A stretch of DNA of 64,000 nt, from the IMG/VR virus record IMGVR_UViG_3300032931_001151, positions 1 through 64,000 of that record. One strand, given 5' to 3'. The number at the start of each line of letters is the position of its first letter. Within the stretch, counting starts at the first letter, position 1. The notes below the pieces were generated by a model that ran no database searches, was not told where the DNA came from, and worked only from the letters and a program-made list of their open reading frames with translations. Below, piece by piece: positions 1 through 64,000 of this stretch. The position numbers were made by a program, and so were the translations under genes.

Positions 1-744
1 TCACTTACGGTTATCCATCCATAGCCAAACAACTTTGATGTAATTATCCATAAAGTGATCTTTAATTGAGAATAAATCAAAATTCAACTTTTGTTTACCT
101 TTAATCCAATAAATTATTCTCTTCCAAAGGTTCATATACCCAATTTCTTTTCCATTATCATCCAATCTAATTTGATTACCGCAATGCTTATAATTAACCG
201 ATGGAACCATTGGAACTGCATCGTTATCATGAATAAATCGGAAATAGTCTATTTTCCTATTACTGAATATTTTAACAAACTTATCGTTTCCAACTCTAGG
301 TGAACCAAAAGTAACACATGATACTTTATTTACTAGTGGAAGATATATAGCACATAGAGTGGCTAAAGCACCCCCTAAACTATGTCCACAAACTACTATA
401 TCATAACCGCTATATGTTTGGTCTTCAAGTAATGAATTTACTTCATTTTTAACGGAATCATATGCTTTCCAAAATCCTTCGTGTACCTTACAAGTTGATC
501 CTAATATAATTACATCCTTTTGAATACACTTTAAGTCGGTTAATATATCATGTTCTCCTTGAGTGCCCCTAAAGGCAATGTAAAGTCTCTTAAAAGAAGC
601 ATCGGCCATAATGATACCTTGAGTATCTGTGGATTTATTACTAAGCCATTTAAGTTTAATTAATCCCGATACTACTACATCATTCTCTGATTGGTATATG
701 AGTGATGATAAAGTTAATGAATTCTGAATAATAGTATTGTCCAT
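1..744 (-). CDS. Lipase class 3 (alpha/beta hydrolase)
   Basis: IAFRGT, VHEGF, nucleophile elbow GHSLGGALA, TFGSPRVGN, DAVPMVP and a C-terminal His (DHFM). Confidence 0.93.
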   Translation of the reverse strand: MDNTIIQNSLTLSSLIYQSENDVVVSGLIKLKWLSNKSTDTQGIIMADASFKRLYIAFRGTQGEHDILTDLKCIQKDVIILGSTCKVHEGFWKAYDSVKNEVNSLLEDQTYSGYDIVVCGHSLGGALATLCAIYLPLVNKVSCVTFGSPRVGNDKFVKIFSNRKIDYFRFIHDNDAVPMVPSVNYKHCGNQIRLDDNGKEIGYMNLWKRIIYWIKGKQKLNFDLFSIKDHFMDNYIKVVWLWMDNRK

Positions 745-745
745 A

Positions 746-1405
746 TTATATTCCTTCTACTTTGAATATCTTTTTATTATTATCAATCGTTATACAATTA
801 CCACCCATAACTCCATTATCAAATACATACTCTATATTATCGTTCAAACTAGTTATTGTTTTATTATTTACAACATAACTACAAAACGATGGAAAATTAA
901 GAACATCTCCAACTTTATATTTGGGCACATATTTTTTAACAATAGATGCGCTATGCTTTGTAATGACCCATTGATATGGCATCTTGAACAATTCTTGTAA
1001 GGCATCTTGGAGATCCGTTTGATACTTTGGCGGTGGGCAATAGTAGCCTGGTTTTTCTATCTTAGATTGAATCTCCGATGAAGAGATAGTGACATTACCT
1101 TTATATCCCATAATAGGATCTATATTAGTGACATCTTGATACACTGTAAATTTTCCAAAAGTACCAGTTTTTTGTATTCCTACTTTAACATCACTTGAGA
1201 ATTTATTAAATGGTAGTCCATCAATCATACATTTAACAAATTCAAGAAATAATTCACTCTTAATAAAAATATCCGATTCTCCATATCTATTTTTAATAAC
1301 ATGAACAAATCTACTATTGTAACTATACGATACTATATCGGCTCTACATATGAAAGCATATTCTCCTCGGTCTAATTCTTCTTTTGAGTTGTAATGGATA
1401 ATCAT
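746..1405 (-). CDS. Hypothetical protein; central segment resembles the C-terminal part of T4 gp23/gp24 capsid proteins
   Basis: 219 aa ORF abutting both neighbours; GTFGKFTVYQD..MGYKG..GYYCP is similar to recalled gp23 GVLGGKYRVYID..VGYKG..GIYYAP. Confidence 0.45.
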   Translation of the reverse strand: MIIHYNSKEELDRGEYAFICRADIVSYSYNSRFVHVIKNRYGESDIFIKSELFLEFVKCMIDGLPFNKFSSDVKVGIQKTGTFGKFTVYQDVTNIDPIMGYKGNVTISSSEIQSKIEKPGYYCPPPKYQTDLQDALQELFKMPYQWVITKHSASIVKKYVPKYKVGDVLNFPSFCSYVVNNKTITSLNDNIEYVFDNGVMGGNCITIDNNKKIFKVEGI

Positions 1406-1740
1406 TTTAGTTCCCTTCTTAATTGATTTTTTAGATTTTTTAATTCATTTTCTTTAGTTGCTATCTCAACATTTAATTTGTCAATTTTAGATACATTTGT
1501 TTTTCCATACATAAAGAAATTATAAACTTGCATTTCCTCTTTTGGTGTTAAATTAACCTCTTCGCTATATAATACAAAAGAAATGAATTCCTTCGTCATA
1601 GACAAAGAAAATACTTTGTCACCTCCCGTAAAATCGTTAGATGGTTGAAGGCTCTTTAACTCTTTCCCATTCCTATATACCTTATGGCCCAACTCCGGCA
1701 AAAGAGTATTTGAATATGCATATGGATAAAATTTTAACAC
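1402..1740 (-). CDS. Hypothetical protein
   Basis: ORF in a tightly overlapping minus-strand run. Confidence 0.7.
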   Translation of the reverse strand: MLKFYPYAYSNTLLPELGHKVYRNGKELKSLQPSNDFTGGDKVFSLSMTKEFISFVLYSEEVNLTPKEEMQVYNFFMYGKTNVSKIDKLNVEIATKENELKNLKNQLRRELK

Positions 1741-1934
1741 TCAATCTCCTTAATAAATTCATTAAATACTTCGGAATATTCCGGATAACGTTCTTTTGCT
1801 CTATATGGCCCATTGTAATGCAACTCCGAAGCAACGGCATCTGGAAGAAATAGTATAAGCCTTTGTCTATCCAAATTAAGCAACTTTTTGTCTCTTATAT
1901 ACTTCTCAAGAGATAATTTGAGTTCATCATCCAT
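1734..1934 (-). CDS. Hypothetical protein
   Basis: 66 aa, overlaps both neighbours, AAGGA RBS. Confidence 0.65.
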   Translation of the reverse strand: MDDELKLSLEKYIRDKKLLNLDRQRLILFLPDAVASELHYNGPYRAKERYPEYSEVFNEFIKEIEC

Positions 1935-2397
1935 TTAGATATTCCTTATATTCTTTGATTAGATAAGAGAAGAGTTGAACAGTAGTTTTTGTTCTTCTCT
2001 CGTAGAAATATCTAGTTGATACGGCCCATTCATAGCATTCATGAGAATTATGAATTAGTTTTCCAAAATGGCCATAAATTCCACACGTCGGTTCAATAAA
2101 ATATACTTTATCTTTTAACTCACCATAACTTCCAATTGACATTAAGAATCGATAATGTGCTATATGTATTTCCAAGTACGATTGTCCATCTACACATATC
2201 TTATCTTTTATTTTTACGAATAATGCTGGTATTTTCTTTTTATTTTTCCAAAATAATATACCACTATTTTCCATTTTACTAAAATTTGCGTCAAGTATAT
2301 CTTTTAACTCATTGAATTTCTCAACAAGAGGATCAAAAGATTTATCAATTTCCTTTTGTATATCTATTGAATCTTGAAAGTCGGATTGTAGTGTCAT
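1927..2397 (-). CDS. Hypothetical protein
   Basis: 156 aa, ATGA overlap with the upstream gene. Confidence 0.7.
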   Translation of the reverse strand: MTLQSDFQDSIDIQKEIDKSFDPLVEKFNELKDILDANFSKMENSGILFWKNKKKIPALFVKIKDKICVDGQSYLEIHIAHYRFLMSIGSYGELKDKVYFIEPTCGIYGHFGKLIHNSHECYEWAVSTRYFYERRTKTTVQLFSYLIKEYKEYLNG

Positions 2398-2648
2398 GTT
2401 GTTTCCTTTTTATGGATTATATCAATTTGAATTTTCTTGTCAACCGATTTCTTAAACAATCTATAAGGCCATATAAGCAATAAACACGATAAGGATACTA
2501 TTATTGAAATTAATAATATACTTATGGAACATATAATAACCAATATAAGAATCCAAATAGGTAATAACCAAATAAACCATGGACCAGCAATATATACCAT
2601 TAATGCTAGGAGAGTAGTTATAGAGATGATATAGGCTACTTTGAGCAT
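2394..2648 (-). CDS. Hypothetical membrane protein
   Basis: 84 aa with long hydrophobic stretches and a basic C-terminal tail. Confidence 0.65.
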   Translation of the reverse strand: MLKVAYIISITTLLALMVYIAGPWFIWLLPIWILILVIICSISILLISIIVSLSCLLLIWPYRLFKKSVDKKIQIDIIHKKETT

Positions 2649-2830
2649 ATATTTTCCAATTGGAGATGAAATGATCTTAAGAATTGGAAAAAGTAAACTC
2701 CATACATGTATCCATCAAAGAATATAAGATATTTACTTTGTTCTGCCTGTTTTAATTGAGTATCATTGAAACTTAATAGTTCCATAATCTCTTTTCTACT
2801 ATACCTCTTAAATGGCTCTATATTAGTCAT
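2636..2830 (-). CDS. Hypothetical protein (possible small HTH)
   Basis: YSRKEIMELLSF; coupled in the minus-strand run. Confidence 0.55.
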   Translation of the reverse strand: MTNIEPFKRYSRKEIMELLSFNDTQLKQAEQSKYLIFFDGYMYGVYFFQFLRSFHLQLENICSK

Positions 2831-3434
2831 CTATTTTATCTATTGCCGCACGAAGTTGCTTAATCCACTTATTTCTACCATCAACTCTTTCGTTTTCCTC
2901 TTTGTCGTGTTTAATATTATATTCAATTGCATCTTGTAACATTTTTAATTCTTCTTTATGCCATTCCTCAAAAGTTAATTTTGAAACTCTTTTAATAGAA
3001 TCTACATAATATTTAGTATTACAATCAAAATCAATAGAACTAGTAATTTGTGATTCCATAAACTTCTTATATTCATCATGATCTGTAGATGGAGGTTCAA
3101 ATTTCCTTACTTTAGCGAGCATTATTTCATATTTATTTCTAAGGTTATTCATCTTATCAATTGATTTTTTAGACGAAGCAATGCTATTCTCTTTATATTC
3201 ATTAAAAGAGTCTAGTAATTCTTCTTGCGACGTTGTTATGAAATCTTCAAGTTTTCTTTTAGATTCTCCTATTTTATTTGAGTAATAGTCACTCTTAGGA
3301 AATTGTTCTGGTATTGGAGTATTTCTAGGCTCGTCTCGCATATCTACACAAGCACCAAAGGCTCTAGCACAACTTAGTGCATACTCTTTAAATGAAATTC
3401 CATTTTCAATGTCGTATGTGTATCCGGTGGGCAT
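2823..3434 (-). CDS. Conserved phage hypothetical protein
   Basis: Start moved to the ATG at 3434 (MPTGYT..CARAFGAC..MRD) after an AAGGA RBS; motif familiar from phage hypotheticals. Confidence 0.75.
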   Translation of the reverse strand: MPTGYTYDIENGISFKEYALSCARAFGACVDMRDEPRNTPIPEQFPKSDYYSNKIGESKRKLEDFITTSQEELLDSFNEYKENSIASSKKSIDKMNNLRNKYEIMLAKVRKFEPPSTDHDEYKKFMESQITSSIDFDCNTKYYVDSIKRVSKLTFEEWHKEELKMLQDAIEYNIKHDKEENERVDGRNKWIKQLRAAIDKIDD

Positions 3435-3519
3435 AATGTATTCCTTTAAAATGATTTTGTGAATATAGTTAAGTAACTCATGAATTGCAACCAACAATCT
3501 ATTATTAGTTCCTCTAGCA

Positions 3520-3924
3520 TTATAGATGTATGCACGTTCCACCACCATACCGAAGTACGTGACATTCTTTTTTAAAGTCTTCTTTGCTTATATCTTCTTT
3601 AATCCAATCATTTTCAATTGCAGTCCTAAACCACAATTTAGCTACAAAATGGACGACCATAGAAAATTCCGCATCATTTTTAAAATCAAGATTGTCACCT
3701 TCATCTACATTGCGTGCAATAGCAAACCCTTTAGCACACCATAGATTTTGAGCATTCATTTGTTCAACAATATATTCCTCTATATTCTCTACTGGAATCG
3801 TATCGGGGATCTTGGTTTCATCGGAATTGTCATAGTAGTACCATCTAACAAAGTATTCTATATACGGCTTAGGAAGATCCATAAGCGACTTATAATTTCC
3901 GTAAAGATATTCTGGGTATTTCAT
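3520..3924 (-). CDS. Hypothetical protein
   Basis: 134 aa in the minus-strand run. Confidence 0.7.
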   Translation of the reverse strand: MKYPEYLYGNYKSLMDLPKPYIEYFVRWYYYDNSDETKIPDTIPVENIEEYIVEQMNAQNLWCAKGFAIARNVDEGDNLDFKNDAEFSMVVHFVAKLWFRTAIENDWIKEDISKEDFKKECHVLRYGGGTCIHL

Positions 3925-3926
3925 AA

Positions 3927-4403
3927 TTAATTCCAGTATTGTACTACGCCAAATTTCGGACTTACTTCAAACCCTCTAACATTAGTAAGCCATTGAATAT
4001 AATCTGAATATTTTTTATGCAAAATACTAAGACATTCATCTCTAGTTCCATCCGATATTATACTAATCGGAGAATCTTCAAATGTCCCCAGAACTTCCCC
4101 AGATTTACGTTGATTAGGAAGTAAAATGATAAAATCCTCTTTTTGATCAACATCCGTTGATGCGATGTACATCTTATCAACCCATTCCTCTTTTTTACCA
4201 TCCCAATCACCCCAAATACTCTTTCTTATTTTTGCTTCTTTTGGTAATTTAACTATTTTAGAGCCACATTTTGGACAAAACTCCTCTTTAGTGTTTGGTT
4301 TGGATCCTCCGTGTTTTGGACATGCATCAACTTCTATCGTTTTAGTAGTAAAAATATTCCTAAGTTGAAGGAATGCTCCGACATATGTATATTTGTTATT
4401 CAT
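3927..4403 (-). CDS. Hypothetical zinc-ribbon protein
   Basis: CPKH...FCPKCGSKI. Confidence 0.65.
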   Translation of the reverse strand: MNNKYTYVGAFLQLRNIFTTKTIEVDACPKHGGSKPNTKEEFCPKCGSKIVKLPKEAKIRKSIWGDWDGKKEEWVDKMYIASTDVDQKEDFIILLPNQRKSGEVLGTFEDSPISIISDGTRDECLSILHKKYSDYIQWLTNVRGFEVSPKFGVVQYWN

Positions 4404-4612
4404 TTTCTTATTCCTTTATAGTTCGGATTCCTAATAAGTCCACCTTTAAATTTCTTCGGCTCATTCTTTGGCTTATCCCCACATTCCGAGCATTTGTTCA
4501 AAAACTTAATAGAGAAATCTAAATTATTATACTCGTCTTCGGTCATAGTAGATGAGTAAGAACATTTATTGCACTTCAACTCAAAAGATTTAATTTCTGC
4601 CACTTTTATCAT
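4400..4612 (-). CDS. Small zinc-ribbon protein
   Basis: CNKC...CSECG; directly downstream of promoter 4633-4660. Confidence 0.65.
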   Translation of the reverse strand: MIKVAEIKSFELKCNKCSYSSTMTEDEYNNLDFSIKFLNKCSECGDKPKNEPKKFKGGLIRNPNYKGIRK

Positions 4613-4632
4613 TTTAGGTTCCTCGGAAGTTG

Positions 4633-4660
4633 ATTATAAGTTGAAATTCTATAAAGTCAA
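4633..4660 (-). promoter_or_regulatory. Early sigma70-type promoter TTGACT-N16-TATAAT
   Basis: Boxes read directly; intergenic. Confidence 0.8.
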
Positions 4661-4884
4661 CCTTCAAATCTAATAGCTTCCCAACCGCATACTTTGCAAG
4701 ATTTATCGTAGTATTTAACTCCATGGAAGTCATATTTCCTAGTGTTTTTGGAAACTATATTAACTACTTTACAATTCTCGCAAATACCGTGCTTCTTATT
4801 AGCAAGAAAATATGACTTAGGAGAACTACTTTTTCCCATAATGCATATAATACTACCTTTAACAAATCCATTATGTTGATTCAT
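4657..4884 (-). CDS. Small Cys-rich hypothetical protein
   Basis: Start moved to the ATG at 4884, which overlaps the pspC-like stop (ATGA); CIIC, CENC, CKVC. Confidence 0.6.
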   Translation of the reverse strand: MNQHNGFVKGSIICIMGKSSSPKSYFLANKKHGICENCKVVNIVSKNTRKYDFHGVKYYDKSCKVCGWEAIRFEG

Positions 4885-5051
4885 TTGGCTACCGCAAAAA
4901 TACCGAGTAGTAGATAGATAACTAAAAATGTTCCAACGGAACTTAAAAGTAAAATAATAGCAATGCAACGGATGAGAAAAACATCAATTTCCGTTTTGTT
5001 GCTTATAGTAGCACATACGCCCATTAGAGTTGCTTCGGCTTTCTTGCTCAT
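4881..5051 (-). CDS. pspC: PspC-domain membrane protein (56 aa, absent from the ORF track)
   Basis: Manual translation MSKKAEATLMGVCATISNKTEIDVFLIRCIAIILLLSSVGTFLVIYLLLGIFAVAK fits the PspC pattern GVC..ID..L(I/V)R..TM..IYL; AAGGAG RBS. Confidence 0.8.
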   Translation of the reverse strand: MSKKAEATLMGVCATISNKTEIDVFLIRCIAIILLLSSVGTFLVIYLLLGIFAVAK

Positions 5052-5071
5052 TGATATCTCCTTATATTGGA

Positions 5072-5099
5072 ATTATAGTAAACAAAAAGTAGAAGTCAA
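5072..5099 (-). promoter_or_regulatory. Early promoter TTGACT-N16-TATAAT
   Basis: Upstream of the pspC-like gene. Confidence 0.8.
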
Positions 5100-5103
5100 G
5101 GAT

Positions 5104-5715
5104 TTAAATATTTCCAAATTCATTGGGATAGATGTAGTTTTGATCAAATCCCTTGTATTCTATGCATCTTAATATACTAAATAGTCCTTGTATTTCCTTA
5201 ATATACTCTTCAGAAGATACTATAGTCTCGTCACCAACATAGTTATCCGCTATATAATATTCTATGTAACATAGAGTTATCAAAGTTGCAATGCGTAACT
5301 CAGTTATTCTATCGAGATGATATGGTTTCCTTATAGAATTGAATGCTATCCCATTAGGATTGGCTTTATATTCTTCTTGACAATGAATTCTATTAATATA
5401 AGTCGTATAATCAAATTTGTATTGGTATAGAACTTGATCAATTTTACTACTATTCACCCGCCAACATGAATTCTTCATATCATCATTAGCCCAATAATCA
5501 TCTACACTCTCAAAGTCCTTTGGAATGTGGTCAAAGAAATATCGAAGTTTCTCTTTTGCTCTTTGGAGAGTGCAAATCAATGAAGGTTCATTATCAATGA
5601 TATACGGATTCTTTAATGGTGGTAAGTAGACACTTAAATCAATTTTAGAATAATCATTAAATGGATTTATGATTCCGGGAAGTGGATACGGGAAAATTGA
5701 TTTGTAGTCAAACAT
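5104..5715 (-). CDS. Hypothetical protein
   Basis: 203 aa, TAATG overlap. Confidence 0.7.
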   Translation of the reverse strand: MFDYKSIFPYPLPGIINPFNDYSKIDLSVYLPPLKNPYIIDNEPSLICTLQRAKEKLRYFFDHIPKDFESVDDYWANDDMKNSCWRVNSSKIDQVLYQYKFDYTTYINRIHCQEEYKANPNGIAFNSIRKPYHLDRITELRIATLITLCYIEYYIADNYVGDETIVSSEEYIKEIQGLFSILRCIEYKGFDQNYIYPNEFGNI

Positions 5716-6122
5716 TAGTGAAACTCCACATCTTCATTTGCTTGAATGGCTTTTTCCAATCCTTTAATAAATGATTTAGTTTTACCTATAAAATACTCAT
5801 TGAGTGGATCCATTAGAGGAAGTAACTCTTCTAACCTATCTTTAAGCGGTTTCAATTGCTCTATTTTAATACTACCCTCGCAATCACTATGACATATAAG
5901 AATCATAATAGGATCTTTAGGAGTTTCTTTCCACTTCCCTTTAATATTTTGTTTTGTATAAATTGACCAATCTATATCTGGTTCCATATACTTGTATTTA
6001 AATCCTAAATCCATTTCAAAAGATTTATATTGTATTCTTGCAAGTTCCCCTAAATATCTTCTCCACTGACTAAAAGATGAATAAGATCCGTGCCAACAAT
6101 CGTGAGAAGTATCAAGCCCCAT
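5715..6122 (-). CDS. Conserved phage hypothetical protein
   Basis: MGLDTSHDCWHGSYSSF..HSDCEG..VEFH pattern. Confidence 0.75.
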   Translation of the reverse strand: MGLDTSHDCWHGSYSSFSQWRRYLGELARIQYKSFEMDLGFKYKYMEPDIDWSIYTKQNIKGKWKETPKDPIMILICHSDCEGSIKIEQLKPLKDRLEELLPLMDPLNEYFIGKTKSFIKGLEKAIQANEDVEFH

Positions 6123-6396
6123 TTGAGATTCCTTTATAGTAAGGGTATCCTAATTCCATTAAAAGTTGATTATAAGAATCCATTTCGGCTTTTGAAGTAA
6201 TGACTTCTTCCAATGCAAAATCGTATGCTTGACTTCCGTCTTCACAGTCATTCTTTTCCTCTTTAGCCGATTCGGCATTAACCGAAGCAATGAAAATTTG
6301 TTGTCTAAGCCATTCTCCCAGTGACTTAACGGATACAAATTCTCTATCAACAAACCCATCTTTACTTGGAATATATTCTAAATTAATATGATGCAT
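6112..6396 (-). CDS. Hypothetical protein
   Basis: 94 aa, AAGGA RBS. Confidence 0.65.
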   Translation of the reverse strand: MHHINLEYIPSKDGFVDREFVSVKSLGEWLRQQIFIASVNAESAKEEKNDCEDGSQAYDFALEEVITSKAEMDSYNQLLMELGYPYYKGISNGA

Positions 6397-6405
6397 TTGA
6401 TCCTT

Positions 6406-6900
6406 TCAAAACGGTGGCTCATCGGTTTCTTGTAAATATTTAATTTCAATTGGCTTTTCAACTAAATTCATCCCAACAATTTTCTTGTTTTTCTCATATG
6501 CATCAATTGTTCTATCATATCCTTGGATTTCTACATCACCAAATTCATCTATTTCGGATGATAGCCACTTAATATCACCTAAATAGTGAGATTCGTGAGT
6601 TGTTTTATCATACGAAATATACATTGTATTTAATTGTTTATTTGGAATGACCATATATTCACCATTAATGACCCTATAATATTCTTTTCCGTCTTCCTTA
6701 TAAGCTGGTTCCAAAATAACATAAGTTCGTGAAGTAATAGAGCCGATAGTCCATAGTTCAACTAATTTTTCTTTAGTAATTGGTTCTATACTTTTAATAA
6801 TAGCATCCACTTTATTTGAAATATCATCTTGTTGAGTTTTAGTTAGTGGAAATTTCTTAAGTTTCTTTCTAATATTCTTTAATGGCTTCAATAAATCCAT
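6406..6900 (-). CDS. Hypothetical protein
   Basis: 164 aa after promoter 6921-6948; acidic EPPF C-terminus. Confidence 0.7.
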   Translation of the reverse strand: MDLLKPLKNIRKKLKKFPLTKTQQDDISNKVDAIIKSIEPITKEKLVELWTIGSITSRTYVILEPAYKEDGKEYYRVINGEYMVIPNKQLNTMYISYDKTTHESHYLGDIKWLSSEIDEFGDVEIQGYDRTIDAYEKNKKIVGMNLVEKPIEIKYLQETDEPPF

Positions 6901-6920
6901 AATTATTTTTCCTTTGCCAC

Positions 6921-6948
6921 ATTATAGGCATCGGAAGCAACTTGTCAA
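6921..6948 (-). promoter_or_regulatory. Early promoter TTGACA-N16-TATAAT
   Basis: Both boxes are perfect consensus. Confidence 0.85.
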
Positions 6949-6950
6949 GT

Positions 6951-7514
6951 TTATTTAAATAACTTAATTTTTACATTCGTTGATATTATCTCTTTAATAG
7001 CATTTTTTTCATATTTCATATTATGCCATGGAAGCATTTGATCGGATGTATTATAATAATGGCTATTATATCCACTAGCAAATCCATAAAGATTTAATTC
7101 TTTGAAAGAAATATTATTTACTATCCACCTAATCATTGTCAACCCGGTAGTTTCAAATCCACTCCGCATTTTCTTATTTAATAAAATTGTTGAAGGTATT
7201 TTATACGGAATATATTTACTAACATCATTTTGAATTTCTACACTACTCACAAACCAATGTTTTAAATTGGAAATGTCAAAAATTGGAGGAGTATTACAAT
7301 AAAAGTGACAATATACATCCAATTTACTTCCTATATGTATATTGATGTCATTAGATTTAATGTTTTTGTTGAATTCATTAAATCTAATGACAATATCATT
7401 AGAATCTATTGATTTCCCATAATTTGATTTCAAAAGACTATCGGAGTTGCTTACGACTCCGATAGATGCATTATGAAAGAAATTATAGTTACTATTAGTA
7501 AAAAGTAATTTCAA
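6951..7514 (-). CDS. Glycosyltransferase family 29 (sialyltransferase-like)
   Basis: Sialylmotif L-like VVSNSDSLLKSNYGKSIDSNDIVIRFN, GSK, S-like TTGL..LYGF, HYY, and VS-like HNMKYE. Confidence 0.8.
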   Translation of the reverse strand: MKLLFTNSNYNFFHNASIGVVSNSDSLLKSNYGKSIDSNDIVIRFNEFNKNIKSNDINIHIGSKLDVYCHFYCNTPPIFDISNLKHWFVSSVEIQNDVSKYIPYKIPSTILLNKKMRSGFETTGLTMIRWIVNNISFKELNLYGFASGYNSHYYNTSDQMLPWHNMKYEKNAIKEIISTNVKIKLFK

Positions 7515-8323
7515 TTAGATGTAACCGATTTTATAACCCAAAAGTCACATGCTAAATTTGGATTTGTTATATATGAATACGGCATCCAGAAATGTCCATT
7601 TATTCCCCATTTAGGACCCCAAGAATTTCTAATTAAGAATGCTTGTTTTTCATCCGAATAACCAACCGATGTCACGGCATGTCCACCGCAATGTCCTTCG
7701 CCTGGTTGTGGCATTCTTAATATGCCGCCCTTAGACATTTCTTCACTTTCAAAATATTGATACACTTGAAACCCGAATACGAAAGGATGGCCTTGGGCTA
7801 TACAAGCCTTTAGTTCATTTATATTTGTTCCATTAAGTGATGAATACTCTATACTTTTATGTAGCAGTGCATCTTGATAGGCTTGATCTATTGGTTTTGT
7901 AGCAAATTGAGATTCAATATATGGCCAAATTGTTTCTTTACATGCACCATAGACATTGACGGCTTTTATTCCATCACGAATGCAAGCGCCGCAATCTTGA
8001 TTTATAGTTCCTTCCATCATTCTTTCATTATAGTATATGAATAAACGGGAAGGAATGAAATCTAATAATTTATTTTGAGTTATTTGATCGTATTCTATGG
8101 CAGCCGCAATAGCATTTCCAGTACAACTTCCAACTTTACCTTGATCGTAAATAGTTGGTATTACGGTAGATAGATCGGCTTTAGTTGGAACGGGGATATA
8201 TTGAGATACTTTGAACTTCTTATCTCTTGTATCTATCTTATCCTTTTTCCACCCATATACTCTCTTCGTTTCCTTTTTGAAGAGACTCTTAAGAAACTTT
8301 ACCAATTTTTTGAGTAATACCAT
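7511..8323 (-). CDS. Papain-like C1 cysteine peptidase
   Basis: DQGKVGSCTGNA (Gln, Cys), GGHAV (His), IRNSWG (Asn). Confidence 0.95.
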   Translation of the reverse strand: MVLLKKLVKFLKSLFKKETKRVYGWKKDKIDTRDKKFKVSQYIPVPTKADLSTVIPTIYDQGKVGSCTGNAIAAAIEYDQITQNKLLDFIPSRLFIYYNERMMEGTINQDCGACIRDGIKAVNVYGACKETIWPYIESQFATKPIDQAYQDALLHKSIEYSSLNGTNINELKACIAQGHPFVFGFQVYQYFESEEMSKGGILRMPQPGEGHCGGHAVTSVGYSDEKQAFLIRNSWGPKWGINGHFWMPYSYITNPNLACDFWVIKSVTSN

Positions 8324-8330
8324 TTGAAAC

Positions 8331-8359
8331 CCCCTTTATATAGTATATTTATAAAGGGG
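8331..8359 (-). promoter_or_regulatory. T4-type late promoter TATAAATA (8346-8353) inside a 10-bp hairpin that pairs the peptidase RBS
   Basis: Perfect inverted repeat CCCCTTTATA-N9-TATAAAGGGG; the SD-like AAGGGGG lies 6 nt before the ATG. Confidence 0.75.
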
Positions 8360-8373
8360 TATTTAGTTAGAAA

Positions 8374-9036
8374 TTATTCCCAAAAAACTTCGTGCCATAT
8401 ACCGTTAACACGAGTCCCATATCCCATCTTATTAAGAGTGCTACATAAGTCAACATAAACCTCGTTAGATAGATACATACCAACTCCACGAATCCCCGTA
8501 TTACCGTAGTCACCAATAGAGTTTAATGTTGCGAAGTGTTTTCCATCTTTCTTTGCATCTTCAATTCTCTTTAATATTTCGTTTAATAGCCTATCACAAA
8601 CCTTTGATTCTTTATTTACATGCAAGGTGGCAACTTCAACAACTCCAAATTTCTTTTTAAGTCTTTCAAATTCTTCTTTATCCTTTCTATCTTGTGCATC
8701 TTGTTGCGCCTTTTTAATTTCCTCATCTTTTTTCTTTTGAAGATTATCAAAGTACTCAATAAGAGATTTTTTTGAAACTAATGCCTCAATTGGAATAACG
8801 TATGCATCACTATGGCAACCACCAAATGCTAAATCTTCAACTAATACAAAGTATACCGAATCATCTCTAACTTCTAATTCTTGAATTGAATAATAAGACT
8901 CAAAAAATCTATCATAAAGTCTATTATAGATTGGCCTTAAATTCTCATCAATTAGTGATTGAATATCTTTGAGTTGTTGCGAAGCCTTCTTGTAGTAGGC
9001 TTGGATCTCCTTAAGCCGTTCAATAGTAGTAATCAT
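8374..9036 (-). CDS. Hypothetical two-domain protein
   Basis: 220 aa; C-terminal domain resembles the 19994-20305 product. Confidence 0.7.
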   Translation of the reverse strand: MITTIERLKEIQAYYKKASQQLKDIQSLIDENLRPIYNRLYDRFFESYYSIQELEVRDDSVYFVLVEDLAFGGCHSDAYVIPIEALVSKKSLIEYFDNLQKKKDEEIKKAQQDAQDRKDKEEFERLKKKFGVVEVATLHVNKESKVCDRLLNEILKRIEDAKKDGKHFATLNSIGDYGNTGIRGVGMYLSNEVYVDLCSTLNKMGYGTRVNGIWHEVFWE

Positions 9037-9257
9037 GTAATGTCCTTCCCTAAATTTCTTGCCTCGTACTTATCAATACTTTTTTTGCAAATATAGGTGA
9101 TATATAGGCTTACGGCTATATTCAAAGCATCTTTTGATGGTATTTCTCCAATAGTTTTTGACTCCACTACGGCGAAATTTATACAAAGTATAGCATATAA
9201 ACCAAAAACCAATAAACCAATGGTTTGAGCATAATAATTGAATTTTTCAAAAGTCAT
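9033..9257 (-). CDS. Hypothetical membrane protein
   Basis: Two hydrophobic segments; ATGA overlaps. Confidence 0.6.
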   Translation of the reverse strand: MTFEKFNYYAQTIGLLVFGLYAILCINFAVVESKTIGEIPSKDALNIAVSLYITYICKKSIDKYEARNLGKDIT

Positions 9258-9487
9258 TGAGTTTCCTTATCAAGAATTTGAAGGATTTCTACTAGAAATG
9301 GATGGGTTTCTTCCATTTTAGACATGGTTTCATTTGAAGAATCCGCTTGCTTTTCATAGAATCCTTTAACATAGATAGACGGATTAGTTTCAAGAATATC
9401 TATGCAACATTGAAGGTTTCTTTGCTCATCCATGTATCTTTGAAGAATTTCTAGTCTACCCATTTTAGTATCCCGTACATTTTGCAA
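9254..9487 (-). CDS. Hypothetical protein (start uncertain)
   Basis: ORF in the run. Confidence 0.55.
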   Translation of the reverse strand: MQNVRDTKMGRLEILQRYMDEQRNLQCCIDILETNPSIYVKGFYEKQADSSNETMSKMEETHPFLVEILQILDKETQ

Positions 9488-9569
9488 TTGCTAGTAGAAT
9501 TAAAAACATTATTACTATTCCTATCATTAAATAGTTAGGATTTCCTTTAAATTTCATTTTAATTTCCTT

Positions 9570-9980
9570 TTAGTTTCTTGAAACTTTAAAATTCCAATTG
9601 CAATAGTCTCTACTATTGACATCAATTGGACCATATTGATTTAATAAACTATCAACATCATTTTGACATTGGGATATTATATTTGGAATTTGTGATTTGT
9701 CAATGGAGAAAATATATCCGAGTTGCTCTTTAATTCCATATTCTATAGGCCGTTCATTGTATGTTGCTCTACAAATCCTCACCAATACTTCTTTTGATGG
9801 TCTATATCCCTTAACGTCTTCATTATAAATTTCATTAGTTTCTTGTATTTGAAGAATTACCACCGACAATGCGGGATTATCGGGGATTGGCTCCAAAACA
9901 TCTATTAGATAGAAATCCAAGTACCCCTTGGACCACTTTGAACTACAAGATGTATTTACGGAGTAGATGTAATGTTTCAT
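9570..9980 (-). CDS. Hypothetical protein
   Basis: 136 aa abutting the upstream stop. Confidence 0.7.
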   Translation of the reverse strand: MKHYIYSVNTSCSSKWSKGYLDFYLIDVLEPIPDNPALSVVILQIQETNEIYNEDVKGYRPSKEVLVRICRATYNERPIEYGIKEQLGYIFSIDKSQIPNIISQCQNDVDSLLNQYGPIDVNSRDYCNWNFKVSRN

Positions 9981-10346
9981 TTATTTTCCCAAACTATTCA
10001 TTAAAGTGATTGCACAATTCCATCCAAAGTCGGTAGGCTCAAATCGAGCAATTGGAGAATGATACTTCTTATTGTTACAAAAGTGTGGATCTAACTTTTG
10101 TTGACACAACAATTTAACTAATGTAATGTCTTTGTATAACAAAATCTTATTGCCCTCATAATTAGTACAATCCGGGTAATTTATAAGCATTAGAAGATAA
10201 TCGCCAATTTGTTGAACTTTGACAATCTTATAGTTGCTTGGATTCGGATTAGGTAACTTTGATTGCTCTTCATAACTAGGAATTCTAGAAGAGCAAATTG
10301 ATTGCTCAAAAGTTGATCTTGATCTACTTCCTGGACCTATTCCCAT
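9981..10346 (-). CDS. Conserved phage hypothetical protein
   Basis: PNPNP..YPDCTNYEGNKILLY..LDPHF..SPIARFEPT; start moved to the ATG after AAGGAG. Confidence 0.75.
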   Translation of the reverse strand: MGIGPGSRSRSTFEQSICSSRIPSYEEQSKLPNPNPSNYKIVKVQQIGDYLLMLINYPDCTNYEGNKILLYKDITLVKLLCQQKLDPHFCNNKKYHSPIARFEPTDFGWNCAITLMNSLGK

Positions 10347-10375
10347 AATAAACTCCTTATATACTCTTATTGTAA

Positions 10376-10702
10376 TCAACTTTTAGGAAAAGTCAATGGG
10401 TTTCCATCGTTATCCCAAAGATCCTCGGAAGTCAATGGATCAATGTAACGACTAACTTGTCCATTCTCTAGGGCAATGAATGAACACGATTCACGACGAT
10501 AGAACGCTCCAAATTGGTCAATAAATCCTTGTTCTTCTTGTCGAACTCGTGGCAACCCTATTTCTCGCATGTGCCAAAGGATATGGGAATGTCTCCAACC
10601 CGTATAAACCGTGTCAAGATAACAAATTGCAGCTTTAACCAATCTAATATCTTCTACTCTCTTTTTAAGATCTGGCCTCTTGAAATCAATATGTTCAATC
10701 AT
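10376..10702 (-). CDS. Conserved phage hypothetical protein
   Basis: GWRH..QGFID..NGQ..LTSEDLW. Confidence 0.75.
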   Translation of the reverse strand: MIEHIDFKRPDLKKRVEDIRLVKAAICYLDTVYTGWRHSHILWHMREIGLPRVRQEEQGFIDQFGAFYRRESCSFIALENGQVSRYIDPLTSEDLWDNDGNPLTFPKS

Positions 10703-10721
10703 TGTATTTTTCCTTTTTGGA

Positions 10722-10766
10722 ATTATAATGAGTTATTAAGATTGTCAAGACGAAATCTTATAAATA
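10722..10766. promoter_or_regulatory. Divergent promoter pair: early TTGACA-N15-TATAAT (-, 10722-10748) and late TATAAATA (+, 10759-10766)
   Basis: Motifs read directly at the strand switch. Confidence 0.8.
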
Positions 10767-10786
10767 ATGGAATAAGGAAAAATCAT

Positions 10787-10978
10787 ATGGACTCCGACAA
10801 ACTAATGAATGAATTGAAGAAGGCTTGGATTAAACTTGACAATTCATTGGTAGCCCGTACACCTATAGAGGGACCTGCGATGGTTGAAGAAACCCCCAAA
10901 GAGGAACCCGAAGCACAACAAATAGCGGATAACCTAAGAACTCACTCAAAAGACATTCGTTTAGGCGATTTTAACTAA
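10787..10978 (+). CDS. Small late protein (putative head-internal protein)
   Basis: Start moved to the ATG at 10787 after the late promoter and AAGGA; ELKKAW motif. Confidence 0.65.
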   Translation: MDSDKLMNELKKAWIKLDNSLVARTPIEGPAMVEETPKEEPEAQQIADNLRTHSKDIRLGDFN

Positions 10979-10989
10979 AAGGACATAAA

Positions 10990-11451
10990 ATGTATCATAA
11001 TATAGAAGACCAAGATAAACTTAAGACACTTGAAGCAGCTTGGAGACAAGTTAATGAAACTAATACTAATGCAATAGAAACTTCTATAATAGAAGTATTT
11101 AATGCTTGCCCAATTGAAAATATTAAAATAGTTGCACATGATGTAGGAGAACAACAAGTTGAAGATGGCCCTTCAGCAACTTGGAATATATATAACATAG
11201 TAGTTCAACTTCCTATTGAATTACAAGGAAAATTAAAAGAATTCAATGATGTTGAAATTGACAATTCTCTTAAATCTCTATTAAATGCTCACTCAGAGAA
11301 AATAGGACAATTTATTCAAAATATTACAGATCTTATCAATGAAACCATAGGAAGTGTTGAAGACGTTGCTTTTGATAAAATTCAAGGAGAAGTCTTCATT
11401 AAAGTATATGGGGAACATAATGTTGGTGGTAATGAAATGGACTATGTTTAA
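10990..11451 (+). CDS. Acidic late protein (putative virion or internal protein)
   Basis: LEAAWRQVNE near the N-terminus; in the late operon. Confidence 0.65.
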   Translation: MYHNIEDQDKLKTLEAAWRQVNETNTNAIETSIIEVFNACPIENIKIVAHDVGEQQVEDGPSATWNIYNIVVQLPIELQGKLKEFNDVEIDNSLKSLLNAHSEKIGQFIQNITDLINETIGSVEDVAFDKIQGEVFIKVYGEHNVGGNEMDYV

Positions 11452-11633
11452 TGGTAAACAACGATAATATAGTTTTTAATGTTAAAGAAGATGATGCTCA
11501 TAGCATTGTCTATCTTCACCATGGAAAAGTTATCGTTGCGGTTGGAAGTGATAAATACGATGCAATAGAAAAACTAAATGCACAAATAGCAATAGAAGAA
11601 AGTAGAGAAGACAATGATACTTACAGAAGATAA
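11451..11633 (+). CDS. Hypothetical protein
   Basis: TAATG coupling. Confidence 0.55.
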   Translation: MVNNDNIVFNVKEDDAHSIVYLHHGKVIVAVGSDKYDAIEKLNAQIAIEESREDNDTYRR

Positions 11634-12156
11634 ATCCGATTCAATTTGTTATATGATTCGAGTTGATAAAGCAACCGAAGATAAACTAATTGCCATGCAA
11701 AAAGAACTAGGATTAAAAGGTGAGTTAGAAGATAAATTTCATACTACTATAAGATACATAACGACTAATAAGTCGCCCGATATGCTTATAGGATTCCTTG
11801 AAGGTAGTAAATTGCCTACTTTAAAAGGAAAGATATATGGATTTGACATATTTGGTCCAACTAAAGATACTTTAGTTCTAAGACTTGAATCAAAAGAAAT
11901 TAACGATTGGTTTAATAGATTTGATAAGTTTGCTATAAAGAATGGATATCCAAAATCTAAATATCCGACTTATAAGCCACATATATCGTTAACAATTGAC
12001 CCCGATATTGTTAAACCTAAATGGAAAGATAAGTATGCATTTGAGGTTAAGTTCAATATACATGTTGTTAGTAAGAACTATAAAGATATTTGGGTTAAAG
12101 ATGCTACTAAAATATCTTTAAAAGAATCTATAATAGAAACATTCATAAAAAGTTAA
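11614..12156 (+). CDS. 2H phosphoesterase, Acb1/T4 gp57B-like (candidate anti-CBASS nuclease)
   Basis: Two HxT/S motifs, KFHTTIRY and YPTYKPHISL, in a context like gp57B (HSTICY / YTPHITL). Confidence 0.75.
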   Translation: MILTEDKSDSICYMIRVDKATEDKLIAMQKELGLKGELEDKFHTTIRYITTNKSPDMLIGFLEGSKLPTLKGKIYGFDIFGPTKDTLVLRLESKEINDWFNRFDKFAIKNGYPKSKYPTYKPHISLTIDPDIVKPKWKDKYAFEVKFNIHVVSKNYKDIWVKDATKISLKESIIETFIKS

Positions 12157-12166
12157 AGGAAATAAC

Positions 12167-13153
12167 ATGGACGATAATACATACGAACTAGCCAAGGCTT
12201 GGAAACAAATTGAAGAGAACTTGGTTCAATCGGTTAATCTTAATCCGGAAATGAATGAGAATGCGTTTAACTTTAATGTAGTTAAAAAGCAACTTGACGA
12301 TTTATATACAAATGTTGGCAAATCGGCTCAAAGTGCCGAATTTGCTGGAAATGATGTGTGGCTAATTTCCGGAAACTATCCTTTAAAAAACATAGGAGCA
12401 TCGGCTATCTTCATATATGCTAATGATGATGTATATAGAGGTAGTGATACTTTTGATTTATTTAAGAGAGTCGTTCTACCTTCCACCGAATATGAAGATG
12501 CTACACTTGAGAGCGGATCTATTGAAGAAGTACTTAGTAAAGCACAAGAGATAAATGTCGGAAAGGCACTTAAAGAAGTTGATTCTCCCGATGAAGCCAT
12601 TGCTAGAAGAGATAGAGATGAACAATCTAAGAACAACTTAAAAACTATTAAATTAGATGGACGAGTTGCCGATTTACTTGATATGAATATGAAGGAAATG
12701 GGTAATACGGAGTGGACCGATGGATATCAAGGTGATGGGCCATATCTACCCAAAGAAGTTGAAGACTATATACTAAATGCTATTGGTAATGATACCGAAG
12801 AACCATTTAAGGTTAGATTCATCAAATACGGATCATCAAGCCCATTAGAAGGTCGTGGAAGCCCCCTTTATGTTGAATATGAACAAGAAACTACCCCAGG
12901 ACATACCGAGTTTGGATTAAGAGATATGACCGAGCAAAGCGAATTGCCAATTGGAGAATTACATAAGTTAGTTAAAGTAAACGATTTAGGTAGTACTATT
13001 GACATTAGTTTTGGAATTGTTAGAATAGCAACAATTGAGCAAGAAGAGGCTGGGTGGGATATTTACATCCACGGGAAGCCACTTGCCGTTACTTATAATA
13101 CAAAGGAAGATGCCTTTACGGCACTTGTTAATTATCTAAATGATGAGAAATAA
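12167..13153 (+). CDS. Acidic late protein (putative internal head protein)
   Basis: ELAKAWKQIEE at the N-terminus; several [ILM]-x-E sites. Confidence 0.65.
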   Translation: MDDNTYELAKAWKQIEENLVQSVNLNPEMNENAFNFNVVKKQLDDLYTNVGKSAQSAEFAGNDVWLISGNYPLKNIGASAIFIYANDDVYRGSDTFDLFKRVVLPSTEYEDATLESGSIEEVLSKAQEINVGKALKEVDSPDEAIARRDRDEQSKNNLKTIKLDGRVADLLDMNMKEMGNTEWTDGYQGDGPYLPKEVEDYILNAIGNDTEEPFKVRFIKYGSSSPLEGRGSPLYVEYEQETTPGHTEFGLRDMTEQSELPIGELHKLVKVNDLGSTIDISFGIVRIATIEQEEAGWDIYIHGKPLAVTYNTKEDAFTALVNYLNDEK

Positions 13154-13901
13154 AATATTACAATATTTCATAGAAGGTAAAACTGCTGGGGATAAGTACG
13201 GGGATTTTGTAATTCAAAATGGGAAGATGTTATTTAATAGAGTGGGCGGATTGGGTGCTAAATATCAAGACAATACATGGGCACCCGAAAAAAGAGGAAT
13301 TTGGGCATTTCCATATCCTTTATTTGAATCATTTTTTATAAGTGGTCCATTTAGTATGCCTTCCCAACATAGTCCTAAAAAGTCAAAAATAGTAAAAATT
13401 GATTCAAAATTAAGAAATCAATTAGAGAAAAGACTAAGAGGATTAAAAACAAAAATGGAAATCGGTATATCAAAATTAAAATCAACCGAAGATAACCCAT
13501 TCCCAAAATATTTTGGTCACGAAAAATATGAAATTGAAGATTTAGAAAAAGCATTAAAAGATGGTGAAATAGATTCAATTAAATTAAGTTCTTCAATGAA
13601 ACATAAGTATAAACCAACAAATAAAATTCGTAGATTTTATTGGGGTGGCCCAATTTGGGCAAGATTTGCACCAAAAGGAGAAGAAGTTACTGAAAATGGT
13701 TGGTACAAATATGATGATATATATAGTTATATCAAAGAATTAAGAAAATATTTATTTGAGTGGAGAAGAGATTCATTATATGGAAGTAAAGATAATAAAG
13801 GAATTTTGTATAAGATAGGAGTTCCAATAGCATCTAAAGATGCTAACATGAGCATGGATCATTTGGAAGTATTTTTACCTATGAGCGGAAATCGTGACTG
13901 A
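13140..13901 (+). CDS. Late hypothetical protein with the shared N-terminal motif
   Basis: MRNKILQYFIEG. Confidence 0.7.
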   Translation: MMRNKILQYFIEGKTAGDKYGDFVIQNGKMLFNRVGGLGAKYQDNTWAPEKRGIWAFPYPLFESFFISGPFSMPSQHSPKKSKIVKIDSKLRNQLEKRLRGLKTKMEIGISKLKSTEDNPFPKYFGHEKYEIEDLEKALKDGEIDSIKLSSSMKHKYKPTNKIRRFYWGGPIWARFAPKGEEVTENGWYKYDDIYSYIKELRKYLFEWRRDSLYGSKDNKGILYKIGVPIASKDANMSMDHLEVFLPMSGNRD

Positions 13902-14205
13902 AATTCAACATCTATACGATAGAGCAACTAAAATTCTAACTAATATAGAATGTATAAAGTCTATTACTCAAAAAATTATTGATGAAAAAGAAATGGGAAT
14001 CAAAATAGATAAGAAAGAAATTCTTAATTTAGCAAGTATAATAAAACAACTTATGGAAAGATATAATGCTATTCTTGAATGTATTGCTAAATCGCATATA
14101 TCATTTGAAGAGAAAGAAACTATTATGGATATGCTAGATACTTCTAGAAAATCTATAATGTCACTTAATAATGCTATTAATGTGGTTCAAAAAAAGATTA
14201 TTTAA
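13894..14205 (+). CDS. Hypothetical coiled-coil protein
   Basis: GTG start overlapping the upstream gene. Confidence 0.6.
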   Translation: MTEIQHLYDRATKILTNIECIKSITQKIIDEKEMGIKIDKKEILNLASIIKQLMERYNAILECIAKSHISFEEKETIMDMLDTSRKSIMSLNNAINVVQKKII

Positions 14206-14549
14206 CAATAAGAGTATAATATCCTATTAATGTCGTTAAAATCAAACTTATAAGCAAATACACCCATTATTTTTTTATTGTGATATAAATTGGTATATGA
14301 CAATCCTTCTACTGAATATTCTTCCAAGTGAAAACATTCTAGTATATCTCTATGAAATTCATCAAACGGGCCAAAAGATGGATATGTCATTAAAATATGA
14401 TGCCGGATCCATCTTTCTTTTAATGTATCAATTTGCTTCATATCTTTAAATAATGCTTCTTGAAAATCTATTAATTTATTGTCAAGTTGATTGACATCTT
14501 CTTGAAGTTTATTGTAATCAATGTTCACTTGATTTCCTCTATAGAACAA
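14202..14549 (-). CDS. Hypothetical protein (start uncertain)
   Basis: Ends convergently with the + island. Confidence 0.6.
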   Translation of the reverse strand: MFYRGNQVNIDYNKLQEDVNQLDNKLIDFQEALFKDMKQIDTLKERWIRHHILMTYPSFGPFDEFHRDILECFHLEEYSVEGLSYTNLYHNKKIMGVFAYKFDFNDINRILYSYC

Positions 14550-15178
14550 TCAATGGTTGCTCTACAAGTTACGAATGGATTTGGAATGTCGCCATCATGT
14601 GACAATGTACTAGTAATTAAACTCTTAAATTTTCCATTATCGTGACGGACATAGTATCTTTTAGCAACACTACCATCTCTTTTAAGTAAACAAATAGTAA
14701 AAGTAGGCATAGATTTAAAAAACTTATTAACGGAATCATTTTCGTCCATAAGAAACTCTATAGTTATAGAGTTTTGCGAATCAAATTTAATACTTCTTAC
14801 AAAACAAGTAACCAATTCATTCATCTTTCTATGCTCTTGTTGTTCTTCAATAGCGAAAAGATATGTTCTCAAGGGATCCTTAATTTTAAATTGATTAGTG
14901 ATAGTTGAATGGGAGATTGTTGAAGTTTCAAGATTTTTTATTACATTACTTTTCATTCTATTGAATTCATCAAAAGAAACCGTTATATTATTTTTAGTTA
15001 ATCTAGATTTAACAATGAATATTTGAATATCACCAATGGAGTTATAAATTATCATACCCGGCATATTAGACATGACTATAATTCCTACAAGATCCGCCTC
15101 TTGCACTTTTTTAAGTTGGTCTGGATCTTTATCAAAGTCATCTAGGTTAGCATACAAGTAAATAGTAGGTTCTCTCAT
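14525..15178 (-). CDS. Hypothetical protein; C-terminal half resembles a gp19-type tail tube
   Basis: ITIEFLMDENDSVNKFF..TICLLKRDGSVAKRY..LSHD..VT; N-terminal domain similar to that of 746-1405. Confidence 0.45.
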   Translation of the reverse strand: MREPTIYLYANLDDFDKDPDQLKKVQEADLVGIIVMSNMPGMIIYNSIGDIQIFIVKSRLTKNNITVSFDEFNRMKSNVIKNLETSTISHSTITNQFKIKDPLRTYLFAIEEQQEHRKMNELVTCFVRSIKFDSQNSITIEFLMDENDSVNKFFKSMPTFTICLLKRDGSVAKRYYVRHDNGKFKSLITSTLSHDGDIPNPFVTCRATIDCSIEEIK

Positions 15179-15381
15179 TTTATTTCCTTCCAAATATATT
15201 GTTTAGTCCCGTATTGTGAATCATATCTTATATCCAAAACTTTATGTTTCAAAGCGTCATCATAAACTTCTAATTTACCATGATGACATCCGAGAAGATA
15301 TGCGGGAATTCCAATAACTAATAGGCCCAAGCCAAGTCCACATATAAGAATAAATGGAAGTAATCCGTCAAGATTAAACAT
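15175..15381 (-). CDS. Small membrane protein
   Basis: N-terminal TM segment; GAGGA RBS. Confidence 0.65.
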   Translation of the reverse strand: MFNLDGLLPFILICGLGLGLLVIGIPAYLLGCHHGKLEVYDDALKHKVLDIRYDSQYGTKQYIWKEIK

Positions 15382-15393
15382 ACGTTATTCCTC

Positions 15394-16272
15394 TCAAAGA
15401 ACCCAAGTCGAGTGTTCACCATCAAAATTCATGGCTTTCTTATTGTGAAACTCATAAGAGTTAGTTTTAGTATCCAAAATAAACGGATTGACATACTTCT
15501 TATGGTCGGAACTATCAGTACTGCCAACACAAATAAATTCAATGTCACCAATCTTCTTATTGGCAACTCTATGAAAATGTCCATAGTACCACATACTAGG
15601 CTTCTTGATTAGCCCATTGTATAACATAGTTAATGGAGCATCCCCACAATCTAAATGATTAACTTCTCCATAACCATCTTCTACTATATATCGTTGAACT
15701 GACATATATAGTGCGGGATGTCCCTCCATGCCAATACCTAATCCGGAAGGGCATGAATGGGTAATAATAGTATCCATGCCACCAACACTGTTCCATTCCT
15801 CAATAGCCTTCTTTACTTGCTTATTAAGGATATAATTGGTAGTTTCTTTATCAATAGACCCTTCTTGCTTTCGATCTGCGTGAAGTCCACCACCCAAGAA
15901 TCCAATCTTATACCGATCAATATCTATCCAAGACCCACGAGGTTGATAATGGATATTGTACTTATCTTTCCACTCTTGATGGTTTGACTTTTTAATGAAT
16001 TCTCCAGAGTCATGATTTCCATCACATACTAGAACTTTCTTATGGAACTTCAATGCCGAGTACTCATAAGTGCATCCAATGGTACTTTGATTCTTTATTA
16101 ATTTGCTATTGAATGTGTCCAAATTAGCAAAAATGCTCGGGAAGAATCCGAAGTCGCCCACTTGAATTACAAAATTATACTTAATGTTGAGATTAAAATC
16201 AACATTCTTCATAACCGAGTTAAGATCCGCCCATTTACCGTGAACATCACCCAAGATTAATATTTTAGCCAT
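15394..16272 (-). CDS. Calcineurin-like metallophosphoesterase
   Basis: GDVHG, QVGDFG, GNHD, ITH, GHFH. Confidence 0.92.
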   Translation of the reverse strand: MAKILILGDVHGKWADLNSVMKNVDFNLNIKYNFVIQVGDFGFFPSIFANLDTFNSKLIKNQSTIGCTYEYSALKFHKKVLVCDGNHDSGEFIKKSNHQEWKDKYNIHYQPRGSWIDIDRYKIGFLGGGLHADRKQEGSIDKETTNYILNKQVKKAIEEWNSVGGMDTIITHSCPSGLGIGMEGHPALYMSVQRYIVEDGYGEVNHLDCGDAPLTMLYNGLIKKPSMWYYGHFHRVANKKIGDIEFICVGSTDSSDHKKYVNPFILDTKTNSYEFHNKKAMNFDGEHSTWVL

Positions 16273-16305
16273 CTTTAGTTTCCTTTAATTGCTTTTCTAC
16301 ATGGC

Positions 16306-16333
16306 ATTATAAGGAACATTGAAACAAATGCAA
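16306..16333 (-). promoter_or_regulatory. Early promoter TTGCAT-N16-TATAAT
   Basis: Intergenic, upstream of the phosphoesterase. Confidence 0.65.
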
Positions 16334-16343
16334 TTGAAATCTT

Positions 16344-16667
16344 CTATATTTTGCGACACTTGAAATCACCACTAGGAGTTGTTATAACCTCGGCTTTAGT
16401 GCCGTTAAAGTCATAAAATTGTTTAGTTTCCATAAGTTTGCCAAATTGATCATAAACTTCTACACAATTATCTTTAATTCCTTCAATTCCTCTTATGGCC
16501 ATTCCATAATAAAGATTGTTGTATTGTAATCCTTCAACTATTTCTTTAGTACCACAAATCATAGAATTATATGTGTTGGTACTAACTAATATAGAACTCG
16601 GAATTCTTCCTATTGATTTTGATAATTCTTCAAATTGCTTTTGAACTTTTTCTACAAGCTCGTTCAT
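16344..16667 (-). CDS. Hypothetical protein
   Basis: Start moved to the ATG at 16667 (ATGA overlap). Confidence 0.65.
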   Translation of the reverse strand: MNELVEKVQKQFEELSKSIGRIPSSILVSTNTYNSMICGTKEIVEGLQYNNLYYGMAIRGIEGIKDNCVEVYDQFGKLMETKQFYDFNGTKAEVITTPSGDFKCRKI

Positions 16668-17158
16668 AGGTGATCCGTAATATAATAGCATGCCCTATCT
16701 AAATCAGTATAAAGAGGAATCTCATATCTCTTACATACAATATCAACATTACCCTTCCTCCAAAACCCATTAGGGCAACAAACCAATAATTTTCTACTAT
16801 TCGCATACAACCCAAGTTCTAATAGGCTAATTGGGGATTTTGTATTTGGATCAAAGTACATTAGAATCTTTTTAGAAATATCTAATGCGGTTAATTCCCA
16901 ACTAACTTGTTCATTGAATTGAGGATTATCAATGGATTGCTCCCAAGACACGTCCCAATCAACTCTTCGTGGATTAAATATGTAATATTGTTCTTTGAAA
17001 GTTTTAATTTCATTGGCAATATGTTCTGTAACTTTTGCTTGCCAATCTTCGGCAGATCCTTGTTCAATACTTCCAGCTAAAAATATAGATTTAGGAACTA
17101 CCCCTTTAATTTTTTGGAACGGAAGAGCATTTGGTGGCTTAATGATAGTTAGTGGCAT
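16664..17158 (-). CDS. Nucleoside 2-deoxyribosyltransferase-like protein
   Basis: IFLAGSIE..DWQ, FNPRR.DW, QVSWEL, SPISLLELGL, GFWRKGNV. Confidence 0.85.
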   Translation of the reverse strand: MPLTIIKPPNALPFQKIKGVVPKSIFLAGSIEQGSAEDWQAKVTEHIANEIKTFKEQYYIFNPRRVDWDVSWEQSIDNPQFNEQVSWELTALDISKKILMYFDPNTKSPISLLELGLYANSRKLLVCCPNGFWRKGNVDIVCKRYEIPLYTDLDRACYYITDHL

Positions 17159-17168
17159 TTAAAAATCC

Positions 17169-17624
17169 TTATTGTTTGAATTCTACTAATGTATGGTCTT
17201 CACCTTCAAGTTCCTCTTCGATTATCTTTGAAATAATGTCCCAATTTCCTCGGGCAAGTCCCGCTCCTATTTTTGGATAAGCAATTCTTTTTCCACTAAA
17301 TTGCCTCTTAACTTCTTTGAAACATTTTCTCAAGGCATCATAATCGGCATTTACTTTATTAATATTACATCCATATTGTCCATATGCATTAACAACTATA
17401 AACTTAACATTCTTTCTTTCAATTTCAATTACTCCGATAGTTCCTAATTTGCTTGCATCACCACGTTTAGTATAGTTATCAGCAATAGCCGCTTCTGGCA
17501 ACTCAATGGCAATTTGTCGTGCTATACCCAACCCCATAGTATTAAAACAATTACATTGATGTACTATAACATCAAATTGACTTTGAAGTGCCAATTTGAT
17601 TAAGTCTCCTTGAACTACTTTCAT
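17169..17624 (-). CDS. Macrodomain (Appr-1''-p processing / ADP-ribosylhydrolase)
   Basis: GDL, IVHQCNCFNTMGLGIA, VNAYGQY, PKIGAGLARGNW. Confidence 0.92.
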   Translation of the reverse strand: MKVVQGDLIKLALQSQFDVIVHQCNCFNTMGLGIARQIAIELPEAAIADNYTKRGDASKLGTIGVIEIERKNVKFIVVNAYGQYGCNINKVNADYDALRKCFKEVKRQFSGKRIAYPKIGAGLARGNWDIISKIIEEELEGEDHTLVEFKQ

Positions 17625-17815
17625 ATACCTTTCCCCTCTAATTGTTTCTTTTCATTTGCCTCAAGCATCTTATTAATATCTCTACAAATATCTTCAACCG
17701 TCATTCCTTTTGGAAAATTCCAATTAGAAATCCAACTCGGAACAGCATTGAAGTCAATAGTTCCATTTTGAATTTTCTTTTCTACCCATCTATAAAGTTT
17801 ATCTTTCTGGTGCAT
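17621..17815 (-). CDS. Hypothetical protein
   Basis: 64 aa in the coupled run. Confidence 0.6.
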   Translation of the reverse strand: MHQKDKLYRWVEKKIQNGTIDFNAVPSWISNWNFPKGMTVEDICRDINKMLEANEKKQLEGKGI

Positions 17816-18029
17816 TTAGTCTCTTTTCCGCTTCCACCCAATACGATAGAGCCTCGCCCCTAAATCCATCTTGCTCAGCCAACAAATAGGCCAATTCCTC
17901 TACTTGGTTTTTTGGCGGCTTGCATGGAGGCATAGGCACTTCTATTTCCGACTTTGGTAACTCAAACTTCTCTTTGCATTTTCCACAAAAAAATGCTTTA
18001 ATTGCTGAAAGTATATGATGTTTGCACAT
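17799..18029 (-). CDS. DUF2934-like small protein
   Basis: C-terminal VEELAYLLAEQDG..YWVEAEKRL. Confidence 0.6.
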   Translation of the reverse strand: MCKHHILSAIKAFFCGKCKEKFELPKSEIEVPMPPCKPPKNQVEELAYLLAEQDGFRGEALSYWVEAEKRLNAPER

Positions 18030-18030
18030 G

Positions 18031-18375
18031 TTATTTTACCTTTATATCTTTGTATTTACCGTCAAGAACCTCGTACCAATAACCACCGTCTACATATGAA
18101 GGAATTACTTCGCCAATTTGGAAGCGTGTAATATTATCGGGATATCGATGCTCATTCATAATTTTCTTTAGAGCATCATAAGCATCCGTCTTATTATTCC
18201 ATAGGATCATATCCCGTGAATCTTGAATGCCGTCTAATGTTTTCCAAAGCAATGGACGACCCTTTCTACTTTGAATGAGATAAAACACTTCATTATCATT
18301 ACAAGCCCAAAACGCCCATAACTTGGGTAGATGGTCTTTAATAGTTGAACAAGTAGTCGGGTAAGTCTTAGACAT
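18031..18375 (-). CDS. Hypothetical protein
   Basis: 114 aa, AAGGA RBS. Confidence 0.65.
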   Translation of the reverse strand: MSKTYPTTCSTIKDHLPKLWAFWACNDNEVFYLIQSRKGRPLLWKTLDGIQDSRDMILWNNKTDAYDALKKIMNEHRYPDNITRFQIGEVIPSYVDGGYWYEVLDGKYKDIKVK

Positions 18376-18580
18376 TATTAAATTCCTTTAAAAGATAATT
18401 GACGGCGAATTCTTTATTAGAAAGTCCAACATATTTCCGAGAATCTATTGCTTCTTGCGGAACATCAATTTTAACACCATTATTATAGAAGTCAAGAGTT
18501 TGGATATCTAAGGCATTGAATTCTTTGATTATATTAAGAGCAAACTTGAGTGGCTCCAAGTCGTATTTTAGTTTATCCAC
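18368..18580 (-). CDS. Hypothetical protein (probable GTG start overlapping the radical SAM stop)
   Basis: The N-terminal extension in the track is just another frame of the GGCG tail. Confidence 0.55.
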   Translation of the reverse strand: MDKLKYDLEPLKFALNIIKEFNALDIQTLDFYNNGVKIDVPQEAIDSRKYVGLSNKEFAVNYLLKEFNNV

Positions 18581-19661
18581 ATCCACCCCCACACCCTCCA
18601 CCGCATGATGATGGCCTTGATCCACACCCACCACTATGATAATTACAAGTAGTTGACTTCGTGCTACCTAAAAGTTTCTTGTTAACTTCTTCAATTCCCG
18701 ACAACTTCTCAATTATCTTCTTATGAGAAGTTTCTTGAATCTCCTTATGTGCCTCAAATTCTTTTACGAGATTGGCCCATTTCTCATACCAAAAGGCTCC
18801 ATCGGGTGATGTAGGTTTCATATTAGTATCTACCTCTATCTTTCTAGACCAATCAGCATAAAGTTTGCCATTAGGATGGAATACAAGTTCATATAATTTG
18901 TTAAGGTATTGTGATGGTTCCGGATGTGATCCTTTCCACAATATTTGTTTATCTTTGCTAACTTGAATGGTTGTTCGACATACTGGACAATCATTACTTG
19001 ACTCAATACCCCATCTCTTCGTAAATATTTTTTCTACATTAGTTGGAGACACATCACCAGCCTCTTTACGGAATGAAATTGAACCAACTTCCAAATGTAC
19101 GAAAGCGTAGGCTATCATATGTTGAATAAATGCTTCGGTAGTTGAATCATTAATTATACAATTAATATTGAATTGATACTTATTTCCGTAATTCCTTATT
19201 ATATTCTTAATATTTGGCGTTGTTGGAACTACTTTACTCTTAAATATCTTTTGATTTTCATTATCATCAAAATGATGTCTTGAAATATTAATATGAGTAA
19301 CTACTTCCATAAGTTTCAAGTCATCTTTAAGCCAACTTTCTAATGCCGATCCATTAGTAGTTAGAACGACTCTATCCCATTTTCTATTTGAATTCTTTAT
19401 TGTATGTAGAATTGCACCAAGATGACCACTAATAGTTGGTTCCCCGCCAGAAATAGATAATGCCGGACAAATGCTATAAGGAATTTCATTAAATGCTTTA
19501 ATGAGGGATTGGATGTAATCGGAAGGTGGAACTATTTTACCGTCCTTACTATTCCAAAAACAAAACCCGCACTTAGCATTACAAAAGCCAGGTGTAATAA
19601 TGGTGAAATTAGGTTTATGACCACCTTCCGTGTATAAATCGGTTAGAATATTATATTTCAT
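18573..19661 (-). CDS. Radical SAM protein with a Gly/Cys-rich C-terminal tail
   Basis: CNAKCGFC (CX3CX2C), ISGGEPT, TTNG, NISRH; ends HSGGCGSRPSSCGGGCGGGCG. Confidence 0.9.
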   Translation of the reverse strand: MKYNILTDLYTEGGHKPNFTIITPGFCNAKCGFCFWNSKDGKIVPPSDYIQSLIKAFNEIPYSICPALSISGGEPTISGHLGAILHTIKNSNRKWDRVVLTTNGSALESWLKDDLKLMEVVTHINISRHHFDDNENQKIFKSKVVPTTPNIKNIIRNYGNKYQFNINCIINDSTTEAFIQHMIAYAFVHLEVGSISFRKEAGDVSPTNVEKIFTKRWGIESSNDCPVCRTTIQVSKDKQILWKGSHPEPSQYLNKLYELVFHPNGKLYADWSRKIEVDTNMKPTSPDGAFWYEKWANLVKEFEAHKEIQETSHKKIIEKLSGIEEVNKKLLGSTKSTTCNYHSGGCGSRPSSCGGGCGGGCG

Positions 19662-19990
19662 TTTTTCCTCTTATTAACTTCCTTTATTAGTCTTTCAACA
19701 TAATCCCCAAATATTACATCAACCCACTCTTTACTTGTTTTTTCATCTTTGAACACCTTAATAGCCATATCTACCCAAATTTCCTTTAAAGTAGCATCTT
19801 CATTTCGGAGCCACTTAAAGAAGATATCTTTTTCTTTCTTATCAAACTTCCATCCTTTTTTTCTTGGTTGTAGGAAATATTGAATATAGGATTGACTAAC
19901 GGCTTCTCCCCTTACAAGGAAAATAAATTCCATTAATTTATTAAGAGCATCGTCTTTCATCTCGGGAGTAACTTTAAGTTTCTTTTTCAT
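19658..19990 (-). CDS. Hypothetical protein
   Basis: 110 aa, ATGA overlap. Confidence 0.65.
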   Translation of the reverse strand: MKKKLKVTPEMKDDALNKLMEFIFLVRGEAVSQSYIQYFLQPRKKGWKFDKKEKDIFFKWLRNEDATLKEIWVDMAIKVFKDEKTSKEWVDVIFGDYVERLIKEVNKRKK

Positions 19991-19993
19991 ATA

Positions 19994-20305
19994 TCACCAT
20001 GTAAATTCGTGTAGTTCACGATCACATGGATGGCCAGGATCTTGAGATGCCGCATAATGATATTTAAACCCCTCAGCTTCAAACATCTTAACAAGAGTTT
20101 TAATTTGTTGGTCATTTAAACGGTGTGGCCAATCCCTAAAGCTAGAAGTTTCCCCATCAAAAGGATAGATTAAACTATCTTTTCCTTTACTAGCAGCATC
20201 TTCCATTCTTTGTCTAATAATTTCATATGCCTTTCTAACAGCCACCGAGTCTTCATTATAAGCTACTTTATTTGTTAATAACCTCATTTTATCTGCTAAT
20301 TTCAT
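19994..20305 (-). CDS. Hypothetical protein
   Basis: Start moved to the ATG at 20305 after AGGAG and promoter 20325-20352. Confidence 0.7.
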   Translation of the reverse strand: MKLADKMRLLTNKVAYNEDSVAVRKAYEIIRQRMEDAASKGKDSLIYPFDGETSSFRDWPHRLNDQQIKTLVKMFEAEGFKYHYAASQDPGHPCDRELHEFTW

Positions 20306-20324
20306 TTTATATCTCCTTTTAAGG

Positions 20325-20352
20325 ATTATAACAAGTGAAATTAGAAAGTCAA
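20325..20352 (-). promoter_or_regulatory. Early promoter TTGACT-N16-TATAAT
   Basis: Read directly. Confidence 0.8.
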
Positions 20353-20642
20353 TGCTTTGGTTTTGGGTCAACTTTCGGAGGAAGAATAGTCGCTATAATT
20401 TTTGATTCGGCGGCATATACAACATTAAACCATATATCTTTATACTTGACATGAATGTGATGCTTACCATATCCAAGATCTTTTTGATAATCTCTTGCCC
20501 ATGATTTTCCTTGACAAATTAAACTCATTTGTTTCAAATCATCATTATTTAACTCTACGCCATATCTCTCTTTAGCCCTCAAAGTTGCATGGGGGACTTT
20601 TGGAGTTTCGGAGTAGCCATAAATTTCTATTCCTTCTTCCAT
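20349..20642 (-). CDS. Hypothetical protein (HA..R..ER motif; RelE/DUF4258-like fold possible)
   Basis: HATLRAKERYG..NVVY..IATILP. Confidence 0.5.
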   Translation of the reverse strand: MEEGIEIYGYSETPKVPHATLRAKERYGVELNNDDLKQMSLICQGKSWARDYQKDLGYGKHHIHVKYKDIWFNVVYAAESKIIATILPPKVDPKPKH

Positions 20643-20815
20643 TTATCGCTTTCTATATGGCCCAGTCCAAGTATGCTTACTCTTTTCATATGGCGGCTTC
20701 TTATTATTAAGTTTAATAGAAAACGCACCCACATTGCTACCTTTGTTTTCCTCTTGTTCATTGAACAAATTTAAAAACCATTTTACTAACCACATATATT
20801 CTCCTTAAGTGATAT

Positions 20816-21274
20816 TTATCGTTTAAAAAGCCAACAAATATCTTCTTCTAACAATTCTTGAAATTCTATTTCACTCACATCAGTTTCAGAATCATATTCT
20901 CCTTCATGATTAGGACCCGTAGTAAACTCATGCAATTTTCCAACTATCTCGAAAAACTTTTCTCCCGTTGGTTTAACATAAGAATCTACAATATCTTGCA
21001 CAATACTTTCATTAAGAAGTTCGTGGCCATATTCCATATTAATTGCTCTTTGAGGGCTTGAAGGATCACGTTGGTTCATAATAAAATTAATAGTTCTACC
21101 AGTTTTTGATAGAAAATTGAAGCCGTGACTCCAAGTTTCCACTTTAAGAATCTCAATTTGCGATTTCTCCCATTCAATTTTCTCTTGGGTAGATTGATCA
21201 ACATCAAAATCCCAAGTATGGACTACAACCCTAAAATCGCAAAGATACGGTAGATTAGACATTTTTATCCTCAT
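20816..21274 (-). CDS. Hypothetical protein
   Basis: Acidic ORF in the run. Confidence 0.65.
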   Translation of the reverse strand: MRIKMSNLPYLCDFRVVVHTWDFDVDQSTQEKIEWEKSQIEILKVETWSHGFNFLSKTGRTINFIMNQRDPSSPQRAINMEYGHELLNESIVQDIVDSYVKPTGEKFFEIVGKLHEFTTGPNHEGEYDSETDVSEIEFQELLEEDICWLFKR

Positions 21275-21767
21275 GATAAGGTTTTATTGAAACAACTCTT
21301 CCGTTTGATTTGGCAATAGCATTATCCATGTCCCTATTAAATCCTTCAATCATTTCTTCATATATTTTCCCTTTAGCGGAGAAAGTATTTTTAAGTTGAT
21401 CCTTAACATCCGAACTAAATATGTAACTAAAGAATCTAGTTCCACATTTCCAATATGTTTGGTAGTTGAACGACTCGGAATTCAATGCTTCTAATAGAAA
21501 TGGAATATGTGTAACCATTAACTCAAAATTCGTATCACCTATAGTCTCTTTAACTATTGGAGTTCCTATTCTTAACATTCCACCAAAATCAAATAATATT
21601 TCTTTAATTGGAATTACTTTAAATTCGTCCCAACGATCAATAACATGAAGAGGATCCTTGTTATAGTTAGTATACTTGTCTTTGACTACTTGTAAACCAA
21701 TTTCGTCAACAAACCATCTACGTGATCCGCTAAATTCGTTAATTGGTGTAACTTTGTAAAAGTTCAT
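21255..21767 (-). CDS. Hypothetical protein
   Basis: 170 aa, ATGA overlap. Confidence 0.7.
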   Translation of the reverse strand: MNFYKVTPINEFSGSRRWFVDEIGLQVVKDKYTNYNKDPLHVIDRWDEFKVIPIKEILFDFGGMLRIGTPIVKETIGDTNFELMVTHIPFLLEALNSESFNYQTYWKCGTRFFSYIFSSDVKDQLKNTFSAKGKIYEEMIEGFNRDMDNAIAKSNGRVVSIKPYHEDKNV

Positions 21768-22797
21768 AGAATTTCCGTTATAGCATCGTCATCTATATAT
21801 GACAATATTGATGCTACGGTATTATTTGTTTCTCGTCTTACTCCAAGATAATCGTAATATGCCGTGTTACCTTCAATAATGATGAAGTTAGTGCCTAAAG
21901 GTGGAATTATATAGTCTTCCGAACTGTGTTGATTAAGAAAACTTAATATTATGTTCTTTTTAATTGAGAATTTTTTCATTTTGTTGGTTCCTTTATTAAT
22001 TCGACTTGATCGGTACTAACTGAAATAATGTTTCCATTCTTTAATCTAATTTTAAGAATCCTTGACGATCTATTAATAATAGTATCTAATACAACACCTT
22101 GCATAGATATAGAAGGAATGTTTACTTGTTTATCTTTCCAGGTTTTTTCAAAACTCTTTATTTGGTAAATAGATAGAAGAATTATACTAAAGAAAATTGA
22201 TATTAGGATAACAATTAATATTGAAGATTTTACCATAATCACAACTCCCATTGATAGTTTCTATAATATTCTTCAATTATATCAAGACAATTGGCAATGT
22301 CAACTTCATAAAATAATGTTGGATTATTAACTTCTCTCAAATAGTTAACAATGAACCATTGCCCAAACCTTAAATGGGCACTTTTAGGATCGGATCTATA
22401 TTGAAATAATAGTTTATTAAACGGTGGGGGATGCATTATTATTTTCGCTTATTAGTTTGTCAAGATACTTTTTTGATAAACATGAAGTATCTATGATTTT
22501 ATTTAAATTCTTTGCATTAGTCTCTTTTGCGGATAGTTCAATAAAATAAAAAGTACAATATTGTCTTAATGGGCTATCAACTAGATAAAGATAATAATTT
22601 CTAACAAATTCTACATTCCCATGTTTTAATAATGTGATTACTTCATCTTTTATACTTTCATCAAGTCTTGGGATGTTTAATTCTTCGCCTAATGCTGTAT
22701 ATAAAGATGGCCTATCTAATGAAATACAAACTCCTAGTGTTGTGCTAGTATGACCATTGGAATAAACCCAATTACCGTTTTTAATTATATATGTCAT
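21764..22797 (-). other. Run of four small hypothetical CDS (21764-21979, 21976-22251 with a TM segment, 22239-22436, 22417-22797)
   Basis: Overlapping start/stop codons, consistent strand. Confidence 0.6.
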
Positions 22798-22799
22798 TA

Positions 22800-23399
22800 T
22801 TACTTCCTCTTAATAAAGGTTATACCTTTATAGGTTGTTATTGACTCTAATGCGCTTTGAGTAGTGTGGAGATTATCTACTAACATACTAATAAATTGTG
22901 TTGCCGTGAAATTGTCTCTATTAAATCTAGAGGCTAAATCGCCACTCGTGTATGGCGGATAGGAGGTTTCTAGGTCTTCAATTATATAATATCCACCACT
23001 TTTTACCGAATAAAACATCTTCATAAATGTATATATAATATCTTGCGAATAGTGACTTCCATCATCAATACAAATATCAAATTTAGGAGATTCATTTAAA
23101 AGTGACGTAAGCAACTTCTCGTCTGTTTGTACACCATATCTAAATTTGATATTGGGATGATCTGGATATGAGTCCTTTAAGTCCCCTGAAGATCCATCAT
23201 CAACACCGTAAATCGTTCCATGAGGAAAAAACTCTCCCCACATCATCAATGAAGCACCTTTATGAACTCCAAATTCAACCATGGCAATCGGAAGAGATTG
23301 AAGGTGTTGAAGATGGTGGAAGTAGTGCTTAATGTATCCATGACATGATTCTTGCTTGTCGGTTCCATACTTAATAGCCAATTGTTCTAATTGGTTCAT
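22800..23399 (-). CDS. Class I SAM-dependent methyltransferase (sugar O-methyltransferase-like)
   Basis: YGTDK..HGY, VEFGVHKGASL, IDDGSH, GGYYIIED. Confidence 0.85.
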   Translation of the reverse strand: MNQLEQLAIKYGTDKQESCHGYIKHYFHHLQHLQSLPIAMVEFGVHKGASLMMWGEFFPHGTIYGVDDGSSGDLKDSYPDHPNIKFRYGVQTDEKLLTSLLNESPKFDICIDDGSHYSQDIIYTFMKMFYSVKSGGYYIIEDLETSYPPYTSGDLASRFNRDNFTATQFISMLVDNLHTTQSALESITTYKGITFIKRK

Positions 23400-23668
23400 T
23401 TCAATATTCCTTTTAATTTTCTTTCATAAGATTTAATATAAGCGATTTGATCTTCTTGATCAACATCATATCGTGGCATTGGATGAAAGTCAATAGGATT
23501 CTTTCCTTGACTTATAAGTTCTTGTTTTTCCTTTGAAATTAATTCAAGTACCTTATTATATTCTTTATTGACTAACTCTATAGTAGATGGATCTTTGCAA
23601 GAACAACAATACTTAAGCAATCCAATAAGCATTTGTTGTCGTAAAATTAAATCACTTAAAGTGGCCAC
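23396..23668 (-). CDS. Hypothetical protein
   Basis: 90 aa, coupled. Confidence 0.55.
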   Translation of the reverse strand: MATLSDLILRQQMLIGLLKYCCSCKDPSTIELVNKEYNKVLELISKEKQELISQGKNPIDFHPMPRYDVDQEDQIAYIKSYERKLKGILK

Positions 23669-24833
23669 AAAACCTCTTTAAATCTTCCGTATCATTATTT
23701 AATTGTCTAAACCAAATATTAGTTAACATTGCTCGTTGAGCAACCCCAATTTTTGACTTGTCTTTGGAATTGGAAATATCTAAAATAGAAATAATCTCTT
23801 CTCCGCTAATTTTTAACTCTTTAGGGGTTATTGCGAAATCCATCATATCTTGAATAATTAATACCACTTGGGTACTAACCTCTTGAAAAACACTTAATAA
23901 AATATGTAATTGTGGTTTTAAGTTGCCTATGATAGTATGTGGTAATGCCTTATCATCTACAATTCTTCTGGCTAACTCTACCACCTTAATGCAATTAGCA
24001 TCGGGCTTCATTATATTAAAGTCTCCACCATTTAAAAAGAATGCAACAAACATCCCAATTATCTTTTCTTCACCTTTTAACGAACTTAATTTAACTTTGA
24101 TAGGATTGAAAGTATCCCCAAAAACAACTTTCCCAATAGTTAATTCGTTTAATAAGTCAATTAATATAGAGGTATTTCCTTTAGTCCATGCTTTCTTTAA
24201 CTCATCAAAGATTCTCTCACCAGAAACACTCTTTAATGTGGGTGCTAACTCCTTAATAGCCTCTTTAGTTTCTTGGGAGATAGTAAAGCCTAAACGAGAA
24301 GAAAATTGAATTGCTCTTAAAATTCTTAAACTATCCTCAGAGAACCTATCAAATGGATTCCCAACCGTTCTAATGACTTTATTCTTAATATCTTCTAATC
24401 CATTATGAGGATCAATTAAACCACTTAAGTCATTATTAATGAAATTCCTTAATGGTAATGCCATTGAATTTATCGTGAAATCCCTACGAGATAAATCTGC
24501 TTCAATAGTAGCATTTGGGTCGGTTTGAACACTAAAATCCGTATGAGAGTTACCAGTTTTAATCTCTTTGATTCTTGGAATAGCAAAGTCAAATTCTTGA
24601 CCATGTACTACACCCTTAACGATGCCAAAAGATTGACCAACTTCTCCAGCTTTACCTATCTTATTAATAGCATTAGAAATTTGCTCTAAAGTTACTTTTC
24701 TAACTAAAAAGTCAATATCTTTAGGGATAATTCCTAATATCTTATCACGAATTGGTCCACCAACAACAAAGATTTCGGCACCAACTGACTCTAAGGTGCT
24801 TAAAATCTTCTCTAAAGTTTCTTTATTATCCAT
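23652..24833 (-). CDS. cca: CCA-adding enzyme / tRNA nucleotidyltransferase (class II)
   Basis: VGGPIRD, DIDF, DLSRRDFTINSMA, FSEDSLRILRAIQFSSRL, SGERI. Confidence 0.9.
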   Translation of the reverse strand: MDNKETLEKILSTLESVGAEIFVVGGPIRDKILGIIPKDIDFLVRKVTLEQISNAINKIGKAGEVGQSFGIVKGVVHGQEFDFAIPRIKEIKTGNSHTDFSVQTDPNATIEADLSRRDFTINSMALPLRNFINNDLSGLIDPHNGLEDIKNKVIRTVGNPFDRFSEDSLRILRAIQFSSRLGFTISQETKEAIKELAPTLKSVSGERIFDELKKAWTKGNTSILIDLLNELTIGKVVFGDTFNPIKVKLSSLKGEEKIIGMFVAFFLNGGDFNIMKPDANCIKVVELARRIVDDKALPHTIIGNLKPQLHILLSVFQEVSTQVVLIIQDMMDFAITPKELKISGEEIISILDISNSKDKSKIGVAQRAMLTNIWFRQLNNDTEDLKRFCGHFK

Positions 24834-24850
24834 TTTATATCCTTTAACGG

Positions 24851-24878
24851 ATTATATGAGAAACTTAAGAAAAGTCAA
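24851..24878 (-). promoter_or_regulatory. Early promoter TTGACT-N16-TATAAT
   Basis: Upstream of cca. Confidence 0.8.
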
Positions 24879-24884
24879 CCTATA

Positions 24885-25124
24885 TTAATTTTTGGGATCG
24901 TCAACATCTTCGGGAAATGTAATGTAAACCCGAGTGGAACACTCTAAACAAGCATTATATCCAAGTCGGTCACTCTTACAATACATCCTTGACACATGCC
25001 CATTCTCACACCTAAACTTTACAGGTTTAGCATCTAACCATCTCTCGGGAAGTCCAAGAAACCGTTCTCCGGTTTCTTTTAAATCGGCATCAATTATTAT
25101 TTGTGGTCGCATATAATTCCTCAA
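24885..25124 (-). CDS. Small zinc-ribbon protein
   Basis: RCENGH..CLEC..TFPED. Confidence 0.6.
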   Translation of the reverse strand: MRNYMRPQIIIDADLKETGERFLGLPERWLDAKPVKFRCENGHVSRMYCKSDRLGYNACLECSTRVYITFPEDVDDPKN

Positions 25125-25531
25125 AGTAATGGTAAGTGACCGGTAATAGCATCAATGATATCCGAGTTTCCCGGACCAATAGCACAACAAGTTACTGTTT
25201 TAACTCCTTTAAACTCGGTTAACCCATTATCATATTGTATATGAAATGGTATCCCTTGTTCTTTGGCTTTTTCACAAATATCAAATATTTCACGTTCGCT
25301 ATTAACAGAAACACAAATTTTCTTATAATCGCCAAAGATCCAATTGTCTAACGGAAGGGATGACTTCTTATGAACTGTTATTGTGTAAGTATACAAATCG
25401 CCCGATTCGGATATGCTTATATTACTATAATCTAATAGTGACCACATTACAGCATGACCGGCTTGTGCTGCTATTTTTCCTTTTCGCATATTGAGATCTT
25501 TTCTCATTACAATAACTTGCTTAGTTTCCAT
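25121..25531 (-). CDS. pth2: Peptidyl-tRNA hydrolase, Pth2 family
   Basis: KQVIVMRKDLNMRKGKIAAQAGHA, KKIC, DNGLTEF, TCCAIGP, ITGHLPLL. Confidence 0.95.
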   Translation of the reverse strand: METKQVIVMRKDLNMRKGKIAAQAGHAVMWSLLDYSNISISESGDLYTYTITVHKKSSLPLDNWIFGDYKKICVSVNSEREIFDICEKAKEQGIPFHIQYDNGLTEFKGVKTVTCCAIGPGNSDIIDAITGHLPLL

Positions 25532-26034
25532 TTTTAGCCTTCTTTCTTTTTAATCTTTCAACTCTCTTTATGAACTCGGGAGAATCATCGTAATGAGGAT
25601 TATCAATTCCTTTTCTTCTATGCATTAAACATTTACGGCACATATATCTTGAGAGAGAATCGGAATTCCTCCAATTCCACCAAGATACAAAATTATCGTC
25701 AATGTATTCGTTATTCATTTATAAGTTTTTCTAGTCCAACTTTTCTCATATCATGTGCCATCATACGGTTAAGTAGTTCAAGTATTTGATCAATTATAAT
25801 ACACTCAACGTTACTTTCTTGACCATCGTATTTTTTAATCTCCTTAACATATTGCTTAATAAGTCTTTTAACCTCTTTAACTTTATCAAAATTCTTACCT
25901 TGTTTTAGTCCTTGAGGATAGAATTCAATATCTCGATTCTCTTCAAAAACCTCTTTAATCTTCTTTGGAAGTTGTTTGAAGTCGTCTTCATGGATTGTGA
26001 AGTGCATTAATTCATCTACAAAATCTTTACTCAT
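25521..26034 (-). other. Two small hypothetical CDS (25521-25718, 25711-26034)
   Basis: Coupled ORFs between pncA and pth2. Confidence 0.6.
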
Positions 26035-26630
26035 ATAATAATAATTCCTTTATCTTTCATTGATTGGATTGCTACTTCAAGAGTGCCTTTAGGAGTATCT
26101 ACGGCTCGGCAAGCCCAAGTATTCACGCTTACTTTATATCCTAGATTAACCGCATCAATAGCCGTAAAAGCAACACAATAGTCGGTGGCTAGGCCAACAA
26201 TAGTAACTTCTGTTACTCCATTTTCCTTGAGAAATGCATCAAGACCAGTAGGATTCTTACCATCATTATCAAAGAACCCGGAGTAACTATCCACGGTTGG
26301 ATCCATTCCCTTACAAAACACGAATGGAATATCAAGAAGGTCGGGATGGAATTCAGCACCACGGCTATTTTGTACACAATGGTCGGGCCAAAGAACTTGT
26401 GGCTTACCGTTTAGAGTTCCAAGAGTAAACGGGGCTACTCCTTGGGTGGAAGCAAAACTACCATGTTCTTTAGGGTGCCAATCTTGAGTCGCAACAACCA
26501 AATCCCCTTCTTTAAATGCGGCGATCATCATTGCATTAATAAGGGGTACAATTCTATCCCCCCCATTAATGGCTAGTGACCCGCTTGGACAAAAGTCATT
26601 TTGAACATCAATAATTAATAGTGCTTTCAT
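26031..26630 (-). CDS. pncA: Nicotinamidase/pyrazinamidase
   Basis: IIDVQNDF, TQDWHP..H.SF, WPDHCVQ, KG..DSYSGF, GLATDYCV. Confidence 0.95.
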   Translation of the reverse strand: MKALLIIDVQNDFCPSGSLAINGGDRIVPLINAMMIAAFKEGDLVVATQDWHPKEHGSFASTQGVAPFTLGTLNGKPQVLWPDHCVQNSRGAEFHPDLLDIPFVFCKGMDPTVDSYSGFFDNDGKNPTGLDAFLKENGVTEVTIVGLATDYCVAFTAIDAVNLGYKVSVNTWACRAVDTPKGTLEVAIQSMKDKGIIII

Positions 26631-26647
26631 AAGTTTTCCTTTTTAGT

Positions 26648-26675
26648 ATTATATAAAGAATCTGCAATAAGTCAA
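26648..26675 (-). promoter_or_regulatory. Early promoter TTGACT-N16-TATAAT (pncA-pth2 operon)
   Basis: The -35 box overlaps the stop of the upstream gene. Confidence 0.8.
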
Positions 26676-27178
26676 TGATGACTTACTTTTATATGTGGAA
26701 TATGATTAAATAAATCGCCATGTTCAATTGCCGAATTTAACGGGCCATCATTATCTGAAAAATTAAGGGAAACTACAATTTTATCTTTATTTTTTTTCAT
26801 AAAATCTTTATATTTTTTCTCTATGAATTCTTCATGATCTTTTATATACTTCTCATAAGCATCTTTGTACTCTTTGGATTTATAGTCAAGCCCACTAGTA
26901 TATGTGCAATAATCCGGACCATCATCATAGTGGCCGCTTAACTCATTCTTTATTGATTCTTCATCGTTTGGCTTGGCGTCTTGAATTTCATTGTAAACTC
27001 TTTCGGCCACGTCATTTAAACTAAAACATTCCGAACTATAGCACGCCGAGTAAGCAACTTGATCTTTCTTAAAAAGTAACTTTTTAACTTCTTTAATAGT
27101 CGTTGGAAGTTTCTCTAAAGAAACAATAAAAGACGACGAACTTGAATTTGTTACAAACCCGTTACGAAATTTTGCCAT
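26672..27178 (-). CDS. FVTNSSSSSF-leader protein 4
   Basis: MAKFRNGFVTNSSSSSFIV. Confidence 0.85.
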   Translation of the reverse strand: MAKFRNGFVTNSSSSSFIVSLEKLPTTIKEVKKLLFKKDQVAYSACYSSECFSLNDVAERVYNEIQDAKPNDEESIKNELSGHYDDGPDYCTYTSGLDYKSKEYKDAYEKYIKDHEEFIEKKYKDFMKKNKDKIVVSLNFSDNDGPLNSAIEHGDLFNHIPHIKVSHH

Positions 27179-27179
27179 A

Positions 27180-27425
27180 TTATAATTCCTCTACTTTATA
27201 ATCTTTTGGGTTAATCTTTAATTTTTTGAAAAGCGTTTCAATACTATCATTTTCCATAAAAGTAGTACCTTTAAGTTCATTTTCTAAAAATGTAACTTCC
27301 CAAAAATCCCCACAAGTATTGATATATTTCAATATTTTAGTCATTTGGAGATCGGTTAGATTCTTCTTTTGTAGAATGAAACTACTTGAAGAAGAATTAG
27401 TTACAAAGTCACTTCTAAATTTCAT
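27180..27425 (-). CDS. FVTNSSSSSF-leader protein 3
   Basis: MKFRSDFVTNSSSSSFIL. Confidence 0.85.
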   Translation of the reverse strand: MKFRSDFVTNSSSSSFILQKKNLTDLQMTKILKYINTCGDFWEVTFLENELKGTTFMENDSIETLFKKLKINPKDYKVEEL

Positions 27426-27428
27426 ACA

Positions 27429-27794
27429 TTATTCCTTTATATATTTTGCAAAATCTTTATATGTTCCAAATTTCCCTTGTATTGTAGCAAGGATTGCCTC
27501 TTTTGTCAACCCTAGATCTTTCATAAGGAATTCCAAGATTGCATCTCTATCCATTTCTTTGAATTGGCAAATTGGGCAACATTTGATATCAACTTCGTAT
27601 GGATAGTCATCATTATCTTCTTTTGCTAAGTCTTCATCAATTAGATATTGTTCATCAAATGTGTGATTAGATTTACAAGTACACATTTGACAATCACTCA
27701 AAGATAGATCCATCCCCGATTCTATTCTACCGGTAACTTGGCAAATGAATGAAGATGAACTTGAATTAGTTACAAACCCGGCTCTGAATTTCAT
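27429..27794 (-). CDS. FVTNSSSSSF-leader protein 2, Cys-rich (probably metal-binding)
   Basis: MKFRAGFVTNSSSSSFICQ..CQMCTCKSNH..CCPICQ. Confidence 0.85.
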   Translation of the reverse strand: MKFRAGFVTNSSSSSFICQVTGRIESGMDLSLSDCQMCTCKSNHTFDEQYLIDEDLAKEDNDDYPYEVDIKCCPICQFKEMDRDAILEFLMKDLGLTKEAILATIQGKFGTYKDFAKYIKE

Positions 27795-27797
27795 GTA

Positions 27798-28193
27798 TTA
27801 TTCCTTTTCTAGTAGAATTATGTTTTTCCCGTCACATATATCATTCATTTGGTCATTAAGTATATCGTTATGATAACTAATGCACTTTTTGTATACCACA
27901 TACCCATCATTGATTAATTTTCTATATTTATCAATATCGGAAGTAGTCATACAAATATATTCTCTTTTTAAATAACTATTTAAGTCGGATTCAGTCGAAA
28001 ACAACTTTTCGGCCTCATGTGTATCATTACTATCTTCAAATTCAAACATTTGCTTAATAGAGTTAATAATAAACCTCTTCCAAATCTCATTGTCAACTTC
28101 AATAAACTTATCAATATTATCTAATCCACCTTTAACGGCTATAATGAAACTTGATGAACTTGAATTAGTTACAAAACCATTACGGATTTTCAT
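27798..28193 (-). CDS. FVTNSSSSSF-leader protein 1
   Basis: MKIRNGFVTNSSSSSFII; the ATG at 28193 overlaps the radical SAM stop (ATGA) after AAGGAG. Confidence 0.85.
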   Translation of the reverse strand: MKIRNGFVTNSSSSSFIIAVKGGLDNIDKFIEVDNEIWKRFIINSIKQMFEFEDSNDTHEAEKLFSTESDLNSYLKREYICMTTSDIDKYRKLINDGYVVYKKCISYHNDILNDQMNDICDGKNIILLEKE

Positions 28194-29308
28194 ATACACT
28201 CCTTATTACAAATGTTTATATCTGGAACTAGAACACAAGGCTTGCAAGTATCAATGTGGTGCTTGCACTTTTGACATTTACCAGATTCTAATCCAAATTG
28301 TTGTTTCTTCCTAAACAATTCAAATTGTAGACTCTCCCACGCATCTTCAAGAGATACATCATTTAGATTTACACCATATGCTTGTTTCTGATCAAATGAA
28401 CAAGGACAAAAAATACCATTTGGACTAATATATGCGGAGAAACATCCCGAGTCACAACTTGAGACACTTTGAGAAATAACATTCTTCATATATTTACCAA
28501 TAAACATACACGAACATGAGTCAAACCCAATCTTAAACGACAACGGTTTATCAAGCAACTCAAAAAGTTCATTCAAACTTGGTTCTTTACCGGTAATAAC
28601 ATTACTTAAATCACCTTGACCAATATTCTTATAGTTCAATATAATAAGAGCATTTACACCTTTAGGTACTTTATTCTCTTTAATAATTGAAATTAGTTCA
28701 TCAATTGTTTTATTGGATAGAACATAATGAATATTTGTGGTTACACCGGCATCAATGAATTTATTTAAAGCATTGATAGTATGATCTTGTCTCTGCCAAC
28801 TACACGCAACTGCGCCGGCATATTGTTTAGTAATTTGGACCTCTTCATCCGTTAATCCAATTCCACTTGTAGTGTAATTAGGGGCTATATGATTATCCCT
28901 ACACAACTTCATAAACTCTTTAAAGTTTTCATGTTTATTTGGGTCGCCACGACCCCCTAATGCTATTTCGTAAACCTTTCCAACACATTGACTTATGATT
29001 TTTGAAAACACATCATAAGTCATATTTGGCTCATCTTTAATAAAACCAGATTGATAACAATCAATCCCACCTTGCTTGCATACACCCCTTGCTTTACAGT
29101 GACCCATTATACCAATGTCAAGCAAGTGAGGAACCGAACTCATAAAAGGATCTTTCCCCGTATCTTTGCCATTCTCAATGATTCCACTACGGTAATAAAA
29201 CCCAGTAGTCATATTGAAGGATGACTTAAAGTTATAAATCTTGTCGTAAGAATGGATAACACCATCCTTAACAAAAGATGTAACTTTTTGGGTATCACAA
29301 AGGATCAT
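28190..29308 (-). CDS. Radical SAM protein with SPASM/twitch domain and an atypical cluster motif
   Basis: DIGIMGHCKARGVCKQGGIDCYQ (CX5CX6C), ALGGRGDP, YTTSG, GFDSC, SCDSGCFSAYISPNG..PCSF, CQKC..C..C. Confidence 0.88.
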   Translation of the reverse strand: MILCDTQKVTSFVKDGVIHSYDKIYNFKSSFNMTTGFYYRSGIIENGKDTGKDPFMSSVPHLLDIGIMGHCKARGVCKQGGIDCYQSGFIKDEPNMTYDVFSKIISQCVGKVYEIALGGRGDPNKHENFKEFMKLCRDNHIAPNYTTSGIGLTDEEVQITKQYAGAVACSWQRQDHTINALNKFIDAGVTTNIHYVLSNKTIDELISIIKENKVPKGVNALIILNYKNIGQGDLSNVITGKEPSLNELFELLDKPLSFKIGFDSCSCMFIGKYMKNVISQSVSSCDSGCFSAYISPNGIFCPCSFDQKQAYGVNLNDVSLEDAWESLQFELFRKKQQFGLESGKCQKCKHHIDTCKPCVLVPDINICNKECI

Positions 29309-30216
29309 GGAGTCCCTTCTTTTAGTACTTGAATTGTTTTATTTAGTTTATTAGTAACATTAGATAATATGGTTTGAGTTTTTCGCATTGACTCAACCTT
29401 AGTCAATCTTTCATATATATCCGACAACTCTTGAATGAGAACCTTTCTCTCCGTTTTGCTTACTAACTTATTCTCTTCAACAAATAGAATATCTTTAATT
29501 ATTTTTTTAATTCCGTCTTTATACTCCTTTAACTTAGTAACACACTCTTCATACGTGCCACGGAAAGAGCATACTTTCTCATAATTCTCTTTTGTAAAAA
29601 TATAATTTCCATTCATCTTGGCATACTTAATTCCAGAATGTGAAGCATTTTGAATATAATGACCTTTAGTTGATATTTTTTCATCATCGCTATAAAACTC
29701 AACTTCAAGTTCCTTACAAATCTCCTTTAAAGCATCTTGAGGGGAGATAGACATATTGCAAATAGGGTTATCAATTTCCCCACCCAATTGCGCCAATGGA
29801 ACGATTTCTTTATACTCCGAATAAATTACACCACTCACATTGAATGGAACATCTTCAAAAACCTCTTTATGTTGATAATGAGGTTCCCAAGTTTTAATGA
29901 ATTTCTTGTAAGCATATTCATCATCAAGGTTGTCAAACTCCCAATCTTCTTCTCCTTCATAACCTTTATTCTTTAATTCTTCACTCTCTTTTTTATATTC
30001 CATAATCATTTTAATAGACCCTTTCGGGCCATCATAATGAGTAATAGACGATATGGTAACTTTCTTAACTACTTTAATTGGAAGTATATGCAATTCATAT
30101 TCAACTGGATACCCATCACCTTTATCAATAGTGATTCTATCGTTAATAACATAGTTGCCATAATTTTTTAGAGTAAAAATGTAAGTACCCATGCGAGTCT
30201 TTAGAAAATTAATCAT
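29305..30216 (-). CDS. Hypothetical protein, first gene of the radical SAM/NSSSSS operon
   Basis: 303 aa; ATGA-coupled to the radical SAM gene. Confidence 0.75.
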   Translation of the reverse strand: MINFLKTRMGTYIFTLKNYGNYVINDRITIDKGDGYPVEYELHILPIKVVKKVTISSITHYDGPKGSIKMIMEYKKESEELKNKGYEGEEDWEFDNLDDEYAYKKFIKTWEPHYQHKEVFEDVPFNVSGVIYSEYKEIVPLAQLGGEIDNPICNMSISPQDALKEICKELEVEFYSDDEKISTKGHYIQNASHSGIKYAKMNGNYIFTKENYEKVCSFRGTYEECVTKLKEYKDGIKKIIKDILFVEENKLVSKTERKVLIQELSDIYERLTKVESMRKTQTILSNVTNKLNKTIQVLKEGTP

Positions 30217-30235
30217 TTATAGTTCCTTTAAGACT

Positions 30236-30262
30236 ATTATACGACGAATTAAGAGAAGTCAA
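30236..30262 (-). promoter_or_regulatory. Early promoter TTGACT-N15-TATAAT
   Basis: Heads the 30216-26672 operon. Confidence 0.75.
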
Positions 30263-30804
30263 GTCTCAAGGCGTCGTTTATCCGAAAAGAATTGTTGAAT
30301 TACCGTATCGTGGTTAAAAGCAAATTCGTAGTTACCCAATTGATCTAAAGTAGTCCATTTAGCATCGGCTACCTCGTTTGGCTCAGCGTCATTATTGGGA
30401 ATTAATTTAGGTAATTCAGTTACTTCAAGAACCTTAGCATATCTCAAAGTTACATTTTGACGGTTCTCATCCGGAGCAGTTTTGACGAACCACGGTTGAG
30501 TATCGTTATCAAATTTGCAATAATCATCCAAGTTGATTCCAATCTCTTCCCAAAGTTCTCTTTTAACGGCTTCTGGCCCAGATTCCGAAAAATCCAAATA
30601 TCCGCAAGGAAGGCACCATAGACCTTGCTTGTCTAATCCGGGGGCGGTTCCCCTCTTTTCAATAGCAATATAGAATTTATCGTCATTTGCTCTATATGCT
30701 ACAAGAACCATTACAACTGCTACCGATCGAGATAGCCAAATGGTTCTACCATCGGTAGTAGTTGTGCATTCATTTGGGATGTTCTTAAATATTGGAATAG
30801 TCAT
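30259..30804 (-). CDS. Nudix hydrolase
   Basis: Nudix box GYLDFSESGPEAVKRELWEEIG; FAFNH. Confidence 0.92.
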   Translation of the reverse strand: MTIPIFKNIPNECTTTTDGRTIWLSRSVAVVMVLVAYRANDDKFYIAIEKRGTAPGLDKQGLWCLPCGYLDFSESGPEAVKRELWEEIGINLDDYCKFDNDTQPWFVKTAPDENRQNVTLRYAKVLEVTELPKLIPNNDAEPNEVADAKWTTLDQLGNYEFAFNHDTVIQQFFSDKRRLET

Positions 30805-31240
30805 TTTATTTCCTTATTCATATAATCTTCATACTTTGAGAATAATTCACAATCGGCATAATGTTGTGGATCAACTTTTAAATTTCTTGTATTTTCAATA
30901 GGGCCGTAAATTGCTCTATTAAATGCTTTACAAAACATAAACTGAATATCGTGTATTTTTATATGGTGTGGTATAGTATTATTTGCCATTATGGCATTAA
31001 ACTCGTTAACCATTTTTTCGTAATTTGTCATTTGTCTTCCACAAGATTCATAAATGATTCAATATTATCTACATCGTCGGTTGTAATGACATATGTAGCT
31101 ACTTTAGCTTCTTCAAGATACATATTCTTCATTTCAGTATCAAGTACCCACCATTTCTTTGGTGGAACATTCCCTCTAACTACATCAATAAGATAATTCA
31201 TCCTAGCAAATGCTAAATCGTCTTCAAATCCGCTATTCAT
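30801..31240 (-). other. Two small hypothetical CDS (30801-31031, 31028-31240)
   Basis: ATGA-coupled, downstream of promoter 31260-31287. Confidence 0.6.
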
Positions 31241-31259
31241 TTTATATCTCCTTTTCATC

Positions 31260-31287
31260 ATTATATCTTGGAAAAGATAAAAGTCAA
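31260..31287 (-). promoter_or_regulatory. Early promoter TTGACT-N16-TATAAT
   Basis: Read directly. Confidence 0.8.
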
Positions 31288-31787
31288 ACACTATGTATGT
31301 CACCATCTTTTATGAGGATAGTAGGTCCTAATGGTTCTGGTTGAGTGGGATTCTTTAGTCTACCCAATGTCATATGGAATTTCAATTTTTTACCATTAGT
31401 GTATAACCCATAATATTCTCTCAAATCTGCCAATTCTTCACAATAAATATTCATCCAAGCATGTCTACCATTATTCCAAGAAATATAATTCCCATAATAG
31501 AATTCAACTTCTTTTCCATTGTTGAATCTCCATTTATCCACATTTTGTGTTGGAGTTTCCCCTTTCACGACGGAACTATGGAATCCCCAAAGAGTATTAG
31601 GCTTATGAATTGGCTCACCTTCCTTTTGCATAAACCAAGTATAATATTTGTATATTTCTTCGTCTAATTTTAGTAAGCACCAATACGGTGCGTAATGTTT
31701 AGTATTGATTCCTGGATCATATACCAAAACACCTTTTGATTTGAATTGGAATATATGATCTCCAACAATAAGAGGTTTAATGCTCAT
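31284..31787 (-). CDS. Phage protein with two HxS/T motifs (divergent 2H phosphoesterase-like)
   Basis: WGFHSSVVKGE and KFHMTLGR. Confidence 0.55.
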   Translation of the reverse strand: MSIKPLIVGDHIFQFKSKGVLVYDPGINTKHYAPYWCLLKLDEEIYKYYTWFMQKEGEPIHKPNTLWGFHSSVVKGETPTQNVDKWRFNNGKEVEFYYGNYISWNNGRHAWMNIYCEELADLREYYGLYTNGKKLKFHMTLGRLKNPTQPEPLGPTILIKDGDIHSV

Positions 31788-32740
31788 AGTACTTTCTTAA
31801 TAGCATTAAAGTATCCATCAAGCATCTCATCAAACTTATCATTTGGGTCAAATGTCTTTAATGACTTTCTAATATCATCGAATTTACTTAAATAGTTCTT
31901 AAATCCTTGTTCTAGTTGATACTCGGTCAAGTGTGGAACATATTCTATAAAATCAAAATTCTCAATTTCGGGAATAGGAACTCCGTAGTTTCCAACCATC
32001 TCATGCACTCCACCAGATTGTGCATAAAGAATCGGCAAACCACAACTAATGGCTTGAGGGACTGTTTTTGTTGCCGCATCTCTATAAGATAGGTTAACAA
32101 ATCCATCAGAAGAATTAAATATATTAGCCATTTCTTTAGGATCTGAAATATAGCCATATTTAGTTACATTACTTGAAGTTCTAATAAAATAACTATTTTT
32201 TCCTATCAAATTTAGAAGAAATTGATCTTTAAACATGGAAGCCAACTTAATAATACTCAAGTATCTCTTTTCTTCTCTATCCCAATCAGTAGCACTAGCA
32301 CATAATACAAGTTTTTTATTTAATGGGTATTCAAACCTACGAAATACTTTAGGATCTACCCAATGTCTAACTACACAATAATCCTTTAGGGGTTGATTAT
32401 AAGTATTGAAGAAACTATCACGGCTATAATTAGTTATAAAGATTACATTATCCGCTTGTTGAGCTGCCCTATTTAACGGGTGGTTTCTTTGAACAAAATC
32501 TTTATGCCAAAATACCCCATCCATTCTCTTTACTAGTGGTTTTTTTAAATCTAGAATATATTTTGGAAATACATCGTTAGTAATAATTACATCCGCAATA
32601 TGTGGATCATTGACAAATGTAAATCCATAATACTCACAATTTTCGTGTAAGTATCTCATAACATCATTAACAAGTGGGCCACCACCATTTCTATGTGGTG
32701 GCCTTTCACTTGAATTTGAGCAATCAAATATTTTTATCAT
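31784..32740 (-). CDS. Glycosyltransferase family 4 (GT-B)
   Basis: VKRMDG, ADNVIFITNYS, K-R motif EKRY, SYRDAATKTVPQAISCGLPILYAQSGGVHE. Confidence 0.85.
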   Translation of the reverse strand: MIKIFDCSNSSERPPHRNGGGPLVNDVMRYLHENCEYYGFTFVNDPHIADVIITNDVFPKYILDLKKPLVKRMDGVFWHKDFVQRNHPLNRAAQQADNVIFITNYSRDSFFNTYNQPLKDYCVVRHWVDPKVFRRFEYPLNKKLVLCASATDWDREEKRYLSIIKLASMFKDQFLLNLIGKNSYFIRTSSNVTKYGYISDPKEMANIFNSSDGFVNLSYRDAATKTVPQAISCGLPILYAQSGGVHEMVGNYGVPIPEIENFDFIEYVPHLTEYQLEQGFKNYLSKFDDIRKSLKTFDPNDKFDEMLDGYFNAIKKVL

Positions 32741-33695
32741 GAATACTCTTGAATTTATTATTGTATTCCGAACAAACATCCAAACATTGACGAGAACAAA
32801 TAGGGTCTTTATGTGTATCGTGATTTAGTCCCCATTCAACTCTCTCTTGTCGCATATTAGGACCAATCTTGCCGATTGGATTGCCATGCTCTCTCATATA
32901 GATTACACATGGGAAATGATAATCCCCACATACAACACTATCATCTTGAATTAGCCAGCAACGATGCGAATCGCCATCCTTTAATCCCCTAACATTAATA
33001 TCATTCTTAATGTTATTAACACGATACTTAAGAATTGGATGTGCATTAAGAATATCCTCGGAAATTCCAATAACACCTTTCAATACACTATTAAATTGTG
33101 CAGCGGAAATAATACGAATATCTGCAACCCCAAGACTATGAGCATATTCAACAATTCCTTGAATTTCCCCAACATTGGTTTCGGTTAAAACAACTCCTAC
33201 GGTAACATAAGTTCTTGAAGCAAGATACTTAATGTTATTTGAAATGGTATTAAACTTCCCAGATACTCCAGCCATAGCGTCGGCAAATGAAGAACAACAA
33301 GCATCTAGAGAAATTGAAAAGTCATTTGCTCCTGCATCAACTAATTTTTGATACATTTCCGTTGATGTGGAACCATTTGAAGAAATAGCAATATGCTCAA
33401 CATTGTTCTTTTTACAATGTTCAACTAATTCAATCAATCGAGGATATATGGTTGGTTCTCCACCAGAAAAACGAACATTCTTAAGTCCATCTTTAATCCA
33501 ATCATTTAGAACAAACATTGCTTTATCAAAATCCATATCTCCAAGGCAATCATTACGAAGCCCACGGCAATAAGGACATTTAAAATTGCAACGATTAGTC
33601 AAAATCATTTCAGTTCTATACATTGGCGAGGTTGGACTAGCCAACCTTGCTCTCTCATCCGATAGGGTATAGAATCCAATATTCTCAAGTTTCAT
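32724..33695 (-). CDS. Radical SAM protein with C-terminal Cys cluster (twitch-like)
   Basis: CNFKCPYC, RFSGGEPT, ISSNG, SISLD; CWL..FPCVIY..CSRQCLDVC. Confidence 0.92.
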   Translation of the reverse strand: MKLENIGFYTLSDERARLASPTSPMYRTEMILTNRCNFKCPYCRGLRNDCLGDMDFDKAMFVLNDWIKDGLKNVRFSGGEPTIYPRLIELVEHCKKNNVEHIAISSNGSTSTEMYQKLVDAGANDFSISLDACCSSFADAMAGVSGKFNTISNNIKYLASRTYVTVGVVLTETNVGEIQGIVEYAHSLGVADIRIISAAQFNSVLKGVIGISEDILNAHPILKYRVNNIKNDINVRGLKDGDSHRCWLIQDDSVVCGDYHFPCVIYMREHGNPIGKIGPNMRQERVEWGLNHDTHKDPICSRQCLDVCSEYNNKFKSIHDKNI

Positions 33696-33715
33696 AAAAC
33701 TCTCCTTATGAAATG

Positions 33716-33743
33716 ATTATAGTGAGAGTTTAGAGAAAGTCAA
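33716..33743 (-). promoter_or_regulatory. Early promoter TTGACT-N16-TATAAT
   Basis: Upstream of the radical SAM-GT4 genes. Confidence 0.8.
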
Positions 33744-33747
33744 GTAT

Positions 33748-33969
33748 TTAACCACCCCAAGGCATATGATTGGCCACTAATTTAATTTCCCAATGTTCAT
33801 CTCTTTCATTTGCTAACTTGTCCCCAAAATTTCTAGACTCGGGAGGATGTTCATTTTCTACAATAATTTTAATTCCAAGTTCTTCAAATGCTCTTTTAAT
33901 AACTTCCATTTCGTAATTTATACATCCCCCCAGCACCCATAACTATAATTGTAGTTTTTAGTTTCATAT
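33748..33969 (-). CDS. Hypothetical protein (5' end uncertain)
   Basis: ORF ending HMPWGG; a likely ATG near 33967 follows AAGGA. Confidence 0.5.
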
Positions 33970-33975
33970 AGTTCC

Positions 33976-34167
33976 TTAATGTTTTTGCTCTAATTGGGTT
34001 GGAACGTCATTCCAATGCCTTACTATCCCCGCAATTATAAAAATATTAGTTAATATATAAATCAATACTATGCAAGTTCTTATGGTAGCAACTATATCGG
34101 CCTCTTTGTCATTGGGTGTTGCTTTTTCACCCAGTGCTTTAGCCCATAATCTCCAAACGTATTTCAT
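33976..34167 (-). CDS. Conserved small phage membrane protein
   Basis: MKYVWRLWAKALGEKA..EAD.VA.IRT..TN.FIIAGIVRHW; start moved to 34167. Confidence 0.75.
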   Translation of the reverse strand: MKYVWRLWAKALGEKATPNDKEADIVATIRTCIVLIYILTNIFIIAGIVRHWNDVPTQLEQKH

Positions 34168-34183
34168 GCTAAATTCCTTTGAA

Positions 34184-35392
34184 TCAATAGTTTCTTCTAT
34201 AATATGATCTAATTGGAGTATCATCGTTGACATTCTTAATAAACTCAATTAGGAAATATCCACCTATTATAGATCCGATATGAATTATGAATATAATCCA
34301 TAGGTAATTCCAAGATATTTCAACTGATAAGTAATCAAACTTACTCCAATCTTTGATATCATATTCCTTTATGATAATATCTTTAATTAGTGGAAGAATA
34401 GTACTATCAATTTTATGGTCTAGCATTACATTTTGAAGTTGTACTTTAGCCAACTCGGACTCACTCCATCCAAATATTTTCACCCAATCGGCTTTATTGT
34501 TATTCCCGCTAGTTCCATAGCACATAACAATATCATTCTTTTTACCACCAACCCACTTAGCCCTTTGCCATTCGGCCATATCTTCACCTTTATTGCCGAA
34601 GTTAATCATAATAAGATTGACTTTCATCATTGGGCCTAAAGTAGCATTTAGTTGATCCCAATCACGAACGCTAATTGGTATAGGCCCAATTAATCTATTA
34701 GACACATAACGATTATCAATTTCCGGATACTCATACACATTAGTTCCTTCTGGAACTTTAGAGAATGAAAACACAGATGGTGCGGCTTTAATCTTATTAG
34801 TCCAACTACGAAGTTCGTGTACTGGATATACATAATTAGTAGAATTAATAGTTTGATAATCATTAGGATCACCCGATAACATCCTACTATTATGATCCCA
34901 AGTAGAACGAGTTCCGCTAGAAATACTTTCCGAATTGCCGAATAATCCTTTTATTTCATTATAGAATTCTTTAGAAATATCCTCTGAATGATCTAAAGTA
35001 TCATATTCAATAAATTTTTCGGGATGATTTCTCGTTGACGGTTCCCAATGATCAAATACTTGACGGCTCTTTGTTACCGTTCTATAACAAGTATTACCTT
35101 TAGAATCAGTATAACTCTCTTCCTCGGTGTAATATTCAGTTCTATAAACTGCATACTCATAATATTCTAACCAAGCCGGAATATGCTTCGCACAAGTCAC
35201 TTGACCTGACCACATTTCTTTATCGTTTGTCATATTAGAAACAGCAATTAGATGTACTACCCCACAAATAGCCAATCCAATAGCCGTCATAATAAGTGCA
35301 TGGAACCATTCAATTTTTTTAAAGAATAGCCATGCTACTCCGGCACAAATTAGCGGAATAAATGCCGTTAGCCAAACGAAAAGAATATCCAT
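34184..35392 (-). CDS. Membrane protein (two N-terminal TMs, large external domain, one C-terminal TM)
   Basis: Hydrophobic termini; WVGGKKNDIV; TAATG-coupled to the LemA-like gene. Confidence 0.75.
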   Translation of the reverse strand: MDILFVWLTAFIPLICAGVAWLFFKKIEWFHALIMTAIGLAICGVVHLIAVSNMTNDKEMWSGQVTCAKHIPAWLEYYEYAVYRTEYYTEEESYTDSKGNTCYRTVTKSRQVFDHWEPSTRNHPEKFIEYDTLDHSEDISKEFYNEIKGLFGNSESISSGTRSTWDHNSRMLSGDPNDYQTINSTNYVYPVHELRSWTNKIKAAPSVFSFSKVPEGTNVYEYPEIDNRYVSNRLIGPIPISVRDWDQLNATLGPMMKVNLIMINFGNKGEDMAEWQRAKWVGGKKNDIVMCYGTSGNNNKADWVKIFGWSESELAKVQLQNVMLDHKIDSTILPLIKDIIIKEYDIKDWSKFDYLSVEISWNYLWIIFIIHIGSIIGGYFLIEFIKNVNDDTPIRSYYRRNY

Positions 35393-35985
35393 TACTTCTT
35401 CTCAATACTCTTAGTGTTGCGTTTTGGTAGACCTAGATCGGTATTGTCATCAACACCCGTTCGGAAAGCCTCTTTTGTTTCCGACGAGGTGACAACAATA
35501 ATTTCAATTTCTTTACGACCTAAGATCATACATACAATGCTTCCCGGAAACAAAGTGACAACATCGGTATGGGCACGATTTAGATCAATAAGTTCTTTTT
35601 GTCGCATACTCCATGCTTCTCTTGAGGCAACCACTTGATTGTAAATCTTAGTGATGATACTCGTATCTACGTTTGGAATAGCCTCTTGTACAGTCTTCAT
35701 TGAGAAAATTGCACCACCACCTACCATTGCCTTTGATCGAGCATCGGCATTGCCAACGATAACATCAACTAACATTTGGGTTTGTGCATCTGTTAATTGG
35801 CAAATTTGAGTTAGAGTCTTTTTCATCTTGTCAAACTCATTAGTATTATCTACTTGCTTTGCTACTACAAGATTTCGCAACGATTGCTCTTTATTAGAGA
35901 GTGAAATTCCCCAAATGCCCAAAATAAGAGCAAGAGCGAAAACGCAAGCTAAAATCAAAGCCCCAATGATAAGAACATACTTCAT
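35392..35985 (-). CDS. LemA-like single-pass membrane protein
   Basis: N-terminal TM, helical body, EAIPNV..Y..V...R..Q..L.D...H....FP. Confidence 0.6.
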   Translation of the reverse strand: MKYVLIIGALILACVFALALILGIWGISLSNKEQSLRNLVVAKQVDNTNEFDKMKKTLTQICQLTDAQTQMLVDVIVGNADARSKAMVGGGAIFSMKTVQEAIPNVDTSIITKIYNQVVASREAWSMRQKELIDLNRAHTDVVTLFPGSIVCMILGRKEIEIIVVTSSETKEAFRTGVDDNTDLGLPKRNTKSIEKK

Positions 35986-36005
35986 AATAATCTCCTTTGG
36001 GGCTT

Positions 36006-36032
36006 ATTATATGGAAATTTTTAGAAAGTCAA
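36006..36032 (-). promoter_or_regulatory. Early promoter TTGACT-N15-TATAAT
   Basis: Read directly. Confidence 0.75.
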
Positions 36033-36547
36033 GGTGTTTGTTTTCTATCCTCAAAATCCCTTTTTAACTTTTTCTCAAATTCTTTTTGCTCTTTAATATA
36101 TCTTCTCAAGTAGTTTATGGCATTTCTAGGTGGGCAATCTAAAGAAATAAATTGCGGAGAGCTTGGAATATCTTCTTCTATGCAATCTCTATAATTATTT
36201 TCTTTATCTTCACCTATCTTATTCCAATCAACATAATCTTTACATTTCAAAGAAAGTCTTTTATAAACCCCTCGCATCTTTAATAGGCATACTTTTGGAA
36301 CTTCCGCATAATCAAATTCCTTTTGGAGTTCTAAACTCATATAATTCATAACTTTTTCAAAATTCGGAGGCATTTGAAAATTAGTATAATATGGATATGA
36401 GTCAAGTATCCCAACCGCAAAAGCAGTAATTAAAACGGATATGTGAATATATTCATTTGTAGTATATTCTGGATTTTTTACCATTCTTTCGGTGTCTTCA
36501 TAGTTTGCTTTTGCAAATAAATCCTCAAAACTGTTAAATCCTTCCAT
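36029..36547 (-). CDS. Hypothetical protein
   Basis: 172 aa abutting the upstream gene. Confidence 0.65.
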   Translation of the reverse strand: MEGFNSFEDLFAKANYEDTERMVKNPEYTTNEYIHISVLITAFAVGILDSYPYYTNFQMPPNFEKVMNYMSLELQKEFDYAEVPKVCLLKMRGVYKRLSLKCKDYVDWNKIGEDKENNYRDCIEEDIPSSPQFISLDCPPRNAINYLRRYIKEQKEFEKKLKRDFEDRKQTP

Positions 36548-37111
36548 TTAATATCCCTTTGTTAATAAGTTAGCCAAAACGAAAGCGTGTCCCATTTTTC
36601 TCGTTGAGTCATTTATAACATCTTTAAATGACATTCCCAATTTAATGTAATCATAACCATCAAAATCCCATATATGCAAGTCTTTTCTTTCTTTATACAA
36701 TTCTCTTAATTTTTTATATGAATCCGTTTGTATAACTGATTTGGAATACAATGGGACATATATTTTCTTTCTTGCCTCAACATATATTAACTTTTCCCCA
36801 TTCCACCAAGAATATAAAGGAATTTTGCCTTTTCCCATAGGATATCGAATGGCTTGGGGATTTGACCAACCTTCTATTGCCCAATTGAAATATTCTTTGG
36901 AAGGATTTCCACCGGAATCTATATAACCTTTGTATACTTTAGAAAATTGCCAAGCATTTTCAACATTAGTAGAAACATATTCGTTATATAACTCGCATGG
37001 GCCTAGAAAGAACGGCGATAATCCTTTAGACCAATTAAGTGACCTTGAAGTAGTATTAATTACTTCAATTCCATCGGGTGCCTTATCTTTAGGTCCCCAA
37101 ATATAAATCAC
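36548..37111 (-). CDS. DUF6939-like / NADAR-like protein
   Basis: INTTSRS..LSPF..NVENAWQFSKVY..EARKKIYVPLY..GHAFVL; the LSPF and VE..WQ..K spacing recalls NADAR. Confidence 0.5.
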   Translation of the reverse strand: MIYIWGPKDKAPDGIEVINTTSRSLNWSKGLSPFFLGPCELYNEYVSTNVENAWQFSKVYKGYIDSGGNPSKEYFNWAIEGWSNPQAIRYPMGKGKIPLYSWWNGEKLIYVEARKKIYVPLYSKSVIQTDSYKKLRELYKERKDLHIWDFDGYDYIKLGMSFKDVINDSTRKMGHAFVLANLLTKGY

Positions 37112-37917
37112 TCATCATCTTTCGTTTGATCTTCAATCTCTTTAATGGTTTCTTTTCTTTGTTTACGATGCTTCTCCTTTTTTGCTTCTCTTTTAGCACT
37201 ATCGGAAAACTTTTCTTCAGGTTCCCCTTTAATGTTAACGGCATGCTTATATTTTCCTTTTTCTACTAATTCTTTTTCTTTTTTAGTTAGTTTTTTAAGT
37301 GGGATGTTTCTTTTAGTTCTTGACATATTATTTTCCTTCTTGAATAAATCCACAAGTTGGACATACTAAATAAGTTTTTCCATTACTTGTTATTCTTGGT
37401 ACTAATGCGGAATGCGCCGAATCAACTCCACATGTTAATCCGTGAGCATATGGGTGGCATTGACTAACTATTATGCTAATAAAAAATCCTTTGAAATTAT
37501 CATTTAAAGGGCTATTCCATTTTTCATTAAAATCCGAATTTATATAATTATCAATTTCCTTTTCAATTCTTGTCATAGAAGGTCTAAGACTAATAGGAAT
37601 TTCCTTATTACATATTAGTTGTAAAGCTTCTTCAATCCATTCTTGTGGTATTTTCAAAGTATTTCCTCTATTTCTATTTTAATTTTTAGTTTTGATTTTC
37701 CGTCAAAGAATATGCTAGGATCAATAAACCACTCCGTAGGCTCTATAAATGGTATAGCACTTGGTCCGGTGAAAACCTCATTATGCCATAATTTTTGATA
37801 CTCTAACTCTTGCTTATAGAACTCTACACCACGAATACGTATAAATGTCTCTTTATCTACAACGAAATGGAAACATTCACCATTTCCTCCGGGAATTCCT
37901 TCAAATTCAAATTTCAT
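37108..37917 (-). other. Three small hypothetical CDS (37108-37353 basic, 37328-37657 with a CPTC zinc knuckle, 37654-37917)
   Basis: Coupled ORFs. Confidence 0.6.
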
Positions 37918-38447
37918 ATTTTTACCCCATCGTTTTTATCGTTAACAACTTCAAGATTTTGTTGCTTTACTAATTCCCTATATTCATCCCACCAATAGGG
38001 AACTTGAGTTTTCCAAGTTGCTATACGGTACTTACTACCCGCATAGTATAATCTATATGAGTGTACCGAATTATCGGTCATAAACTGGGTTGGCATAGCC
38101 AACTTCATTGGGGTTTCTTCGCCATTAGGTATTGACATAGATTCGCATTCGGCTCTATCAATAAGAGGATAACATCTGTGATGTTTACCATATCTCTTAG
38201 TGTATTCGGCACAAAGGGCTTTTCCGTGCCTTACAAGCCACTTAAAGTTATCCCTTGATTCACTAGCCCATAAACAACTAGGGTGCTTAGGATTAAATGA
38301 CTTATACATCCAACTAGCCTCAACGCCATGTTTTCTAAGAGACGTGTGTAAAATTTGTGTCGTTTCCAAGGACATTTTTATACAATGACGGTCTATAGCC
38401 ATAGAAGCCGCAATAATTGGATCCGTGTCAAGTGCGAAAATATTCAT
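37914..38447 (-). CDS. Pyrimidine dimer DNA glycosylase / endonuclease V-like protein
   Basis: MNIFALD.DP..AA...DRH.IKM.LE..QIL, HPSCLW, EYTKRYGK.H, AMP, YR.YY. Confidence 0.8.
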   Translation of the reverse strand: MNIFALDTDPIIAASMAIDRHCIKMSLETTQILHTSLRKHGVEASWMYKSFNPKHPSCLWASESRDNFKWLVRHGKALCAEYTKRYGKHHRCYPLIDRAECESMSIPNGEETPMKLAMPTQFMTDNSVHSYRLYYAGSKYRIATWKTQVPYWWDEYRELVKQQNLEVVNDKNDGVKI

Positions 38448-38468
38448 TTAGTATTCCTCGTTGTCTTA

Positions 38469-38496
38469 ATTATAACCATAAGAAACAAAAAGTCAA
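38469..38496 (-). promoter_or_regulatory. Early promoter TTGACT-N16-TATAAT
   Basis: Read directly. Confidence 0.8.
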
Positions 38497-38502
38497 ATAC
38501 AC

Positions 38503-39600
38503 TTATTCGTAGTTCCTTATAGCAACAATATATGGGAATCTCGGAATACCATCGGGAGTTCTCTTAAAGTGTCTAACCGTAGCCATTTGGCCTTTGACTT
38601 CACTAGCACTTTCAAGTAACTCCTTAAGCCATTCTTGATTACCTTTAATATTACTCTTGCACATTCTACCATCTTCTAATCTAATGGTGGCATATCCGGC
38701 CATACCAGTTCTATTACCTTCTCCCTCAAATATATCAATTATTTCAAATTCGGTATCGTCAAATTCTTTTCTCTTGAGAAGATTCTTTGATCTCTTATGC
38801 TCATATGGCTTATCGAGCCGAATTATTTGACCTTCATATCCACCTTGAATATATTGCCCATTTAATTCATCTAATTTTTGTTGACTATCAACTTTAGTTG
38901 CCTCAACTATAACTAATGATGGATGTAAATCTTTAATATCTTCGATAATTCTCTCATATCTTTTACTAAATGGCAACTTACCTTCACTAATATAATCATA
39001 TATCCAATATTGAATAACCTTTGAACTTTCTTCTAAATCTTGCGATGTTGGCTTAGTTTTCTTAACAAGAGACATTATTTTATTAAAATCGTTACATAGT
39101 TTGTGGCAATATAATTCTCCATCAAAAATAGCATTTGGGTTTTTATCAAATATTGGTTGAAGTGCTTTTCTAATATGTGGAGCAGATAAAATGGGCTTGC
39201 CATTTCTTGACCACATTCCATCATTTTTACATACACACCTCGACCCATCAAGCTTGACGTTAGACCAAATTGGGAACATACTTTCATCAAATTCATCTTC
39301 GTATTTCTTCGCAAGCATAGGTTCAACAAATTTTTGCACATCAATCTTCGTAATATCCTCATAGTAGCCCGAATCAACTTTCTTTTGCCACTTTGAAGTT
39401 GCTTCCGCTACTGCTTGATCTTGTGGAGTTGTTTCGTTTGCTCTTCCTACATTTTTCGATTCGCAAATAGTTGGCATTGAAGTAGTTATCTTGCCGTCTT
39501 TAAGTCCTTCATGAGTCTTGAATGTATTATCAATGACTTCAATAGTCCATTGTTGGATTGCACCATTAGAGGTTCTAGAATATAATGTGGGCAATTTCAT
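38503..39600 (-). CDS. lig: ATP-dependent DNA ligase with an N-terminal WGR-like domain
   Basis: PMLA, motif I KLDGSR, FDGELY, YD, YEGQIIR, KRSKNLLKRK, PRFP. Confidence 0.95.
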   Translation of the reverse strand: MKLPTLYSRTSNGAIQQWTIEVIDNTFKTHEGLKDGKITTSMPTICESKNVGRANETTPQDQAVAEATSKWQKKVDSGYYEDITKIDVQKFVEPMLAKKYEDEFDESMFPIWSNVKLDGSRCVCKNDGMWSRNGKPILSAPHIRKALQPIFDKNPNAIFDGELYCHKLCNDFNKIMSLVKKTKPTSQDLEESSKVIQYWIYDYISEGKLPFSKRYERIIEDIKDLHPSLVIVEATKVDSQQKLDELNGQYIQGGYEGQIIRLDKPYEHKRSKNLLKRKEFDDTEFEIIDIFEGEGNRTGMAGYATIRLEDGRMCKSNIKGNQEWLKELLESASEVKGQMATVRHFKRTPDGIPRFPYIVAIRNYE

Positions 39601-39609
39601 TTTGTTTCC

Positions 39610-40168
39610 TTATTTAATTAAAAATCTACTTGTATTATCTCTTATGGCTATAATAAATTGGCCGCACAACAAACTAGCATAAACACTGACAAATATTGTC
39701 ATTACAACTCCAAAAATTCCATATCCAAAAAATGGAATATTGGATACTATAACTATCATAGTTATAATTGCCATCATAATTGGTGGAAGATAATATCTCA
39801 TTTTAATTCCTTTATAATATTTAAGCCCATTCGGACGTTCCACCGGTTTTTCTATACTCTTCATTATCTCTATATATCTCATTTAGTCTTTTTTCTTTTT
39901 CTTCTTCCGTCATATACGAAGAGCCTCTTTTTAAATCTTTGACCATAGTATCTCTATGATCAGCCCAATTATCCCCTCTTAGTGATATTTTGTATATTCT
40001 ATAATCTTGAACTCCCTCATATACAATTTTAATATATACAACATCAAATGGATTTGATTTGAATAAACCACGTTCAACACTCGCATTTGGAATATTTTCT
40101 ACTTTTACTTTTGGATAATATTTATTTACCTCTGAAATAATTTCTTTAATCTTGTTATCTCGTGCCAT
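39610..40168 (-). other. Two hypothetical CDS (39610-39882 with two TMs; 39821-40168)
   Basis: ORF track and hydrophobicity. Confidence 0.55.
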
Positions 40169-40259
40169 TTTTTATCTTCCATAATTTTTATGTTTCCTTC
40201 TTTATTTCGTACTTGTTCTTGGTTTGGTGAAAATATATTATATATGCTAGTAATTAATG

Positions 40260-41069
40260 TCATTTTAATTCCTTTATAATATTTTCCCAAATCCAATCTT
40301 CGGCTATTTGGTACTTTTTTGCTTCTTCAAAGTTGCTCAAGACATTATCAAATCTCTTCTCATACTCTACATCCAAATTCATACTAGTCAATAGAGTAGA
40401 TAAGTCACTTACTCCATTAAATTGAATAATATCTTTAAAGAATCTTGAAATTGACGGGCAGCCCCAATAGATGGGAATGCATCCACATAAAAGAGGATTA
40501 ACTATCTTTTCCGTTACCCAATAATCGTACTTATCGTTTTCTATAACTATCGTAAACTTGTAATCTCTATATGCTTGCAAGACAGAATCTATTCTATTAT
40601 ACCCATTACCATATACATCAATTCCTTTTATATTCCTAATAACTTCATGCCGAAGTTTATGGCCTTCTAAATCCGCTTTTGAAGATGCAACTATTGATAC
40701 ATCTTTTGTTTTTGGATAGACTTTTTGCTCATTGGCATATAGCCAAGAGCCGCCATAGGGATAAAATACGAATTTTGGCGATAAAGAAAGCAATTGGCTA
40801 TCATGGGTAAGTACATAATCAAATAGGTTATAATTATGCTTAATCCAATGATACCATTGTGGTACGAACCCTCTTGGTTCAATTAGCATGCCAATTTTAA
40901 CTTTTTCGGTTATTAGATGTACTCTATTAAACCATGATTCTGTTATAAATGCAAAATTAGAATCTTGTAATGTTCTTGACCATTCAAAATATTTTGATTT
41001 AATTTCTAACCCCCCATTAGCCATTGTATGAGCATGGGGAAATTGTTCATCATATATTTTTATTTGCAT
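40260..41069 (-). CDS. Glycosyltransferase family 10 (alpha-1,3-fucosyltransferase-like)
   Basis: IEP, YKFTIVIEN..YWVTEKI..PL..GCIPIYWG. Confidence 0.85.
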   Translation of the reverse strand: MQIKIYDEQFPHAHTMANGGLEIKSKYFEWSRTLQDSNFAFITESWFNRVHLITEKVKIGMLIEPRGFVPQWYHWIKHNYNLFDYVLTHDSQLLSLSPKFVFYPYGGSWLYANEQKVYPKTKDVSIVASSKADLEGHKLRHEVIRNIKGIDVYGNGYNRIDSVLQAYRDYKFTIVIENDKYDYWVTEKIVNPLLCGCIPIYWGCPSISRFFKDIIQFNGVSDLSTLLTSMNLDVEYEKRFDNVLSNFEEAKKYQIAEDWIWENIIKELK

Positions 41070-41857
41070 TAGTTTGTTTTCTTAAAAAATGTTTTATAAT
41101 GATCTAACCAATTTTGAGAAATGTGTTTAGGCTTCATTGTATCTAAAAAGTGGTTTCTCCACATAAGAATAAACTCTTCAATATTGTTTCCTTTTTCAAG
41201 ATATCTCTCCATAAAGATAGTATCTCTAGTATCAAAATATGTATCCGATGGGATATCATGGTACTCCATTACGACGGCTTCTTCTAATGTGATGTTATAT
41301 CCAACATGCTTGCCTAAATTCTTCAACAATCCATCTATTGCCGATTGCGAAAGATCCTTAAATTTCTCTTTTAATGTATAAAGAATCCCATTGATGGCGA
41401 TTATAGTCTTATTTTGATTCTCAATACCTTGTAGTGGAATGTCATATTTCTTATGAAGAGAATCTTTTAATTTGTTTGCCTCATCTTCATAAGTCTCATG
41501 GCAGTCAAGACATACACAAAGTATATCAAAGTGGTTTGAGTTCTTATAGTCATCGGGAAGTACTTTGCGATATTGATATGGAACTATATGATGCTTGCTC
41601 AAATGTTCTTTTGCTCCGCAAACTACACAATGATTAGGCAATTTCTCCAAAAAGAATGGATTTGTATTTCCTGGGCCTTTTGGTTCAAATTTAAGTCTAT
41701 AAGTATGTGCCTCGATATGAGTTACGAGATCCTTTTTAATATACCAATTTACTTTCTTTTTATCACAAAGGAATAATACTTTACCCCTAGGATCTTGCAT
41801 CTCATAGGAATCGTATATATTTCCTTGAGATTCTTGAAGATAGTTATCGTTTTTCAT
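41069..41857 (-). CDS. HNH-type protein homologous to the C-terminal domain of eukaryotic EXD2
   Basis: Y.....P.G..L..CD.KK..WY..K..LKFEP.G..N.CVVCG......HHIVP..YRK..P...K..N..D.L..C..CH and WR.HFLD.M.PKH....W. Confidence 0.8.
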   Translation of the reverse strand: MKNDNYLQESQGNIYDSYEMQDPRGKVLFLCDKKKVNWYIKKDLVTHIEAHTYRLKFEPKGPGNTNPFFLEKLPNHCVVCGAKEHLSKHHIVPYQYRKVLPDDYKNSNHFDILCVCLDCHETYEDEANKLKDSLHKKYDIPLQGIENQNKTIIAINGILYTLKEKFKDLSQSAIDGLLKNLGKHVGYNITLEEAVVMEYHDIPSDTYFDTRDTIFMERYLEKGNNIEEFILMWRNHFLDTMKPKHISQNWLDHYKTFFKKTN

Positions 41858-42410
41858 AATGAGTGTTCCAATAGTCGTACATGTATTTGGTTAAAATGTT
41901 TATTTTTCTATCTTGATCGGTTTTGCCTTTGTGCAATAGTGGTGCTTTTTTAATAAACTTTAAACTTGGTATTCTCGTATTATTGTCCAAAACATATATA
42001 AGTCCAGCATAGGTTGGAACATCTTTAATATCTATTATATTTTCCGGACACACAAAATAGAAATAGTTTGGGCCTTTAAATTCGTCCATATGAGTAGTTT
42101 GTTGTATTCCGGTGAAATTTGGAGTAAATTGATCAACTACTTTTTCATTCTTTCCATATTCAGCTTCAGTAAGCAATTCGCCGTTTCTTTTACCTTTGAA
42201 CCATTCGTGCTTTACCTTTTTAGCAGTGAAATCTCTTTTAAAGTCGCTTTTAGATTGTTTGATTTCAAATTCCATAAGGTATCCCGCCTTTGAAATTGCC
42301 ATAAAATCAACTTCAAACCAATAATGAAGGTGCTTATTAGACACCATAAATTCGTTTTGGCGGCATTTACAATAGAAATAAATTGCTTTTTGAATATCTT
42401 TAGTTTCCAT
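41844..42410 (-). CDS. MmcB-like PD-(D/E)XK nuclease
   Basis: EVDFMAI..EFEIKQSKSDFKRDF..K; PNYFYFVCP; YAGLI. Confidence 0.75.
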   Translation of the reverse strand: METKDIQKAIYFYCKCRQNEFMVSNKHLHYWFEVDFMAISKAGYLMEFEIKQSKSDFKRDFTAKKVKHEWFKGKRNGELLTEAEYGKNEKVVDQFTPNFTGIQQTTHMDEFKGPNYFYFVCPENIIDIKDVPTYAGLIYVLDNNTRIPSLKFIKKAPLLHKGKTDQDRKINILTKYMYDYWNTHYEKR

Positions 42411-42430
42411 TCAATTAATCCTTTGACCCA

Positions 42431-42477
42431 ATTATAGTGCCAACAACGAAAAGTCAATCAATAAATTTTGATAAATA
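42431..42477. promoter_or_regulatory. Divergent promoters: early TTGACT-N15-TATAAT (-, 42431-42457) and late-like GATAAATA (+, 42470-42477)
   Basis: At the strand switch. Confidence 0.7.
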
Positions 42478-42491
42478 AGGTTGAGGTAATT

Positions 42492-43160
42492 ATGTCACTA
42501 AGAAATAAAATAATTAATTTATTTGAGGCTCATGACTTGTTTGATCAACAAGGAAGTATTAATGTGGACCACGGAGAAATCGGAAATAGAGATCAAATGG
42601 GTAGTATGTGGCATTCTTATCCAAGCATTGATTATGCCATGCTTGAAGATGGAGAAAAACCAAGAATATACATTGATATGGATAGTGTTTTATGCGATTT
42701 TGTTAAATCTTTCAAAGAAAAAGTCGGAATTTCCCCCGAAGAGTATGAAGCAACTAACGGAAAAAATGCTTTTTGGGATATTATAGAGTCTTGGGGAGAG
42801 GATTTTTGGGAAACTCTACCGTGGATGCCAGATGGAAAAGAACTTTGGAATTATGTATCTAAATATAATCCCATAATACTATCTGCTGCAATGGCTGGAT
42901 ATCAAAGAAGAGGAAAATCAAAGTGGCTTCAAAAAGAAATAGGATATTCCGATACTCCTATAGTTAATCCAAGTAATTGGAAAGGCCAATCTAAAGTAAT
43001 ATTTCATAAAGACAAATGGAGATTTATTCTAGAAAAAAACGAAATATTAATTGATGACACCGAAAGCAAGATTGAACCTTGGCACGATAATGGCGGAATC
43101 GGTATACTTCACACATCCGCTAAAAATACTATAGAGTATTTGAAAAAAATTGGATTATAA
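42492..43160 (+). CDS. HAD-family 5'(3')-deoxyribonucleotidase with an N-terminal late-protein extension
   Basis: IYIDMDSVLCDF, FWETLPWMPDG, ILS, K, ILIDD; start at the ATG 42492 after GAGG (MSLRNKIINLFEA). Confidence 0.85.
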   Translation: MSLRNKIINLFEAHDLFDQQGSINVDHGEIGNRDQMGSMWHSYPSIDYAMLEDGEKPRIYIDMDSVLCDFVKSFKEKVGISPEEYEATNGKNAFWDIIESWGEDFWETLPWMPDGKELWNYVSKYNPIILSAAMAGYQRRGKSKWLQKEIGYSDTPIVNPSNWKGQSKVIFHKDKWRFILEKNEILIDDTESKIEPWHDNGGIGILHTSAKNTIEYLKKIGL

Positions 43161-43163
43161 ATA
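43156..43163 (+). promoter_or_regulatory. T4-type late promoter TATAAATA
   Basis: About 20 nt upstream of the ATG at 43183. Confidence 0.7.
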
Positions 43164-43182
43164 CTATTAATTGGAGACGAAA

Positions 43183-46100
43183 ATGCCAGCCATTAAAATA
43201 GATCAAGTAACTTTTGCTAAAAAAGACACTTATAATAGTGTCCTCCCAAATGAGTTATCTATAATTGCCACGTCGGATAATAAATTAAAATATATAGATT
43301 CTCTAAACAATTCACATGAATTAATGTCTAATACATCCGTGGCTCCTTTAACTGGTAGTTTACAATATCAAATAAATGCATTATCAGATAGTAATACGGA
43401 TTCAACTTCAATAACGGAAGATACTATGACAAACACTATTTTAGAGTTAAATAGAATTGGTTCTATGCCGGATGTAGCATCAACTTTGTTAATTGGATCC
43501 GGAACTACCGATTTCTCCCCAACTACCTCCTCTACGGTATTAACTGTCGGCGGAAAATCAAAGTTGCCTGGGAGAATTTATATAGAAAATAGATCTTTCA
43601 TGAATACCGATCAAACACAATATTTAAATGGTGTTAATACTCCATGGAATGTATGGAATGAATTCGGCTCAATATCTAACACTTATGATCATGATTGGTG
43701 GGATGCAGAATTTGCAAGGTTAGTAAATCGTGGAATTAATGCTACTCGTGTGTGGATAAATGATAGTCCAGGAAATGAAGGTGTAACTCTAAATTCGGAT
43801 GGCTCATGCAACCCACCAACCGCAAAATTTTGGCAAGATGTTGATGATTTAATGGCCCTTGCCGCAACTCATAAAATATTTGTTATGCCAACTGTTATGT
43901 CGTTTGATCATTTTAGTTGGAATAATACGGGATCCGAACGTTATCACTTTATGATGGGTAAAGAAAGTAATGTACAAAGTTTTATTGATAACTTTTTGGT
44001 CCCTTTAGCTGAAAGATATATTGACAATCCTTGGGTTTGGTCTATTGATTTAGGAAACGAAATTGACGGTATGCCAGAAAATATGGAGACATCTACTCCT
44101 AGAACCGTAACAGCAACTCCGGTTGGTGGCGGATCAAAAGTTGTAAATTTTAGTGATAGATTATCGGACTATGTTGTAGGTACACGTTTATGGGTTAATG
44201 GAACCGACATGGGGTTAGTCACAATAAGAAATAGCGATACACAATGTACCGCAACCAATGCATATTCGGGGGCATCTCAAACCTTTGGATTATATGGTTG
44301 GGGATTTTACGGTATGAATTGGGCGACCTTACAAAGATATGCTGCAATGGCTTCTAAAAGTATACATTCGTTAGACATATCACCTCTCGTGACAATCGGA
44401 ATGCAATCAATTAAATATGTCTCTGGCAATTATAGTGGAGATTATTTCTCCGATACTATTCTTTTGGGCTACACAAATAGCCCGAAATCAAAATTAGACT
44501 ACCACCAAATTCATTGGTATAATTGGGCCGAGCCTTGGTATAGACTTATGCTATCACCAACTGCACACGGACTTTCAGTAAAGCCTGCGGTAATGGGAGA
44601 ATTTCCAGCCGCTTGGGCTAACATGAATGTACCAGGAGTGTATACGTGGTATCCACAAACATATTTCTCTTTAGGACAATATGTTTATGGTAAAGATGAT
44701 GGCCTATTATATGTATGCTCTCAAGCCGGCTTAAGTGGACCTGTTAATGGTGTAGCCGGTGGAGATAGAGGGCCTGGCGGTGGCGGGAATGGTATAACAG
44801 ACGGTTCCGCTAAATGGGATCATTGTGTAAATGATAGTACTTGGAAATCTGAAACAAGTTATAGTGTTTATAATATGATTATTGGAGATCAAGGAACTAA
44901 AACGTATATTTGCACGGAAGCGGGAACGTCGGCGGCTAATAGTAGCGGACCATATGGAACAACTCCACCAGTAGACGGGACTGTCACTTGGGAATTCGTA
45001 AGAAATGTGGTAAAAAATGAAAAAGTAGTTTTGGATTTCTTCATTTCTAGTGGATGGGCTGGAGCAATGCCGTGGAATAGTAATATGTTTAGTACAAATG
45101 GCGGATTATATGAAGTAAATTTACAAAATAAAATTTTTGACAATTGGGGTGCATTGACAGACTACTATGTTAATAGCGAAATTTTAAATGATGGCTACAA
45201 AGTATATAGGTGTTTAGCCCAAGGAAAGAGTGCGGCTAGCGGCGGCCCAACCGGAACAGGTCAATCAATATCTGATGGTGGAGTTACATGGAGCTATACA
45301 AGAGAAATATCTGGAAATCCCGCATGGACTACTTTTGGATTGGCAATTAAAGAAACATCCGATGAGAATGTGGTATCTATATATCCAAATACTAATATAA
45401 CACCCGATAACTCAGGAAAATCAATACGCCAAACTATGAGTAGAGCATGGTATAAATCCGGATTTGACATGCAATCCGCACAGGTATTTAAATTTGATAA
45501 GCCTTTAGATAGTACAATTCAAAATGTTGGATTTTTTGATGATGATGACGGTTATTTTTTAAGTTATAATAATGGTGATTTGCAAATAGGCGTTAGATCA
45601 AATGGATCTTCTTTACTTGTTGATAGATCTAATTGGAATATTGACAAGTTTGATGGGTCAGGCCCATCTACATTAACACTAGATATAACTGGAACCATGA
45701 ATACCGTGTTAATAAATTCGGGATGGATACATGGCGGAAAAAATTTGGTAGGATTTATTTTTAATAACAAAAAGTATTGGGCACATGAGTTTGAACATTC
45801 GTCAATATATCCCTCAAATCCGAATTTACCGTTAAGATGGGAAATCGAGGCGACGGCCCCAATTGATGAGACGAGAGCTATTGAATCATTTATGGGATAT
45901 GTTACTACTCAAAATAACTATAATATTACACAAAAAAGAACTAATGGTAGAGCAGACTATGCTATTCAACTTAATGGCGGTATTACACAAGAGGCTATAT
46001 CAATTAGAATTCCATCCACATATCAAAAATATAGTACTCTAAGACCAATTAGAATAAAAGTATTGGATACCACCGGGTCCGAATTCCAAGTATTCCATTG

Positions 46101-46380
46101 GAAGTTAATTTTAAATCCATATGAAACCGGTACGGGGGCTTGGATACAATCTTCAAATGGCATATCCGAATATAATTTAACTCGGTCTACGGAACAAGGT
46201 ACTGGAATAGTCATAACTCAAGGATATAATAGGGGAGATTGCGATGTTGTTCTTGAAAATCTTCCATATTTGGGGGCAACTATAGATGGTACTAGTGATG
46301 TATATAGTCTACAAATAACTAACCTAACTCAATCCTCAACTTATTACTTCGTGAGTATGGATTGGGAAGAAATTAAATAA
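43183..46380 (+). CDS. Virion/tail-associated protein with a GH5-like glycoside hydrolase and CBM5/12-like repeats
   Basis: GVNTPW, GINATRVW, acid/base GNEID, HWY, nucleophile VMGEF, GAMPW; three W..Y...Y.C..AG.S...GP.G...DG...W repeats; start at the ATG 43183 after GGAG. Confidence 0.8.
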   Translation: MPAIKIDQVTFAKKDTYNSVLPNELSIIATSDNKLKYIDSLNNSHELMSNTSVAPLTGSLQYQINALSDSNTDSTSITEDTMTNTILELNRIGSMPDVASTLLIGSGTTDFSPTTSSTVLTVGGKSKLPGRIYIENRSFMNTDQTQYLNGVNTPWNVWNEFGSISNTYDHDWWDAEFARLVNRGINATRVWINDSPGNEGVTLNSDGSCNPPTAKFWQDVDDLMALAATHKIFVMPTVMSFDHFSWNNTGSERYHFMMGKESNVQSFIDNFLVPLAERYIDNPWVWSIDLGNEIDGMPENMETSTPRTVTATPVGGGSKVVNFSDRLSDYVVGTRLWVNGTDMGLVTIRNSDTQCTATNAYSGASQTFGLYGWGFYGMNWATLQRYAAMASKSIHSLDISPLVTIGMQSIKYVSGNYSGDYFSDTILLGYTNSPKSKLDYHQIHWYNWAEPWYRLMLSPTAHGLSVKPAVMGEFPAAWANMNVPGVYTWYPQTYFSLGQYVYGKDDGLLYVCSQAGLSGPVNGVAGGDRGPGGGGNGITDGSAKWDHCVNDSTWKSETSYSVYNMIIGDQGTKTYICTEAGTSAANSSGPYGTTPPVDGTVTWEFVRNVVKNEKVVLDFFISSGWAGAMPWNSNMFSTNGGLYEVNLQNKIFDNWGALTDYYVNSEILNDGYKVYRCLAQGKSAASGGPTGTGQSISDGGVTWSYTREISGNPAWTTFGLAIKETSDENVVSIYPNTNITPDNSGKSIRQTMSRAWYKSGFDMQSAQVFKFDKPLDSTIQNVGFFDDDDGYFLSYNNGDLQIGVRSNGSSLLVDRSNWNIDKFDGSGPSTLTLDITGTMNTVLINSGWIHGGKNLVGFIFNNKKYWAHEFEHSSIYPSNPNLPLRWEIEATAPIDETRAIESFMGYVTTQNNYNITQKRTNGRADYAIQLNGGITQEAISIRIPSTYQKYSTLRPIRIKVLDTTGSEFQVFHWKLILNPYETGTGAWIQSSNGISEYNLTRSTEQGTGIVITQGYNRGDCDVVLENLPYLGATIDGTSDVYSLQITNLTQSSTYYFVSMDWEEIK

Positions 46381-46394
46381 TAGGAATTAATCTT

Positions 46395-46985
46395 GTGGAT
46401 CCAATAAATAATACCCAAACTTTTACACAATTAGCAAAAAGTAGATCTCCGCAAAATGCAAGATCTGATTTGGAAATTGACTTATATAGTCCTCAAGGAA
46501 TTATAACTAGATTATCGGAATTAGAATCTACTACTACTACTACTACCACTTCAATATCTTCTCAAAATAACTCAATAAACACTCTTTATTCTAATTATAC
46601 AAACATCTCAACTACACACTCAATATCGGCAGGATTACAAGAACAATTAGATTCAATTAATATAGTTGCAGGTTCAAATGTTACGGTAGTTCAAAATCCA
46701 AATAAGACTTGGACTATTTCAAGTATTGGAGGAAGTGGTGGCGGTGGTGGCACTGGGAATGGTTGGACACCAATTGCCGGAACAGGGATGTCTATAACCG
46801 CTCCAACTACTTCAAGTTACTTGTTTAGCGTGGACGATTATATCGGAGCAACAGAAGTTGCCTCTATATCGTCCGGATTACAATCACAACTTGACTCTAT
46901 GTTGTCTAGAATTACTATACTTGAACAAAACTTAACCCCATTAGCCATAAATACTTTTGACATGGTTTCCCCATTCGTAATATAA
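46395..46985 (+). CDS. Tail-fibre-like structural protein
   Basis: SISAGLQEQL and SISSGLQSQL repeats, AGSNVTV and AGTGMSI fibre motifs, Gly linker. Confidence 0.6.
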   Translation: MDPINNTQTFTQLAKSRSPQNARSDLEIDLYSPQGIITRLSELESTTTTTTTSISSQNNSINTLYSNYTNISTTHSISAGLQEQLDSINIVAGSNVTVVQNPNKTWTISSIGGSGGGGGTGNGWTPIAGTGMSITAPTTSSYLFSVDDYIGATEVASISSGLQSQLDSMLSRITILEQNLTPLAINTFDMVSPFVI

Positions 46986-47004
46986 AAAGTTATAAGGATT
47001 TTTA

Positions 47005-48285
47005 ATGACCGCCCTTACAACATCCACGACCTCTATAACCGCAGATATAAGTGGAATTTTAACTTTTGGTCATTTAGCCCAGCATCCGGCGGCGGGGGCT
47101 ATACATGCTATAGGTGGAACATATCCACTAGATTCGTATTTGTCTCCATTAAATTTTACAACTTTTAGATCTACACAATCAAAAATAGTATCTAATATAT
47201 CAAGATATAGATCTTACGGCATGAAATTAGTTCCAGTTATGTCTGATGATTTTGGATATTATGTTACTAATTTCCCAGGAGATCCGGCATATCCTCTATC
47301 AACTTGGGAATCTTGGGTAACTAATTATGTAAATCAAATGGTTTCTAATGGATTTGTAGATGCTTGGTGTATTGATATTTGGAATGAACCCAATTTATCC
47401 CAATTTTGGCCTAGACCTTTTAGTCAATTTTGTGATGTGTGGATCACGGCAGCGGCTACAATAAAATCCCTACAACCTACTTGGAAAGTTTGCGGCCCAT
47501 CATTGTCTCAATATGATGGCACTTTAATAGGGCAATTTTTTAATGCATGTAAAAATGCCGGCGTATATCCTGATGTTATTAGCTTCCATCAAACCGCCAT
47601 TCAGTATTTTAATCTAAATGAGCCGTGGGAATTTCCGACGAATCTTGAAACAACTAATACTATGGCAACTTCAGCCGGAATTTCGGGAAAACCATTTTTT
47701 CTTGGAGAATACATTTCTTCGGGTCTTGATATAACACGGCCTGGGCCGGCAGCTTCTTGGATGATATCAATGGATTCGGCTGGAACAAATGCAGTTTCAG
47801 CGGCGTGCCACTCAACCTTTCCGGAATCGGATTATGCGGATCCTTTATTAAATACCGGAGATAATATAGACAATAGCACTAGAGATACATTGTGTGGCAT
47901 CTTATCACCGGATAATATGCCTAGGGCCGTATGGTTTTTATATAGAGATTATGCAAATATGACCGGGATTATGGCTTCCGACTTATCAGCCGCAATATTA
48001 GTAAACGTCGATAATGAAAAAAAAGAATTTAATGCTATATATTGTGCTAAAAGCCCAACTACTAAAAGACAATTTATAATAATCAAAAATTTTGGCGAGG
48101 TTTTTTCTCCAAATAGAATTATGTATACTATAATAAAATATCAAGATAGTGCTTGGGCCAAATGCTCAACACCTCCATTAGTGGAATATGGAACTATTCT
48201 TAATAATTTTGATAATATTATATTGAGAATTCCTCCGTTTTCAGCTGGAACAGAAGCAATACACATAAAAATGGTTTCAAGGTGA
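47005..48285 (+). CDS. Clan GH-A glycoside hydrolase (GH39-like)
   Basis: DIWNEPNL..FW, KVCGPS, DVISFH, FLGEY, GIL....PR. Confidence 0.75.
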   Translation: MTALTTSTTSITADISGILTFGHLAQHPAAGAIHAIGGTYPLDSYLSPLNFTTFRSTQSKIVSNISRYRSYGMKLVPVMSDDFGYYVTNFPGDPAYPLSTWESWVTNYVNQMVSNGFVDAWCIDIWNEPNLSQFWPRPFSQFCDVWITAAATIKSLQPTWKVCGPSLSQYDGTLIGQFFNACKNAGVYPDVISFHQTAIQYFNLNEPWEFPTNLETTNTMATSAGISGKPFFLGEYISSGLDITRPGPAASWMISMDSAGTNAVSAACHSTFPESDYADPLLNTGDNIDNSTRDTLCGILSPDNMPRAVWFLYRDYANMTGIMASDLSAAILVNVDNEKKEFNAIYCAKSPTTKRQFIIIKNFGEVFSPNRIMYTIIKYQDSAWAKCSTPPLVEYGTILNNFDNIILRIPPFSAGTEAIHIKMVSR

Positions 48286-48288
48286 CAT

Positions 48289-51200
48289 ATGACTATAATA
48301 AATACGGTACAATATGCGTTTGACGGATCTAGAACTTTATTAGACACAACTTGCTATAGTTTTCTATCCTATAGCACGGAAGACGGATATGCCGATTACA
48401 CGGAAGAGTCAAAAACTGGATATGGCGCTGGGGATTATATAATTTTTAATAATGTTGTAGGATCCGAGTGGTATATAGGATCGGATGTTTCATTTCAATC
48501 TTTATATATGGCACTTAATACTATAGGAGTAAAGGGAACTGGAAATATAGTTTGGGAATACGCATCCGGCCCAAGCACTTGGTCTACCTTAACGATGGCT
48601 GGTTCTGGAACAGCCGATTTAACATCCCCAACTTATGAGGCGGCATTAGATTGGGATACTCCTAGCGATTGGGTTGATTCTACTGTTAATGAAATATCGG
48701 CAAGATGGATTAGATGCAGAATGACCTCTACATATACTACTCCACCAGCTATAATATTTGCTAGTATTGGTAGAACTACTTATTGGTCTAAAACTATAGA
48801 TATTCCATATACTTCAATAAATTGGCAATCTACATATTTAGATTGGAGTTTATATTTAAATAATAATTATGGGGCTATTAGATTCGTTGCGGTATATGCT
48901 AGATTGGGCGGAACTGGATCTTGGGTTAGATTAACTAGTCCAAGTACGGGATATACCGGAACAAATAATCAAATGTCCATAAAAAATATAATTGATTTAT
49001 ATCCACTATTCAAATTAAATTGGATTGCGGGAGATACTCAACTATTAGAAATTAGATTTGCTATAACCGCCATTTCTTCTAATAATGGATCGGATTACGT
49101 AACAGAGTTAGCAGGAAGATTAAATCTAACCTATCAATACGATGCGACGGAAAACAACGATACAATAATAAAAACTATTAGAATTCCGTTGAAAAGTTTA
49201 CCAAATGGAATATCAAATATAGATCAATTAGTTGATACTATTCCCGCATTAAATACATTTTTGCCAGAATCAAGTAAAATAATAAAAGATTGGTGGATAG
49301 AAGTAGAAGGAAATAATTGTAACAACGAATCTGATAATTCGGTATACGGATTACAAGCACACATTGATAATCTATCTAGTGAGTATTTAATAAATTGTGT
49401 AAATACTTCTTTTAGTAGTTCTTATCATTGGTCGGTATATAGTTTAAATAGTTTAGATTTAGATACTTCTAATTCTCATTCTTTCTATCTTATGGCAACC
49501 GAGCCGAATAACTTATTTAATACGGTCAATAGTGTCGTTTATGTTACATATACTTATAGTAAATCGTTATCTACTACCGTATTACAATCCTTAATAATAC
49601 CACTTGGATATGCTTCAACTCCATTAAGAACTTCAGATGCTATTAATAGTGATGGACAGCAATTCAACTTAACTAGACCTATATGGATAGCAGAGCCTGG
49701 AAATATAACTATACAAAAATCGGGCATAAGAATAACTTGCGAAGAACTAACTTATGCCTCAAATGCACAAGTATATGCAATACAAACTGTTGGAGATTCC
49801 GCATTTACCGAGTATCAAATCGGAACTAGAGGGAACCCGGCTGGACAAATTAGTATCATGCATCCGCTAGATAATCTAAGTCTTATTCATGGTAAAAATT
49901 ATATTGGATTAACCATGTATTCTTTATATAATGACTTCGTTAGTAGAGGTAGAAGTCATGTCTTATACTTAAATTATACATCAAATGTAGACCCAAAAGG
50001 AGAATGGAGGCATAATAAAACTATTATGTCATTATTAATGAATATGAGTTATGTTGAAGGAACGTGGGCAAATTATGCAAATTTTTGTAGCATTGGAACA
50101 TCCGAACAAAGTAACTATTTAATAAACGACGCTTCTTTAATGATATACGAAACTGGCCAAGTATCTCAACCATTCAATTTATATGCTACTATATACAATG
50201 ATACAAGCCAACATACCGCATTACAATGGAGTATGGAACATAGTGGACCAATAAAGTTCTTAACTACGGAACATACAAGTCAATTCTATGTTCCAGTTCT
50301 TGAATGGTTTTCTCAAATTAGTGATGGAATAAAACCTATAAGTAATGTAAGTGGAAAAATGAAACCATATATAGGAAATGGATATGGAATCATAGCAACC
50401 CAAAACTCATTAAAAAGTTTAATTGGCATGACAACTTTCCATAGTATATCAACGGATATTTCGGGGCGCATGTATAGAATGCCCGGAACACCAAATGAAG
50501 TTATATTAATTTCATCGGATGTACAAGATTTAGGTTGTATAACTAAACAAGCCACCATTAATAGTGATGGTACATATAGCATTTCATGGCCAGATGACTC
50601 TGCCGATATCGCTATATTGGCACACTATTCTGGATCGGCATATGCTATAACTCAAAGAAATAAATCGTCTATACCAAAGTATATCCCACCCGCACAACCA
50701 CTACCATTTAAAATGCTAATTGATACCACTAAAGATGGATCGGCAACAAATCACTTCATACTACCGTTGGATGGTGTATCTACATATAACTTTGATATAG
50801 ATTGGGGCGACTCAAATATACAAACAATAACATCAAATACATCTATTGATCATACATATTCCGCTCCTGGGGTATATACTATTAGCATCACCGAAAATGT
50901 AGTAGGCGGATTCCCAACTATCTACTTCAATAATATGGGCGATTGTCTCAAGCTTATGCAGATTTCTCAATGGGGTACTAATAAGTGGGTATCACTCATT
51001 AGATCGTTTAATGGATGTAGTAATATGAATATCGTCGCCACCGATGTAGCGACTGCTAATACTAGTTCTATTACTAGTTTAAGTTATGCATGGCGTAATT
51101 GTTCCGGGTTGACTTCGTTCCCACTCATCAATACATCAAATGTTACGGACTTTGAAGGTGCGTGGTGGAATTGTTCCGGGTTGACTTCGTTCCCACTCAT

Positions 51201-53646
51201 CAATACATCAAATGGCACCGGATTCTCCGGTGCTTGGTATGGATGTTCCGGGTTGACTTCGTTCCCACTCATTAACACCGCAAACGGCATCAACTTCTCG
51301 TATACTTGGGGTAATTGTACCAATTTAACATCAGTCCCGCTTCTTAACATGCGGAAGATCACTAACGGCTCTCAATGTTTCTTAAACGACACTTTAGACA
51401 CCACTTCGTATAGTGACTTGTTGATCGACATGGCACTTGGGGTCACAACTAGTGTAACATTTGATGGTGGCAATAGTAAATACAACACTGCGGGTTCTAC
51501 TGCTCGCTCTACACTAGAAGGTCGTGATTGGACTATTATTGATGGTGGTGTCGCACCCGTAGTGTCCAGTCCAATGATATTAATTGTTGATACGACCAAG
51601 ACTGGTAGTGCTAATAATATATTCATATTACCATGTAATGGTTCTGGTTATGACGCCCAAATTGACTGGGGGGACGGAGACGTTGAAACTATTACCGGAT
51701 CACCTGGAAATGTAACTCACGAATATTCCTCTTCCGGCATCTATAATGTATCAATTTTAGAAAATGTTGTAGGTGGATTCCCAACCATATACTTCAATAA
51801 TAGTGGTGACTGTCTCAAGCTTATGCAACTTTCTCAATGGGGTACTAACAAATGGATCTCGTTCGTCCATTCATTCCATGGATGTGGTAATTTAACTATT
51901 ACCGCTACCGATTCCGCAACCGCCAACACTGGATCCGTTGAGAATTTCAGTTTTGCTTGGCGTAGTTGTTCTAGCATGATATCCTTCCCACTCATTGATA
52001 CAAGTAGCGGCACTGATTTTAGTTATACTTGGGCGCAATGTAGTGGTTTGACATCCTTCCCTTTACTAGATACAAGTAATGTAATTAATTTTTCCGGCTC
52101 GTGGTTTCTTTGCAGTGGGTTGACATCCTTCCCACTCATTAACACGAGTAACGGAACTACCTTTACTTCTTCGTGGTCTAATTGTGGTAATTTGCTAGAA
52201 TTCCCATTACTAGATACCGCTAAGGGGACGGCTTTCAACGCCGCATGGCAAAATTGTTATTCTCTAACTTCATTCCCAGTATTAGATGTTGGCGAAGGAA
52301 TTAATTTCGCATCTACTTGGGGTGGTATTGGAGCGGCCACATTCCCACTATTGGATACAAGTAAGGGAACCGACTTCTCTAGTGCTTGGGTTAGTTCTAA
52401 CTTAACAGAATTCCCACTATTGGATACAAGTAAGGGAACCGACTTCTCTAGTGCTTGGAATGCTTGCACTAGTTTAACCTCATTCCCACTATTGGATACA
52501 AGTAATGGTACAAATTTTGATAGCACTTGGGCTTCTTGTTCAAATTTAACTAGTTTCCCAACTCTCAATCTACGAAAAATTACCACTGGATCGAGTTGTT
52601 TCAACAATACTCCTATTGGTACGGAATCATATAGCAACTTGCTAATTGATATGGCTCTCGGTGCAACTACGGGAGTGAACTTTGGAGCTGGAAGCAATAA
52701 ATACAGTGCTGCTGGCGCAACTGCTCGTGCCACATTAGTAGGACGTAGTTGGAATATTAGCGATGGCGGATCCGCCGCTTCAATGATCATTACAGTGGAT
52801 ACAACCCAACTTGGTAGTTCAGCATCTGACGCATTCACATTGCCTTGTTACGGATCAGACTATAATGCCACGATTAATTGGGGTGATGAATCTAGTCAAA
52901 CCATTACCGGTTCACCTGGCGATGTTACACACGTCTATAGTGACTATGGCGAAGGCACATACAATATTACGATTACCGAAAACGTAGTAGGCGGCTTCCC
53001 GACAATCTACTTCAATAATAGTGGTGATTGTCTCAAGCTTATGCAAATTTCTCAATGGGGAACCAACAAGTGGCTAGATATGAAGAATGCATTTTATGGA
53101 TGTAGAAATATGACTATAACTGCTACTGATGGAGCAACGGCTAATACGGGAGCAGTTACTAACTTCTCTTCCGCTTGGTTATATTGTTCTGGATTAACAT
53201 CATTCCCGCTCATTGATACTAGTAGTGGCATCAACTTCTCCGGAACTTGGGGGGGATGCTCTAACTTGACATCGTTCCCACTCATTAACACCGCCAACGG
53301 CACCGACTTCTCCTACACTTGGAATAGTTGTTATAATTTGGAATCGTTCTCACTCATTAACACCACCAATGGCACTAACTTCACCGGGACTTGGGCTTAT
53401 TGTGTTAAGTTGACATCATTCCCAACGATTAACCTACAGAATATTATATATGGCAATGGATGCTTCACTTCGGACACTCTAGATACCGACTCATATAGCA
53501 ACTTGCTAATCAACATGGCTCTTGGTGCTACTACTGGTGTTACTTTTGACGGTGGTAATAGTAAGTATAATACGGCAGGTGCTACCGCTCGTTCTACACT
53601 AGATGGTAGGAGTTGGATAATTACCGATGGTGGTGCCGCACCATAA
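48289..53646 (+). CDS. Large virion/receptor-binding protein (1785 aa) with three PKD + BspA/DUF285-like leucine-rich-repeat modules
   Basis: IDWGD...H.Y...G.Y.I.I (PKD) three times; about 22-aa repeats FS.AW..CSGLTSFPLIDTS.GT. Confidence 0.8.
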   Translation: MTIINTVQYAFDGSRTLLDTTCYSFLSYSTEDGYADYTEESKTGYGAGDYIIFNNVVGSEWYIGSDVSFQSLYMALNTIGVKGTGNIVWEYASGPSTWSTLTMAGSGTADLTSPTYEAALDWDTPSDWVDSTVNEISARWIRCRMTSTYTTPPAIIFASIGRTTYWSKTIDIPYTSINWQSTYLDWSLYLNNNYGAIRFVAVYARLGGTGSWVRLTSPSTGYTGTNNQMSIKNIIDLYPLFKLNWIAGDTQLLEIRFAITAISSNNGSDYVTELAGRLNLTYQYDATENNDTIIKTIRIPLKSLPNGISNIDQLVDTIPALNTFLPESSKIIKDWWIEVEGNNCNNESDNSVYGLQAHIDNLSSEYLINCVNTSFSSSYHWSVYSLNSLDLDTSNSHSFYLMATEPNNLFNTVNSVVYVTYTYSKSLSTTVLQSLIIPLGYASTPLRTSDAINSDGQQFNLTRPIWIAEPGNITIQKSGIRITCEELTYASNAQVYAIQTVGDSAFTEYQIGTRGNPAGQISIMHPLDNLSLIHGKNYIGLTMYSLYNDFVSRGRSHVLYLNYTSNVDPKGEWRHNKTIMSLLMNMSYVEGTWANYANFCSIGTSEQSNYLINDASLMIYETGQVSQPFNLYATIYNDTSQHTALQWSMEHSGPIKFLTTEHTSQFYVPVLEWFSQISDGIKPISNVSGKMKPYIGNGYGIIATQNSLKSLIGMTTFHSISTDISGRMYRMPGTPNEVILISSDVQDLGCITKQATINSDGTYSISWPDDSADIAILAHYSGSAYAITQRNKSSIPKYIPPAQPLPFKMLIDTTKDGSATNHFILPLDGVSTYNFDIDWGDSNIQTITSNTSIDHTYSAPGVYTISITENVVGGFPTIYFNNMGDCLKLMQISQWGTNKWVSLIRSFNGCSNMNIVATDVATANTSSITSLSYAWRNCSGLTSFPLINTSNVTDFEGAWWNCSGLTSFPLINTSNGTGFSGAWYGCSGLTSFPLINTANGINFSYTWGNCTNLTSVPLLNMRKITNGSQCFLNDTLDTTSYSDLLIDMALGVTTSVTFDGGNSKYNTAGSTARSTLEGRDWTIIDGGVAPVVSSPMILIVDTTKTGSANNIFILPCNGSGYDAQIDWGDGDVETITGSPGNVTHEYSSSGIYNVSILENVVGGFPTIYFNNSGDCLKLMQLSQWGTNKWISFVHSFHGCGNLTITATDSATANTGSVENFSFAWRSCSSMISFPLIDTSSGTDFSYTWAQCSGLTSFPLLDTSNVINFSGSWFLCSGLTSFPLINTSNGTTFTSSWSNCGNLLEFPLLDTAKGTAFNAAWQNCYSLTSFPVLDVGEGINFASTWGGIGAATFPLLDTSKGTDFSSAWVSSNLTEFPLLDTSKGTDFSSAWNACTSLTSFPLLDTSNGTNFDSTWASCSNLTSFPTLNLRKITTGSSCFNNTPIGTESYSNLLIDMALGATTGVNFGAGSNKYSAAGATARATLVGRSWNISDGGSAASMIITVDTTQLGSSASDAFTLPCYGSDYNATINWGDESSQTITGSPGDVTHVYSDYGEGTYNITITENVVGGFPTIYFNNSGDCLKLMQISQWGTNKWLDMKNAFYGCRNMTITATDGATANTGAVTNFSSAWLYCSGLTSFPLIDTSSGINFSGTWGGCSNLTSFPLINTANGTDFSYTWNSCYNLESFSLINTTNGTNFTGTWAYCVKLTSFPTINLQNIIYGNGCFTSDTLDTDSYSNLLINMALGATTGVTFDGGNSKYNTAGATARSTLDGRSWIITDGGAAP
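50704..53643 (+). repeat. Three tandem modules of about 0.85-1.2 kb, each containing tandem repeats of about 66-72 nt
   Basis: ENVVGGFPTIYFNN.GDCLKLMQ.SQWGTNKW three times; identical DNA blocks such as ATTCCCACTATTGGATACAAGTAAGGGAACCGACTTCTCTAGTGCTTGG at about 52341 and 52410. Confidence 0.9.
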
Positions 53647-53648
53647 AA

Positions 53649-54434
53649 TCATCCATTTAGCGGATACTTAGAGATATCAAAAGTATTTTCTCCAAGCGGA
53701 ATATGTGACATTCCGTTATAGTTATGGATGATATAAGATTGAACTATATTTGATACAAATGAATTAACTTTATCATAATCCGGCTTTTCCGGAAGTTTTG
53801 AAGATGCAAAAGCATCATTCATTTCATTGATATTGTTATTAAGGAAAGATAAACATTCCTCTTTAGTATAATCATAATTTCTCATTTTGGAAACAATATC
53901 TTTATCAACCCCCTTAAGAGTTGGGTCAAGTTTTCCTTCCGACATTAGCATAACGCATTGTTTAGCTAGACGATATGCATTTGATGCAAACTTTCCGTCA
54001 TAACCATAAGTATCAAATAAATCTTTCCTCTTACCTACACGAATAGAAGTGGTGAATTCTTTTATTTGACTATAGTGATAATTGAAAAATGGAAGAAATA
54101 GATGCTTTGTTATCATATTATCACGAACAAATCTAGCAACTATTTCCCCAATCGGAGTAGTATGTAAAACAAATTTTGAATCGGCACAAAATGGCTCCAA
54201 AATTGTTGGATTTCCTTTAAAAAGTAAATTGAAGCATCTACGAACTTCATAAATAGTCCCATTAAAATTTTCATTGCCTAGTTTCCCATTTGAATAGTCT
54301 TGTTGCTCTTTGGATTTTAGTCCACAATATTCGTCAATTTCATTGAGGCCGACGCCTTTTACGTCAAAATCCGAGTCATCCTTATTAGTACCATAAAGGC
54401 GGGATCCAACGATAGCAATGTAAATGGGTTTCAT
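53649..54434 (-). CDS. Pol-beta-superfamily nucleotidyltransferase (RlaP/PF10127-like)
   Basis: VGSRLYGTN...SDFDVKGV, GNPTILE, GYDGK.A..A.RL. Confidence 0.85.
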   Translation of the reverse strand: MKPIYIAIVGSRLYGTNKDDSDFDVKGVGLNEIDEYCGLKSKEQQDYSNGKLGNENFNGTIYEVRRCFNLLFKGNPTILEPFCADSKFVLHTTPIGEIVARFVRDNMITKHLFLPFFNYHYSQIKEFTTSIRVGKRKDLFDTYGYDGKFASNAYRLAKQCVMLMSEGKLDPTLKGVDKDIVSKMRNYDYTKEECLSFLNNNINEMNDAFASSKLPEKPDYDKVNSFVSNIVQSYIIHNYNGMSHIPLGENTFDISKYPLNG

Positions 54435-54467
54435 TTTACTTCCTTAAAAGCTAATTGTATTGACCTC

Positions 54468-54495
54468 ATTATATTGATATTTTTCAAAGAGTCAA
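54468..54495 (-). promoter_or_regulatory. Early promoter TTGACT-N16-TATAAT
   Basis: Read directly. Confidence 0.75.
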
Positions 54496-54638
54496 TTGCC
54501 AATTTTCTTTACTTTCTTTAGAAAGTTTATTGCCTAAAACTAGAATAGCGAAATAAAGTTGTGCTATATCCTTGGTTACTTCATCTCCATTTTTTATGGA
54601 CTCATATATTTCCATAGCGTGTTCAAGATTTTCCATGT

Positions 54639-54887
54639 TTATTTCCAATTTGTATATGTGTGAGAGTCTTCATTAGTTTTCTCGTTAATTTGATTCAATG
54701 CGGCTCTACACATAATTTGTATTTCTTCAAGAACTTCGGGCGAAATTGCTAATCTAATCTCCCTTTCCCCTTTTATACTATAGTGGTTAATTATTAAAAA
54801 TAATTCTTTATTTTTTGATTCAACAAATAGATCAAATTCCTCATCATTATCATTGACAAAACCACGACTAGCGATAATATCATCCAT
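54639..54887 (-). CDS. Hypothetical protein
   Basis: 82 aa, AGGAG RBS. Confidence 0.6.
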   Translation of the reverse strand: MDDIIASRGFVNDNDEEFDLFVESKNKELFLIINHYSIKGEREIRLAISPEVLEEIQIMCRAALNQINEKTNEDSHTYTNWK

Positions 54888-54888
54888 T

Positions 54889-55560
54889 TTATTTTTCTCC
54901 TAGATTTTTAACGGCATTATAATACTCATTAGCACTATTAATATATCTTCTATAATTAGAAGGTCCAACATTATACATACCAATAGCAATTTTCCAATTT
55001 TCATGCGCAGGGCCATTATATAAGTACATTAGATATCTAATAGTTAATTCTTCGGCATATTTAGTATCTTTTTCTAATTTCCAAAATTGTTCATTTGATT
55101 TATGTATAACCTCAAAACAAATCCTTTTCATTTGGAATGGACCTCTCTCCCCCGACGAACCCCTACGTTTATCAACATATATTATAGATCCTATAGAAGA
55201 ATAATAAGAAGTAGTCTCCCTCATTAACATGCCTTTTAGAACCCAAGGAGGGATAAGAGATTTAGGAGTTTCAATAATTGGAATCGTAGGTGCTACTATA
55301 GATACTATTGGATTTGGAATATCTAATTTGTCATAATATATAGTAGGAATTTCAATTTTATTATTAATTCTATAATTATATGCATCTTTATAGAATTGAT
55401 ATTCGGAATAGTAGATAAAACGGGATTCTATCTTTATTGGGGAGTCTTCATCTAAATTTGTCGTTGTTAAAGATGAAAAAGAAGAAAGACAAACTAGACA
55501 AAATATACCTAAACATATATTTATCAACGATTTAAGAATTTTTTTAGTAATTTCATTCAT
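54889..55560 (-). CDS. Lysozyme-like / lytic transglycosylase with an N-terminal membrane anchor
   Basis: Catalytic-type MRETT, GERGPFQM, YL..LY, AIGMYNVGP. Confidence 0.7.
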   Translation of the reverse strand: MNEITKKILKSLINICLGIFCLVCLSSFSSLTTTNLDEDSPIKIESRFIYYSEYQFYKDAYNYRINNKIEIPTIYYDKLDIPNPIVSIVAPTIPIIETPKSLIPPWVLKGMLMRETTSYYSSIGSIIYVDKRRGSSGERGPFQMKRICFEVIHKSNEQFWKLEKDTKYAEELTIRYLMYLYNGPAHENWKIAIGMYNVGPSNYRRYINSANEYYNAVKNLGEK

Positions 55561-55588
55561 GTTGGTGAATATTTTCCTTATGAGATTG

Positions 55589-55630
55589 ATTATAGTCCAA
55601 AAATTAAGATGTCAATAGTTGCTATAAATA
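55589..55630. promoter_or_regulatory. Divergent promoters: early TTGACA-N15-TATAAT (-, 55589-55615) and late TATAAATA (+, 55623-55630)
   Basis: At the strand switch. Confidence 0.78.
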
Positions 55631-55645
55631 TCTATTGGGGAATTT

Positions 55646-55801
55646 ATGAGAAATAAAATAATAAAAGTATTTATTGAAAGAAAAAAGAAATCATTAATTA
55701 ATGATATGGTCAATATTGACCCTAATTCTAAAAGTGATCATATTCAACAACATATGATTCAAAAGCCCATTCAATCTGGATATTCAATAAACATTCCTTA
55801 A
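55646..55801 (+). CDS. 51-aa late protein with the shared N-terminal motif (absent from the ORF track)
   Basis: MRNKIIKVFIERKKKSLINDM.. after TATAAATA and GGGG RBS. Confidence 0.65.
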   Translation: MRNKIIKVFIERKKKSLINDMVNIDPNSKSDHIQQHMIQKPIQSGYSINIP

Positions 55802-55857
55802 AAAATGGTTTCCATGTGATATAATAGTAAAACATATTCAATTGAAAGGAATATATT

Positions 55858-56109
55858 ATGTCAGAACCATCACCAACTCAACTTAACATTGGCCATTTAA
55901 AGAATGTCCTTTTATTAGCAAGACATGGAATTGCGGCAATTGGCGCAAAATTACCAGCACAAGAGGGTAAAGCCGCATTTGAAAGTCTCGGTGAAGTTGA
56001 AAAATTTGTTATTGATTTTGAAAAAATGCAACAAACACAACAACAAGTTCAAAGTCAACCCGCACAAGTTGAGGAACCATTTGAAGTTCATACTGTAAAA
56101 ATTCAATAA
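55858..56109 (+). CDS. Hypothetical protein
   Basis: 83 aa, AAGGA RBS. Confidence 0.7.
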   Translation: MSEPSPTQLNIGHLKNVLLLARHGIAAIGAKLPAQEGKAAFESLGEVEKFVIDFEKMQQTQQQVQSQPAQVEEPFEVHTVKIQ

Positions 56110-56115
56110 GAACTT

Positions 56116-56166
56116 TAATCCCCTATAATTATAAATAGGTTATAGAAGAACTATTTTAGGGGGTTA
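56116..56166 (+). promoter_or_regulatory. Late promoter TATAAATA (56130-56137) in the loop of an RBS-sequestering hairpin
   Basis: TAATCCCCTA (56116-56125) pairs with TAGGGGGTTA (56157-56166); ATG at 56169. Confidence 0.72.
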
Positions 56167-56168
56167 TA

Positions 56169-57077
56169 ATGGATATTAATAGAATAAGAAAAGCCTTACA
56201 AGAGGATGGGGGTGCGGTTGCCGCTGGAACTTCTTCTACCCCCGCCAATTCGGGTCCGGGATTAAATAGTCAAGGTATTGCGCCATTTAAAGCTAAAATG
56301 GGGTCTTGGAGAAGACAACAAGACGAAGAAGTAGATCCCCAATCCCCAGGAGTTGTTCAAAGTACCCAACATGCTTCCGATGCACAACTAATCAATCCTT
56401 GGGCTGGTAAACTTTCCGAAGTTACCCATGAAGTAGTTAATCTATTTGACGAAGAGCGAATGAATTACAAAGAAACTAGGTTAACCCCTTTTAGTGGATT
56501 ACAATTGGAAGATTTTGAAGTTGGAATAGAAAACATATACAATAAACTATCAAAGATTATTCATTACAATATAATGAATACTACGGATACTTCTAATAAA
56601 GATATTCATAAGTTAAAAAATAAATATAATATATTGAAGAGACAAGCATTACAACAAATTGAAGATGCTATTTACACTATAGAAGGTGGAACATCAACAA
56701 TATTAGAAGACGATTTAAATCTCGGTGATATATTCTTTGTAATGTGCATGATGAATGCATATAGTAGCGATGAAGGATATGACCCTCTTAAATATGCCGA
56801 TTCACAAGTTGATAGATTACTTGAAATTTCTAAAGATGATGCAATTGAGTTGGTTCACCATTTATATAAAACTTTAATTCCAACTTTAAAACCAACAAAA
56901 TCTTCAAAATTAGGAATAGCATCGGAAACTTTAGATGCTATTAATAAAGAAAAATGGGGAGAAGCATTATTTTGGAATAAACTCCGAAAAACTCTTGAAG
57001 TCATGACACCAACCAACGACTCTAACGAATATGATACCGAATTACCACAAGAAGAACCGGAAGAAGAAAATGTTTAA
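56169..57077 (+). CDS. Late hypothetical protein (putative virion/internal protein)
   Basis: MDINRIRKALQEDGGAVAAG.. Confidence 0.7.
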   Translation: MDINRIRKALQEDGGAVAAGTSSTPANSGPGLNSQGIAPFKAKMGSWRRQQDEEVDPQSPGVVQSTQHASDAQLINPWAGKLSEVTHEVVNLFDEERMNYKETRLTPFSGLQLEDFEVGIENIYNKLSKIIHYNIMNTTDTSNKDIHKLKNKYNILKRQALQQIEDAIYTIEGGTSTILEDDLNLGDIFFVMCMMNAYSSDEGYDPLKYADSQVDRLLEISKDDAIELVHHLYKTLIPTLKPTKSSKLGIASETLDAINKEKWGEALFWNKLRKTLEVMTPTNDSNEYDTELPQEEPEEENV

Positions 57078-57528
57078 AAATAAAATATTAAAGTTGTTTG
57101 AAAGCCCTAACGATTCGTTTCCCGGATCGGTTTCGAGAATTGGTATAGGAAGCCAATCGTCAACTCAAAGCGGATTACAATCTCGTTGTCCTTCTTTTCC
57201 ATTACAAGGAAATCAATCAATACACGAAGAAGAAATCCCACAAGATGCCATTGAACCTCTACAATTAAATGATATAACTATTGAAGGCTACATTGTTGTT
57301 AAAAATGGAACCCCAACCAATATTAGATATAAATTAATAAAAAATGGGGTTCCTTTACCCGTAGATCCAACTAAAGAAAAAAGTAAAAATATAGGACACA
57401 CATCCCATCAAGTATTAAAAAAATTATCAATGTTGTCAAATAAGATTCAATTAATTAAAAAATTCATTCAATATGACAGAAAGAACATTATTAATTTAAA
57501 AACTAAACAACAATCGAAAATTGGATAA
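57070..57528 (+). CDS. Late protein with the shared N-terminal motif
   Basis: Start moved to the ATG at 57070: MFKNKILKLFES. Confidence 0.7.
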   Translation: MFKNKILKLFESPNDSFPGSVSRIGIGSQSSTQSGLQSRCPSFPLQGNQSIHEEEIPQDAIEPLQLNDITIEGYIVVKNGTPTNIRYKLIKNGVPLPVDPTKEKSKNIGHTSHQVLKKLSMLSNKIQLIKKFIQYDRKNIINLKTKQQSKIG

Positions 57529-57531
57529 TAT

Positions 57532-58956
57532 ATGTCCCCCGTGACTCCTATAATAAATACTAATTTTTATGGATTTGATTATTATGAGGTTGCATATACT
57601 TGTGTGGGCGTGCAATATCCAGTTTTGGGGGATGTGATATTCCCTAATATAACATTTTCTAAAGCACCCTATCAAGAATTAATAGCCAATATATCCGTAA
57701 AAGATTGCCCCACTCCGCAAACCGTTGATCAACTATTTACAACTAGTTTATCAAGTAGGTCTACCATTACAATAAACGACATAAGAGCAAACAATATAAT
57801 AGCAGACAATATAGGAATTCAATTCTATACTACAAATTGGGAAGATTCTTTAATTCTTTGCGACGAAATAAATAATGCACACACTTTAAACATTAGTATT
57901 GATGGAAGTTATGCAACCGCCGAACAATTAGAACTTGCTAAAGAACAAAATTGGGATACTTGGTGGAATACACTATTATCTATGAAAGTTGACTTGACCG
58001 ACTATTTCCAAATGGGAGACACTCAACTTTATAGTGGAGGTTCAAAAAGAGATTCGCTAAATTTAGTTGGTAGACTTATAGTTCCAAGCCATACAATAGT
58101 CTCAAGAAGTGGAGTTACAACTATAAGTGCAGGAGATATATTTAATGCTTGTAGTAATAATTATACTATTTCTATAGGCTATGAGGCTTTTACACAATAT
58201 TTTGAATCGCCATATGGAAGTTGTTGCATTATACAAAATGACATGCAAAAAAATTGGACTATTTCAACAAGCATGTCTTCGCCATATAACATTACTATTA
58301 CCCCCCTACATATGAATGATACTAATGGTCAAATACTATTAAATATACCTTCTAAGTTTTTTGACGATATAAGATCGAATCCGTCGCTATTAAATCAACA
58401 ATTTACACTTCAATGGACTATTAATCTAACAGTTCAAGGCGATTGTTTAGCCAATGCCATGGTAGATAAGTATATTAACACATTGTATCCATATAGCAAC
58501 CAAGGACAATTATATTATCAACCCGGATGTGGTATAATTTTCAATAATGCACAAGAGTATGCTTCAACTATTTTAGCCACTTTAGATACTATGAAAACTA
58601 CCATTAGAAGTTTATTTTCAACTACTTATAATTGCTATGTTCGATTATTGTCGCAAACCGATATGTATGGGGATATTATTATTGGCAAAGGTAGATTCTA
58701 CAATCACCACGGCTCGGAATGTTCTTTCTTATTAAAACAAGTTCTTAGACCAATAATAAATGTTCCAACTTCTAATGAAACTACAAAAGGGCTTACGTTA
58801 CCAAACTCTAATGCCGTAGTACCAACTATTCAAACTAGTACTATAATTCCTACTACATTAGCACCTAATATTAGTCCAACTACCTTTTCTAATCTATTCA
58901 AGAAAACCGGCAATAAATTATGTCAAGTTTTACCAACAAATCTCAAATATAAATAA
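57532..58956 (+). CDS. Putative structural protein
   Basis: 474 aa, Thr/Ile/Asn-rich, in the late operon. Confidence 0.65.
   Translation: MSPVTPIINTNFYGFDYYEVAYTCVGVQYPVLGDVIFPNITFSKAPYQELIANISVKDCPTPQTVDQLFTTSLSSRSTITINDIRANNIIADNIGIQFYTTNWEDSLILCDEINNAHTLNISIDGSYATAEQLELAKEQNWDTWWNTLLSMKVDLTDYFQMGDTQLYSGGSKRDSLNLVGRLIVPSHTIVSRSGVTTISAGDIFNACSNNYTISIGYEAFTQYFESPYGSCCIIQNDMQKNWTISTSMSSPYNITITPLHMNDTNGQILLNIPSKFFDDIRSNPSLLNQQFTLQWTINLTVQGDCLANAMVDKYINTLYPYSNQGQLYYQPGCGIIFNNAQEYASTILATLDTMKTTIRSLFSTTYNCYVRLLSQTDMYGDIIIGKGRFYNHHGSECSFLLKQVLRPIINVPTSNETTKGLTLPNSNAVVPTIQTSTIIPTTLAPNISPTTFSNLFKKTGNKLCQVLPTNLKYK
58948..58955 (+). promoter_or_regulatory. Late promoter TATAAATA
   Basis: About 22 nt upstream of the ATG at 58978. 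Confidence 0.65.
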
Positions 58957-58977
58957 TAGAATAAAAGGATATTTTCA

Positions 58978-59952
58978 ATGGACCTGAAAAGTAGAATTAA
59001 ATCATTATTTACAGAGGGCTTACTAATAGAAAAAGCCGATGTAAGTAATATTATTGGTAAAAAGAAAATACTAAAGAAACAATCGGTGAAAAAAAGTAAG
59101 ATAAAAAGCAAAAGAAAAAATAACTTTAAAACTCAAGATGCAAGAAGAATATTGGCATCTAAACACGGTGTTAGCAATGCTTTAAAGAAAATGGAAAATA
59201 AATATGTAATGGATTATGCAGAAATTGCAAAACTAATGAGGAAATATAGTTATACCTTCAATAAAGACAAGGGAAGTTGGCTAAAGAAGAAAGATGTCGG
59301 ATCCGAAGTCAAATCAACGTCTACTAAAGCAACTATTGAGCCAACTTCAAATAAACCCGAAACTTCTAAACCAAAAGAGTCTAAAAAGGCAAAAATTAAA
59401 GTTGCTAAAATTGATGATATTGAAGATAAATTAAAATCCGATAAATCTTCAAGTATGAAGAAGTCTTCAAATATTGAAGATAAAAATGTTATAAGTAATG
59501 AGAGTATGAAGAGTTATCAAGGAAGATTAATATCCTATTTATTAAATTCAAATAATGAAGAGGGTGGATGGCTTGATGCTATACAAATAGTTGACGAAGA
59601 GCCTTTAGAATTCTATCTACCAAAAGAATCCATTTACGAGTACCTATCAAATCAAGATATTACTTGGATAGAAGATCGTAAAGTGTGGGTTGACATAGAC
59701 GGAGATTACCCAATTTCCAACGAAATTCATAATGGTAGAATAGGAATAACCGCAAGAGCAATATTGGCTAATAACGGATTTATTAATTTCCTTAATGTTG
59801 ATGAAGTAAGTGATGAAGAAACTCTTGACTCTATACGAGAACTGGGATATAATTGGGGCGATGGCATGTGGGTTAAACCCGAAATAACCACCGAAATTGT
59901 TAAAAGACAATTCCCCGAATTAGTAACCAATGACATTATAGGCACAATATAA
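58978..59952 (+). CDS. Late protein with a Lys-rich N-half (putative DNA-binding internal protein)
   Basis: MDLKSRIKSLFTEGLLIEK; basic N-half and acidic C-half. Confidence 0.7.
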   Translation: MDLKSRIKSLFTEGLLIEKADVSNIIGKKKILKKQSVKKSKIKSKRKNNFKTQDARRILASKHGVSNALKKMENKYVMDYAEIAKLMRKYSYTFNKDKGSWLKKKDVGSEVKSTSTKATIEPTSNKPETSKPKESKKAKIKVAKIDDIEDKLKSDKSSSMKKSSNIEDKNVISNESMKSYQGRLISYLLNSNNEEGGWLDAIQIVDEEPLEFYLPKESIYEYLSNQDITWIEDRKVWVDIDGDYPISNEIHNGRIGITARAILANNGFINFLNVDEVSDEETLDSIRELGYNWGDGMWVKPEITTEIVKRQFPELVTNDIIGTI

Positions 59953-59956
59953 ACAC

Positions 59957-59984
59957 TTGACTTATCATTATAGGCAACTATAAT
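59957..59984 (+). promoter_or_regulatory. Early promoter TTGACT-N16-TATAAT
   Basis: Upstream of the RNA ligase. Confidence 0.82.
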
Positions 59985-60005
59985 AAGGCCAAGGAATAAA
60001 AATAT

Positions 60006-61211
60006 ATGTCTCTTCAAGATTATCTAACAAAGTATTTTCCCAACGGTCCTATTGGTGAATTTGAAAGCCAAAAATGTGAAATTATTTCACATTTCATAGA
60101 TCGTTTTGGTGTCAATGTGAAAAATGTAGGGAATTTATATCTATTTAAATATGATCAACTATTAGTTAAATTTACTATTCCATTAACAAAGGAATGCCGT
60201 GGCCATATTTATCAATATATAAATGGCAATTGGTTGCGAGTATGTAATGCTATGGATAAATTTTGGAATTTTGACGAAGGATTTTGTCCTATCTTTGAGG
60301 AATCAGAATTTCAACAATATATAAACCAAATTGAACTAAAAAATAAAGAAGATGGTAGTCTTATACATCTTTATTGGCTTGAAGATCAACAAAAGTGGAA
60401 TTTATCCACTTCAGGTTCAATTGTGTGTTTTACCGTTGGAGATTCGTCGCTCACTTTTGACCAACTATTTTGGAAGACACTTAATAAAGATGTTACCGAG
60501 TTTACTTCTAAACTTGATAAAAACTACGTTTATATTTTTGAATTATGCTCAACTCTTAATCAAATAGTGTCTATGTATAAAAATGATAGAATTTATCTAT
60601 TAAACGTTCGCCATAACCGATATGGCACATATCTTCCTATTGATTCTATTGCTCAAGAGTTGGGTCTTCTTATTCCAACTTCAACTTTCCTATATCAATT
60701 AGATATTAATACTAAAAATGATATGGTAATGTGGGTTGAAAAAAATTGCGTTGACGATGTTGATTGTAAGAATAAAGAGGGATTCGTTGGTTATATCAAT
60801 GGGGTTCCATCTTTTAAGATTAAAACCAATCGTTATAAGTTCTTACACTCATTCAAAGGTAATAACGAGAAAGAGACTCGTAATAACATCATTGATGCTT
60901 ATTTCACCGATACTATTGACGATGTTTATAATGACCTCCACGAATCAAGCAAAATGTTTGTTGAATCATTAAGAATCAAAGTATTAAACCTTCTAAATGA
61001 TGTCAATTTGGCAATCGTCAAAATGAATGGCTTGAAATTTGAAACCCAAAAAGAATATGCGTTATTTGTGATTGCGAATACTCCTAAAATGGTAAATGGG
61101 TTCTTTTTCGCCAATAAGGAAATAATTCTTAAGAGTGAAGGTATTACCGAATTATTTACCAATTGGATTAAGCAACATCATAAAAAATATGAAGATTATT
61201 GGAAATCTTAA
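60006..61211 (+). CDS. RNA ligase, T4 Rnl1-like
   Basis: LFKY, ECRG, DKFWN..E, motif I KEDGSLI, FEL, EGFV, FKIKT..Y. Confidence 0.88.
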   Translation: MSLQDYLTKYFPNGPIGEFESQKCEIISHFIDRFGVNVKNVGNLYLFKYDQLLVKFTIPLTKECRGHIYQYINGNWLRVCNAMDKFWNFDEGFCPIFEESEFQQYINQIELKNKEDGSLIHLYWLEDQQKWNLSTSGSIVCFTVGDSSLTFDQLFWKTLNKDVTEFTSKLDKNYVYIFELCSTLNQIVSMYKNDRIYLLNVRHNRYGTYLPIDSIAQELGLLIPTSTFLYQLDINTKNDMVMWVEKNCVDDVDCKNKEGFVGYINGVPSFKIKTNRYKFLHSFKGNNEKETRNNIIDAYFTDTIDDVYNDLHESSKMFVESLRIKVLNLLNDVNLAIVKMNGLKFETQKEYALFVIANTPKMVNGFFFANKEIILKSEGITELFTNWIKQHHKKYEDYWKS

Positions 61212-61219
61212 TATGGTAG

Positions 61220-61247
61220 TTGACAATACTAGTTGTTTAGTTATAAT
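61220..61247 (+). promoter_or_regulatory. Early promoter TTGACA-N16-TATAAT
   Basis: Both boxes are perfect consensus. Confidence 0.85.
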
Positions 61248-61271
61248 GAACTTATGTGAAAGGAACATTAA

Positions 61272-61760
61272 ATGCACAAAGTAAGAACAATCTTTAGTCC
61301 AGGTGTAGCAATGGTTTACACTATCCATAACCTAAAAACAGGCGAGGATCATCCCGCTGCTACTTGTGGAGTTAAGGACGTGGATTGTAAGCCTTGGAGA
61401 TCACCTAAAGGAACCGCTCAAGGTAAAGAGTTCTTTAAGATGAAACTTGGAAGTAAAAAGAAGGGATTTGAAATAATTACATTTTTAAACTCAAGTTTAC
61501 ATAGTCAATGCCTTTCTGAAGATGGCGAGTGGGAGTTCCGAGGATTGCGACCCGATGGTGGTATTTTGCCACGACTTTCTAATGATAAGTCAAGTAAAAA
61601 AGAAGTACAAAAGTATATTCCCATAAATGATAAGAAAACTAAAGCCATTATACAACAAGTTGATGATAATAAAGTTTATGCTACAATTGAAGAAATCCAC
61701 AATACCATTGAAAACGAAGAATTCGTTGATATGGATGAAATGAACAAGATTTTAAATTAA
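61272..61760 (+). CDS. Hypothetical protein
   Basis: 162 aa, AAGGA RBS. Confidence 0.7.
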   Translation: MHKVRTIFSPGVAMVYTIHNLKTGEDHPAATCGVKDVDCKPWRSPKGTAQGKEFFKMKLGSKKKGFEIITFLNSSLHSQCLSEDGEWEFRGLRPDGGILPRLSNDKSSKKEVQKYIPINDKKTKAIIQQVDDNKVYATIEEIHNTIENEEFVDMDEMNKILN

Positions 61761-61774
61761 GGAGAAAGAATGTT

Positions 61775-61981
61775 ATGAGTCACGAAGAAGAAGATTTTGA
61801 CATCCCCAAAGAATTAGTTGAAAAGAAGCGAAGGGAGTGTAAAAAAGATCATTCTAAAGATAAAAAGCAAGTTGATGAACTTGAGAGAAAAAAAGCAAAT
61901 CTACATAAACGTAGAATTGCGGAACTTCAAGAAGAAGACCTTGATGATGACGAAGAAGAGTATAAACATTTGTGGAAGTGA
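61775..61981 (+). CDS. Small charged hypothetical protein
   Basis: AAGGAG RBS. Confidence 0.65.
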   Translation: MSHEEEDFDIPKELVEKKRRECKKDHSKDKKQVDELERKKANLHKRRIAELQEEDLDDDEEEYKHLWK

Positions 61982-62038
61982 TTCATTTTGGACTTATAAT
62001 AAGAAAAGAAACAAAATAACTCGTGAAAGGAGATTATT

Positions 62039-62218
62039 ATGAAGTATATCGTAAGAAGCCGTACAACTGGTGGTAGATATCTCGTTGAGAGAGAAACCGG
62101 AAAAAAGGCATACCGTTGGACCAAAAGAGCCGCTAAGGTTGCTCATCGTTTTACATCATATGATGCTGCCCAAAAAGCATCACAAAGATATAACGGCGAA
62201 TTGATTAGCGTTAAGTAA
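62039..62218 (+). CDS. 59-aa basic hypothetical protein (absent from the ORF track)
   Basis: MKYIVRSRTTGGRYLV..; AAGGAG RBS. Confidence 0.65.
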   Translation: MKYIVRSRTTGGRYLVERETGKKAYRWTKRAAKVAHRFTSYDAAQKASQRYNGELISVK

Positions 62219-62220
62219 TT

Positions 62221-62409
62221 ATGCCGAGATATGACTATCAATGTGAAAAGTGTGAACACATTCAAGAGGAATCGCATCCTATAAACGGACCTATTGAATG
62301 TATTATTTGTGAAAATTGTAAGTCTAAAAAGATGGTAAAAGTAGTTTCCGCCCCCTATGTGCGATTCATAGGGGACTGGCAAACTAATGATGTTAGAAAA
62401 ACTAATTAA
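62221..62409 (+). CDS. FmdB-family zinc-ribbon protein
   Basis: MPRYDYQCEKCEH..E....CENC......VSAP..F.G.W..ND. Confidence 0.85.
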   Translation: MPRYDYQCEKCEHIQEESHPINGPIECIICENCKSKKMVKVVSAPYVRFIGDWQTNDVRKTN

Positions 62410-62418
62410 GGAAATACA

Positions 62419-62724
62419 ATGAATAAAAAGATTTTTCTTGTAATGCGGGATCCCAAAACCGAACTAGAAACTCATATGGAATGGGAAGGACATGATTCAT
62501 TAGAAGATGCCAAAAAAGAATATACCAATATTCGTAATATGTCTATGCAAGAAGGAGTAAAACCAATTGATGGTTTCGTGTATGAGGCCGATATCCCAGA
62601 GTATGGCAATGTTGCCGAGAAACTTGATATGGCGGAATTAGCCAAACATTACGAGAATAAAGTAATGGATATGAACTTCTCGGATCCTCTTACTCCACAG
62701 TTTGAAGTAATTAACAATGACTAA
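62419..62724 (+). CDS. Hypothetical protein
   Basis: 101 aa, AAGGA RBS. Confidence 0.65.
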   Translation: MNKKIFLVMRDPKTELETHMEWEGHDSLEDAKKEYTNIRNMSMQEGVKPIDGFVYEADIPEYGNVAEKLDMAELAKHYENKVMDMNFSDPLTPQFEVINND

Positions 62725-63238
62725 TTACCTAAAAGGTAAAACGGTTTATTTGGCCGGAAGTATTCACCACAACGACGAAGATTCGGGTGTTGGTTGGAGA
62801 GAATCTATAACCCCAAAATTAGAAAAATTTGGAGTTAATGTACAAGATCCATGTAAAAAAACTATTAATGGGGTTGGGGAAGTTGGCGACGATAAAAAAG
62901 AATTAATAGATTTAATTAAAAGAAAGAAATTTTTGGATGTTAAAGAGAGATTTTTTCCAATACTAAAAGCAGATTTAAGATGTGTGGACATATCGCATTT
63001 CGTTATTGTCAATTATAGACCAAAAATTAGGCATATTGGAACCATCCATGAACTAGTTATGGCAAATATAGAACGCAAGCCTATACTTCTTTATTATCCC
63101 GAAAATGAATTAGAAGATTTCAATCCGTGGATAGCATGTCTTATTAAATCCAATCACATTTTCGACGATTGGAATAAAATGTTTGATTATTTAACTGAAG
63201 TAGACAAGGGAAACTTTGATACCTCTTTATGGTACTAA
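62717..63238 (+). CDS. Nucleoside 2-deoxyribosyltransferase-like / nucleotide N-glycosidase
   Basis: VYLAGSI, GWRE, DP, DLRCVD.S, GTIHEL..A. Confidence 0.8.
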   Translation: MTNYLKGKTVYLAGSIHHNDEDSGVGWRESITPKLEKFGVNVQDPCKKTINGVGEVGDDKKELIDLIKRKKFLDVKERFFPILKADLRCVDISHFVIVNYRPKIRHIGTIHELVMANIERKPILLYYPENELEDFNPWIACLIKSNHIFDDWNKMFDYLTEVDKGNFDTSLWY

Positions 63239-63628
63239 AAGGAACTATATGTTAAAAATACCATTACTAAAGGGTTGCGACGATTTAGATTTAATTAGAA
63301 TGAGATCCTTATTAGAATCTACTCTAAAATCCGTTGAAGTTGAAATATACGATAGACTAATTCCCAAACAAGTTGTAACTCACAATAGTAAAACGTTAAC
63401 TCTTCAATATATCATTGAAGACCATGAAATAGAACTTAATTTTAAATAAAGGAATCTAAAATGAAAATGAAGACAACCCAAATAGTATCGGTAACAAATG
63501 AAGAAGTTATTAGATACCTCACTAAAGTAGTTGAGAAGAAAACGGGAAAGAAAGTAGTTAAAGTAACCGAACCTTTTGATTTCCATCTTCAAGATGAGGA
63601 AGCCGATCTAGATAAGGAGCAAGCTTAA
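63216..63628 (+). other. Two small hypothetical CDS (about 63249-63449 and 63461-63628)
   Basis: AAGGA RBS before each ATG. Confidence 0.55.
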
Positions 63629-63629
63629 T

Positions 63630-63917
63630 ATGCCTTATATCAAACAAGAAGATCGCACTAAGTTTAACGAAGATGCCGTTAGACTTGGAACAAAAGCGGA
63701 ATGTGCAGGCGATTTAAACTATGCCATCACCGTTATATTGCACACTTATCTTAAAAAGAAGGGTATTAGATACTCCAATCTCAATGAGGTAATTGGAATG
63801 CTTGATTGTGCAAAGATGGAATTATATAGATCAATTGCGGGTCCTTACGAAGATATTAAAATTAAAGAATCTGGTCTAGTAGGTCTAATATCCGAATTTG
63901 GCGGCCCAACCCCATAA
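63630..63917 (+). CDS. Conserved phage protein (DUF6899-like)
   Basis: MPYIKQEDR..GDLNYAIT..Y...NEVIG.L.CAKMELYR....PYED.KI...G. Confidence 0.7.
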   Translation: MPYIKQEDRTKFNEDAVRLGTKAECAGDLNYAITVILHTYLKKKGIRYSNLNEVIGMLDCAKMELYRSIAGPYEDIKIKESGLVGLISEFGGPTP

Positions 63918-63962
63918 TAATTAATCCCTTTTTGATATAATATATGTAAGAAGGGATTTGAT

Positions 63963-64000
63963 ATGGAACAACTTGTTTGTACTTTAGAATCGGTATCGGG
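63963..64000 (+). CDS. Partial CDS truncated by the window end
   Basis: ATG after AAGGGA (MEQLVCTLES..). Confidence 0.45.
   Translation, partial: MEQLVCTLESVS

What the first reader, a model, noticed from the sequence alone, without database searches (positions are those of the whole stretch)
4633..61247. Early promoters have 15-16 bp spacers, not the canonical 17
Seen: 18 intergenic TTGAC(T/A) (one TTGCAT)...TATAAT promoters counted by hand. Thirteen have a 16-bp spacer (4633, 5072, 6921, 16306, 20325, 24851, 26648, 31260, 33716, 38469, 54468, 59957, 61220) and five have 15 bp (10722, 30236, 36006, 42431, 55589). I found no TTGAC promoter at 17 bp, and TTGACT dominates. Known: the sigma70 optimum is 17 +/- 1. 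Inference: this reflects a host lineage with shifted sigma geometry, or a phage-encoded sigma factor or RNAP remodeller, and could serve as a host-prediction handle.
Basis: seen in the sequence. Interest (0 to 1): 0.65.

Follow-up and report, generated by a model that had tools for sequence, protein, structure and literature searches.

The report
Phage early promoters with 16-bp spacers
About two dozen very strong host-type (sigma-70-like) early promoters of an uncultivated T4-like jumbo phage really do have 16- or 15-bp spacers instead of 17. The same short spacing is also the commonest one for perfect-consensus promoters in other large phages and in gammaproteobacterial chromosomes, so this is an extreme case of a known design and not evidence for a new sigma factor.

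Summary
In the window, TTGACN-N16-TATAAT occurs 15 times (0.13 expected), N15 5 times (0.16 expected) and N17 once, inside an ORF. Across the whole 214-kb phage record the counts are 15:7, 16:20, 17:2, 18:2, and every site upstream of a gene has 15 or 16. Five diverged relatives keep 16 or 15 at orthologous promoters even though the spacer sequences differ.

The genome is a distant T4-superfamily jumbo phage. It has a gp55-like late sigma and TATAAATA late promoters, but no sigma-70 region 2 or region 4 domain. The host's primary sigma must therefore read these promoters.

The proposed cause, a shifted sigma geometry or a phage sigma, is not needed:
- In E. coli phage RB49 and Klebsiella phage RaK2, perfect-hexamer promoters also favour 16 bp, while one-mismatch promoters sit at 17.
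- In 151 sampled Gammaproteobacteria genomes, perfect TTGACW/TATAAT pairs peak at 16 (72 of 150 listed rows against 22 for a reversed control).

T4, RB69, HTVC008M, cyanophages and PA5oct have a mode of 17.

What remains unusual is how extreme this clade is: no 17 or 18, about 25% at 15, and 16 kept even where the hexamers are imperfect. A host-specific optimum cannot be excluded, because no host was identified. I rate this a new member of a known kind, of modest interest.

The parts
   Evidence: SD and ATG about 20 nt downstream
4633..4660 (-). early promoter TTGACT-N16-TATAAT
5072..5099 (-). early promoter TTGACT-N16-TATAAT
6921..6948 (-). early promoter TTGACA-N16-TATAAT
9676..9703 (-). TTGACA-N16-TATAAT inside ORF 9570-9980; no SD downstream; doubtful as a promoter
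10722..10748 (-). early promoter TTGACA-N15-TATAAT
16306..16333 (-). early promoter TTGCAT-N16-TATAAT (imperfect -35)
20325..20352 (-). early promoter TTGACT-N16-TATAAT
   Evidence: orthologues in L025 and L027 also have 16
22276..22303 (-).
24851..24878 (-). early promoter TTGACT-N16-TATAAT upstream of the CCA-adding enzyme gene
   Evidence: orthologues in L025, L026 and L027 all have 16
26648..26675 (-). early promoter TTGACT-N16-TATAAT
30236..30262 (-). early promoter TTGACT-N15-TATAAT
   Evidence: the orthologue in L025 has 16
31260..31287 (-). early promoter TTGACT-N16-TATAAT
33716..33743 (-). early promoter TTGACT-N16-TATAAT
36006..36032 (-). early promoter TTGACT-N15-TATAAT
38469..38496 (-). 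early promoter TTGACT-N16-TATAAT upstream of the DNA ligase gene
42431..42457 (-). early promoter TTGACT-N15-TATAAT
54468..54495 (-). early promoter TTGACT-N16-TATAAT
55589..55615 (-). early promoter TTGACA-N15-TATAAT
59957..59984 (+). early promoter TTGACT-N16-TATAAT upstream of the RNA ligase gene
   Evidence: orthologues have 16, 16, 15, 15 in four genomes
61220..61247 (+). early promoter TTGACA-N16-TATAAT
   Evidence: the orthologue in L013 has 17
59825..59853 (+). TTGACT-N17-TATAAT inside ORF 58978-59952; not counted as a promoter
   Evidence: the same in-ORF match occurs in relatives L014 and L024
55811..55825 (+). example of the second promoter class: extended -10 (TGnTATAAT) without a -35

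Best explanation
These are early promoters of an uncultivated T4-superfamily jumbo phage, read by the unmodified host RNA polymerase with its primary sigma (sigma-70 / sigma-A type).

Their design is:
- a perfect -35 (TTGACT or TTGACA);
- a perfect -10 (TATAAT);
- usually no TGn;
- a short spacer of 16 bp, or 15 in about a quarter;
- an A start about 7 nt after the -10;
- a Shine-Dalgarno site 1-2 nt after the start.

The short spacer is the usual partner of two consensus hexamers. It keeps a promoter that recruits polymerase maximally from binding so tightly that escape is slowed. Ptac, rrn P1-type promoters and the perfect-hexamer early promoters of RB49, RaK2 and Aeh1 show the same combination.

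Shown here: the sites, their statistics, their placement, their conservation, the absence of a phage sigma-70, and the same 16-bp preference elsewhere. Inferred: that the host sigma reads them, the start site, and the kinetic reason.
For: **Sites and statistics:**

**Placement:** all perfect 15/16 sites sit 17-21 nt (a few up to 52) upstream of a start codon. A is present at position 7 after TATAAT in 20 of 24, followed by AAGGAG.

**Phage identity:** T4-type TerL, sheath, PolB, topoisomerase II, gp41/44/61/32/46/47, UvsX, RegA and rIIA/B. A gp55-like late sigma matches phrog_234 at E=4e-21. TATAAATA occurs in 23 upstream regions against 1.8 expected.

**No phage sigma-70:** no Sigma70_r2 or r4 domain.

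**Same pattern in phages of ordinary hosts:**
- RB49: perfect 16:10, 17:6; one mismatch 16:2, 17:30 (Fisher p=8e-5).
- RaK2: perfect 16:9, 17:7, 18:3; one mismatch 16:4, 17:28, 18:10 (p=0.012).
- G000: perfect 15:6, 16:18, 17:0; one mismatch 16:8, 17:4 (p=0.011).

**Chromosomes:** in 151 genomes of the class of a Pseudomonadales MAG, the listed TTGACW-N-TATAAT rows are 15:24, 16:72, 17:37, 18:17. The reversed control gives 33/22/41/54.

**Literature:**
- A fully consensus promoter impedes clearance, and 20% of promoters have 16 bp (PMC2613000).
- E. coli promoters with 16- or 18-bp spacers have better hexamers (bioRxiv 10.1101/2025.10.20.683477).
- A 16-nt class including rRNA promoters is described (PMC9303308).
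- That Ptac has a 16-bp spacer and rrnB P1 has one too is from my own knowledge.
Against: - The clade is more extreme than any comparison. There is no 17 or 18 upstream of genes and about 25% are at 15, a length that is poor in E. coli.
- 18 would detune a promoter as well as 16 does, yet it is never used.
- In relative L024, and among the one-mismatch promoters of the clade, the spacer stays at 15 or 16. In RB49 and RaK2 imperfect promoters move to 17. Compensation alone therefore does not explain everything.
- Other phages with perfect hexamers keep 17: HTVC008M 12 of 13, P-SSM2 14 of 21, PA5oct 11 of 17.
- There are no transcription start data and no known host.
- The discriminator is only mildly GC-rich, so the promoters are not strictly rrn P1-like.
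Confidence: 0.5

Rival explanations
1. The (unknown) host's RNA polymerase or primary sigma has a true spacer optimum of about 16 bp, between 15 and 16. The phage simply copies its host's consensus.
For: - The distribution 15:6, 16:18, 17:0, 18:0 is symmetric around about 15.8.
- Imperfect promoters of the clade also stay at 15 or 16.
- The trait is conserved across relatives with 31-40% GC.
- The spacing of perfect pairs differs between bacterial lineages: Gammaproteobacteria peak at 16, Cyanobacteriota are broad over 16-18, and G194 and G176 peak at 17.
- Phages roughly mirror this. Cyanophages and the SAR11 phage sit at 17. Aeromonas phages Aeh1 and 44RR and Vibrio phage KVP40 sit at 16 to 17.
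Against: - No host was identified.
- I know of no lineage with a 16-bp optimum.
- Phages of one host differ from each other: on E. coli, T4 and RB69 sit at 17 while RB49's perfect class sits at 16.
- The extended -10 class of the same phage is canonical.
Confidence: 0.27
2. The template sets the optimum, not the polymerase. Freshly injected linear (relaxed) and possibly hypermodified DNA has a different twist, so 16 bp gives the hexamer phasing that 17 bp gives on supercoiled host DNA.
For: - The torsional model of PMC9303308 uses thetaP = 17 x a0 x (1 - 0.06). At sigma = 0 this equals 16.0 bp (my arithmetic).
- The record carries genes that may modify DNA: a dCMP deaminase, nucleoside deoxyribosyltransferase-like proteins, glycosyltransferases, a Mom-like domain and radical SAM enzymes.
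Against: - T4, RB69, HTVC008M and the cyanophages also inject linear DNA and T4 DNA is heavily modified, yet all use 17.
- The same paper states that 16-nt spacers do not follow its model.
- No modification was demonstrated here.
Confidence: 0.1
3. A phage protein delivered with the DNA, or a cryptic phage sigma, remodels sigma region 4 or the beta-flap and shortens the -35/-10 distance.
For: - T4-type phages are known to inject RNAP modifiers such as Alt (established knowledge).
- Many early and virion ORFs have no assigned function.
Against: - There is no sigma-70 r2 or r4 domain.
- phmmer finds no AsiA, MotA, Alt, ModA/B or Alc homologue.
- The hexamers are exact sigma-70 consensus, which argues for unmodified recognition.
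- 16 bp works without such a factor in E. coli phages.
Confidence: 0.05
4. Founder effect or concerted evolution. All early promoters descend from one mobile promoter cassette that happened to have 16 bp, like the PeSL cassettes of RB49-type phages or the repeated cassettes seen in RaK2 and genome G215.
For: - RaK2 has a repeated '...CAGTACTG-TATAAT' 16-bp family.
- G215 has about 30 copies of two 16-bp cassettes.
Against: - In G000 the spacer sequences are unrelated to each other.
- Orthologous promoters in relatives have diverged in sequence but keep their length. This indicates selection on length.
Confidence: 0.05

Closest known systems
Early promoters of pseudo-T-even phage RB49 (E. coli), and of Aeh1 and KVP40
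   Same: A T4-type phage with TTGACA-type -35 and TATAAT -10 in front of many small early genes. 16 bp is the commonest spacer of the perfect-hexamer class: RB49 16:13-14, 17:10; Aeh1 16:5, 17:4.
   Different: RB49 has many 17-bp promoters, some with stem-loop spacers, and its imperfect promoters are overwhelmingly at 17. The G000 clade has essentially no 17 and has a 15-bp class.
T4 and RB69 early promoters
   Same: The same genome type and the same logic: host sigma-70 for early genes, gp55 with TATAAATA for late genes. The spacer is T-rich just after the -35.
   Different: T4 uses (G)TTTAC with a 17-bp spacer and a TGn-like 'tgg' before the -10. No Alt, AsiA or MotA homologue was found here.
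Ptac and rrn P1-type promoters (consensus or near-consensus hexamers with a 16-bp spacer)
   Same: Consensus hexamers plus 16 bp. Upstream of the -35 the sequence is A/T-rich, 83-92% AT at -6 to -11. The 16-bp peak of perfect pairs in Gammaproteobacteria includes many spacers ending in CCC, as in rrnB P1 (the rrnB P1 sequence is from my knowledge).
   Different: There is no strongly GC-rich discriminator (38-58% GC at positions 1-4), so stringent-type regulation is not implied.
Textbook sigma-70 promoter (17 +/- 1)
   Same: The hexamers, their orientation and their distance to the start are canonical, and 16 bp is inside the accepted range (PMC2613000).
   Different: The mode is 16 instead of 17, and a quarter of the promoters are at 15, outside the accepted range.

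Membership tests
sigma-70 / sigma-A dependent -35/-10 promoter | -35 hexamer close to TTGACA | tested here: met
   TTGACT or TTGACA exact in 27 sites of the record
sigma-70 / sigma-A dependent -35/-10 promoter | -10 hexamer close to TATAAT | tested here: met
   TATAAT exact
sigma-70 / sigma-A dependent -35/-10 promoter | spacer of 17 +/- 1 bp | tested here: inconclusive
   16 bp (in range) in about 75% and 15 bp (out of range) in about 25%; none at 17 or 18 upstream of genes
sigma-70 / sigma-A dependent -35/-10 promoter | placed upstream of genes in the right orientation, more often than chance | tested here: met
   15 vs 0.13 and 5 vs 0.16 expected; TATAAT to ATG is 17-21 nt for most
sigma-70 / sigma-A dependent -35/-10 promoter | transcription starts 6-8 nt after the -10 and depends on the host primary sigma | not testable with these tools
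   Only indirect evidence: A at position 7 in 20 of 24.
T4-type temporal programme (host sigma early, gp55 late) | gp55-like late sigma and TATAAATA late promoters | tested here: met
   phrog_234 at E=4e-21; TATAAATA in 23 upstream regions vs 1.8 expected; conserved in four relatives
T4-type temporal programme (host sigma early, gp55 late) | AsiA/MotA middle-mode appropriation | tested here: not met
   No phmmer hit at E<=1. Instead there is a class of extended -10 promoters without a -35.
phage-encoded sigma-70-family factor for early genes | a gene with sigma-70 region 2 and/or region 4 | tested here: not met
   PF04542 and PF04545: no match at E<=1 in six frames; controls were positive
rrn P1-like (stringent) promoter class | 16-bp spacer plus GC-rich discriminator | tested here: not met
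   The spacer criterion is met. The discriminator is only 25-58% GC and is followed by an A run.

The most novel reading that the evidence does not exclude
The clade's early promoters reveal a real shift of about one base pair in the -35/-10 geometry of the transcribing enzyme. The cause would be either a still unidentified host lineage whose primary sigma holoenzyme prefers 15-16 bp, or a virion-delivered factor or modified template that shortens the optimum. In that case spacer length would carry host information.
Probability: 0.25. Interest if true: 0.6.

Novelty: new member of a known kind. Interest (0 to 1): 0.3.

Why it matters
The finding gives a clean set of about 27 promoters per genome, conserved across a clade, in which both hexamers are perfect and the spacer is never 17. 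Together with the RB49, RaK2 and Gammaproteobacteria counts, it supports a general rule: consensus hexamers go with a 16-bp spacer. That rule is useful for promoter prediction in phage genomes and for designing strong synthetic promoters. It also warns against reading a 16-bp mode as a sign of an exotic sigma factor. If the residual shift (15 bp common, 17 absent) proved to be host-specific, spacer histograms could add a small amount of information to host prediction for uncultivated phages.

Tried and rejected
1. **16 bp as the T4-family norm.** I supposed that T4's GTTTAC-17 might equal TTTACN-16. This is rejected: in T4 it is (G)TTTACN-17-TATAAT, with 7 at 17 and 1 at 18. RB69 is also at 17.

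2. **Host identification.** Every attempt failed.
   - megablast against phages found nothing.
   - The best cultured protein hits are only about 30-41% identical: PhiW-14, cyanophages and PA5oct.
   - An rIIB scan of IMG/VR found nothing.
   - A ClpP scan of genomes found nothing.
   - NadE of relative L027 gives only 40-45% hits, to Acidobacteriota and one Pseudomonadales MAG.
   - CCA-enzyme homologues carry no organism names.
   - The protein atlas lead to Campylobacterota is weak, and Campylobacter T4-like phages show no such promoters.
   - Sample identifiers were not found in papers.

4. **Whole-record scans of metagenomic relatives.** These are not held, so I used 20-kb loci instead.

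5. **Provirus label.** The 3.3 kb that was trimmed off is more phage genes, with no host flank.

6. **A TTTGGA box as a middle-promoter element.** Its spacing to the -10 peaks at 1-2 and at 11-13 nt. This is suggestive only and I did not pursue it.

7. **Possible tool bias toward short gaps.** A reversed-pattern control excluded this.

The large profile search, structure prediction and complex prediction were not needed. No alternative genetic code was used.

The sampled Gammaproteobacteria set contains one unpublished genome (G044).

Full report
**What the window is.**
The 64-kb window is the first part of a 214,200-bp IMG/VR virus record with 33% GC. The record encodes a T4-type large terminase, tail sheath, family-B DNA polymerase and topoisomerase II. 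It also has homologues of T4 gp41, gp44, gp62, gp61, gp32, gp46, gp47, UvsX, RegA, rIIA and rIIB. The best hits in cultured phages are only about 30-41% identical, so this is a distant, uncultivated T4-superfamily jumbo phage. The 'provirus' label has no basis in the flank. The 3.3 kb trimmed from the source contig (JGI 3300032931) holds more small phage genes, and a second contig continues with further early genes and promoters.

**The observation.**

| Spacer in window | Matches | Expected from shuffles |
|---|---|---|
| N16 | 15 | 0.13 |
| N15 | 5 | 0.16 |
| N17 | 1 | 0.13 |

- The single 17-bp match lies inside an ORF.
- Three further 16-bp sites were missed: 2416, 22276, and the doubtful 9676.
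- Over the whole record the histogram for TTGACN...TATAAT is 15:7, 16:20, 17:2, 18:2.
- The 14-, 17-, 18- and 20-bp matches nearly all lie inside ORFs. One 18-bp match (201783) lies upstream of a gene but lacks an SD-start motif and is not counted as a promoter.
- With a Shine-Dalgarno site and start codon downstream, the counts are 15:6, 16:18, 17:0, 18:0.
- The promoters are uniformly placed. Position 7 after TATAAT is A in 20 of 24, AAGGAG follows within 1-2 nt, and TATAAT to ATG is mostly 17-21 nt. This implies leaders of only about 12-15 nt.
- The spacers share no sequence beyond a T-rich start.

**Conservation.**
rIIB and CCA-enzyme homologues led to syntenic relatives from four other samples: L013/L025, L014/L026, L024 and L027, plus L022, with 31-40% GC.
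- Orthologous promoters keep their length while the spacer sequence diverges. rIIB has 16 in all four genomes. rIIA has 15, 15, 15, 16. RNA ligase has 16, 16, 15, 15. orf148 has 16 in all four.
- One orthologue changed from 16 to 17.
- Perfect sites with SD in the relatives sum to 15:3, 16:19, 17:2.
- In L024 the hexamers are imperfect, yet the spacer is still 15 or 16.

**Who reads them.**
No Sigma70_r2 or Sigma70_r4 domain is found in six frames of the record, and the controls were positive. The only sigma is a gp55-type late factor at 166103-166594. This fits TATAAATA occurring in 23 upstream regions against 1.8 expected. A third promoter class, about 15 intergenic TGnTATAAT sites without a -35, precedes replication and other genes. 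phmmer finds no AsiA, MotA, Alt, ModA/B or Alc homologue. The exact sigma-70 hexamers therefore point to the host's primary sigma.

**Is 16 bp unusual? Phage comparisons.**
I applied the same scan to other large phages.

| Phage (host) | Spacer counts |
|---|---|
| T4 (E. coli) | 17:7, 18:1 |
| RB69 (E. coli) | mode 17 |
| HTVC008M (SAR11) | 12 of 13 at 17 |
| Syn9 (Synechococcus) | 8 of 11 at 17 |
| P-SSM2 (Prochlorococcus) | 14 of 21 at 17 |
| PA5oct (Pseudomonas) | 11 of 17 at 17 |
| RB49 (E. coli) | 15:2, 16:13-14, 17:10 |
| RaK2 (Klebsiella) | 16:15, 17:16, 18:8 |
| Aeh1 (Aeromonas), <=1 mismatch with SD | 16:17, 17:12 |
| KVP40 (Vibrio) | 16:6, 17:4 |
| 44RR (Aeromonas) | 16:5, 17:3 |

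The split by hexamer quality is informative.

| Phage | Perfect hexamers | One mismatch | Fisher p |
|---|---|---|---|
| RB49 | 16:10, 17:6 | 16:2, 17:30 | 8e-5 |
| RaK2 | 16:9, 17:7, 18:3 | 16:4, 17:28, 18:10 | 0.012 |
| G000 | 15:6, 16:18, 17:0 | 15:1, 16:8, 17:4 | 0.011 |

In phages of E. coli and Klebsiella, whose sigma-70 is the reference for the 17-bp optimum, two perfect hexamers go with 16 bp.

**Chromosomes.**
A NadE scan supplied genome handles. Counts below are my tallies of the 150 listed rows per call.

| Set | Pattern | 15 | 16 | 17 | 18 |
|---|---|---|---|---|---|
| 151 genomes, class of a Pseudomonadales MAG (Gammaproteobacteria) | TTGACW-N-TATAAT | 24 | 72 | 37 | 17 |
| same genomes | reversed control | 33 | 22 | 41 | 54 |
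| 61 genomes drawn from the same class | -10 TAAAAT or TACAAT | 40 | 58 | 35 | 17 |
| Cyanobacteriota | TTGACW-N-TATAAT | 18 | 47 | 46 | 39 |

- In the Gammaproteobacteria set, many of the 16-bp spacers end in CCC, as in rrn P1.
- With the weakened -10 the 16-bp peak is weaker.
- Two small AT-rich genomes of the Cyanobacteriota phylum peak at 17, and a third carries about 30 copies of 16-bp cassettes.
- One unpublished genome (G044) is in the Gammaproteobacteria sample. None of the tallied rows comes from it.

**Literature.**
- About 20% of promoters have 16 bp, and a fully consensus promoter is counter-productive because it impedes clearance (PMC2613000).
- E. coli promoters with 16- or 18-bp spacers have better hexamers (bioRxiv 10.1101/2025.10.20.683477).
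- A 16-nt class including rRNA promoters behaves differently from other spacer lengths (PMC9303308).
- The paper on five T4-like genomes did not discuss spacer length (PMC1524935).

**Interpretation.**
The promoters are ordinary in kind: host-sigma early promoters of a T4-type phage. They are built on the 'two consensus hexamers plus short spacer' design that also dominates perfect-hexamer promoters in RB49, RaK2, Aeh1 and gammaproteobacterial chromosomes. Neither a phage sigma nor a host with shifted geometry is needed to explain a 16-bp mode.

What is not fully explained is the extremity of the clade:
- 17 and 18 are absent;
- about 25% are at 15;
- 16 is retained when the hexamers are imperfect.

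G000 differs significantly from RB49, RaK2, PA5oct and HTVC008M (Fisher p from 2e-3 to 4e-9). It differs only weakly from Aeh1: p=0.03 in the <=1-mismatch set and p=0.2 in the perfect set.

A host-specific optimum (confidence 0.27), a template effect (0.1) or a delivered factor (0.05) remain possible. On the torsional model, 17 bp at sigma -0.06 equals 16.0 bp on relaxed DNA. T4 and the others contradict this as a general rule.

**Verdict.**
The finding is a new member, at the short end, of a known class. Interest is modest unless the residual shift proves host-specific.

Noticed in passing
window 55811-55825(+), 63927-63941(+); G000 108068, 119114, 119162, 131654, 142072, 158697, 158718, 166591, 166649, 188869, 201821, 205819, 208613: A second promoter class: about 15 intergenic extended -10 sites ((a)TGnTATAAT) with no -35, in front of replication, structural-module and other genes. 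This may be the middle mode of a phage that lacks AsiA and MotA.
   Followed up: partly
G000 166103-166594 (L006:2103-2594, -) and 23 upstream regions: A gp55-like late sigma factor (phrog_234, E=4e-21) and the T4-type late promoter TATAAATA, which is 13-fold enriched upstream of genes. One late promoter is conserved in four relatives.
   Followed up: yes
G000 208273-214085 (L008:4273-10085): A cluster of 18 tRNA genes driven by 15/16-bp promoters. It includes a tRNA with anticodon CTA (an amber suppressor, called tRNA-Pyl by ARAGORN). TAG is the rarest stop codon, at 19 of 263 called genes.
   Followed up: partly
G000 68960-69035 (L001:4960-5035); the same place in L013, L014, L024: After rIIB there is a GC-rich hairpin followed by a T run, a terminator, with a TATAAT in its loop and a conserved TTTTGGA box 11-13 nt upstream. 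The TTTGGA-to-TANAAT spacing peaks at 1-2 and 11-13 nt genome-wide. This may be a middle-promoter box.
   Followed up: partly
24 early promoters of G000 (window and rest): Leaders are very short and uniform. The probable start is an A 7 nt after TATAAT (20 of 24). The Shine-Dalgarno AAGGAG begins 1-2 nt after it, and TATAAT to ATG is mostly 17-21 nt.
   Followed up: yes
RB49 (L148-L156), RaK2 (L157-L174): In these E. coli and Klebsiella phages, promoters with two perfect hexamers prefer a 16-bp spacer, while one-mismatch promoters sit at 17 (Fisher p=8e-5 and 0.012). RaK2 has a repeated 16-bp family ending in CAGTACTG-TATAAT.
   Followed up: yes
genomes G001-G155 (Gammaproteobacteria sample), G156-G265 (Cyanobacteriota sample): Perfect TTGACW/TATAAT pairs peak at 16 bp in the Gammaproteobacteria sample (72 of 150 listed rows; reversed control 22). 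They are spread over 16-18 in Cyanobacteriota. G194 and G176 peak at 17. G215 carries about 30 copies of two 16-bp promoter cassettes.
   Followed up: partly
window 27481-27509(-) and 59825-59853(+): Two in-ORF promoter-like matches with 17-bp spacers, TTGACA-17-TACAAT and TTGACT-17-TATAAT. Both are conserved in relatives, apparently as coding sequence.
   Followed up: partly
window 18573-19661, 23652-24833, 28190-30216, 38503-39600, 60006-61211; relatives L025-L027: The early region is rich in RNA and tRNA repair genes and NAD-related genes. It holds a CCA-adding enzyme, T4-type RNA ligase, DNA ligase, PTH2, NUDIX, a nicotinamidase-like isochorismatase, radical SAM/SPASM proteins, and NadE in one relative.
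   Followed up: no
source contig of G000 (L021) and L022: IMG/VR classes the record as a provirus, but the 3.3 kb trimmed off carries small phage genes only. A 15-kb contig from another sample extends the early region with three more 16-bp promoters.
   Followed up: yes

What the first reader, a model, noticed from the sequence alone, without database searches (positions are those of the whole stretch)
11614..12156. Acb1-like 2H phosphoesterase in a late, putative virion-cargo operon
Seen: HTT and HIS motifs, a position in a late operon, N-terminal MILTE and a C-terminal motif-like tail. Known: T4 gp57B/Acb1 degrades CBASS cyclic nucleotides. Inference: a packaged and injected anti-CBASS enzyme would act from the moment of infection. 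The neighbouring late unit's 5'-nucleotidase (42492) also has the leader, suggesting nucleotide-degrading enzymes are delivered in the head.
Basis: partly seen in the sequence, partly recalled or inferred. Interest (0 to 1): 0.6.

Follow-up and report, generated by a model that had tools for sequence, protein, structure and literature searches.

The report
Late-expressed Acb1 nuclease among leader-tagged genes
A giant T4-like phage encodes an enzyme of the family that destroys bacterial CBASS alarm nucleotides; the gene is switched on late and sits among genes whose products share a head-packaging-type tag, which hints, but does not show, that such enzymes can travel inside the virus particle.

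Summary
The ORF at 11614-12156(+) is real. It encodes a 180-aa 2H phosphoesterase that passes Pfam's Acb1 threshold (47.7 vs 27 bits), has the H-x-T / H-x-S pair (H43/T45, H123/S125) and folds like solved Acb1.

The genome is a 214-kb uncultivated T4-like phage. The T4 late-promoter octamer heads the seven-gene plus-strand island, so "late operon" holds.

The "leader" claim needs correcting:
- MILTE is only a five-residue tail with an L-x-E protease-type site.
- The 5'-nucleotidase shares nothing with it.

Other evidence does point to head targeting in this locus:
- Three other island genes (10787, 10990, 12167) share a ~20-residue N-terminal leader found nowhere else in the genome. It mostly ends in [ILM]-x-E.
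- Acb1 orthologues in related phages carry this leader or a T4 capsid-targeting-like one.
- An ADP-ribosyltransferase-fold family, one member encoded beside a capsid gene, carries either leader at the same position.
- T4's own acb1 abuts ipI.

The island therefore looks like an internal-protein hotspot. Acb1 was probably head-targeted ancestrally, and this copy has lost the targeting part.

Best reading: a late, cytoplasmic anti-CBASS nuclease. Packaging of this copy is possible (Alt's six-residue propeptide is a precedent) but unproven.

The parts
10759..10766 (+). T4-type late promoter octamer TATAAATA heading the plus-strand island
   Evidence: It lies 20 nt upstream of ATG 10787. It is the only visible plus-strand promoter.
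10787..10978 (+). 63-aa acidic protein with the shared N-terminal leader (W-type)
   Evidence: Leader profile 31.9 bits. Orthologue at L004:5520.
10990..11451 (+). 153-aa acidic protein with the shared leader
   Evidence: Leader profile 30.1 bits. No Pfam or PHROG family.
11451..11633 (+). Conserved 60-aa ORF directly upstream of Acb1, overlapping it by 20 nt in another frame
   Evidence: A 55-aa orthologue sits in the same place in L004 and L005. Function unknown.
11614..12156 (+). Acb1-family 2H phosphodiesterase, 180 aa, pI 9.1
   Evidence: Pfam PF23474 at 47.7 bits (cut-off 27). PDB sequence search finds only Acb1 7t26. AF2 pLDDT 82. Foldseek top hit is 7t26.
11614..11628 (+). N-terminal tail M-I-L-T-E (L-x-E, the site type cut by the gp21 prohead protease), disordered in the model
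   Evidence: E5 is invariant and L/F3 is kept in 14 of 14 clade members, while residues 4 and 6-8 vary. pLDDT is below 50 for residues 1-7. The tail aligns with the end of the full leader in the L003 and L007 orthologues.
11740..11748 (+). First catalytic motif H43-T-T45
   Evidence: Aligns with T4 Acb1 H44/T46.
11980..11988 (+). Second catalytic motif H123-I-S125
   Evidence: Aligns with T4 Acb1 H113/T115. Ser replaces Thr in this clade.
12079..12093 (+). Y156-K-D158-I-W160, the likely counterpart of the T4 Acb1 Y139-K-E141 ... W147 lid region
   Evidence: Y, K, D and W nearly invariant. The W160/W147 equivalence is inferred from the motif, not from the alignment.
12118..12153 (+). Clade-specific C-terminal amphipathic helix (residues 169-180), containing I-I-E
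   Evidence: It is absent from the L003, L007 and T4 proteins. The E of I-x-E is kept in only 10 of 14.
12167..13153 (+). 328-aa acidic protein with the shared leader ending I-E-E
   Evidence: Leader profile 32.7 bits. In 7 of 8 family members the leader ends [ILM]-E-E. No known fold or family.
13140..13901 (+). 253-aa basic protein without the leader, absent from relative L004
   Evidence: Function unknown.
13894..14205 (+). 103-aa protein, last gene of the island, conserved in L004

Best explanation
ORF 11614-12156 encodes an Acb1-family 2H phosphodiesterase of an uncultivated 214-kb T4-like phage.

It is transcribed late, from the TATAAATA promoter at 10759, as the fourth of seven tightly packed genes.

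By homology it should bind 3'-5'-linked cyclic di- and trinucleotides that contain adenosine (3'3'-cGAMP, cUA, cA3). It would open them by metal-independent acid-base catalysis with H43 and H123, with T45 and S125 holding the phosphate. This would remove the CBASS second messenger before it activates the effector.

Late synthesis puts the enzyme in the cell when the phage's own prohead protease, a reported CBASS trigger in T4, becomes active.

The surrounding island is an internal-protein-like hotspot: three of its genes carry a shared N-terminal leader of the capsid-targeting type. This Acb1 copy keeps only the last five residues of such a leader, so it most likely works in the cytoplasm of the cell that makes it rather than as injected cargo.

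Shown here: ORF, family membership, catalytic motifs, fold, promoter motif and its genome-wide behaviour, and the leader and its distribution.

Inferred: substrate, timing, leader function, and non-packaging of this copy.
For: Family:
- Only Pfam Acb1 matches, above its curated cut-off.
- Only Acb1 is found by sequence in the PDB.
- A BLAST chain links window -> L009 -> Acinetobacter phage 57B -> T4 57B.
- Key residues are kept: H43/T45, H123/S125, F80, Y117, Y120, Y156 and D158.

Late unit:
-.
- The same octamer precedes the Acb1 islands of L003, L004, L008 and L009.
- The genome has the T4 gp23 capsid protein and the S77 protease.

Timing logic:
- T4 Acb1 activity appears at about 15 min (PMC9117128).
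- CBASS is triggered by gp21 from 14 min (PMC12991175).

Leader:
- Profile members score 27-36 bits and the next best in the genome scores 8 bits. The leader is always at the extreme N-terminus, on unrelated protein bodies.
- The window's Acb1 gives no hit.
Against: - No enzymology, transcript data or virion proteome exists for this phage.
- The aromatic equivalent of T4 Y12 and the lid Trp are not cleanly aligned.
- E5 and the hydrophobic residue at position 3 are conserved inside an otherwise variable, disordered tail. This suggests the tail still does something, possibly protease processing as in T4 Alt. That would favour the packaging rival.
Confidence: 0.55

Rival explanations
1. One reading: this Acb1 is itself packed into the prohead, trimmed after M-I-L-T-E by the gp21-type protease, and injected with the DNA. 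It would then degrade cyclic-nucleotide signals from the first moment of the next infection.
For: - T4 Alt, a packaged and injected enzyme, has a six-residue propeptide M-E-L-I-T-E cut at ITE-6 and a C-terminal cut at LTE-619 (PMC5694885).
- E5 is invariant, with L/F at position 3, in a disordered tail.
- Orthologues in L003 and L007 carry the full island leader. Those in L008 and L009 have N-termini of T4 capsid-targeting type ending I/L-N-E.
- T4 acb1 lies next to ipI, and its first seven residues resemble the IPI leader, with aromatic residues at positions 4 and 7.
- The genome encodes an S77 protease.
Against: - The targeting determinants of the T4 leader are residues 4 and 7, and the processing determinants are 8 and 10 (PMC9026906). 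MILTE keeps only a processing-type site.
- The leader profile does not match this protein.
- [LI]-x-E is frequent in this genome, 1.2% per residue.
- In T4 no Acb1 activity is seen before about 15 min.
- No held paper reports gp57B in virions.
- CBASS fires late, so early delivery is not needed.
Confidence: 0.25
2. It is a 2H enzyme with another job. Candidates are healing or processing RNA ends alongside the phage's RNA ligase and RNA-repair nucleotidyltransferase, or targeting other signals such as type III CRISPR cyclic oligoadenylates rather than CBASS.
For: - PHROG 755 is labelled 'RNA ligase'.
- The window holds an Rnl1-type ligase (60006-61211) and an RlaP family protein (53649-54434).
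- Viral 2H enzymes have diverse substrates (bioRxiv 10.1101/2025.08.21.671373).
Against: - No LigT-type Pfam family matches even at E <= 1.
- The 'RNA ligase' label is the legacy name given to T4 57B homologues themselves.
- Acb1-specific residues outside the His motifs are retained.
- The gene is not adjacent to the RNA-repair genes.
Confidence: 0.12
3. The shared N-terminal leader of the neighbouring genes is not a head-targeting signal. It would be another common module, such as a docking helix for a host or phage partner, or simply a remnant of local gene duplication. In that case the island is a late accessory operon with no link to the virion.
For: - No proteomic evidence exists.
- The canonical I/L-x-E is absent after the leader in some members: window 10787, L004:5520, L004:6554 and L024:1483.
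- The island proteins are acidic, unlike basic T4 IPII and IPIII.
- The similarity to the capsid protein N-terminus is not statistically significant.
Against: - The same leader sits on at least six unrelated protein bodies in four phages, always at residue 1 and after late promoters.
- In one ADP-ribosyltransferase-fold family the leader alternates with a T4 CTS-like leader at the same position, both ending [LIV]-x-E. One member is encoded directly after gp23 in the head module.
Confidence: 0.25

Closest known systems
Acb1 (T4 gp57B; Erwinia phage FBB1 Acb1, PDB 7T26/7T27)
   Same: - 2H fold and the H-x-T/S pair.
- Aromatic and acidic ligand-contact positions are largely kept.
- Found in a T4-type phage and expressed late.
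- It lies beside genes for leader-bearing proteins, as T4 57B lies beside ipI.
   Different: - About 20-22% identity only; BLAST cannot link it to T4 directly.
- It is 28 residues longer.
- It has H-x-S in the second motif, a shorter Y-K-D-x-W segment, and an extra C-terminal helix.
- It is not next to a 57A chaperone gene.
T4 internal proteins IPI-III and their capsid targeting sequence; the T-even ip hotspot
   Same: Applies to the neighbours at 10787, 10990 and 12167:
- Unrelated protein bodies share only an N-terminal leader.
- Late promoter.
- The leader mostly ends in I/L-x-E.
- Variable gene content between relatives (PMC12373910, PMC9026906).
   Different: - The leader is about 17-20 residues, built around L-x3-W-x2-[LIM], rather than the 10-residue aromatic T4 leader.
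- The proteins are acidic.
- Packaging is untested.
- The Acb1 in this window lacks the leader.
T4 Alt (packaged ADP-ribosyltransferase)
   Same: Alt has a very short N-terminal propeptide of the same type as MILTE, and an enzyme is delivered in the head. Relatives of this phage have an ADP-ribosyltransferase-fold protein carrying the island's leader.
   Different: - Alt's propeptide has not been shown to be the targeting signal.
- Alt also loses 63 C-terminal residues.
- No such ADP-ribosyltransferase gene was found in this window.
Burkholderia phage BCSR5 2H PDE-9 (PDB 9Q2G/9Q2Y)
   Same: Same structural group as Acb1 and a close structural match. It shows that an N-terminal segment of a viral 2H enzyme can serve as the lid.
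   Different: 14-15% identity. No evidence that residues 1-8 here fold over the active site; they are disordered in the model.
LigT / bacterial and archaeal 2'-5' RNA ligase-like CPDases
   Same: Same fold and His motifs; tied structural scores.
   Different: No sequence-profile match. These are cellular enzymes acting on RNA ends.

Membership tests
Acb1 (PF23474) | Profile match above the curated gathering score | tested here: met
   47.7 bits vs 27, E 1.7e-12, residues 15-149 on profile positions 7-131 of 144. All 16 close homologues carry the same precomputed family.
Acb1 (PF23474) | 2H phosphoesterase fold | tested here: met
Acb1 (PF23474) | HxT/HxT catalytic tetrad (T4 H44, T46, H113, T115) | tested here: met
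   H43, T45, H123 and S125; Ser replaces the last Thr.
Acb1 (PF23474) | Base-stacking aromatics (T4 Y12, W74, F107, W147) and the adenine-reading acid E141 | tested here: inconclusive
   F80, Y117 and D158 align. Y13 or R16 for Y12, and W160 for W147, depend on how the alignment is read.
Acb1 (PF23474) | Flexible C-terminal lid needed for catalysis | tested here: inconclusive
   A conserved Y-K-D-x-W segment is followed by an extra helix. Lid behaviour cannot be judged from a static model.
Acb1 (PF23474) | Cleaves 3'3'-cGAMP, cUA and cA3, and protects the phage from CBASS | not testable with these tools
   Needs enzymology and plaque assays.
T4-type head-internal (CTS-bearing) proteins | N-terminal leader shared with other, unrelated proteins of the same phage | tested here: not met
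   For Acb1 itself, the leader profile gives no hit and only five residues precede the core. The feature is met by neighbours 10787, 10990 and 12167 (27-36 bits) and by the Acb1 orthologues in L003 and L007.
T4-type head-internal (CTS-bearing) proteins | I/L-x-E site for the prohead protease at the end of the N-terminal segment, and such a protease in the genome | tested here: met
   L3-T4-E5 with E5 invariant. S77 protease at genome 146562-147269.
T4-type head-internal (CTS-bearing) proteins | Late transcription | tested here: met
   TATAAATA at 10759, with genome-wide positional enrichment. This is a sequence inference, not expression data.
T4-type head-internal (CTS-bearing) proteins | Physical presence in the virion and ejection into the host | not testable with these tools
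   No proteome exists. No sequencing run was listed.
LigT / 2'-5' RNA ligase families | Profile match to a LigT-type family | tested here: not met
   No such Pfam family matches at E <= 1.

The most novel reading that the evidence does not exclude
Acb1 is, in many T4-type phages, a head-internal protein. On this reading it is targeted to the prohead by an N-terminal leader, trimmed by the prohead protease, and injected with the DNA as a pre-made eraser of cyclic-nucleotide immune signals. The leader would be either the classical aromatic T4 type or a newly seen L-x3-W-x2-[LIM]-x-E type that echoes the first residues of the major capsid protein. The five-residue MILTE tail of this copy would then be an Alt-like minimal propeptide rather than a dead remnant.
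Probability: 0.25. Interest if true: 0.75.

Novelty: new variant of a known kind. Interest (0 to 1): 0.55.

Why it matters
Acb1 is the prototype anti-CBASS nuclease and has been treated as an enzyme made and used inside the infected cell.

Several observations make a concrete, cheap question testable: are anti-signalling enzymes part of the injected protein arsenal of T4-type phages?
- The Acb1 gene is embedded in an internal-protein-like hotspot.
- Orthologues are fused to capsid-targeting-type leaders.
- T4's own gene lies next to ipI with a leader-like start.

The analysis also defines a second leader type. That leader could be used to mine uncultivated jumbo T4-like phages for injected counter-defence proteins, most of which (three in this window) have no known function.

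If the leader is not a packaging signal, the finding reduces to one more divergent Acb1 homologue under late control. That is ordinary.

Tried and rejected
- DNA and protein BLAST of the window's Acb1 region against cultured phages found nothing. The link to T4 needed profiles and an intermediate sequence.
- A fusion or frameshift joining the upstream 60-aa ORF to Acb1 was rejected. The two ORFs are in different frames here and in the same frame, separated by a stop, in L004, so no recoding signal is conserved.
- Homology between the window's 5'-nucleotidase and the nucleotidase-like gene beside Acb1 in L007 was rejected.
- ESM Atlas look-ups of the 328-aa and 253-aa neighbours gave no usable hit. 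Pfam and PHROGs gave nothing for five island proteins.
- The leader profile scored against the capsid protein N-termini gave -0.7 bits. The resemblance is visual only.
- The search for sequencing runs listed none, so no reads were laid.
- A second scan of viral contigs for more T4-type Acb1 genes mostly returned unrelated 2H domains, including two inside very large multidomain proteins.
- Repoila et al. 1994 was not held.

Full report
**The object.**
- Window 11614-12156(+) is one 180-aa ORF. An in-frame stop at 11593-11595 leaves ATG 11614 as the only possible start.
- Pfam gives a single match, Acb1 (PF23474): 47.7 bits against a curated cut-off of 27. No LigT-type family appears even at E <= 1.
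- A sequence search of the PDB finds only Acb1 of phage FBB1, 7t26.
- An AlphaFold model built on 16 homologues has pLDDT 82. Residues 1-7 are disordered and a helix covers residues 169-179.
- Foldseek ranks 7t26 and 7t27 first, at E 7e-7 and 22% identity.
- Aligned through intermediates to T4 gp57B, the catalytic tetrad is H43/T45 and H123/S125. F80, Y117, Y120, Y156 and D158 occupy positions of T4 ligand-contact residues described by Hobbs et al. (PMC9117128). The equivalents of Y12 and the lid Trp are ambiguous.
- A BLAST-level chain links the window to L009 (33%), L009 to Acinetobacter phage 57B homologues (E 5e-6), and these to T4 57B (44%).

**The genome and the "late operon".**
- The window is the first 64 kb of a 214.2-kb, 32.8% GC virus record.
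- It encodes a T4 gp23-type capsid protein and an S77 prohead protease in a T4-ordered head module.
- Its capsid protein is only about 35% identical to the nearest cultured phages, which are cyanophages.
- TATAAATA, the T4 late-promoter consensus, is not over-represented in number but is in position. Of 40 copies, 22 lie 4-45 nt upstream of the first ATG of an ORF on the same strand, against 8.2% for 55 same-composition octamers. Head genes are among those preceded by it.
- One copy sits at 10759-10766, 20 nt before ATG 10787. It stands at the head of a seven-gene plus-strand island (10787-14205) set into a long minus-strand block, with strand and GC skew flipping there.
- No sigma-70-like plus-strand site lies upstream.
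- The Acb1 genes of four relatives also sit in small islands or operons preceded by the octamer.
- "Late" is therefore well supported by sequence, though no expression data exist.

**The "leader".**
- MILTE is five residues. An [LI]-x-E this close to the start is rare in this genome (3 of 269 ORFs), but the motif is common overall. It occurs within the first 20 residues in 18% of ORFs, which covers the 5'-nucleotidase's L-F-E at residues 11-13. The two N-termini share nothing else.
- The unexpected result is that three other island genes (10787, 10990, 12167) share a real leader. It has an acidic start, then L-x3-W-x2-[LIMV], usually followed by x-E.
- A profile built from nine examples scores members at 27-36 bits, and the next best hit in the whole genome scores 8 bits. 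Every match starts at the initiator Met, and the protein bodies are unrelated.
- In the 328-aa family, 7 of 8 leaders end [ILM]-E-E.
- The two Acb1 orthologues at about 50% identity (L003, L007) carry this leader in front of the catalytic core. The window's MILTE aligns with the leader's last residues.
- More distant orthologues in confirmed T4-type genomes (L008, L009) instead start with an aromatic-x-x-aromatic ... I/L-N-E segment, like the T4 leader MKTYQEFIAE.
- With leader-bearing outgroups, the simplest history is loss of the targeting part in the window's clade.

**Is the leader a head-targeting signal?** This is inferred, not shown. Four lines point that way.
1. It fits the published definition of T-even internal proteins: no similarity apart from an N-terminal packaging leader, clustering in a hotspot, and cleavage at I/L-x-E (PMC9026906, PMC12373910).
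2. In T4 the gene order is 57A-57B(acb1)-ipI. T4 Acb1 begins with a heptad resembling the IPI leader, with aromatic residues at positions 4 and 7, the reported targeting determinants.
3. In the 332-kb relative G003 the profile finds further late-promoter genes. One of them is a 317-aa protein with an ADP-ribosyltransferase fold (pLDDT 88; Foldseek hits to ADP-ribosyltransferase catalytic subunits, Tpt1 and DarT). Its 29 aligned homologues carry either the W-type leader or a T4-like aromatic leader at the same position, both ending [LIV]-x-E immediately before the conserved body. One member is encoded directly after gp23 in a portal-protease-scaffold-capsid module. The analogy with T4 Alt, the packaged ADP-ribosyltransferase, is close.
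4. Capsid protein N-termini of T4 and four relatives share L-x3-W-x-P-[LM]. The leader may imitate the capsid protein's own core-binding start, but this similarity is not statistically significant.

**What this means for the Acb1 in the window.**
- For packaging: T4 Alt has a six-residue propeptide, MELITE, removed at ITE-6, and a C-terminal cut (PMC5694885). E5 and the hydrophobic residue at position 3 are invariant in 14 clade members while neighbouring tail positions drift.
- Against packaging: the targeting half of the leader is gone. The C-terminal I-x-E is kept in only 10 of 14. T4 Acb1 activity is first seen at about 15 min. CBASS in T4 infection is triggered by the prohead protease from 14 min, so late cytoplasmic synthesis is sufficient.
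- An N-terminal lid, as in PDE-9, is another possible reason for tail conservation.
- I put packaging of this copy at about one in four, and of the leader-bearing orthologues at somewhat better than even.

**Novelty.**
- The enzyme is a divergent new member of a family already found in about 1,500 cultured phage records.
- The held literature does not describe three things seen here: its embedding in a leader-defined hotspot, Acb1-leader fusions in relatives, and the W-type leader itself.
- An ejected anti-CBASS protein of another kind has been reported (bioRxiv 10.1101/2025.07.23.666291, listed, not read).

Noticed in passing
T4 record AF158101, L006:2592-3411 (minus strand): T4 acb1 (57B) lies directly upstream of ipI. 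Its first seven residues resemble the IPI leader, with aromatic residues at positions 4 and 7 but no I-x-E. This could mean that T4 Acb1 itself is head-targeted but not processed.
   Followed up: partly
G000 143997-145352(-); L035, L036, L037:6549; T4 L013:946: The major capsid proteins of this phage, three relatives and T4 all start with L-x3-W-x-P-[LM] within the first 16 residues. This is the same spacing as the W-type leader. The profile score is not significant.
   Followed up: partly
L003:7988-8003, L018:1828-1843, L037:7987-8003: In three relatives TATAAATA is followed after only 5-6 nt by the ATG of a leader-bearing gene. That leaves no room for a Shine-Dalgarno sequence, so these may be leaderless late mRNAs starting at the AUG.
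   Followed up: no
L024:1019-1468 (G003): A 149-aa late-promoter gene has two H-I-T motifs (residues 52 and 110) and a leader-like N-terminus with Tyr in place of Trp. It sits next to a 78-aa leader-bearing gene. It may be a second, miniature 2H enzyme; no Pfam family matches.
   Followed up: partly
L018:1841-2794 (G003) and L037:8001-9512: An ADP-ribosyltransferase-fold phage protein family carries interchangeable N-terminal leaders. One member is encoded right after the capsid gene. It is a likely Alt analogue in distant T4-type phages.
   Followed up: yes
window 10722-10748 (minus strand): A perfect TTGACA and TATAAT with a 15-nt spacer point away from the island towards the minus-strand genes. 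This is probably the early promoter of the divergent block; the spacer is shorter than the scan's 16-18 nt.
   Followed up: no
window 42468-43160 and 43156-43163: The deoxyribonucleotidase-like gene (phrog_2643) heads a plus-strand structural block. Its upstream box is GATAAATA, one mismatch from the late consensus. A perfect TATAAATA inside its last codons precedes the 1069-aa virion structural protein gene.
   Followed up: partly
window 53649-54434(-) and 60006-61211(+): An RlaP-family RNA-repair nucleotidyltransferase and an Rnl1-type RNA ligase are present. These RNA-repair functions could be confused with the role of a 2H enzyme.
   Followed up: no
L030 and L034 (viral contigs): 2H phosphoesterase domains with the Y-P-x-[YF]-K-P-H motif are embedded in 1,500-aa multidomain phage proteins of the polyvalent type, a class proposed to be delivered with the DNA.
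   Followed up: no
L015:2459-3082 (Citrobacter phage Miller): Miller's 57B homologue is 207 aa. It has a T4-leader-like start and a 55-residue C-terminal extension, so Acb1 termini are plastic in cultured T4-like phages too.
   Followed up: no
G000 record: IMG/VR labels this 214-kb T4-type genome 'provirus' (90% complete). Nothing in the window suggests integration; the label is probably a classification artefact.
   Followed up: no

What the first reader, a model, noticed from the sequence alone, without database searches (positions are those of the whole stretch)
12001..13020. Strong avoidance of CAG/CTG with excess CCG/CGG in sampled core regions, relaxed in the receptor-binding block
Seen (hand counts): 12001-13020 has 2 CAG/CTG against about 20 CCG/CGG, and 38521-39540 has 3 against about 10, although at about 30% GC CWG should outnumber CSG. 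By contrast 44041-45000 (GH5 tail protein) has about 15 CWG. Inference: selection removes a CWG-containing target of a host restriction, methylation or DNA-modifying defence, largely by synonymous change to CSG. The tail/glycosidase block would then be more recently acquired.
Basis: partly seen in the sequence, partly recalled or inferred. Interest (0 to 1): 0.62.

Follow-up and report, generated by a model that had tools for sequence, protein, structure and literature searches.

The report
Phage clade purges the trinucleotide CWG
An uncultured T4-like jumbo phage and its close relatives have removed about 60-70% of all CAG/CTG trinucleotides from their DNA by silent changes in every reading frame, which implies that something reads this 3-base word on phage DNA, although no such agent is known.

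Summary
The counts are right. The window has 338 CAG+CTG against 878 CCG+CGG, and CAG/CTG is by far the most depleted trinucleotide (O/E 0.30 in the window, 0.41 over the 214-kb genome). The depletion survives every control. It is present in all three codon phases and in intergenic DNA, and it persists after synonymous shuffling that keeps codon usage (1407 observed vs 2830±33). Codon-aware odds ratios are 0.10-0.15 whatever the flanking bases, so the minimal avoided word is CWG itself. About 70% of the context-level deficit reappears as CSG, through silent W→S changes at xCN|G. The trait is clade-specific. Five genomes with ≥76% DNA-polymerase identity share it; about 75 other T4-like contigs, T4 and T7 do not. 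The claimed relaxation in the tail/glycosidase block is a composition effect. That block has 2.2× more S/T/A/P–G-type opportunities but the same occupancy per opportunity, and no gene of 238 shows a significant excess, so recent acquisition is not supported. The phage carries no detectable DNA-modification genes and also lacks CGCG and 17 hexamer palindromes entirely, so it lives by site avoidance. The best reading is weak, additive selection against CWG imposed by an unidentified host DNA-targeting activity. The host and the agent remain unknown.

The parts
1..64000 (.). Window-wide avoidance of the trinucleotide CWG (CAG/CTG), part of a genome-wide (214 kb) trait
   Evidence: 338 CWG against about 1110-1180 expected (O/E 0.30, z -23). 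The synonymous-shuffle ratio for the window's CDS is 0.44 (z -21.7). Every 4-kb bin of the genome has O/E 0.16-0.67.
12001..13020 (.). First sampled stretch of the finding
   Evidence: 2 CWG against 17.6-19.2 expected (P about 1e-6); 20 CSG against 10.2-11.6 expected.
12167..13153 (+). ORF of 328 aa with no family match, covering most of the first stretch
   Evidence: No PHROG or Pfam match. CWG opportunities by phase are 38/23/25 and occupied sites are 0/3/0.
38503..39600 (-). ATP-dependent DNA ligase gene, covering the second sampled stretch (38521-39540)
   Evidence: phrog_114, E 1e-73. 3 CWG against 19-20 expected. Opportunities 39/12/34, occupied 0/3/0.
1..42400 (-). Block of about 75 small genes, mostly on the minus strand, with the strongest avoidance
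   Evidence: Codon-aware odds ratios: phase 0 0.037, phase 1 0.112, phase 2 0.111; CTG is 3 of 952 Leu codons. Raw O/E is 0.16-0.37.
42468..54434 (+). Tail/glycosidase block said to be 'relaxed': higher raw CWG density but equal avoidance per opportunity
   Evidence: 10.4 CWG per kb against 4.3 in the rest of the window, but 8.1 against 3.7 phase-1 opportunities per 100 codons. Odds ratios are 0.20/0.143/0.082; CTG is 0 of 280 Leu codons. The Fisher tests show no significant difference.
43171..46380 (+). 1069-aa virion structural protein holding the third sampled stretch (44041-45000)
   Evidence: phrog_1645 on residues 747-1068. No Pfam or PDB sequence match, so GH5 is not confirmed. Opportunities 103/93/149, occupied 1/34/0.
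47005..48285 (+). 426-aa protein with a GH39-like stretch
   Evidence: PF01229, E 3.7e-11, residues 85-198. Occupied CWG 2/16/0 of 38/43/62 opportunities.
48289..53646 (+). 1785-aa protein with a PKD domain, a likely fibre or adhesin
   Evidence: PF00801, E 7.8e-8. Occupied CWG 3/51/7 of 180/156/293 opportunities.

Best explanation
The window belongs to an uncultured T4-like jumbo phage (more than 217 kb, 33% G+C) whose lineage is under DNA-level selection against the trinucleotide C-W-G (CAG on either strand). SHOWN: every CWG, whatever its neighbours, is about 7-10 times less likely than codon-matched controls. Sites are removed by whichever silent change the reading frame allows: CAG to CAA, CTG to other Leu codons, xxC|WG to xxT|WG, and xCW|G to xCS|G. 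The last route produces the CSG excess. The pressure is the same in all 238 genes and in spacers, is symmetric between strands, and is confined to one clade of close relatives. The 1454 remaining sites turn over between relatives, as expected for mutation-selection balance with a small additive cost per site. INFERRED: the cost comes from a sequence-reading activity of the clade's host that acts on double-stranded DNA at CWG. The likeliest candidate is a very-short-site restriction, nicking or epigenetic (methylation- or phosphorothioate-type) defence. This fits a phage that has no detectable DNA-modification genes and evades classical restriction purely by site avoidance (CGCG and 17 hexamer palindromes are absent). 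UNKNOWN: the host and the enzyme. I put about 0.85 on the DNA-level selection part. The 0.42 given below is for the host-defence attribution.
For: Depletion in all three codon phases (O/E 0.06-0.44) and in intergenic DNA (0.24). It persists under codon-usage-preserving shuffles: 1407 vs 2830+/-33, with CSG 2933 vs 1919+/-30. Odds ratios are 0.126/0.153/0.102 for phases 0/1/2 and 0.06-0.22 for every single flank, so there is no longer motif. All 16 NCAGN contexts are below 1. There is no strand, orientation or spacing signal. Genes are homogeneous. Five clade members with 76-100% DNA-polymerase identity have O/E 0.39-0.50 and odds ratios 0.08-0.18. About 75 other T4-like contigs have 0.76-1.97, and T4 and T7 about 1. 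At amino-acid-conserved positions, CWG in non-avoiding relatives corresponds to CAA, CSG or TWG in this genome, and residual sites are not conserved within the clade. Rate decomposition for G000 vs L011 gives CWG-creating changes at 0.42x and CWG-destroying changes at 3.1x the control, with equal total rate. That is the pattern expected from selection rather than hypermutability. Classical restriction avoidance occurs in the same genome: CGCG 0 of about 240, TCGA 0.21, AGCT 0.40, 17 palindromic hexamers at zero while others are enriched. Each related lineage has its own avoided set. No C5 or N4/N6 methyltransferase, thymidylate-synthase/dCMP-hydroxymethylase or TGT/DpdA family is present.
Against: No restriction-modification, nicking or epigenetic system with CWG specificity is known to me or turned up in the paper searches. 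1454 sites remain, one per 147 bp, so a conventional all-or-none endonuclease would still destroy the DNA. The benefit must therefore be small and additive per site, which is unlike classical restriction avoidance (compare CGCG = 0). The host is unknown, so no cognate enzyme could be sought. The selection-versus-hypermutation test is near saturation and underpowered: about 1.6 SE for L011 and less clear for L014.
Confidence: 0.42

Rival explanations
1. CRISPR PAM avoidance. CAG (or CTG) is the protospacer-adjacent motif of the host's CRISPR-Cas system. Each motif removed lowers the number of usable protospacers, which gives a weak, additive, strand-agnostic benefit.
For: A 3-nt word avoided on both strands with a small per-site effect and lineage specificity fits PAM logic. 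PAM depletion in phages has been reported (PMC4246573, PMC12174588). An asymmetric 3-mer (AGC/GCT) is avoided in another T4-like contig whose putative host contigs are normal.
Against: Published PAM depletion is about ten times weaker: log-ratios of about -0.1 to -0.2, against O/E 0.3-0.4 and odds ratios of about 0.1 here. I know of no CRISPR type with a CAG/CTG PAM. The host is unknown.
Confidence: 0.12
2. Motif-targeted mutation rather than selection. CWG is a hot spot, for example through cytosine methylation at CWG followed by deamination, or a defence or mutator deaminase acting at CWG. It decays as CpG does in vertebrates. A variant adds selection to avoid the hits, as with APOBEC3 motif avoidance in animal viruses.
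For: The depletion is partial and context-free, with the deamination products over-represented: CAA/TTG at 1.22 and CTA/TAG at 1.09. Losses in phases 0 and 2 are the transitions expected from C-to-T change on either strand. Residual sites turn over fast.
Against: At xCW|G the route is W to S at the central base, which deamination cannot produce, and the odds ratio there equals that of the other phases. Creation of CWG is slowed to 0.42x, not only loss accelerated. The phage encodes no C5 or N4/N6 methyltransferase. A pure mutational bias of the host would not stop at a clade boundary with similar G+C (L012: 31% G+C, O/E 1.02).
Confidence: 0.12
3. A phage-intrinsic cause. The clade's own enzyme reads the trinucleotide: its gp61-type primase, a host-DNA-degrading nuclease or nickase, or a packaging or replication factor. 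Fewer sites then mean less self-damage or less fork braking.
For: Primases are the one well-known enzyme class with trinucleotide specificity, and from my own knowledge 5'-CTG-3' is the word of E. coli DnaG. The phage has a gp61-like primase (G000 186450-187577; phrog_47, E 2e-26). The trait follows phage phylogeny. A different 3-mer is avoided in another T4-like lineage.
Against: T4 and T7 do not deplete their own primase words (GTT 1.04, GCT 1.21, GTC 0.96) or the host's CTG (0.95-1.19). The primase diverges in step with the polymerase and is not replaced in the clade. The only nuclease-like oddity examined, a 621-aa homing-type protein with a sub-threshold Mom domain, is sporadic and not clade-linked. 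A 2-3-fold lower site density is a poor basis for telling self from host DNA.
Confidence: 0.1
4. The sum of many longer restriction sites that happen to contain CWG (CTGCAG, CAGCTG, CCWGG, GCWGC and others) in a host population rich in restriction-modification systems.
For: The genome avoids many restriction-type palindromes. CTGCAG occurs 1 time against 13.9 expected and CAGCTG 2 against 13.9.
Against: Avoidance is equally strong for every 5' and 3' neighbour (odds ratios 0.06-0.22) and in all 16 NCAGN contexts. Given the 3-mer counts, no CWG-containing 4- to 6-mer is further depleted.
Confidence: 0.04
5. A by-product of codon usage, tRNA supply, amino-acid composition or low G+C.
For: CAG and CTG are both G-ending codons, which an A+T-rich genome disfavours. 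The phage's 18 tRNAs include none for CAG or CTG.
Against: Out-of-frame phases and intergenic DNA are equally depleted. CAG is 4% of Gln while AAG and GAG are 27% and 23% of their families. Shuffles that keep codon usage still give 2x more CWG than observed. Relatives with the same G+C have O/E of about 1.
Confidence: 0.02

Closest known systems
Restriction-site avoidance in phage genomes (palindromic 4-6-bp sites, e.g. GATC, GGNCC or CCWGG avoidance; general knowledge of the field)
   Same: A DNA word is under-represented beyond composition and codon usage, in a lineage-specific way, on both strands. It occurs in a phage without DNA-modification genes that also shows textbook avoidance of CGCG, TCGA, AGCT and many hexamers.
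   Different: The word is only 3 bp long and elimination is partial: 1454 sites are left and the odds ratio is about 0.1. A classical target such as CGCG is fully eliminated. No cognate enzyme is known. The per-site benefit must be small and additive rather than all-or-none.
PAM depletion in phages of CRISPR-bearing hosts (Kupczok & Bollback 2014, PMC4246573; P. aeruginosa I-F study, PMC12174588)
   Same: A short (2-3 nt) motif is involved, the selection per site is weak and additive, and the published work uses codon-aware methods of the same kind.
   Different: The reported effects are log-ratios of about -0.1 to -0.2, whereas here 56-70% of sites are gone. No CAG/CTG PAM is known to me.
CpG depletion by methylation-deamination, and APOBEC3 target-motif avoidance in animal viruses (general knowledge)
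   Same: A very short motif is partially depleted genome-wide, the transition products are in excess, and sites are recoded synonymously.
   Different: The central-base W-to-S escape route and the slowed creation of sites point to selection on the motif rather than decay of it. No methyltransferase or deaminase was identified.
Virus-encoded frequent nickases and methyltransferases of chlorella viruses (Nt.CviPII CCD, Nt.CviQII RAG; recalled from memory, not tested here)
   Same: They show that DNA enzymes with 3-nt specificity exist in virus-host conflicts.
   Different: Those viruses protect themselves by heavy methylation, not by avoidance. Their recognition words differ, and no homologue was sought or found here.

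Membership tests
Classical restriction-site avoidance | The word is under-represented after controlling for composition, amino acids and codon usage | tested here: met
Classical restriction-site avoidance | The word equals the recognition site of a restriction-modification system of the host | not testable with these tools
   The host is unknown: the nearest cultured phages have under 30% polymerase identity, no close relative lies in the genome collection, no sequencing runs were listed, and no CWG system turned up in the papers.
Classical restriction-site avoidance | Near-complete elimination of the site | tested here: not met
   1454 CWG sites remain, one per 147 bp, whereas CGCG is 0 of about 240 expected.
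Classical restriction-site avoidance | Specific to a lineage or host | tested here: met
   Only the clade with at least 76% polymerase identity shows it.
CRISPR PAM depletion | A short motif is depleted on both strands irrespective of coding frame | tested here: met
CRISPR PAM depletion | The effect size is comparable to documented cases | tested here: not met
   Documented log-ratios are about -0.1 to -0.2, against O/E 0.30-0.41 here.
CRISPR PAM depletion | The host carries a CRISPR type that uses this PAM | not testable with these tools
   The host is unknown.
Methylation-deamination decay (CpG-like) | Loss occurs only through C-to-T and G-to-A transitions | tested here: not met
   At xCN|G the escape is A/T to C/G at the central base.
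Methylation-deamination decay (CpG-like) | A cognate cytosine methyltransferase is present | tested here: inconclusive
   None is present in the phage (PF00145 and PF01555 absent). The host could not be examined.
Very-short-patch-type biased repair | Only the mismatched central base is converted | tested here: not met
   Phases 0 and 2 lose the outer C or G instead.
Codon-usage or tRNA bias | The depletion is confined to in-frame codons | tested here: not met
   Phases 1 and 2 and intergenic DNA are depleted, and the shuffle control still shows it.
Avoidance of primase recognition trinucleotides | Model phages deplete their own or the host's primase word | tested here: not met
   In T7, GTC is 0.96 and CTG 0.95. 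In T4, GTT is 1.04, GCT 1.21 and CTG 1.19.

The most novel reading that the evidence does not exclude
Environmental T4-like phages carry lineage-specific, context-free trinucleotide avoidance: CWG in this clade and AGC/GCT in another contig. This would be the footprint of an undescribed class of host activity that reads only three bases on DNA and imposes a small cost per site. Candidates are a frequent nicking or epigenetic (phosphorothioate-like) defence, or a single-strand mutator. The avoided word would then serve as a handle to find the enzyme and to assign hosts.
Probability: 0.3. Interest if true: 0.82.

Novelty: new variant of a known kind. Interest (0 to 1): 0.66.

Why it matters
Motif avoidance is one of the few signals that reveal, from sequence alone, what a host does to phage DNA. 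All well-documented cases involve sites of 4-8 bp, or very weak PAM effects. A context-free 3-bp word that is purged about eight-fold in odds, uniformly across 238 genes, and only in one clade implies a DNA-reading activity with a specificity not yet catalogued. It also implies a regime of many small costs per site rather than all-or-none restriction. If the agent is found it would add a new kind of defence, or of phage self-constraint. The avoided word could also help assign hosts to a large uncultured group of jumbo phages. The analysis further shows how a raw-count contrast between genes can mislead unless codon opportunities are counted, as with the tail block here.

Tried and rejected
- **Codon usage, tRNA supply or G+C artefact:** rejected.
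- **A longer hidden motif:** rejected. All flanks are equally avoided, and no CWG-containing 4- to 6-mer is further depleted.
- **Tail block as a recent acquisition:** rejected after counting opportunities.
- **Type III-like orientation bias or pair-spacing effects:** none seen. There are 716 CAG against 738 CTG, neighbour orientation and spacing are random, and the only deficit is below 5 bp, which is trivial.
- **Alternative genetic code:** a CUA-anticodon tRNA exists, but open frames and stop-codon use show the standard code. No other code was used.
- **Phage-encoded methyltransferase or base-replacement pathway:** PF00145, PF01555, PF00303 and PF01702 are all absent.
- **The 621-aa homing-endonuclease-like protein as the agent:** its Mom match is below threshold (21.2 bits against a 27.1 cut-off). 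The protein is sporadic, with no close homologues on the relatives' contigs.
- **Primase-word hypothesis:** no precedent in T4 or T7, and the primase is not replaced in the clade.
- **Host identification failed:**
  - No DNA match among phage records.
  - The best cultured phages have under 30% polymerase identity.
  - The best hit in the genome collection is 42% identical, in a MAG.
  - No sequencing run was listed.
  - The sample accessions appear in no paper.
- **Selection versus hypermutability from pairwise divergence:** the result leans to selection, but synonymous sites are about 87% saturated, so the test is weak.
- **Other:** one script call returned nothing and was repeated.
Full report
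**What the window is.** The window is the first 64 kb of a 214,200-bp IMG/VR virus record.

- The genes are T4-like: RNA ligases, ATP-dependent DNA ligase and tRNA nucleotidyltransferase in the window. Elsewhere there are tail sheath, portal, large terminase, UvsW, family-B DNA polymerase, UvsX, gp41-like helicase, gp32, topoisomerase II and a gp61-like primase.
- G+C is 33%. Simple ORF calling gives 238 genes and 94% coding under the standard code.
- The nearest cultured phages (T4-like cyanophages) share under 30% polymerase identity. This is therefore a deep, uncultured lineage and the host is unknown.
- The 'provirus' label is doubtful. The source contig (217,484 bp) continues upstream of window position 1 with small phage-like ORFs.

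| Stretch | CAG+CTG | CCG+CGG |
|---|---|---|
| 12001-13020 | 2 | 20 |
| 38521-39540 | 3 | 10 |
| 44041-45000 | 15 | 31 |

- In the first two stretches 18-20 CWG are expected (Poisson P of 1e-6 to 8e-6).
- The whole window has 338 CWG against 878 CSG, although A+T is twice G+C.
- CAG/CTG is the most depleted of all trinucleotides: O/E 0.30 and z -23 in the window, and 1454 against 3509 expected in the genome.
- Every 4-kb bin of the 214 kb is depleted, with O/E 0.16-0.67.

**It is not codon usage, amino-acid content or G+C.**

- On the sense strand, CAG and CTG are depleted in all three codon phases (O/E 0.06-0.44). In 13 kb of intergenic DNA there are 51 against 212 expected.
- CAG is 4% of Gln codons and CTG 0.3% of Leu codons, while AAG and GAG make up 27% and 23% of their families.
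- Shuffling synonymous codons within genes keeps the proteins and each gene's codon usage. It gives 2830±33 CWG against 1407 observed, and 1919±30 CSG against 2933 observed.
- The escape routes are visible directly. For xCN codons followed by G, the third-base A and T shares fall from about 0.41 to 0.19-0.20, while C and G rise to 0.33 and 0.28. For Y-ending codons followed by AG or TG, the C share falls from about 0.25 to 0.02-0.04.
- The CSG excess is therefore the compensation product of phase-1 sites, about 71% of the context-level deficit.

**The minimal avoided word is CWG itself.** Codon-aware odds ratios against matched control contexts are 0.126 (phase 0), 0.153 (phase 1) and 0.102 (phase 2). 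They stay between 0.06 and 0.22 for every single 5' or 3' neighbour. All 16 NCAGN contexts are below 1. Once 3-mer counts are given, no CWG-containing 4- to 6-mer is further depleted. CAG and CTG are equally frequent on the plus strand (716 and 738). Neighbour orientation and spacing are random. The target is thus read on double-stranded DNA or on either strand alike.

**The tail block is not relaxed.**

- Raw density is higher in 42.4-54.5 kb: 10.4 CWG per kb against 4.3 in the rest of the window.
- These proteins, however, offer 2.2 times more phase-1 opportunities (S/T/A/P codon followed by a G-starting codon): 8.1 against 3.7 per 100 codons.
- Occupancy per opportunity does not differ significantly:

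| Codon phase | Tail block | Rest of window | Fisher P |
|---|---|---|---|
| 0 | 0.015 | 0.007 | 0.13 |
| 1 | 0.347 | 0.291 | 0.085 |
| 2 | 0.012 | 0.011 | 0.82 |

- The block has no CTG among 280 Leu codons and no CGCG.
- Across the genome no gene has a significant excess, and the counts are not over-dispersed.
- A modest real difference exists between the small-gene block at 1-42 kb (odds ratios 0.037/0.112) and the structural region at 76-160 kb (0.150/0.170).
- 'Recent acquisition' of the tail genes is therefore not supported. The 'GH5' label was not reproduced: the 1069-aa protein has only a PHROG 'virion structural protein' match, and its neighbour has a GH39-like stretch.

**The trait is clade-specific.**

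- Homologues of the DNA polymerase were used to fetch syntenic loci.
- Relatives with 76-87% polymerase identity (L011, L014, L015, L074) share the depletion. O/E is 0.39-0.50; shuffle ratios are 0.43-0.46 for the two larger loci, L011 and L014, the only ones shuffled; and odds ratios are 0.08-0.18.
- L011, L014 and L015 also lack CGCG altogether. The 3-kb L074 still has one CGCG site.
- Relatives at 43-59% identity, including one with the same 31% G+C, have O/E 0.81-1.07.
- About 50 more distant T4-like contigs range from 0.76 to 1.97. T4 and T7 are at about 1.
- Each lineage has its own set of avoided palindromes, for example TGCA/AGCT/GTAC in L010 and CCGG/GGCC in L012. That is the usual signature of different host restriction repertoires.

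**How the sites are lost.** At positions where both codons keep their amino acids, CWG in the non-avoiding relatives corresponds in this genome to CAA (phase 0), to CCG/CGG or a retained CWG (phase 1), or to TWG (phase 2). Within the clade the residual sites are not conserved: of 81 phase-1 CWG here, only 30 are CWG in the 87%-identical relative. A two-state rate estimate for that pair gives CWG-creating changes at 0.42 times and CWG-destroying changes at 3.1 times the control rate, with equal total rate. Selection predicts this pattern. Pure hypermutability predicts unchanged creation and a doubled total. Synonymous sites are close to saturation, so this is a leaning and not proof. An odds ratio of about 0.13 corresponds to a scaled selection coefficient near 2 per site. 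That is very weak next to the complete removal of CGCG.

**Genomic context for a mechanism.**

- The genome has no CGCG (about 240 expected on both strands), strongly reduced TCGA and AGCT, and 17 palindromic hexamers at zero. Other G+C-rich palindromes are enriched.
- It has no match to C5 or N4/N6 methyltransferases, the thymidylate-synthase/dCMP-hydroxymethylase family or TGT/DpdA.
- The DNA is therefore probably unmodified, and the phage evades restriction by avoidance.
- By analogy, CWG avoidance most likely answers a host activity that reads CWG. With one site per 147 bp remaining, that activity cannot be a conventional lethal endonuclease. The cost per site must be small and additive, as with inefficient nicking that is mostly repaired, an epigenetic-sensing defence, or a similar process.

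**Rivals.**

- PAM avoidance fits the weak additive logic, but documented effects are about ten-fold smaller.
- Methylation-deamination or a deaminase footprint fits the excess of CAA/TTG (1.22). It cannot make the central W-to-S changes.
- A biased short-patch repair would change only the central base and so fails for phases 0 and 2.
- A phage-intrinsic reader such as the primase is conceivable, because primases read trinucleotides. T4 and T7, however, do not deplete their own or their host's primase words, and the clade's primase is an ordinary orthologue.
- A union of longer sites, and codon usage, are both excluded by the flank and phase analyses.

**A second case.** With the same codon-usage-preserving test, one other T4-like contig (L023, binned in a Porticoccaceae MAG) shows an equally strong, strand-symmetric, context-free avoidance of a different word, AGC/GCT. 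Its ratio is 0.43 (z -13), and both words are depleted out of frame. Bacterial contigs of that MAG are normal, at 1.02-1.06. Trinucleotide-level avoidance may therefore recur in environmental T4-like phages.

**Limits.** The host and the agent are unidentified. No sequencing runs were listed, so no read-level or population test was possible. Gene calls are simple longest-ORF calls. Relatives could be sampled only as loci of 3-23 kb.

Noticed in passing
window 1-64000 and whole genome G000: CGCG is completely absent from 214 kb (about 240 expected on both strands). TCGA and AGCT have O/E 0.2-0.4. Seventeen palindromic hexamers (e.g. AGGCCT, GGTACC, GACGTC, GGGCCC, CCCGGG, CACGTG, CGTACG, AGCGCT) and GGTCTC and GRGCYC-type words are at zero, while GCCGGC, TCCGGA and GGATCC are enriched. 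This is a rich classical restriction-avoidance profile.
   Followed up: partly
L023 (Porticoccaceae MAG contig JAYQEC010000001.1) and G001 contigs (L098-L101): Another T4-like contig avoids a different trinucleotide, AGC/GCT, in all contexts and on both strands (shuffle ratio 0.43, z -13). Bacterial contigs of the same MAG are normal (1.02-1.06), and a further contig (L101) is at 0.61.
   Followed up: partly
G000 208,273-214,085 (L009:4273-10085), outside the window: There is a cluster of 18 tRNA genes, including one with anticodon CUA (an amber suppressor type). TAG is the rarest stop (15 of 238 genes), but open frames give no sign of recoding.
   Followed up: partly
window 1 and upstream (L069, L070): The IMG/VR 'provirus' call looks like an artefact. 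The source contig (217,484 bp) continues 3.3 kb beyond window position 1 with small phage-like ORFs. A second, 100%-identical contig extends a further 6 kb, so the genome is longer than the record.
   Followed up: partly
window 43171-46380 and 47005-48285: The 'GH5 tail protein' label was not reproduced. The 1069-aa protein has no Pfam or PDB sequence match, only PHROG 1645 on its C-terminal third. The neighbouring 426-aa protein has a GH39-like stretch.
   Followed up: partly
G000 142,081-143,946 (L005:18081-19946, minus strand): A 621-aa protein matches PHROG 'HNH/homing endonuclease' families over its full length and has a sub-threshold Mom-family match at its C-terminus (21 bits against a 27-bit cut-off). 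Its homologues carry varied homing-endonuclease DNA-binding modules, so it looks like a mobile gene. It has no close homologue on the relatives' contigs.
   Followed up: partly
G000 160.7-162.6 kb, 166.7-167.7 kb, 177.8-180.2 kb, 188.9-196.5 kb: There are several nucleotide-sugar and glycosylation genes: a double GT2 protein next to UvsW, a further glycosyltransferase, four epimerase/dehydratase-type genes, an aminotransferase and an AsnB-like amidotransferase. The GT2 and epimerase genes are conserved in relatives with and without CWG avoidance. Their target (DNA, virion or host surface) is unknown.
   Followed up: no
whole genome G000: CTAAG/CTTAG (O/E 0.39-0.48, z -8.8) and CTTA/TAAG (0.69-0.72, z -15) are also under-represented, and AGG/CCT stands at 0.68. 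An SD-like AAGGA sits 7-12 nt upstream of about two-thirds of starts, so the host probably uses Shine-Dalgarno initiation.
   Followed up: no
window 1-744 and 7511-8323 (minus strand): Precomputed Pfam hits on the source contig label these ORFs Lipase_3 and Peptidase_C1. These are unusual accessory genes among the small early-type genes.
   Followed up: no
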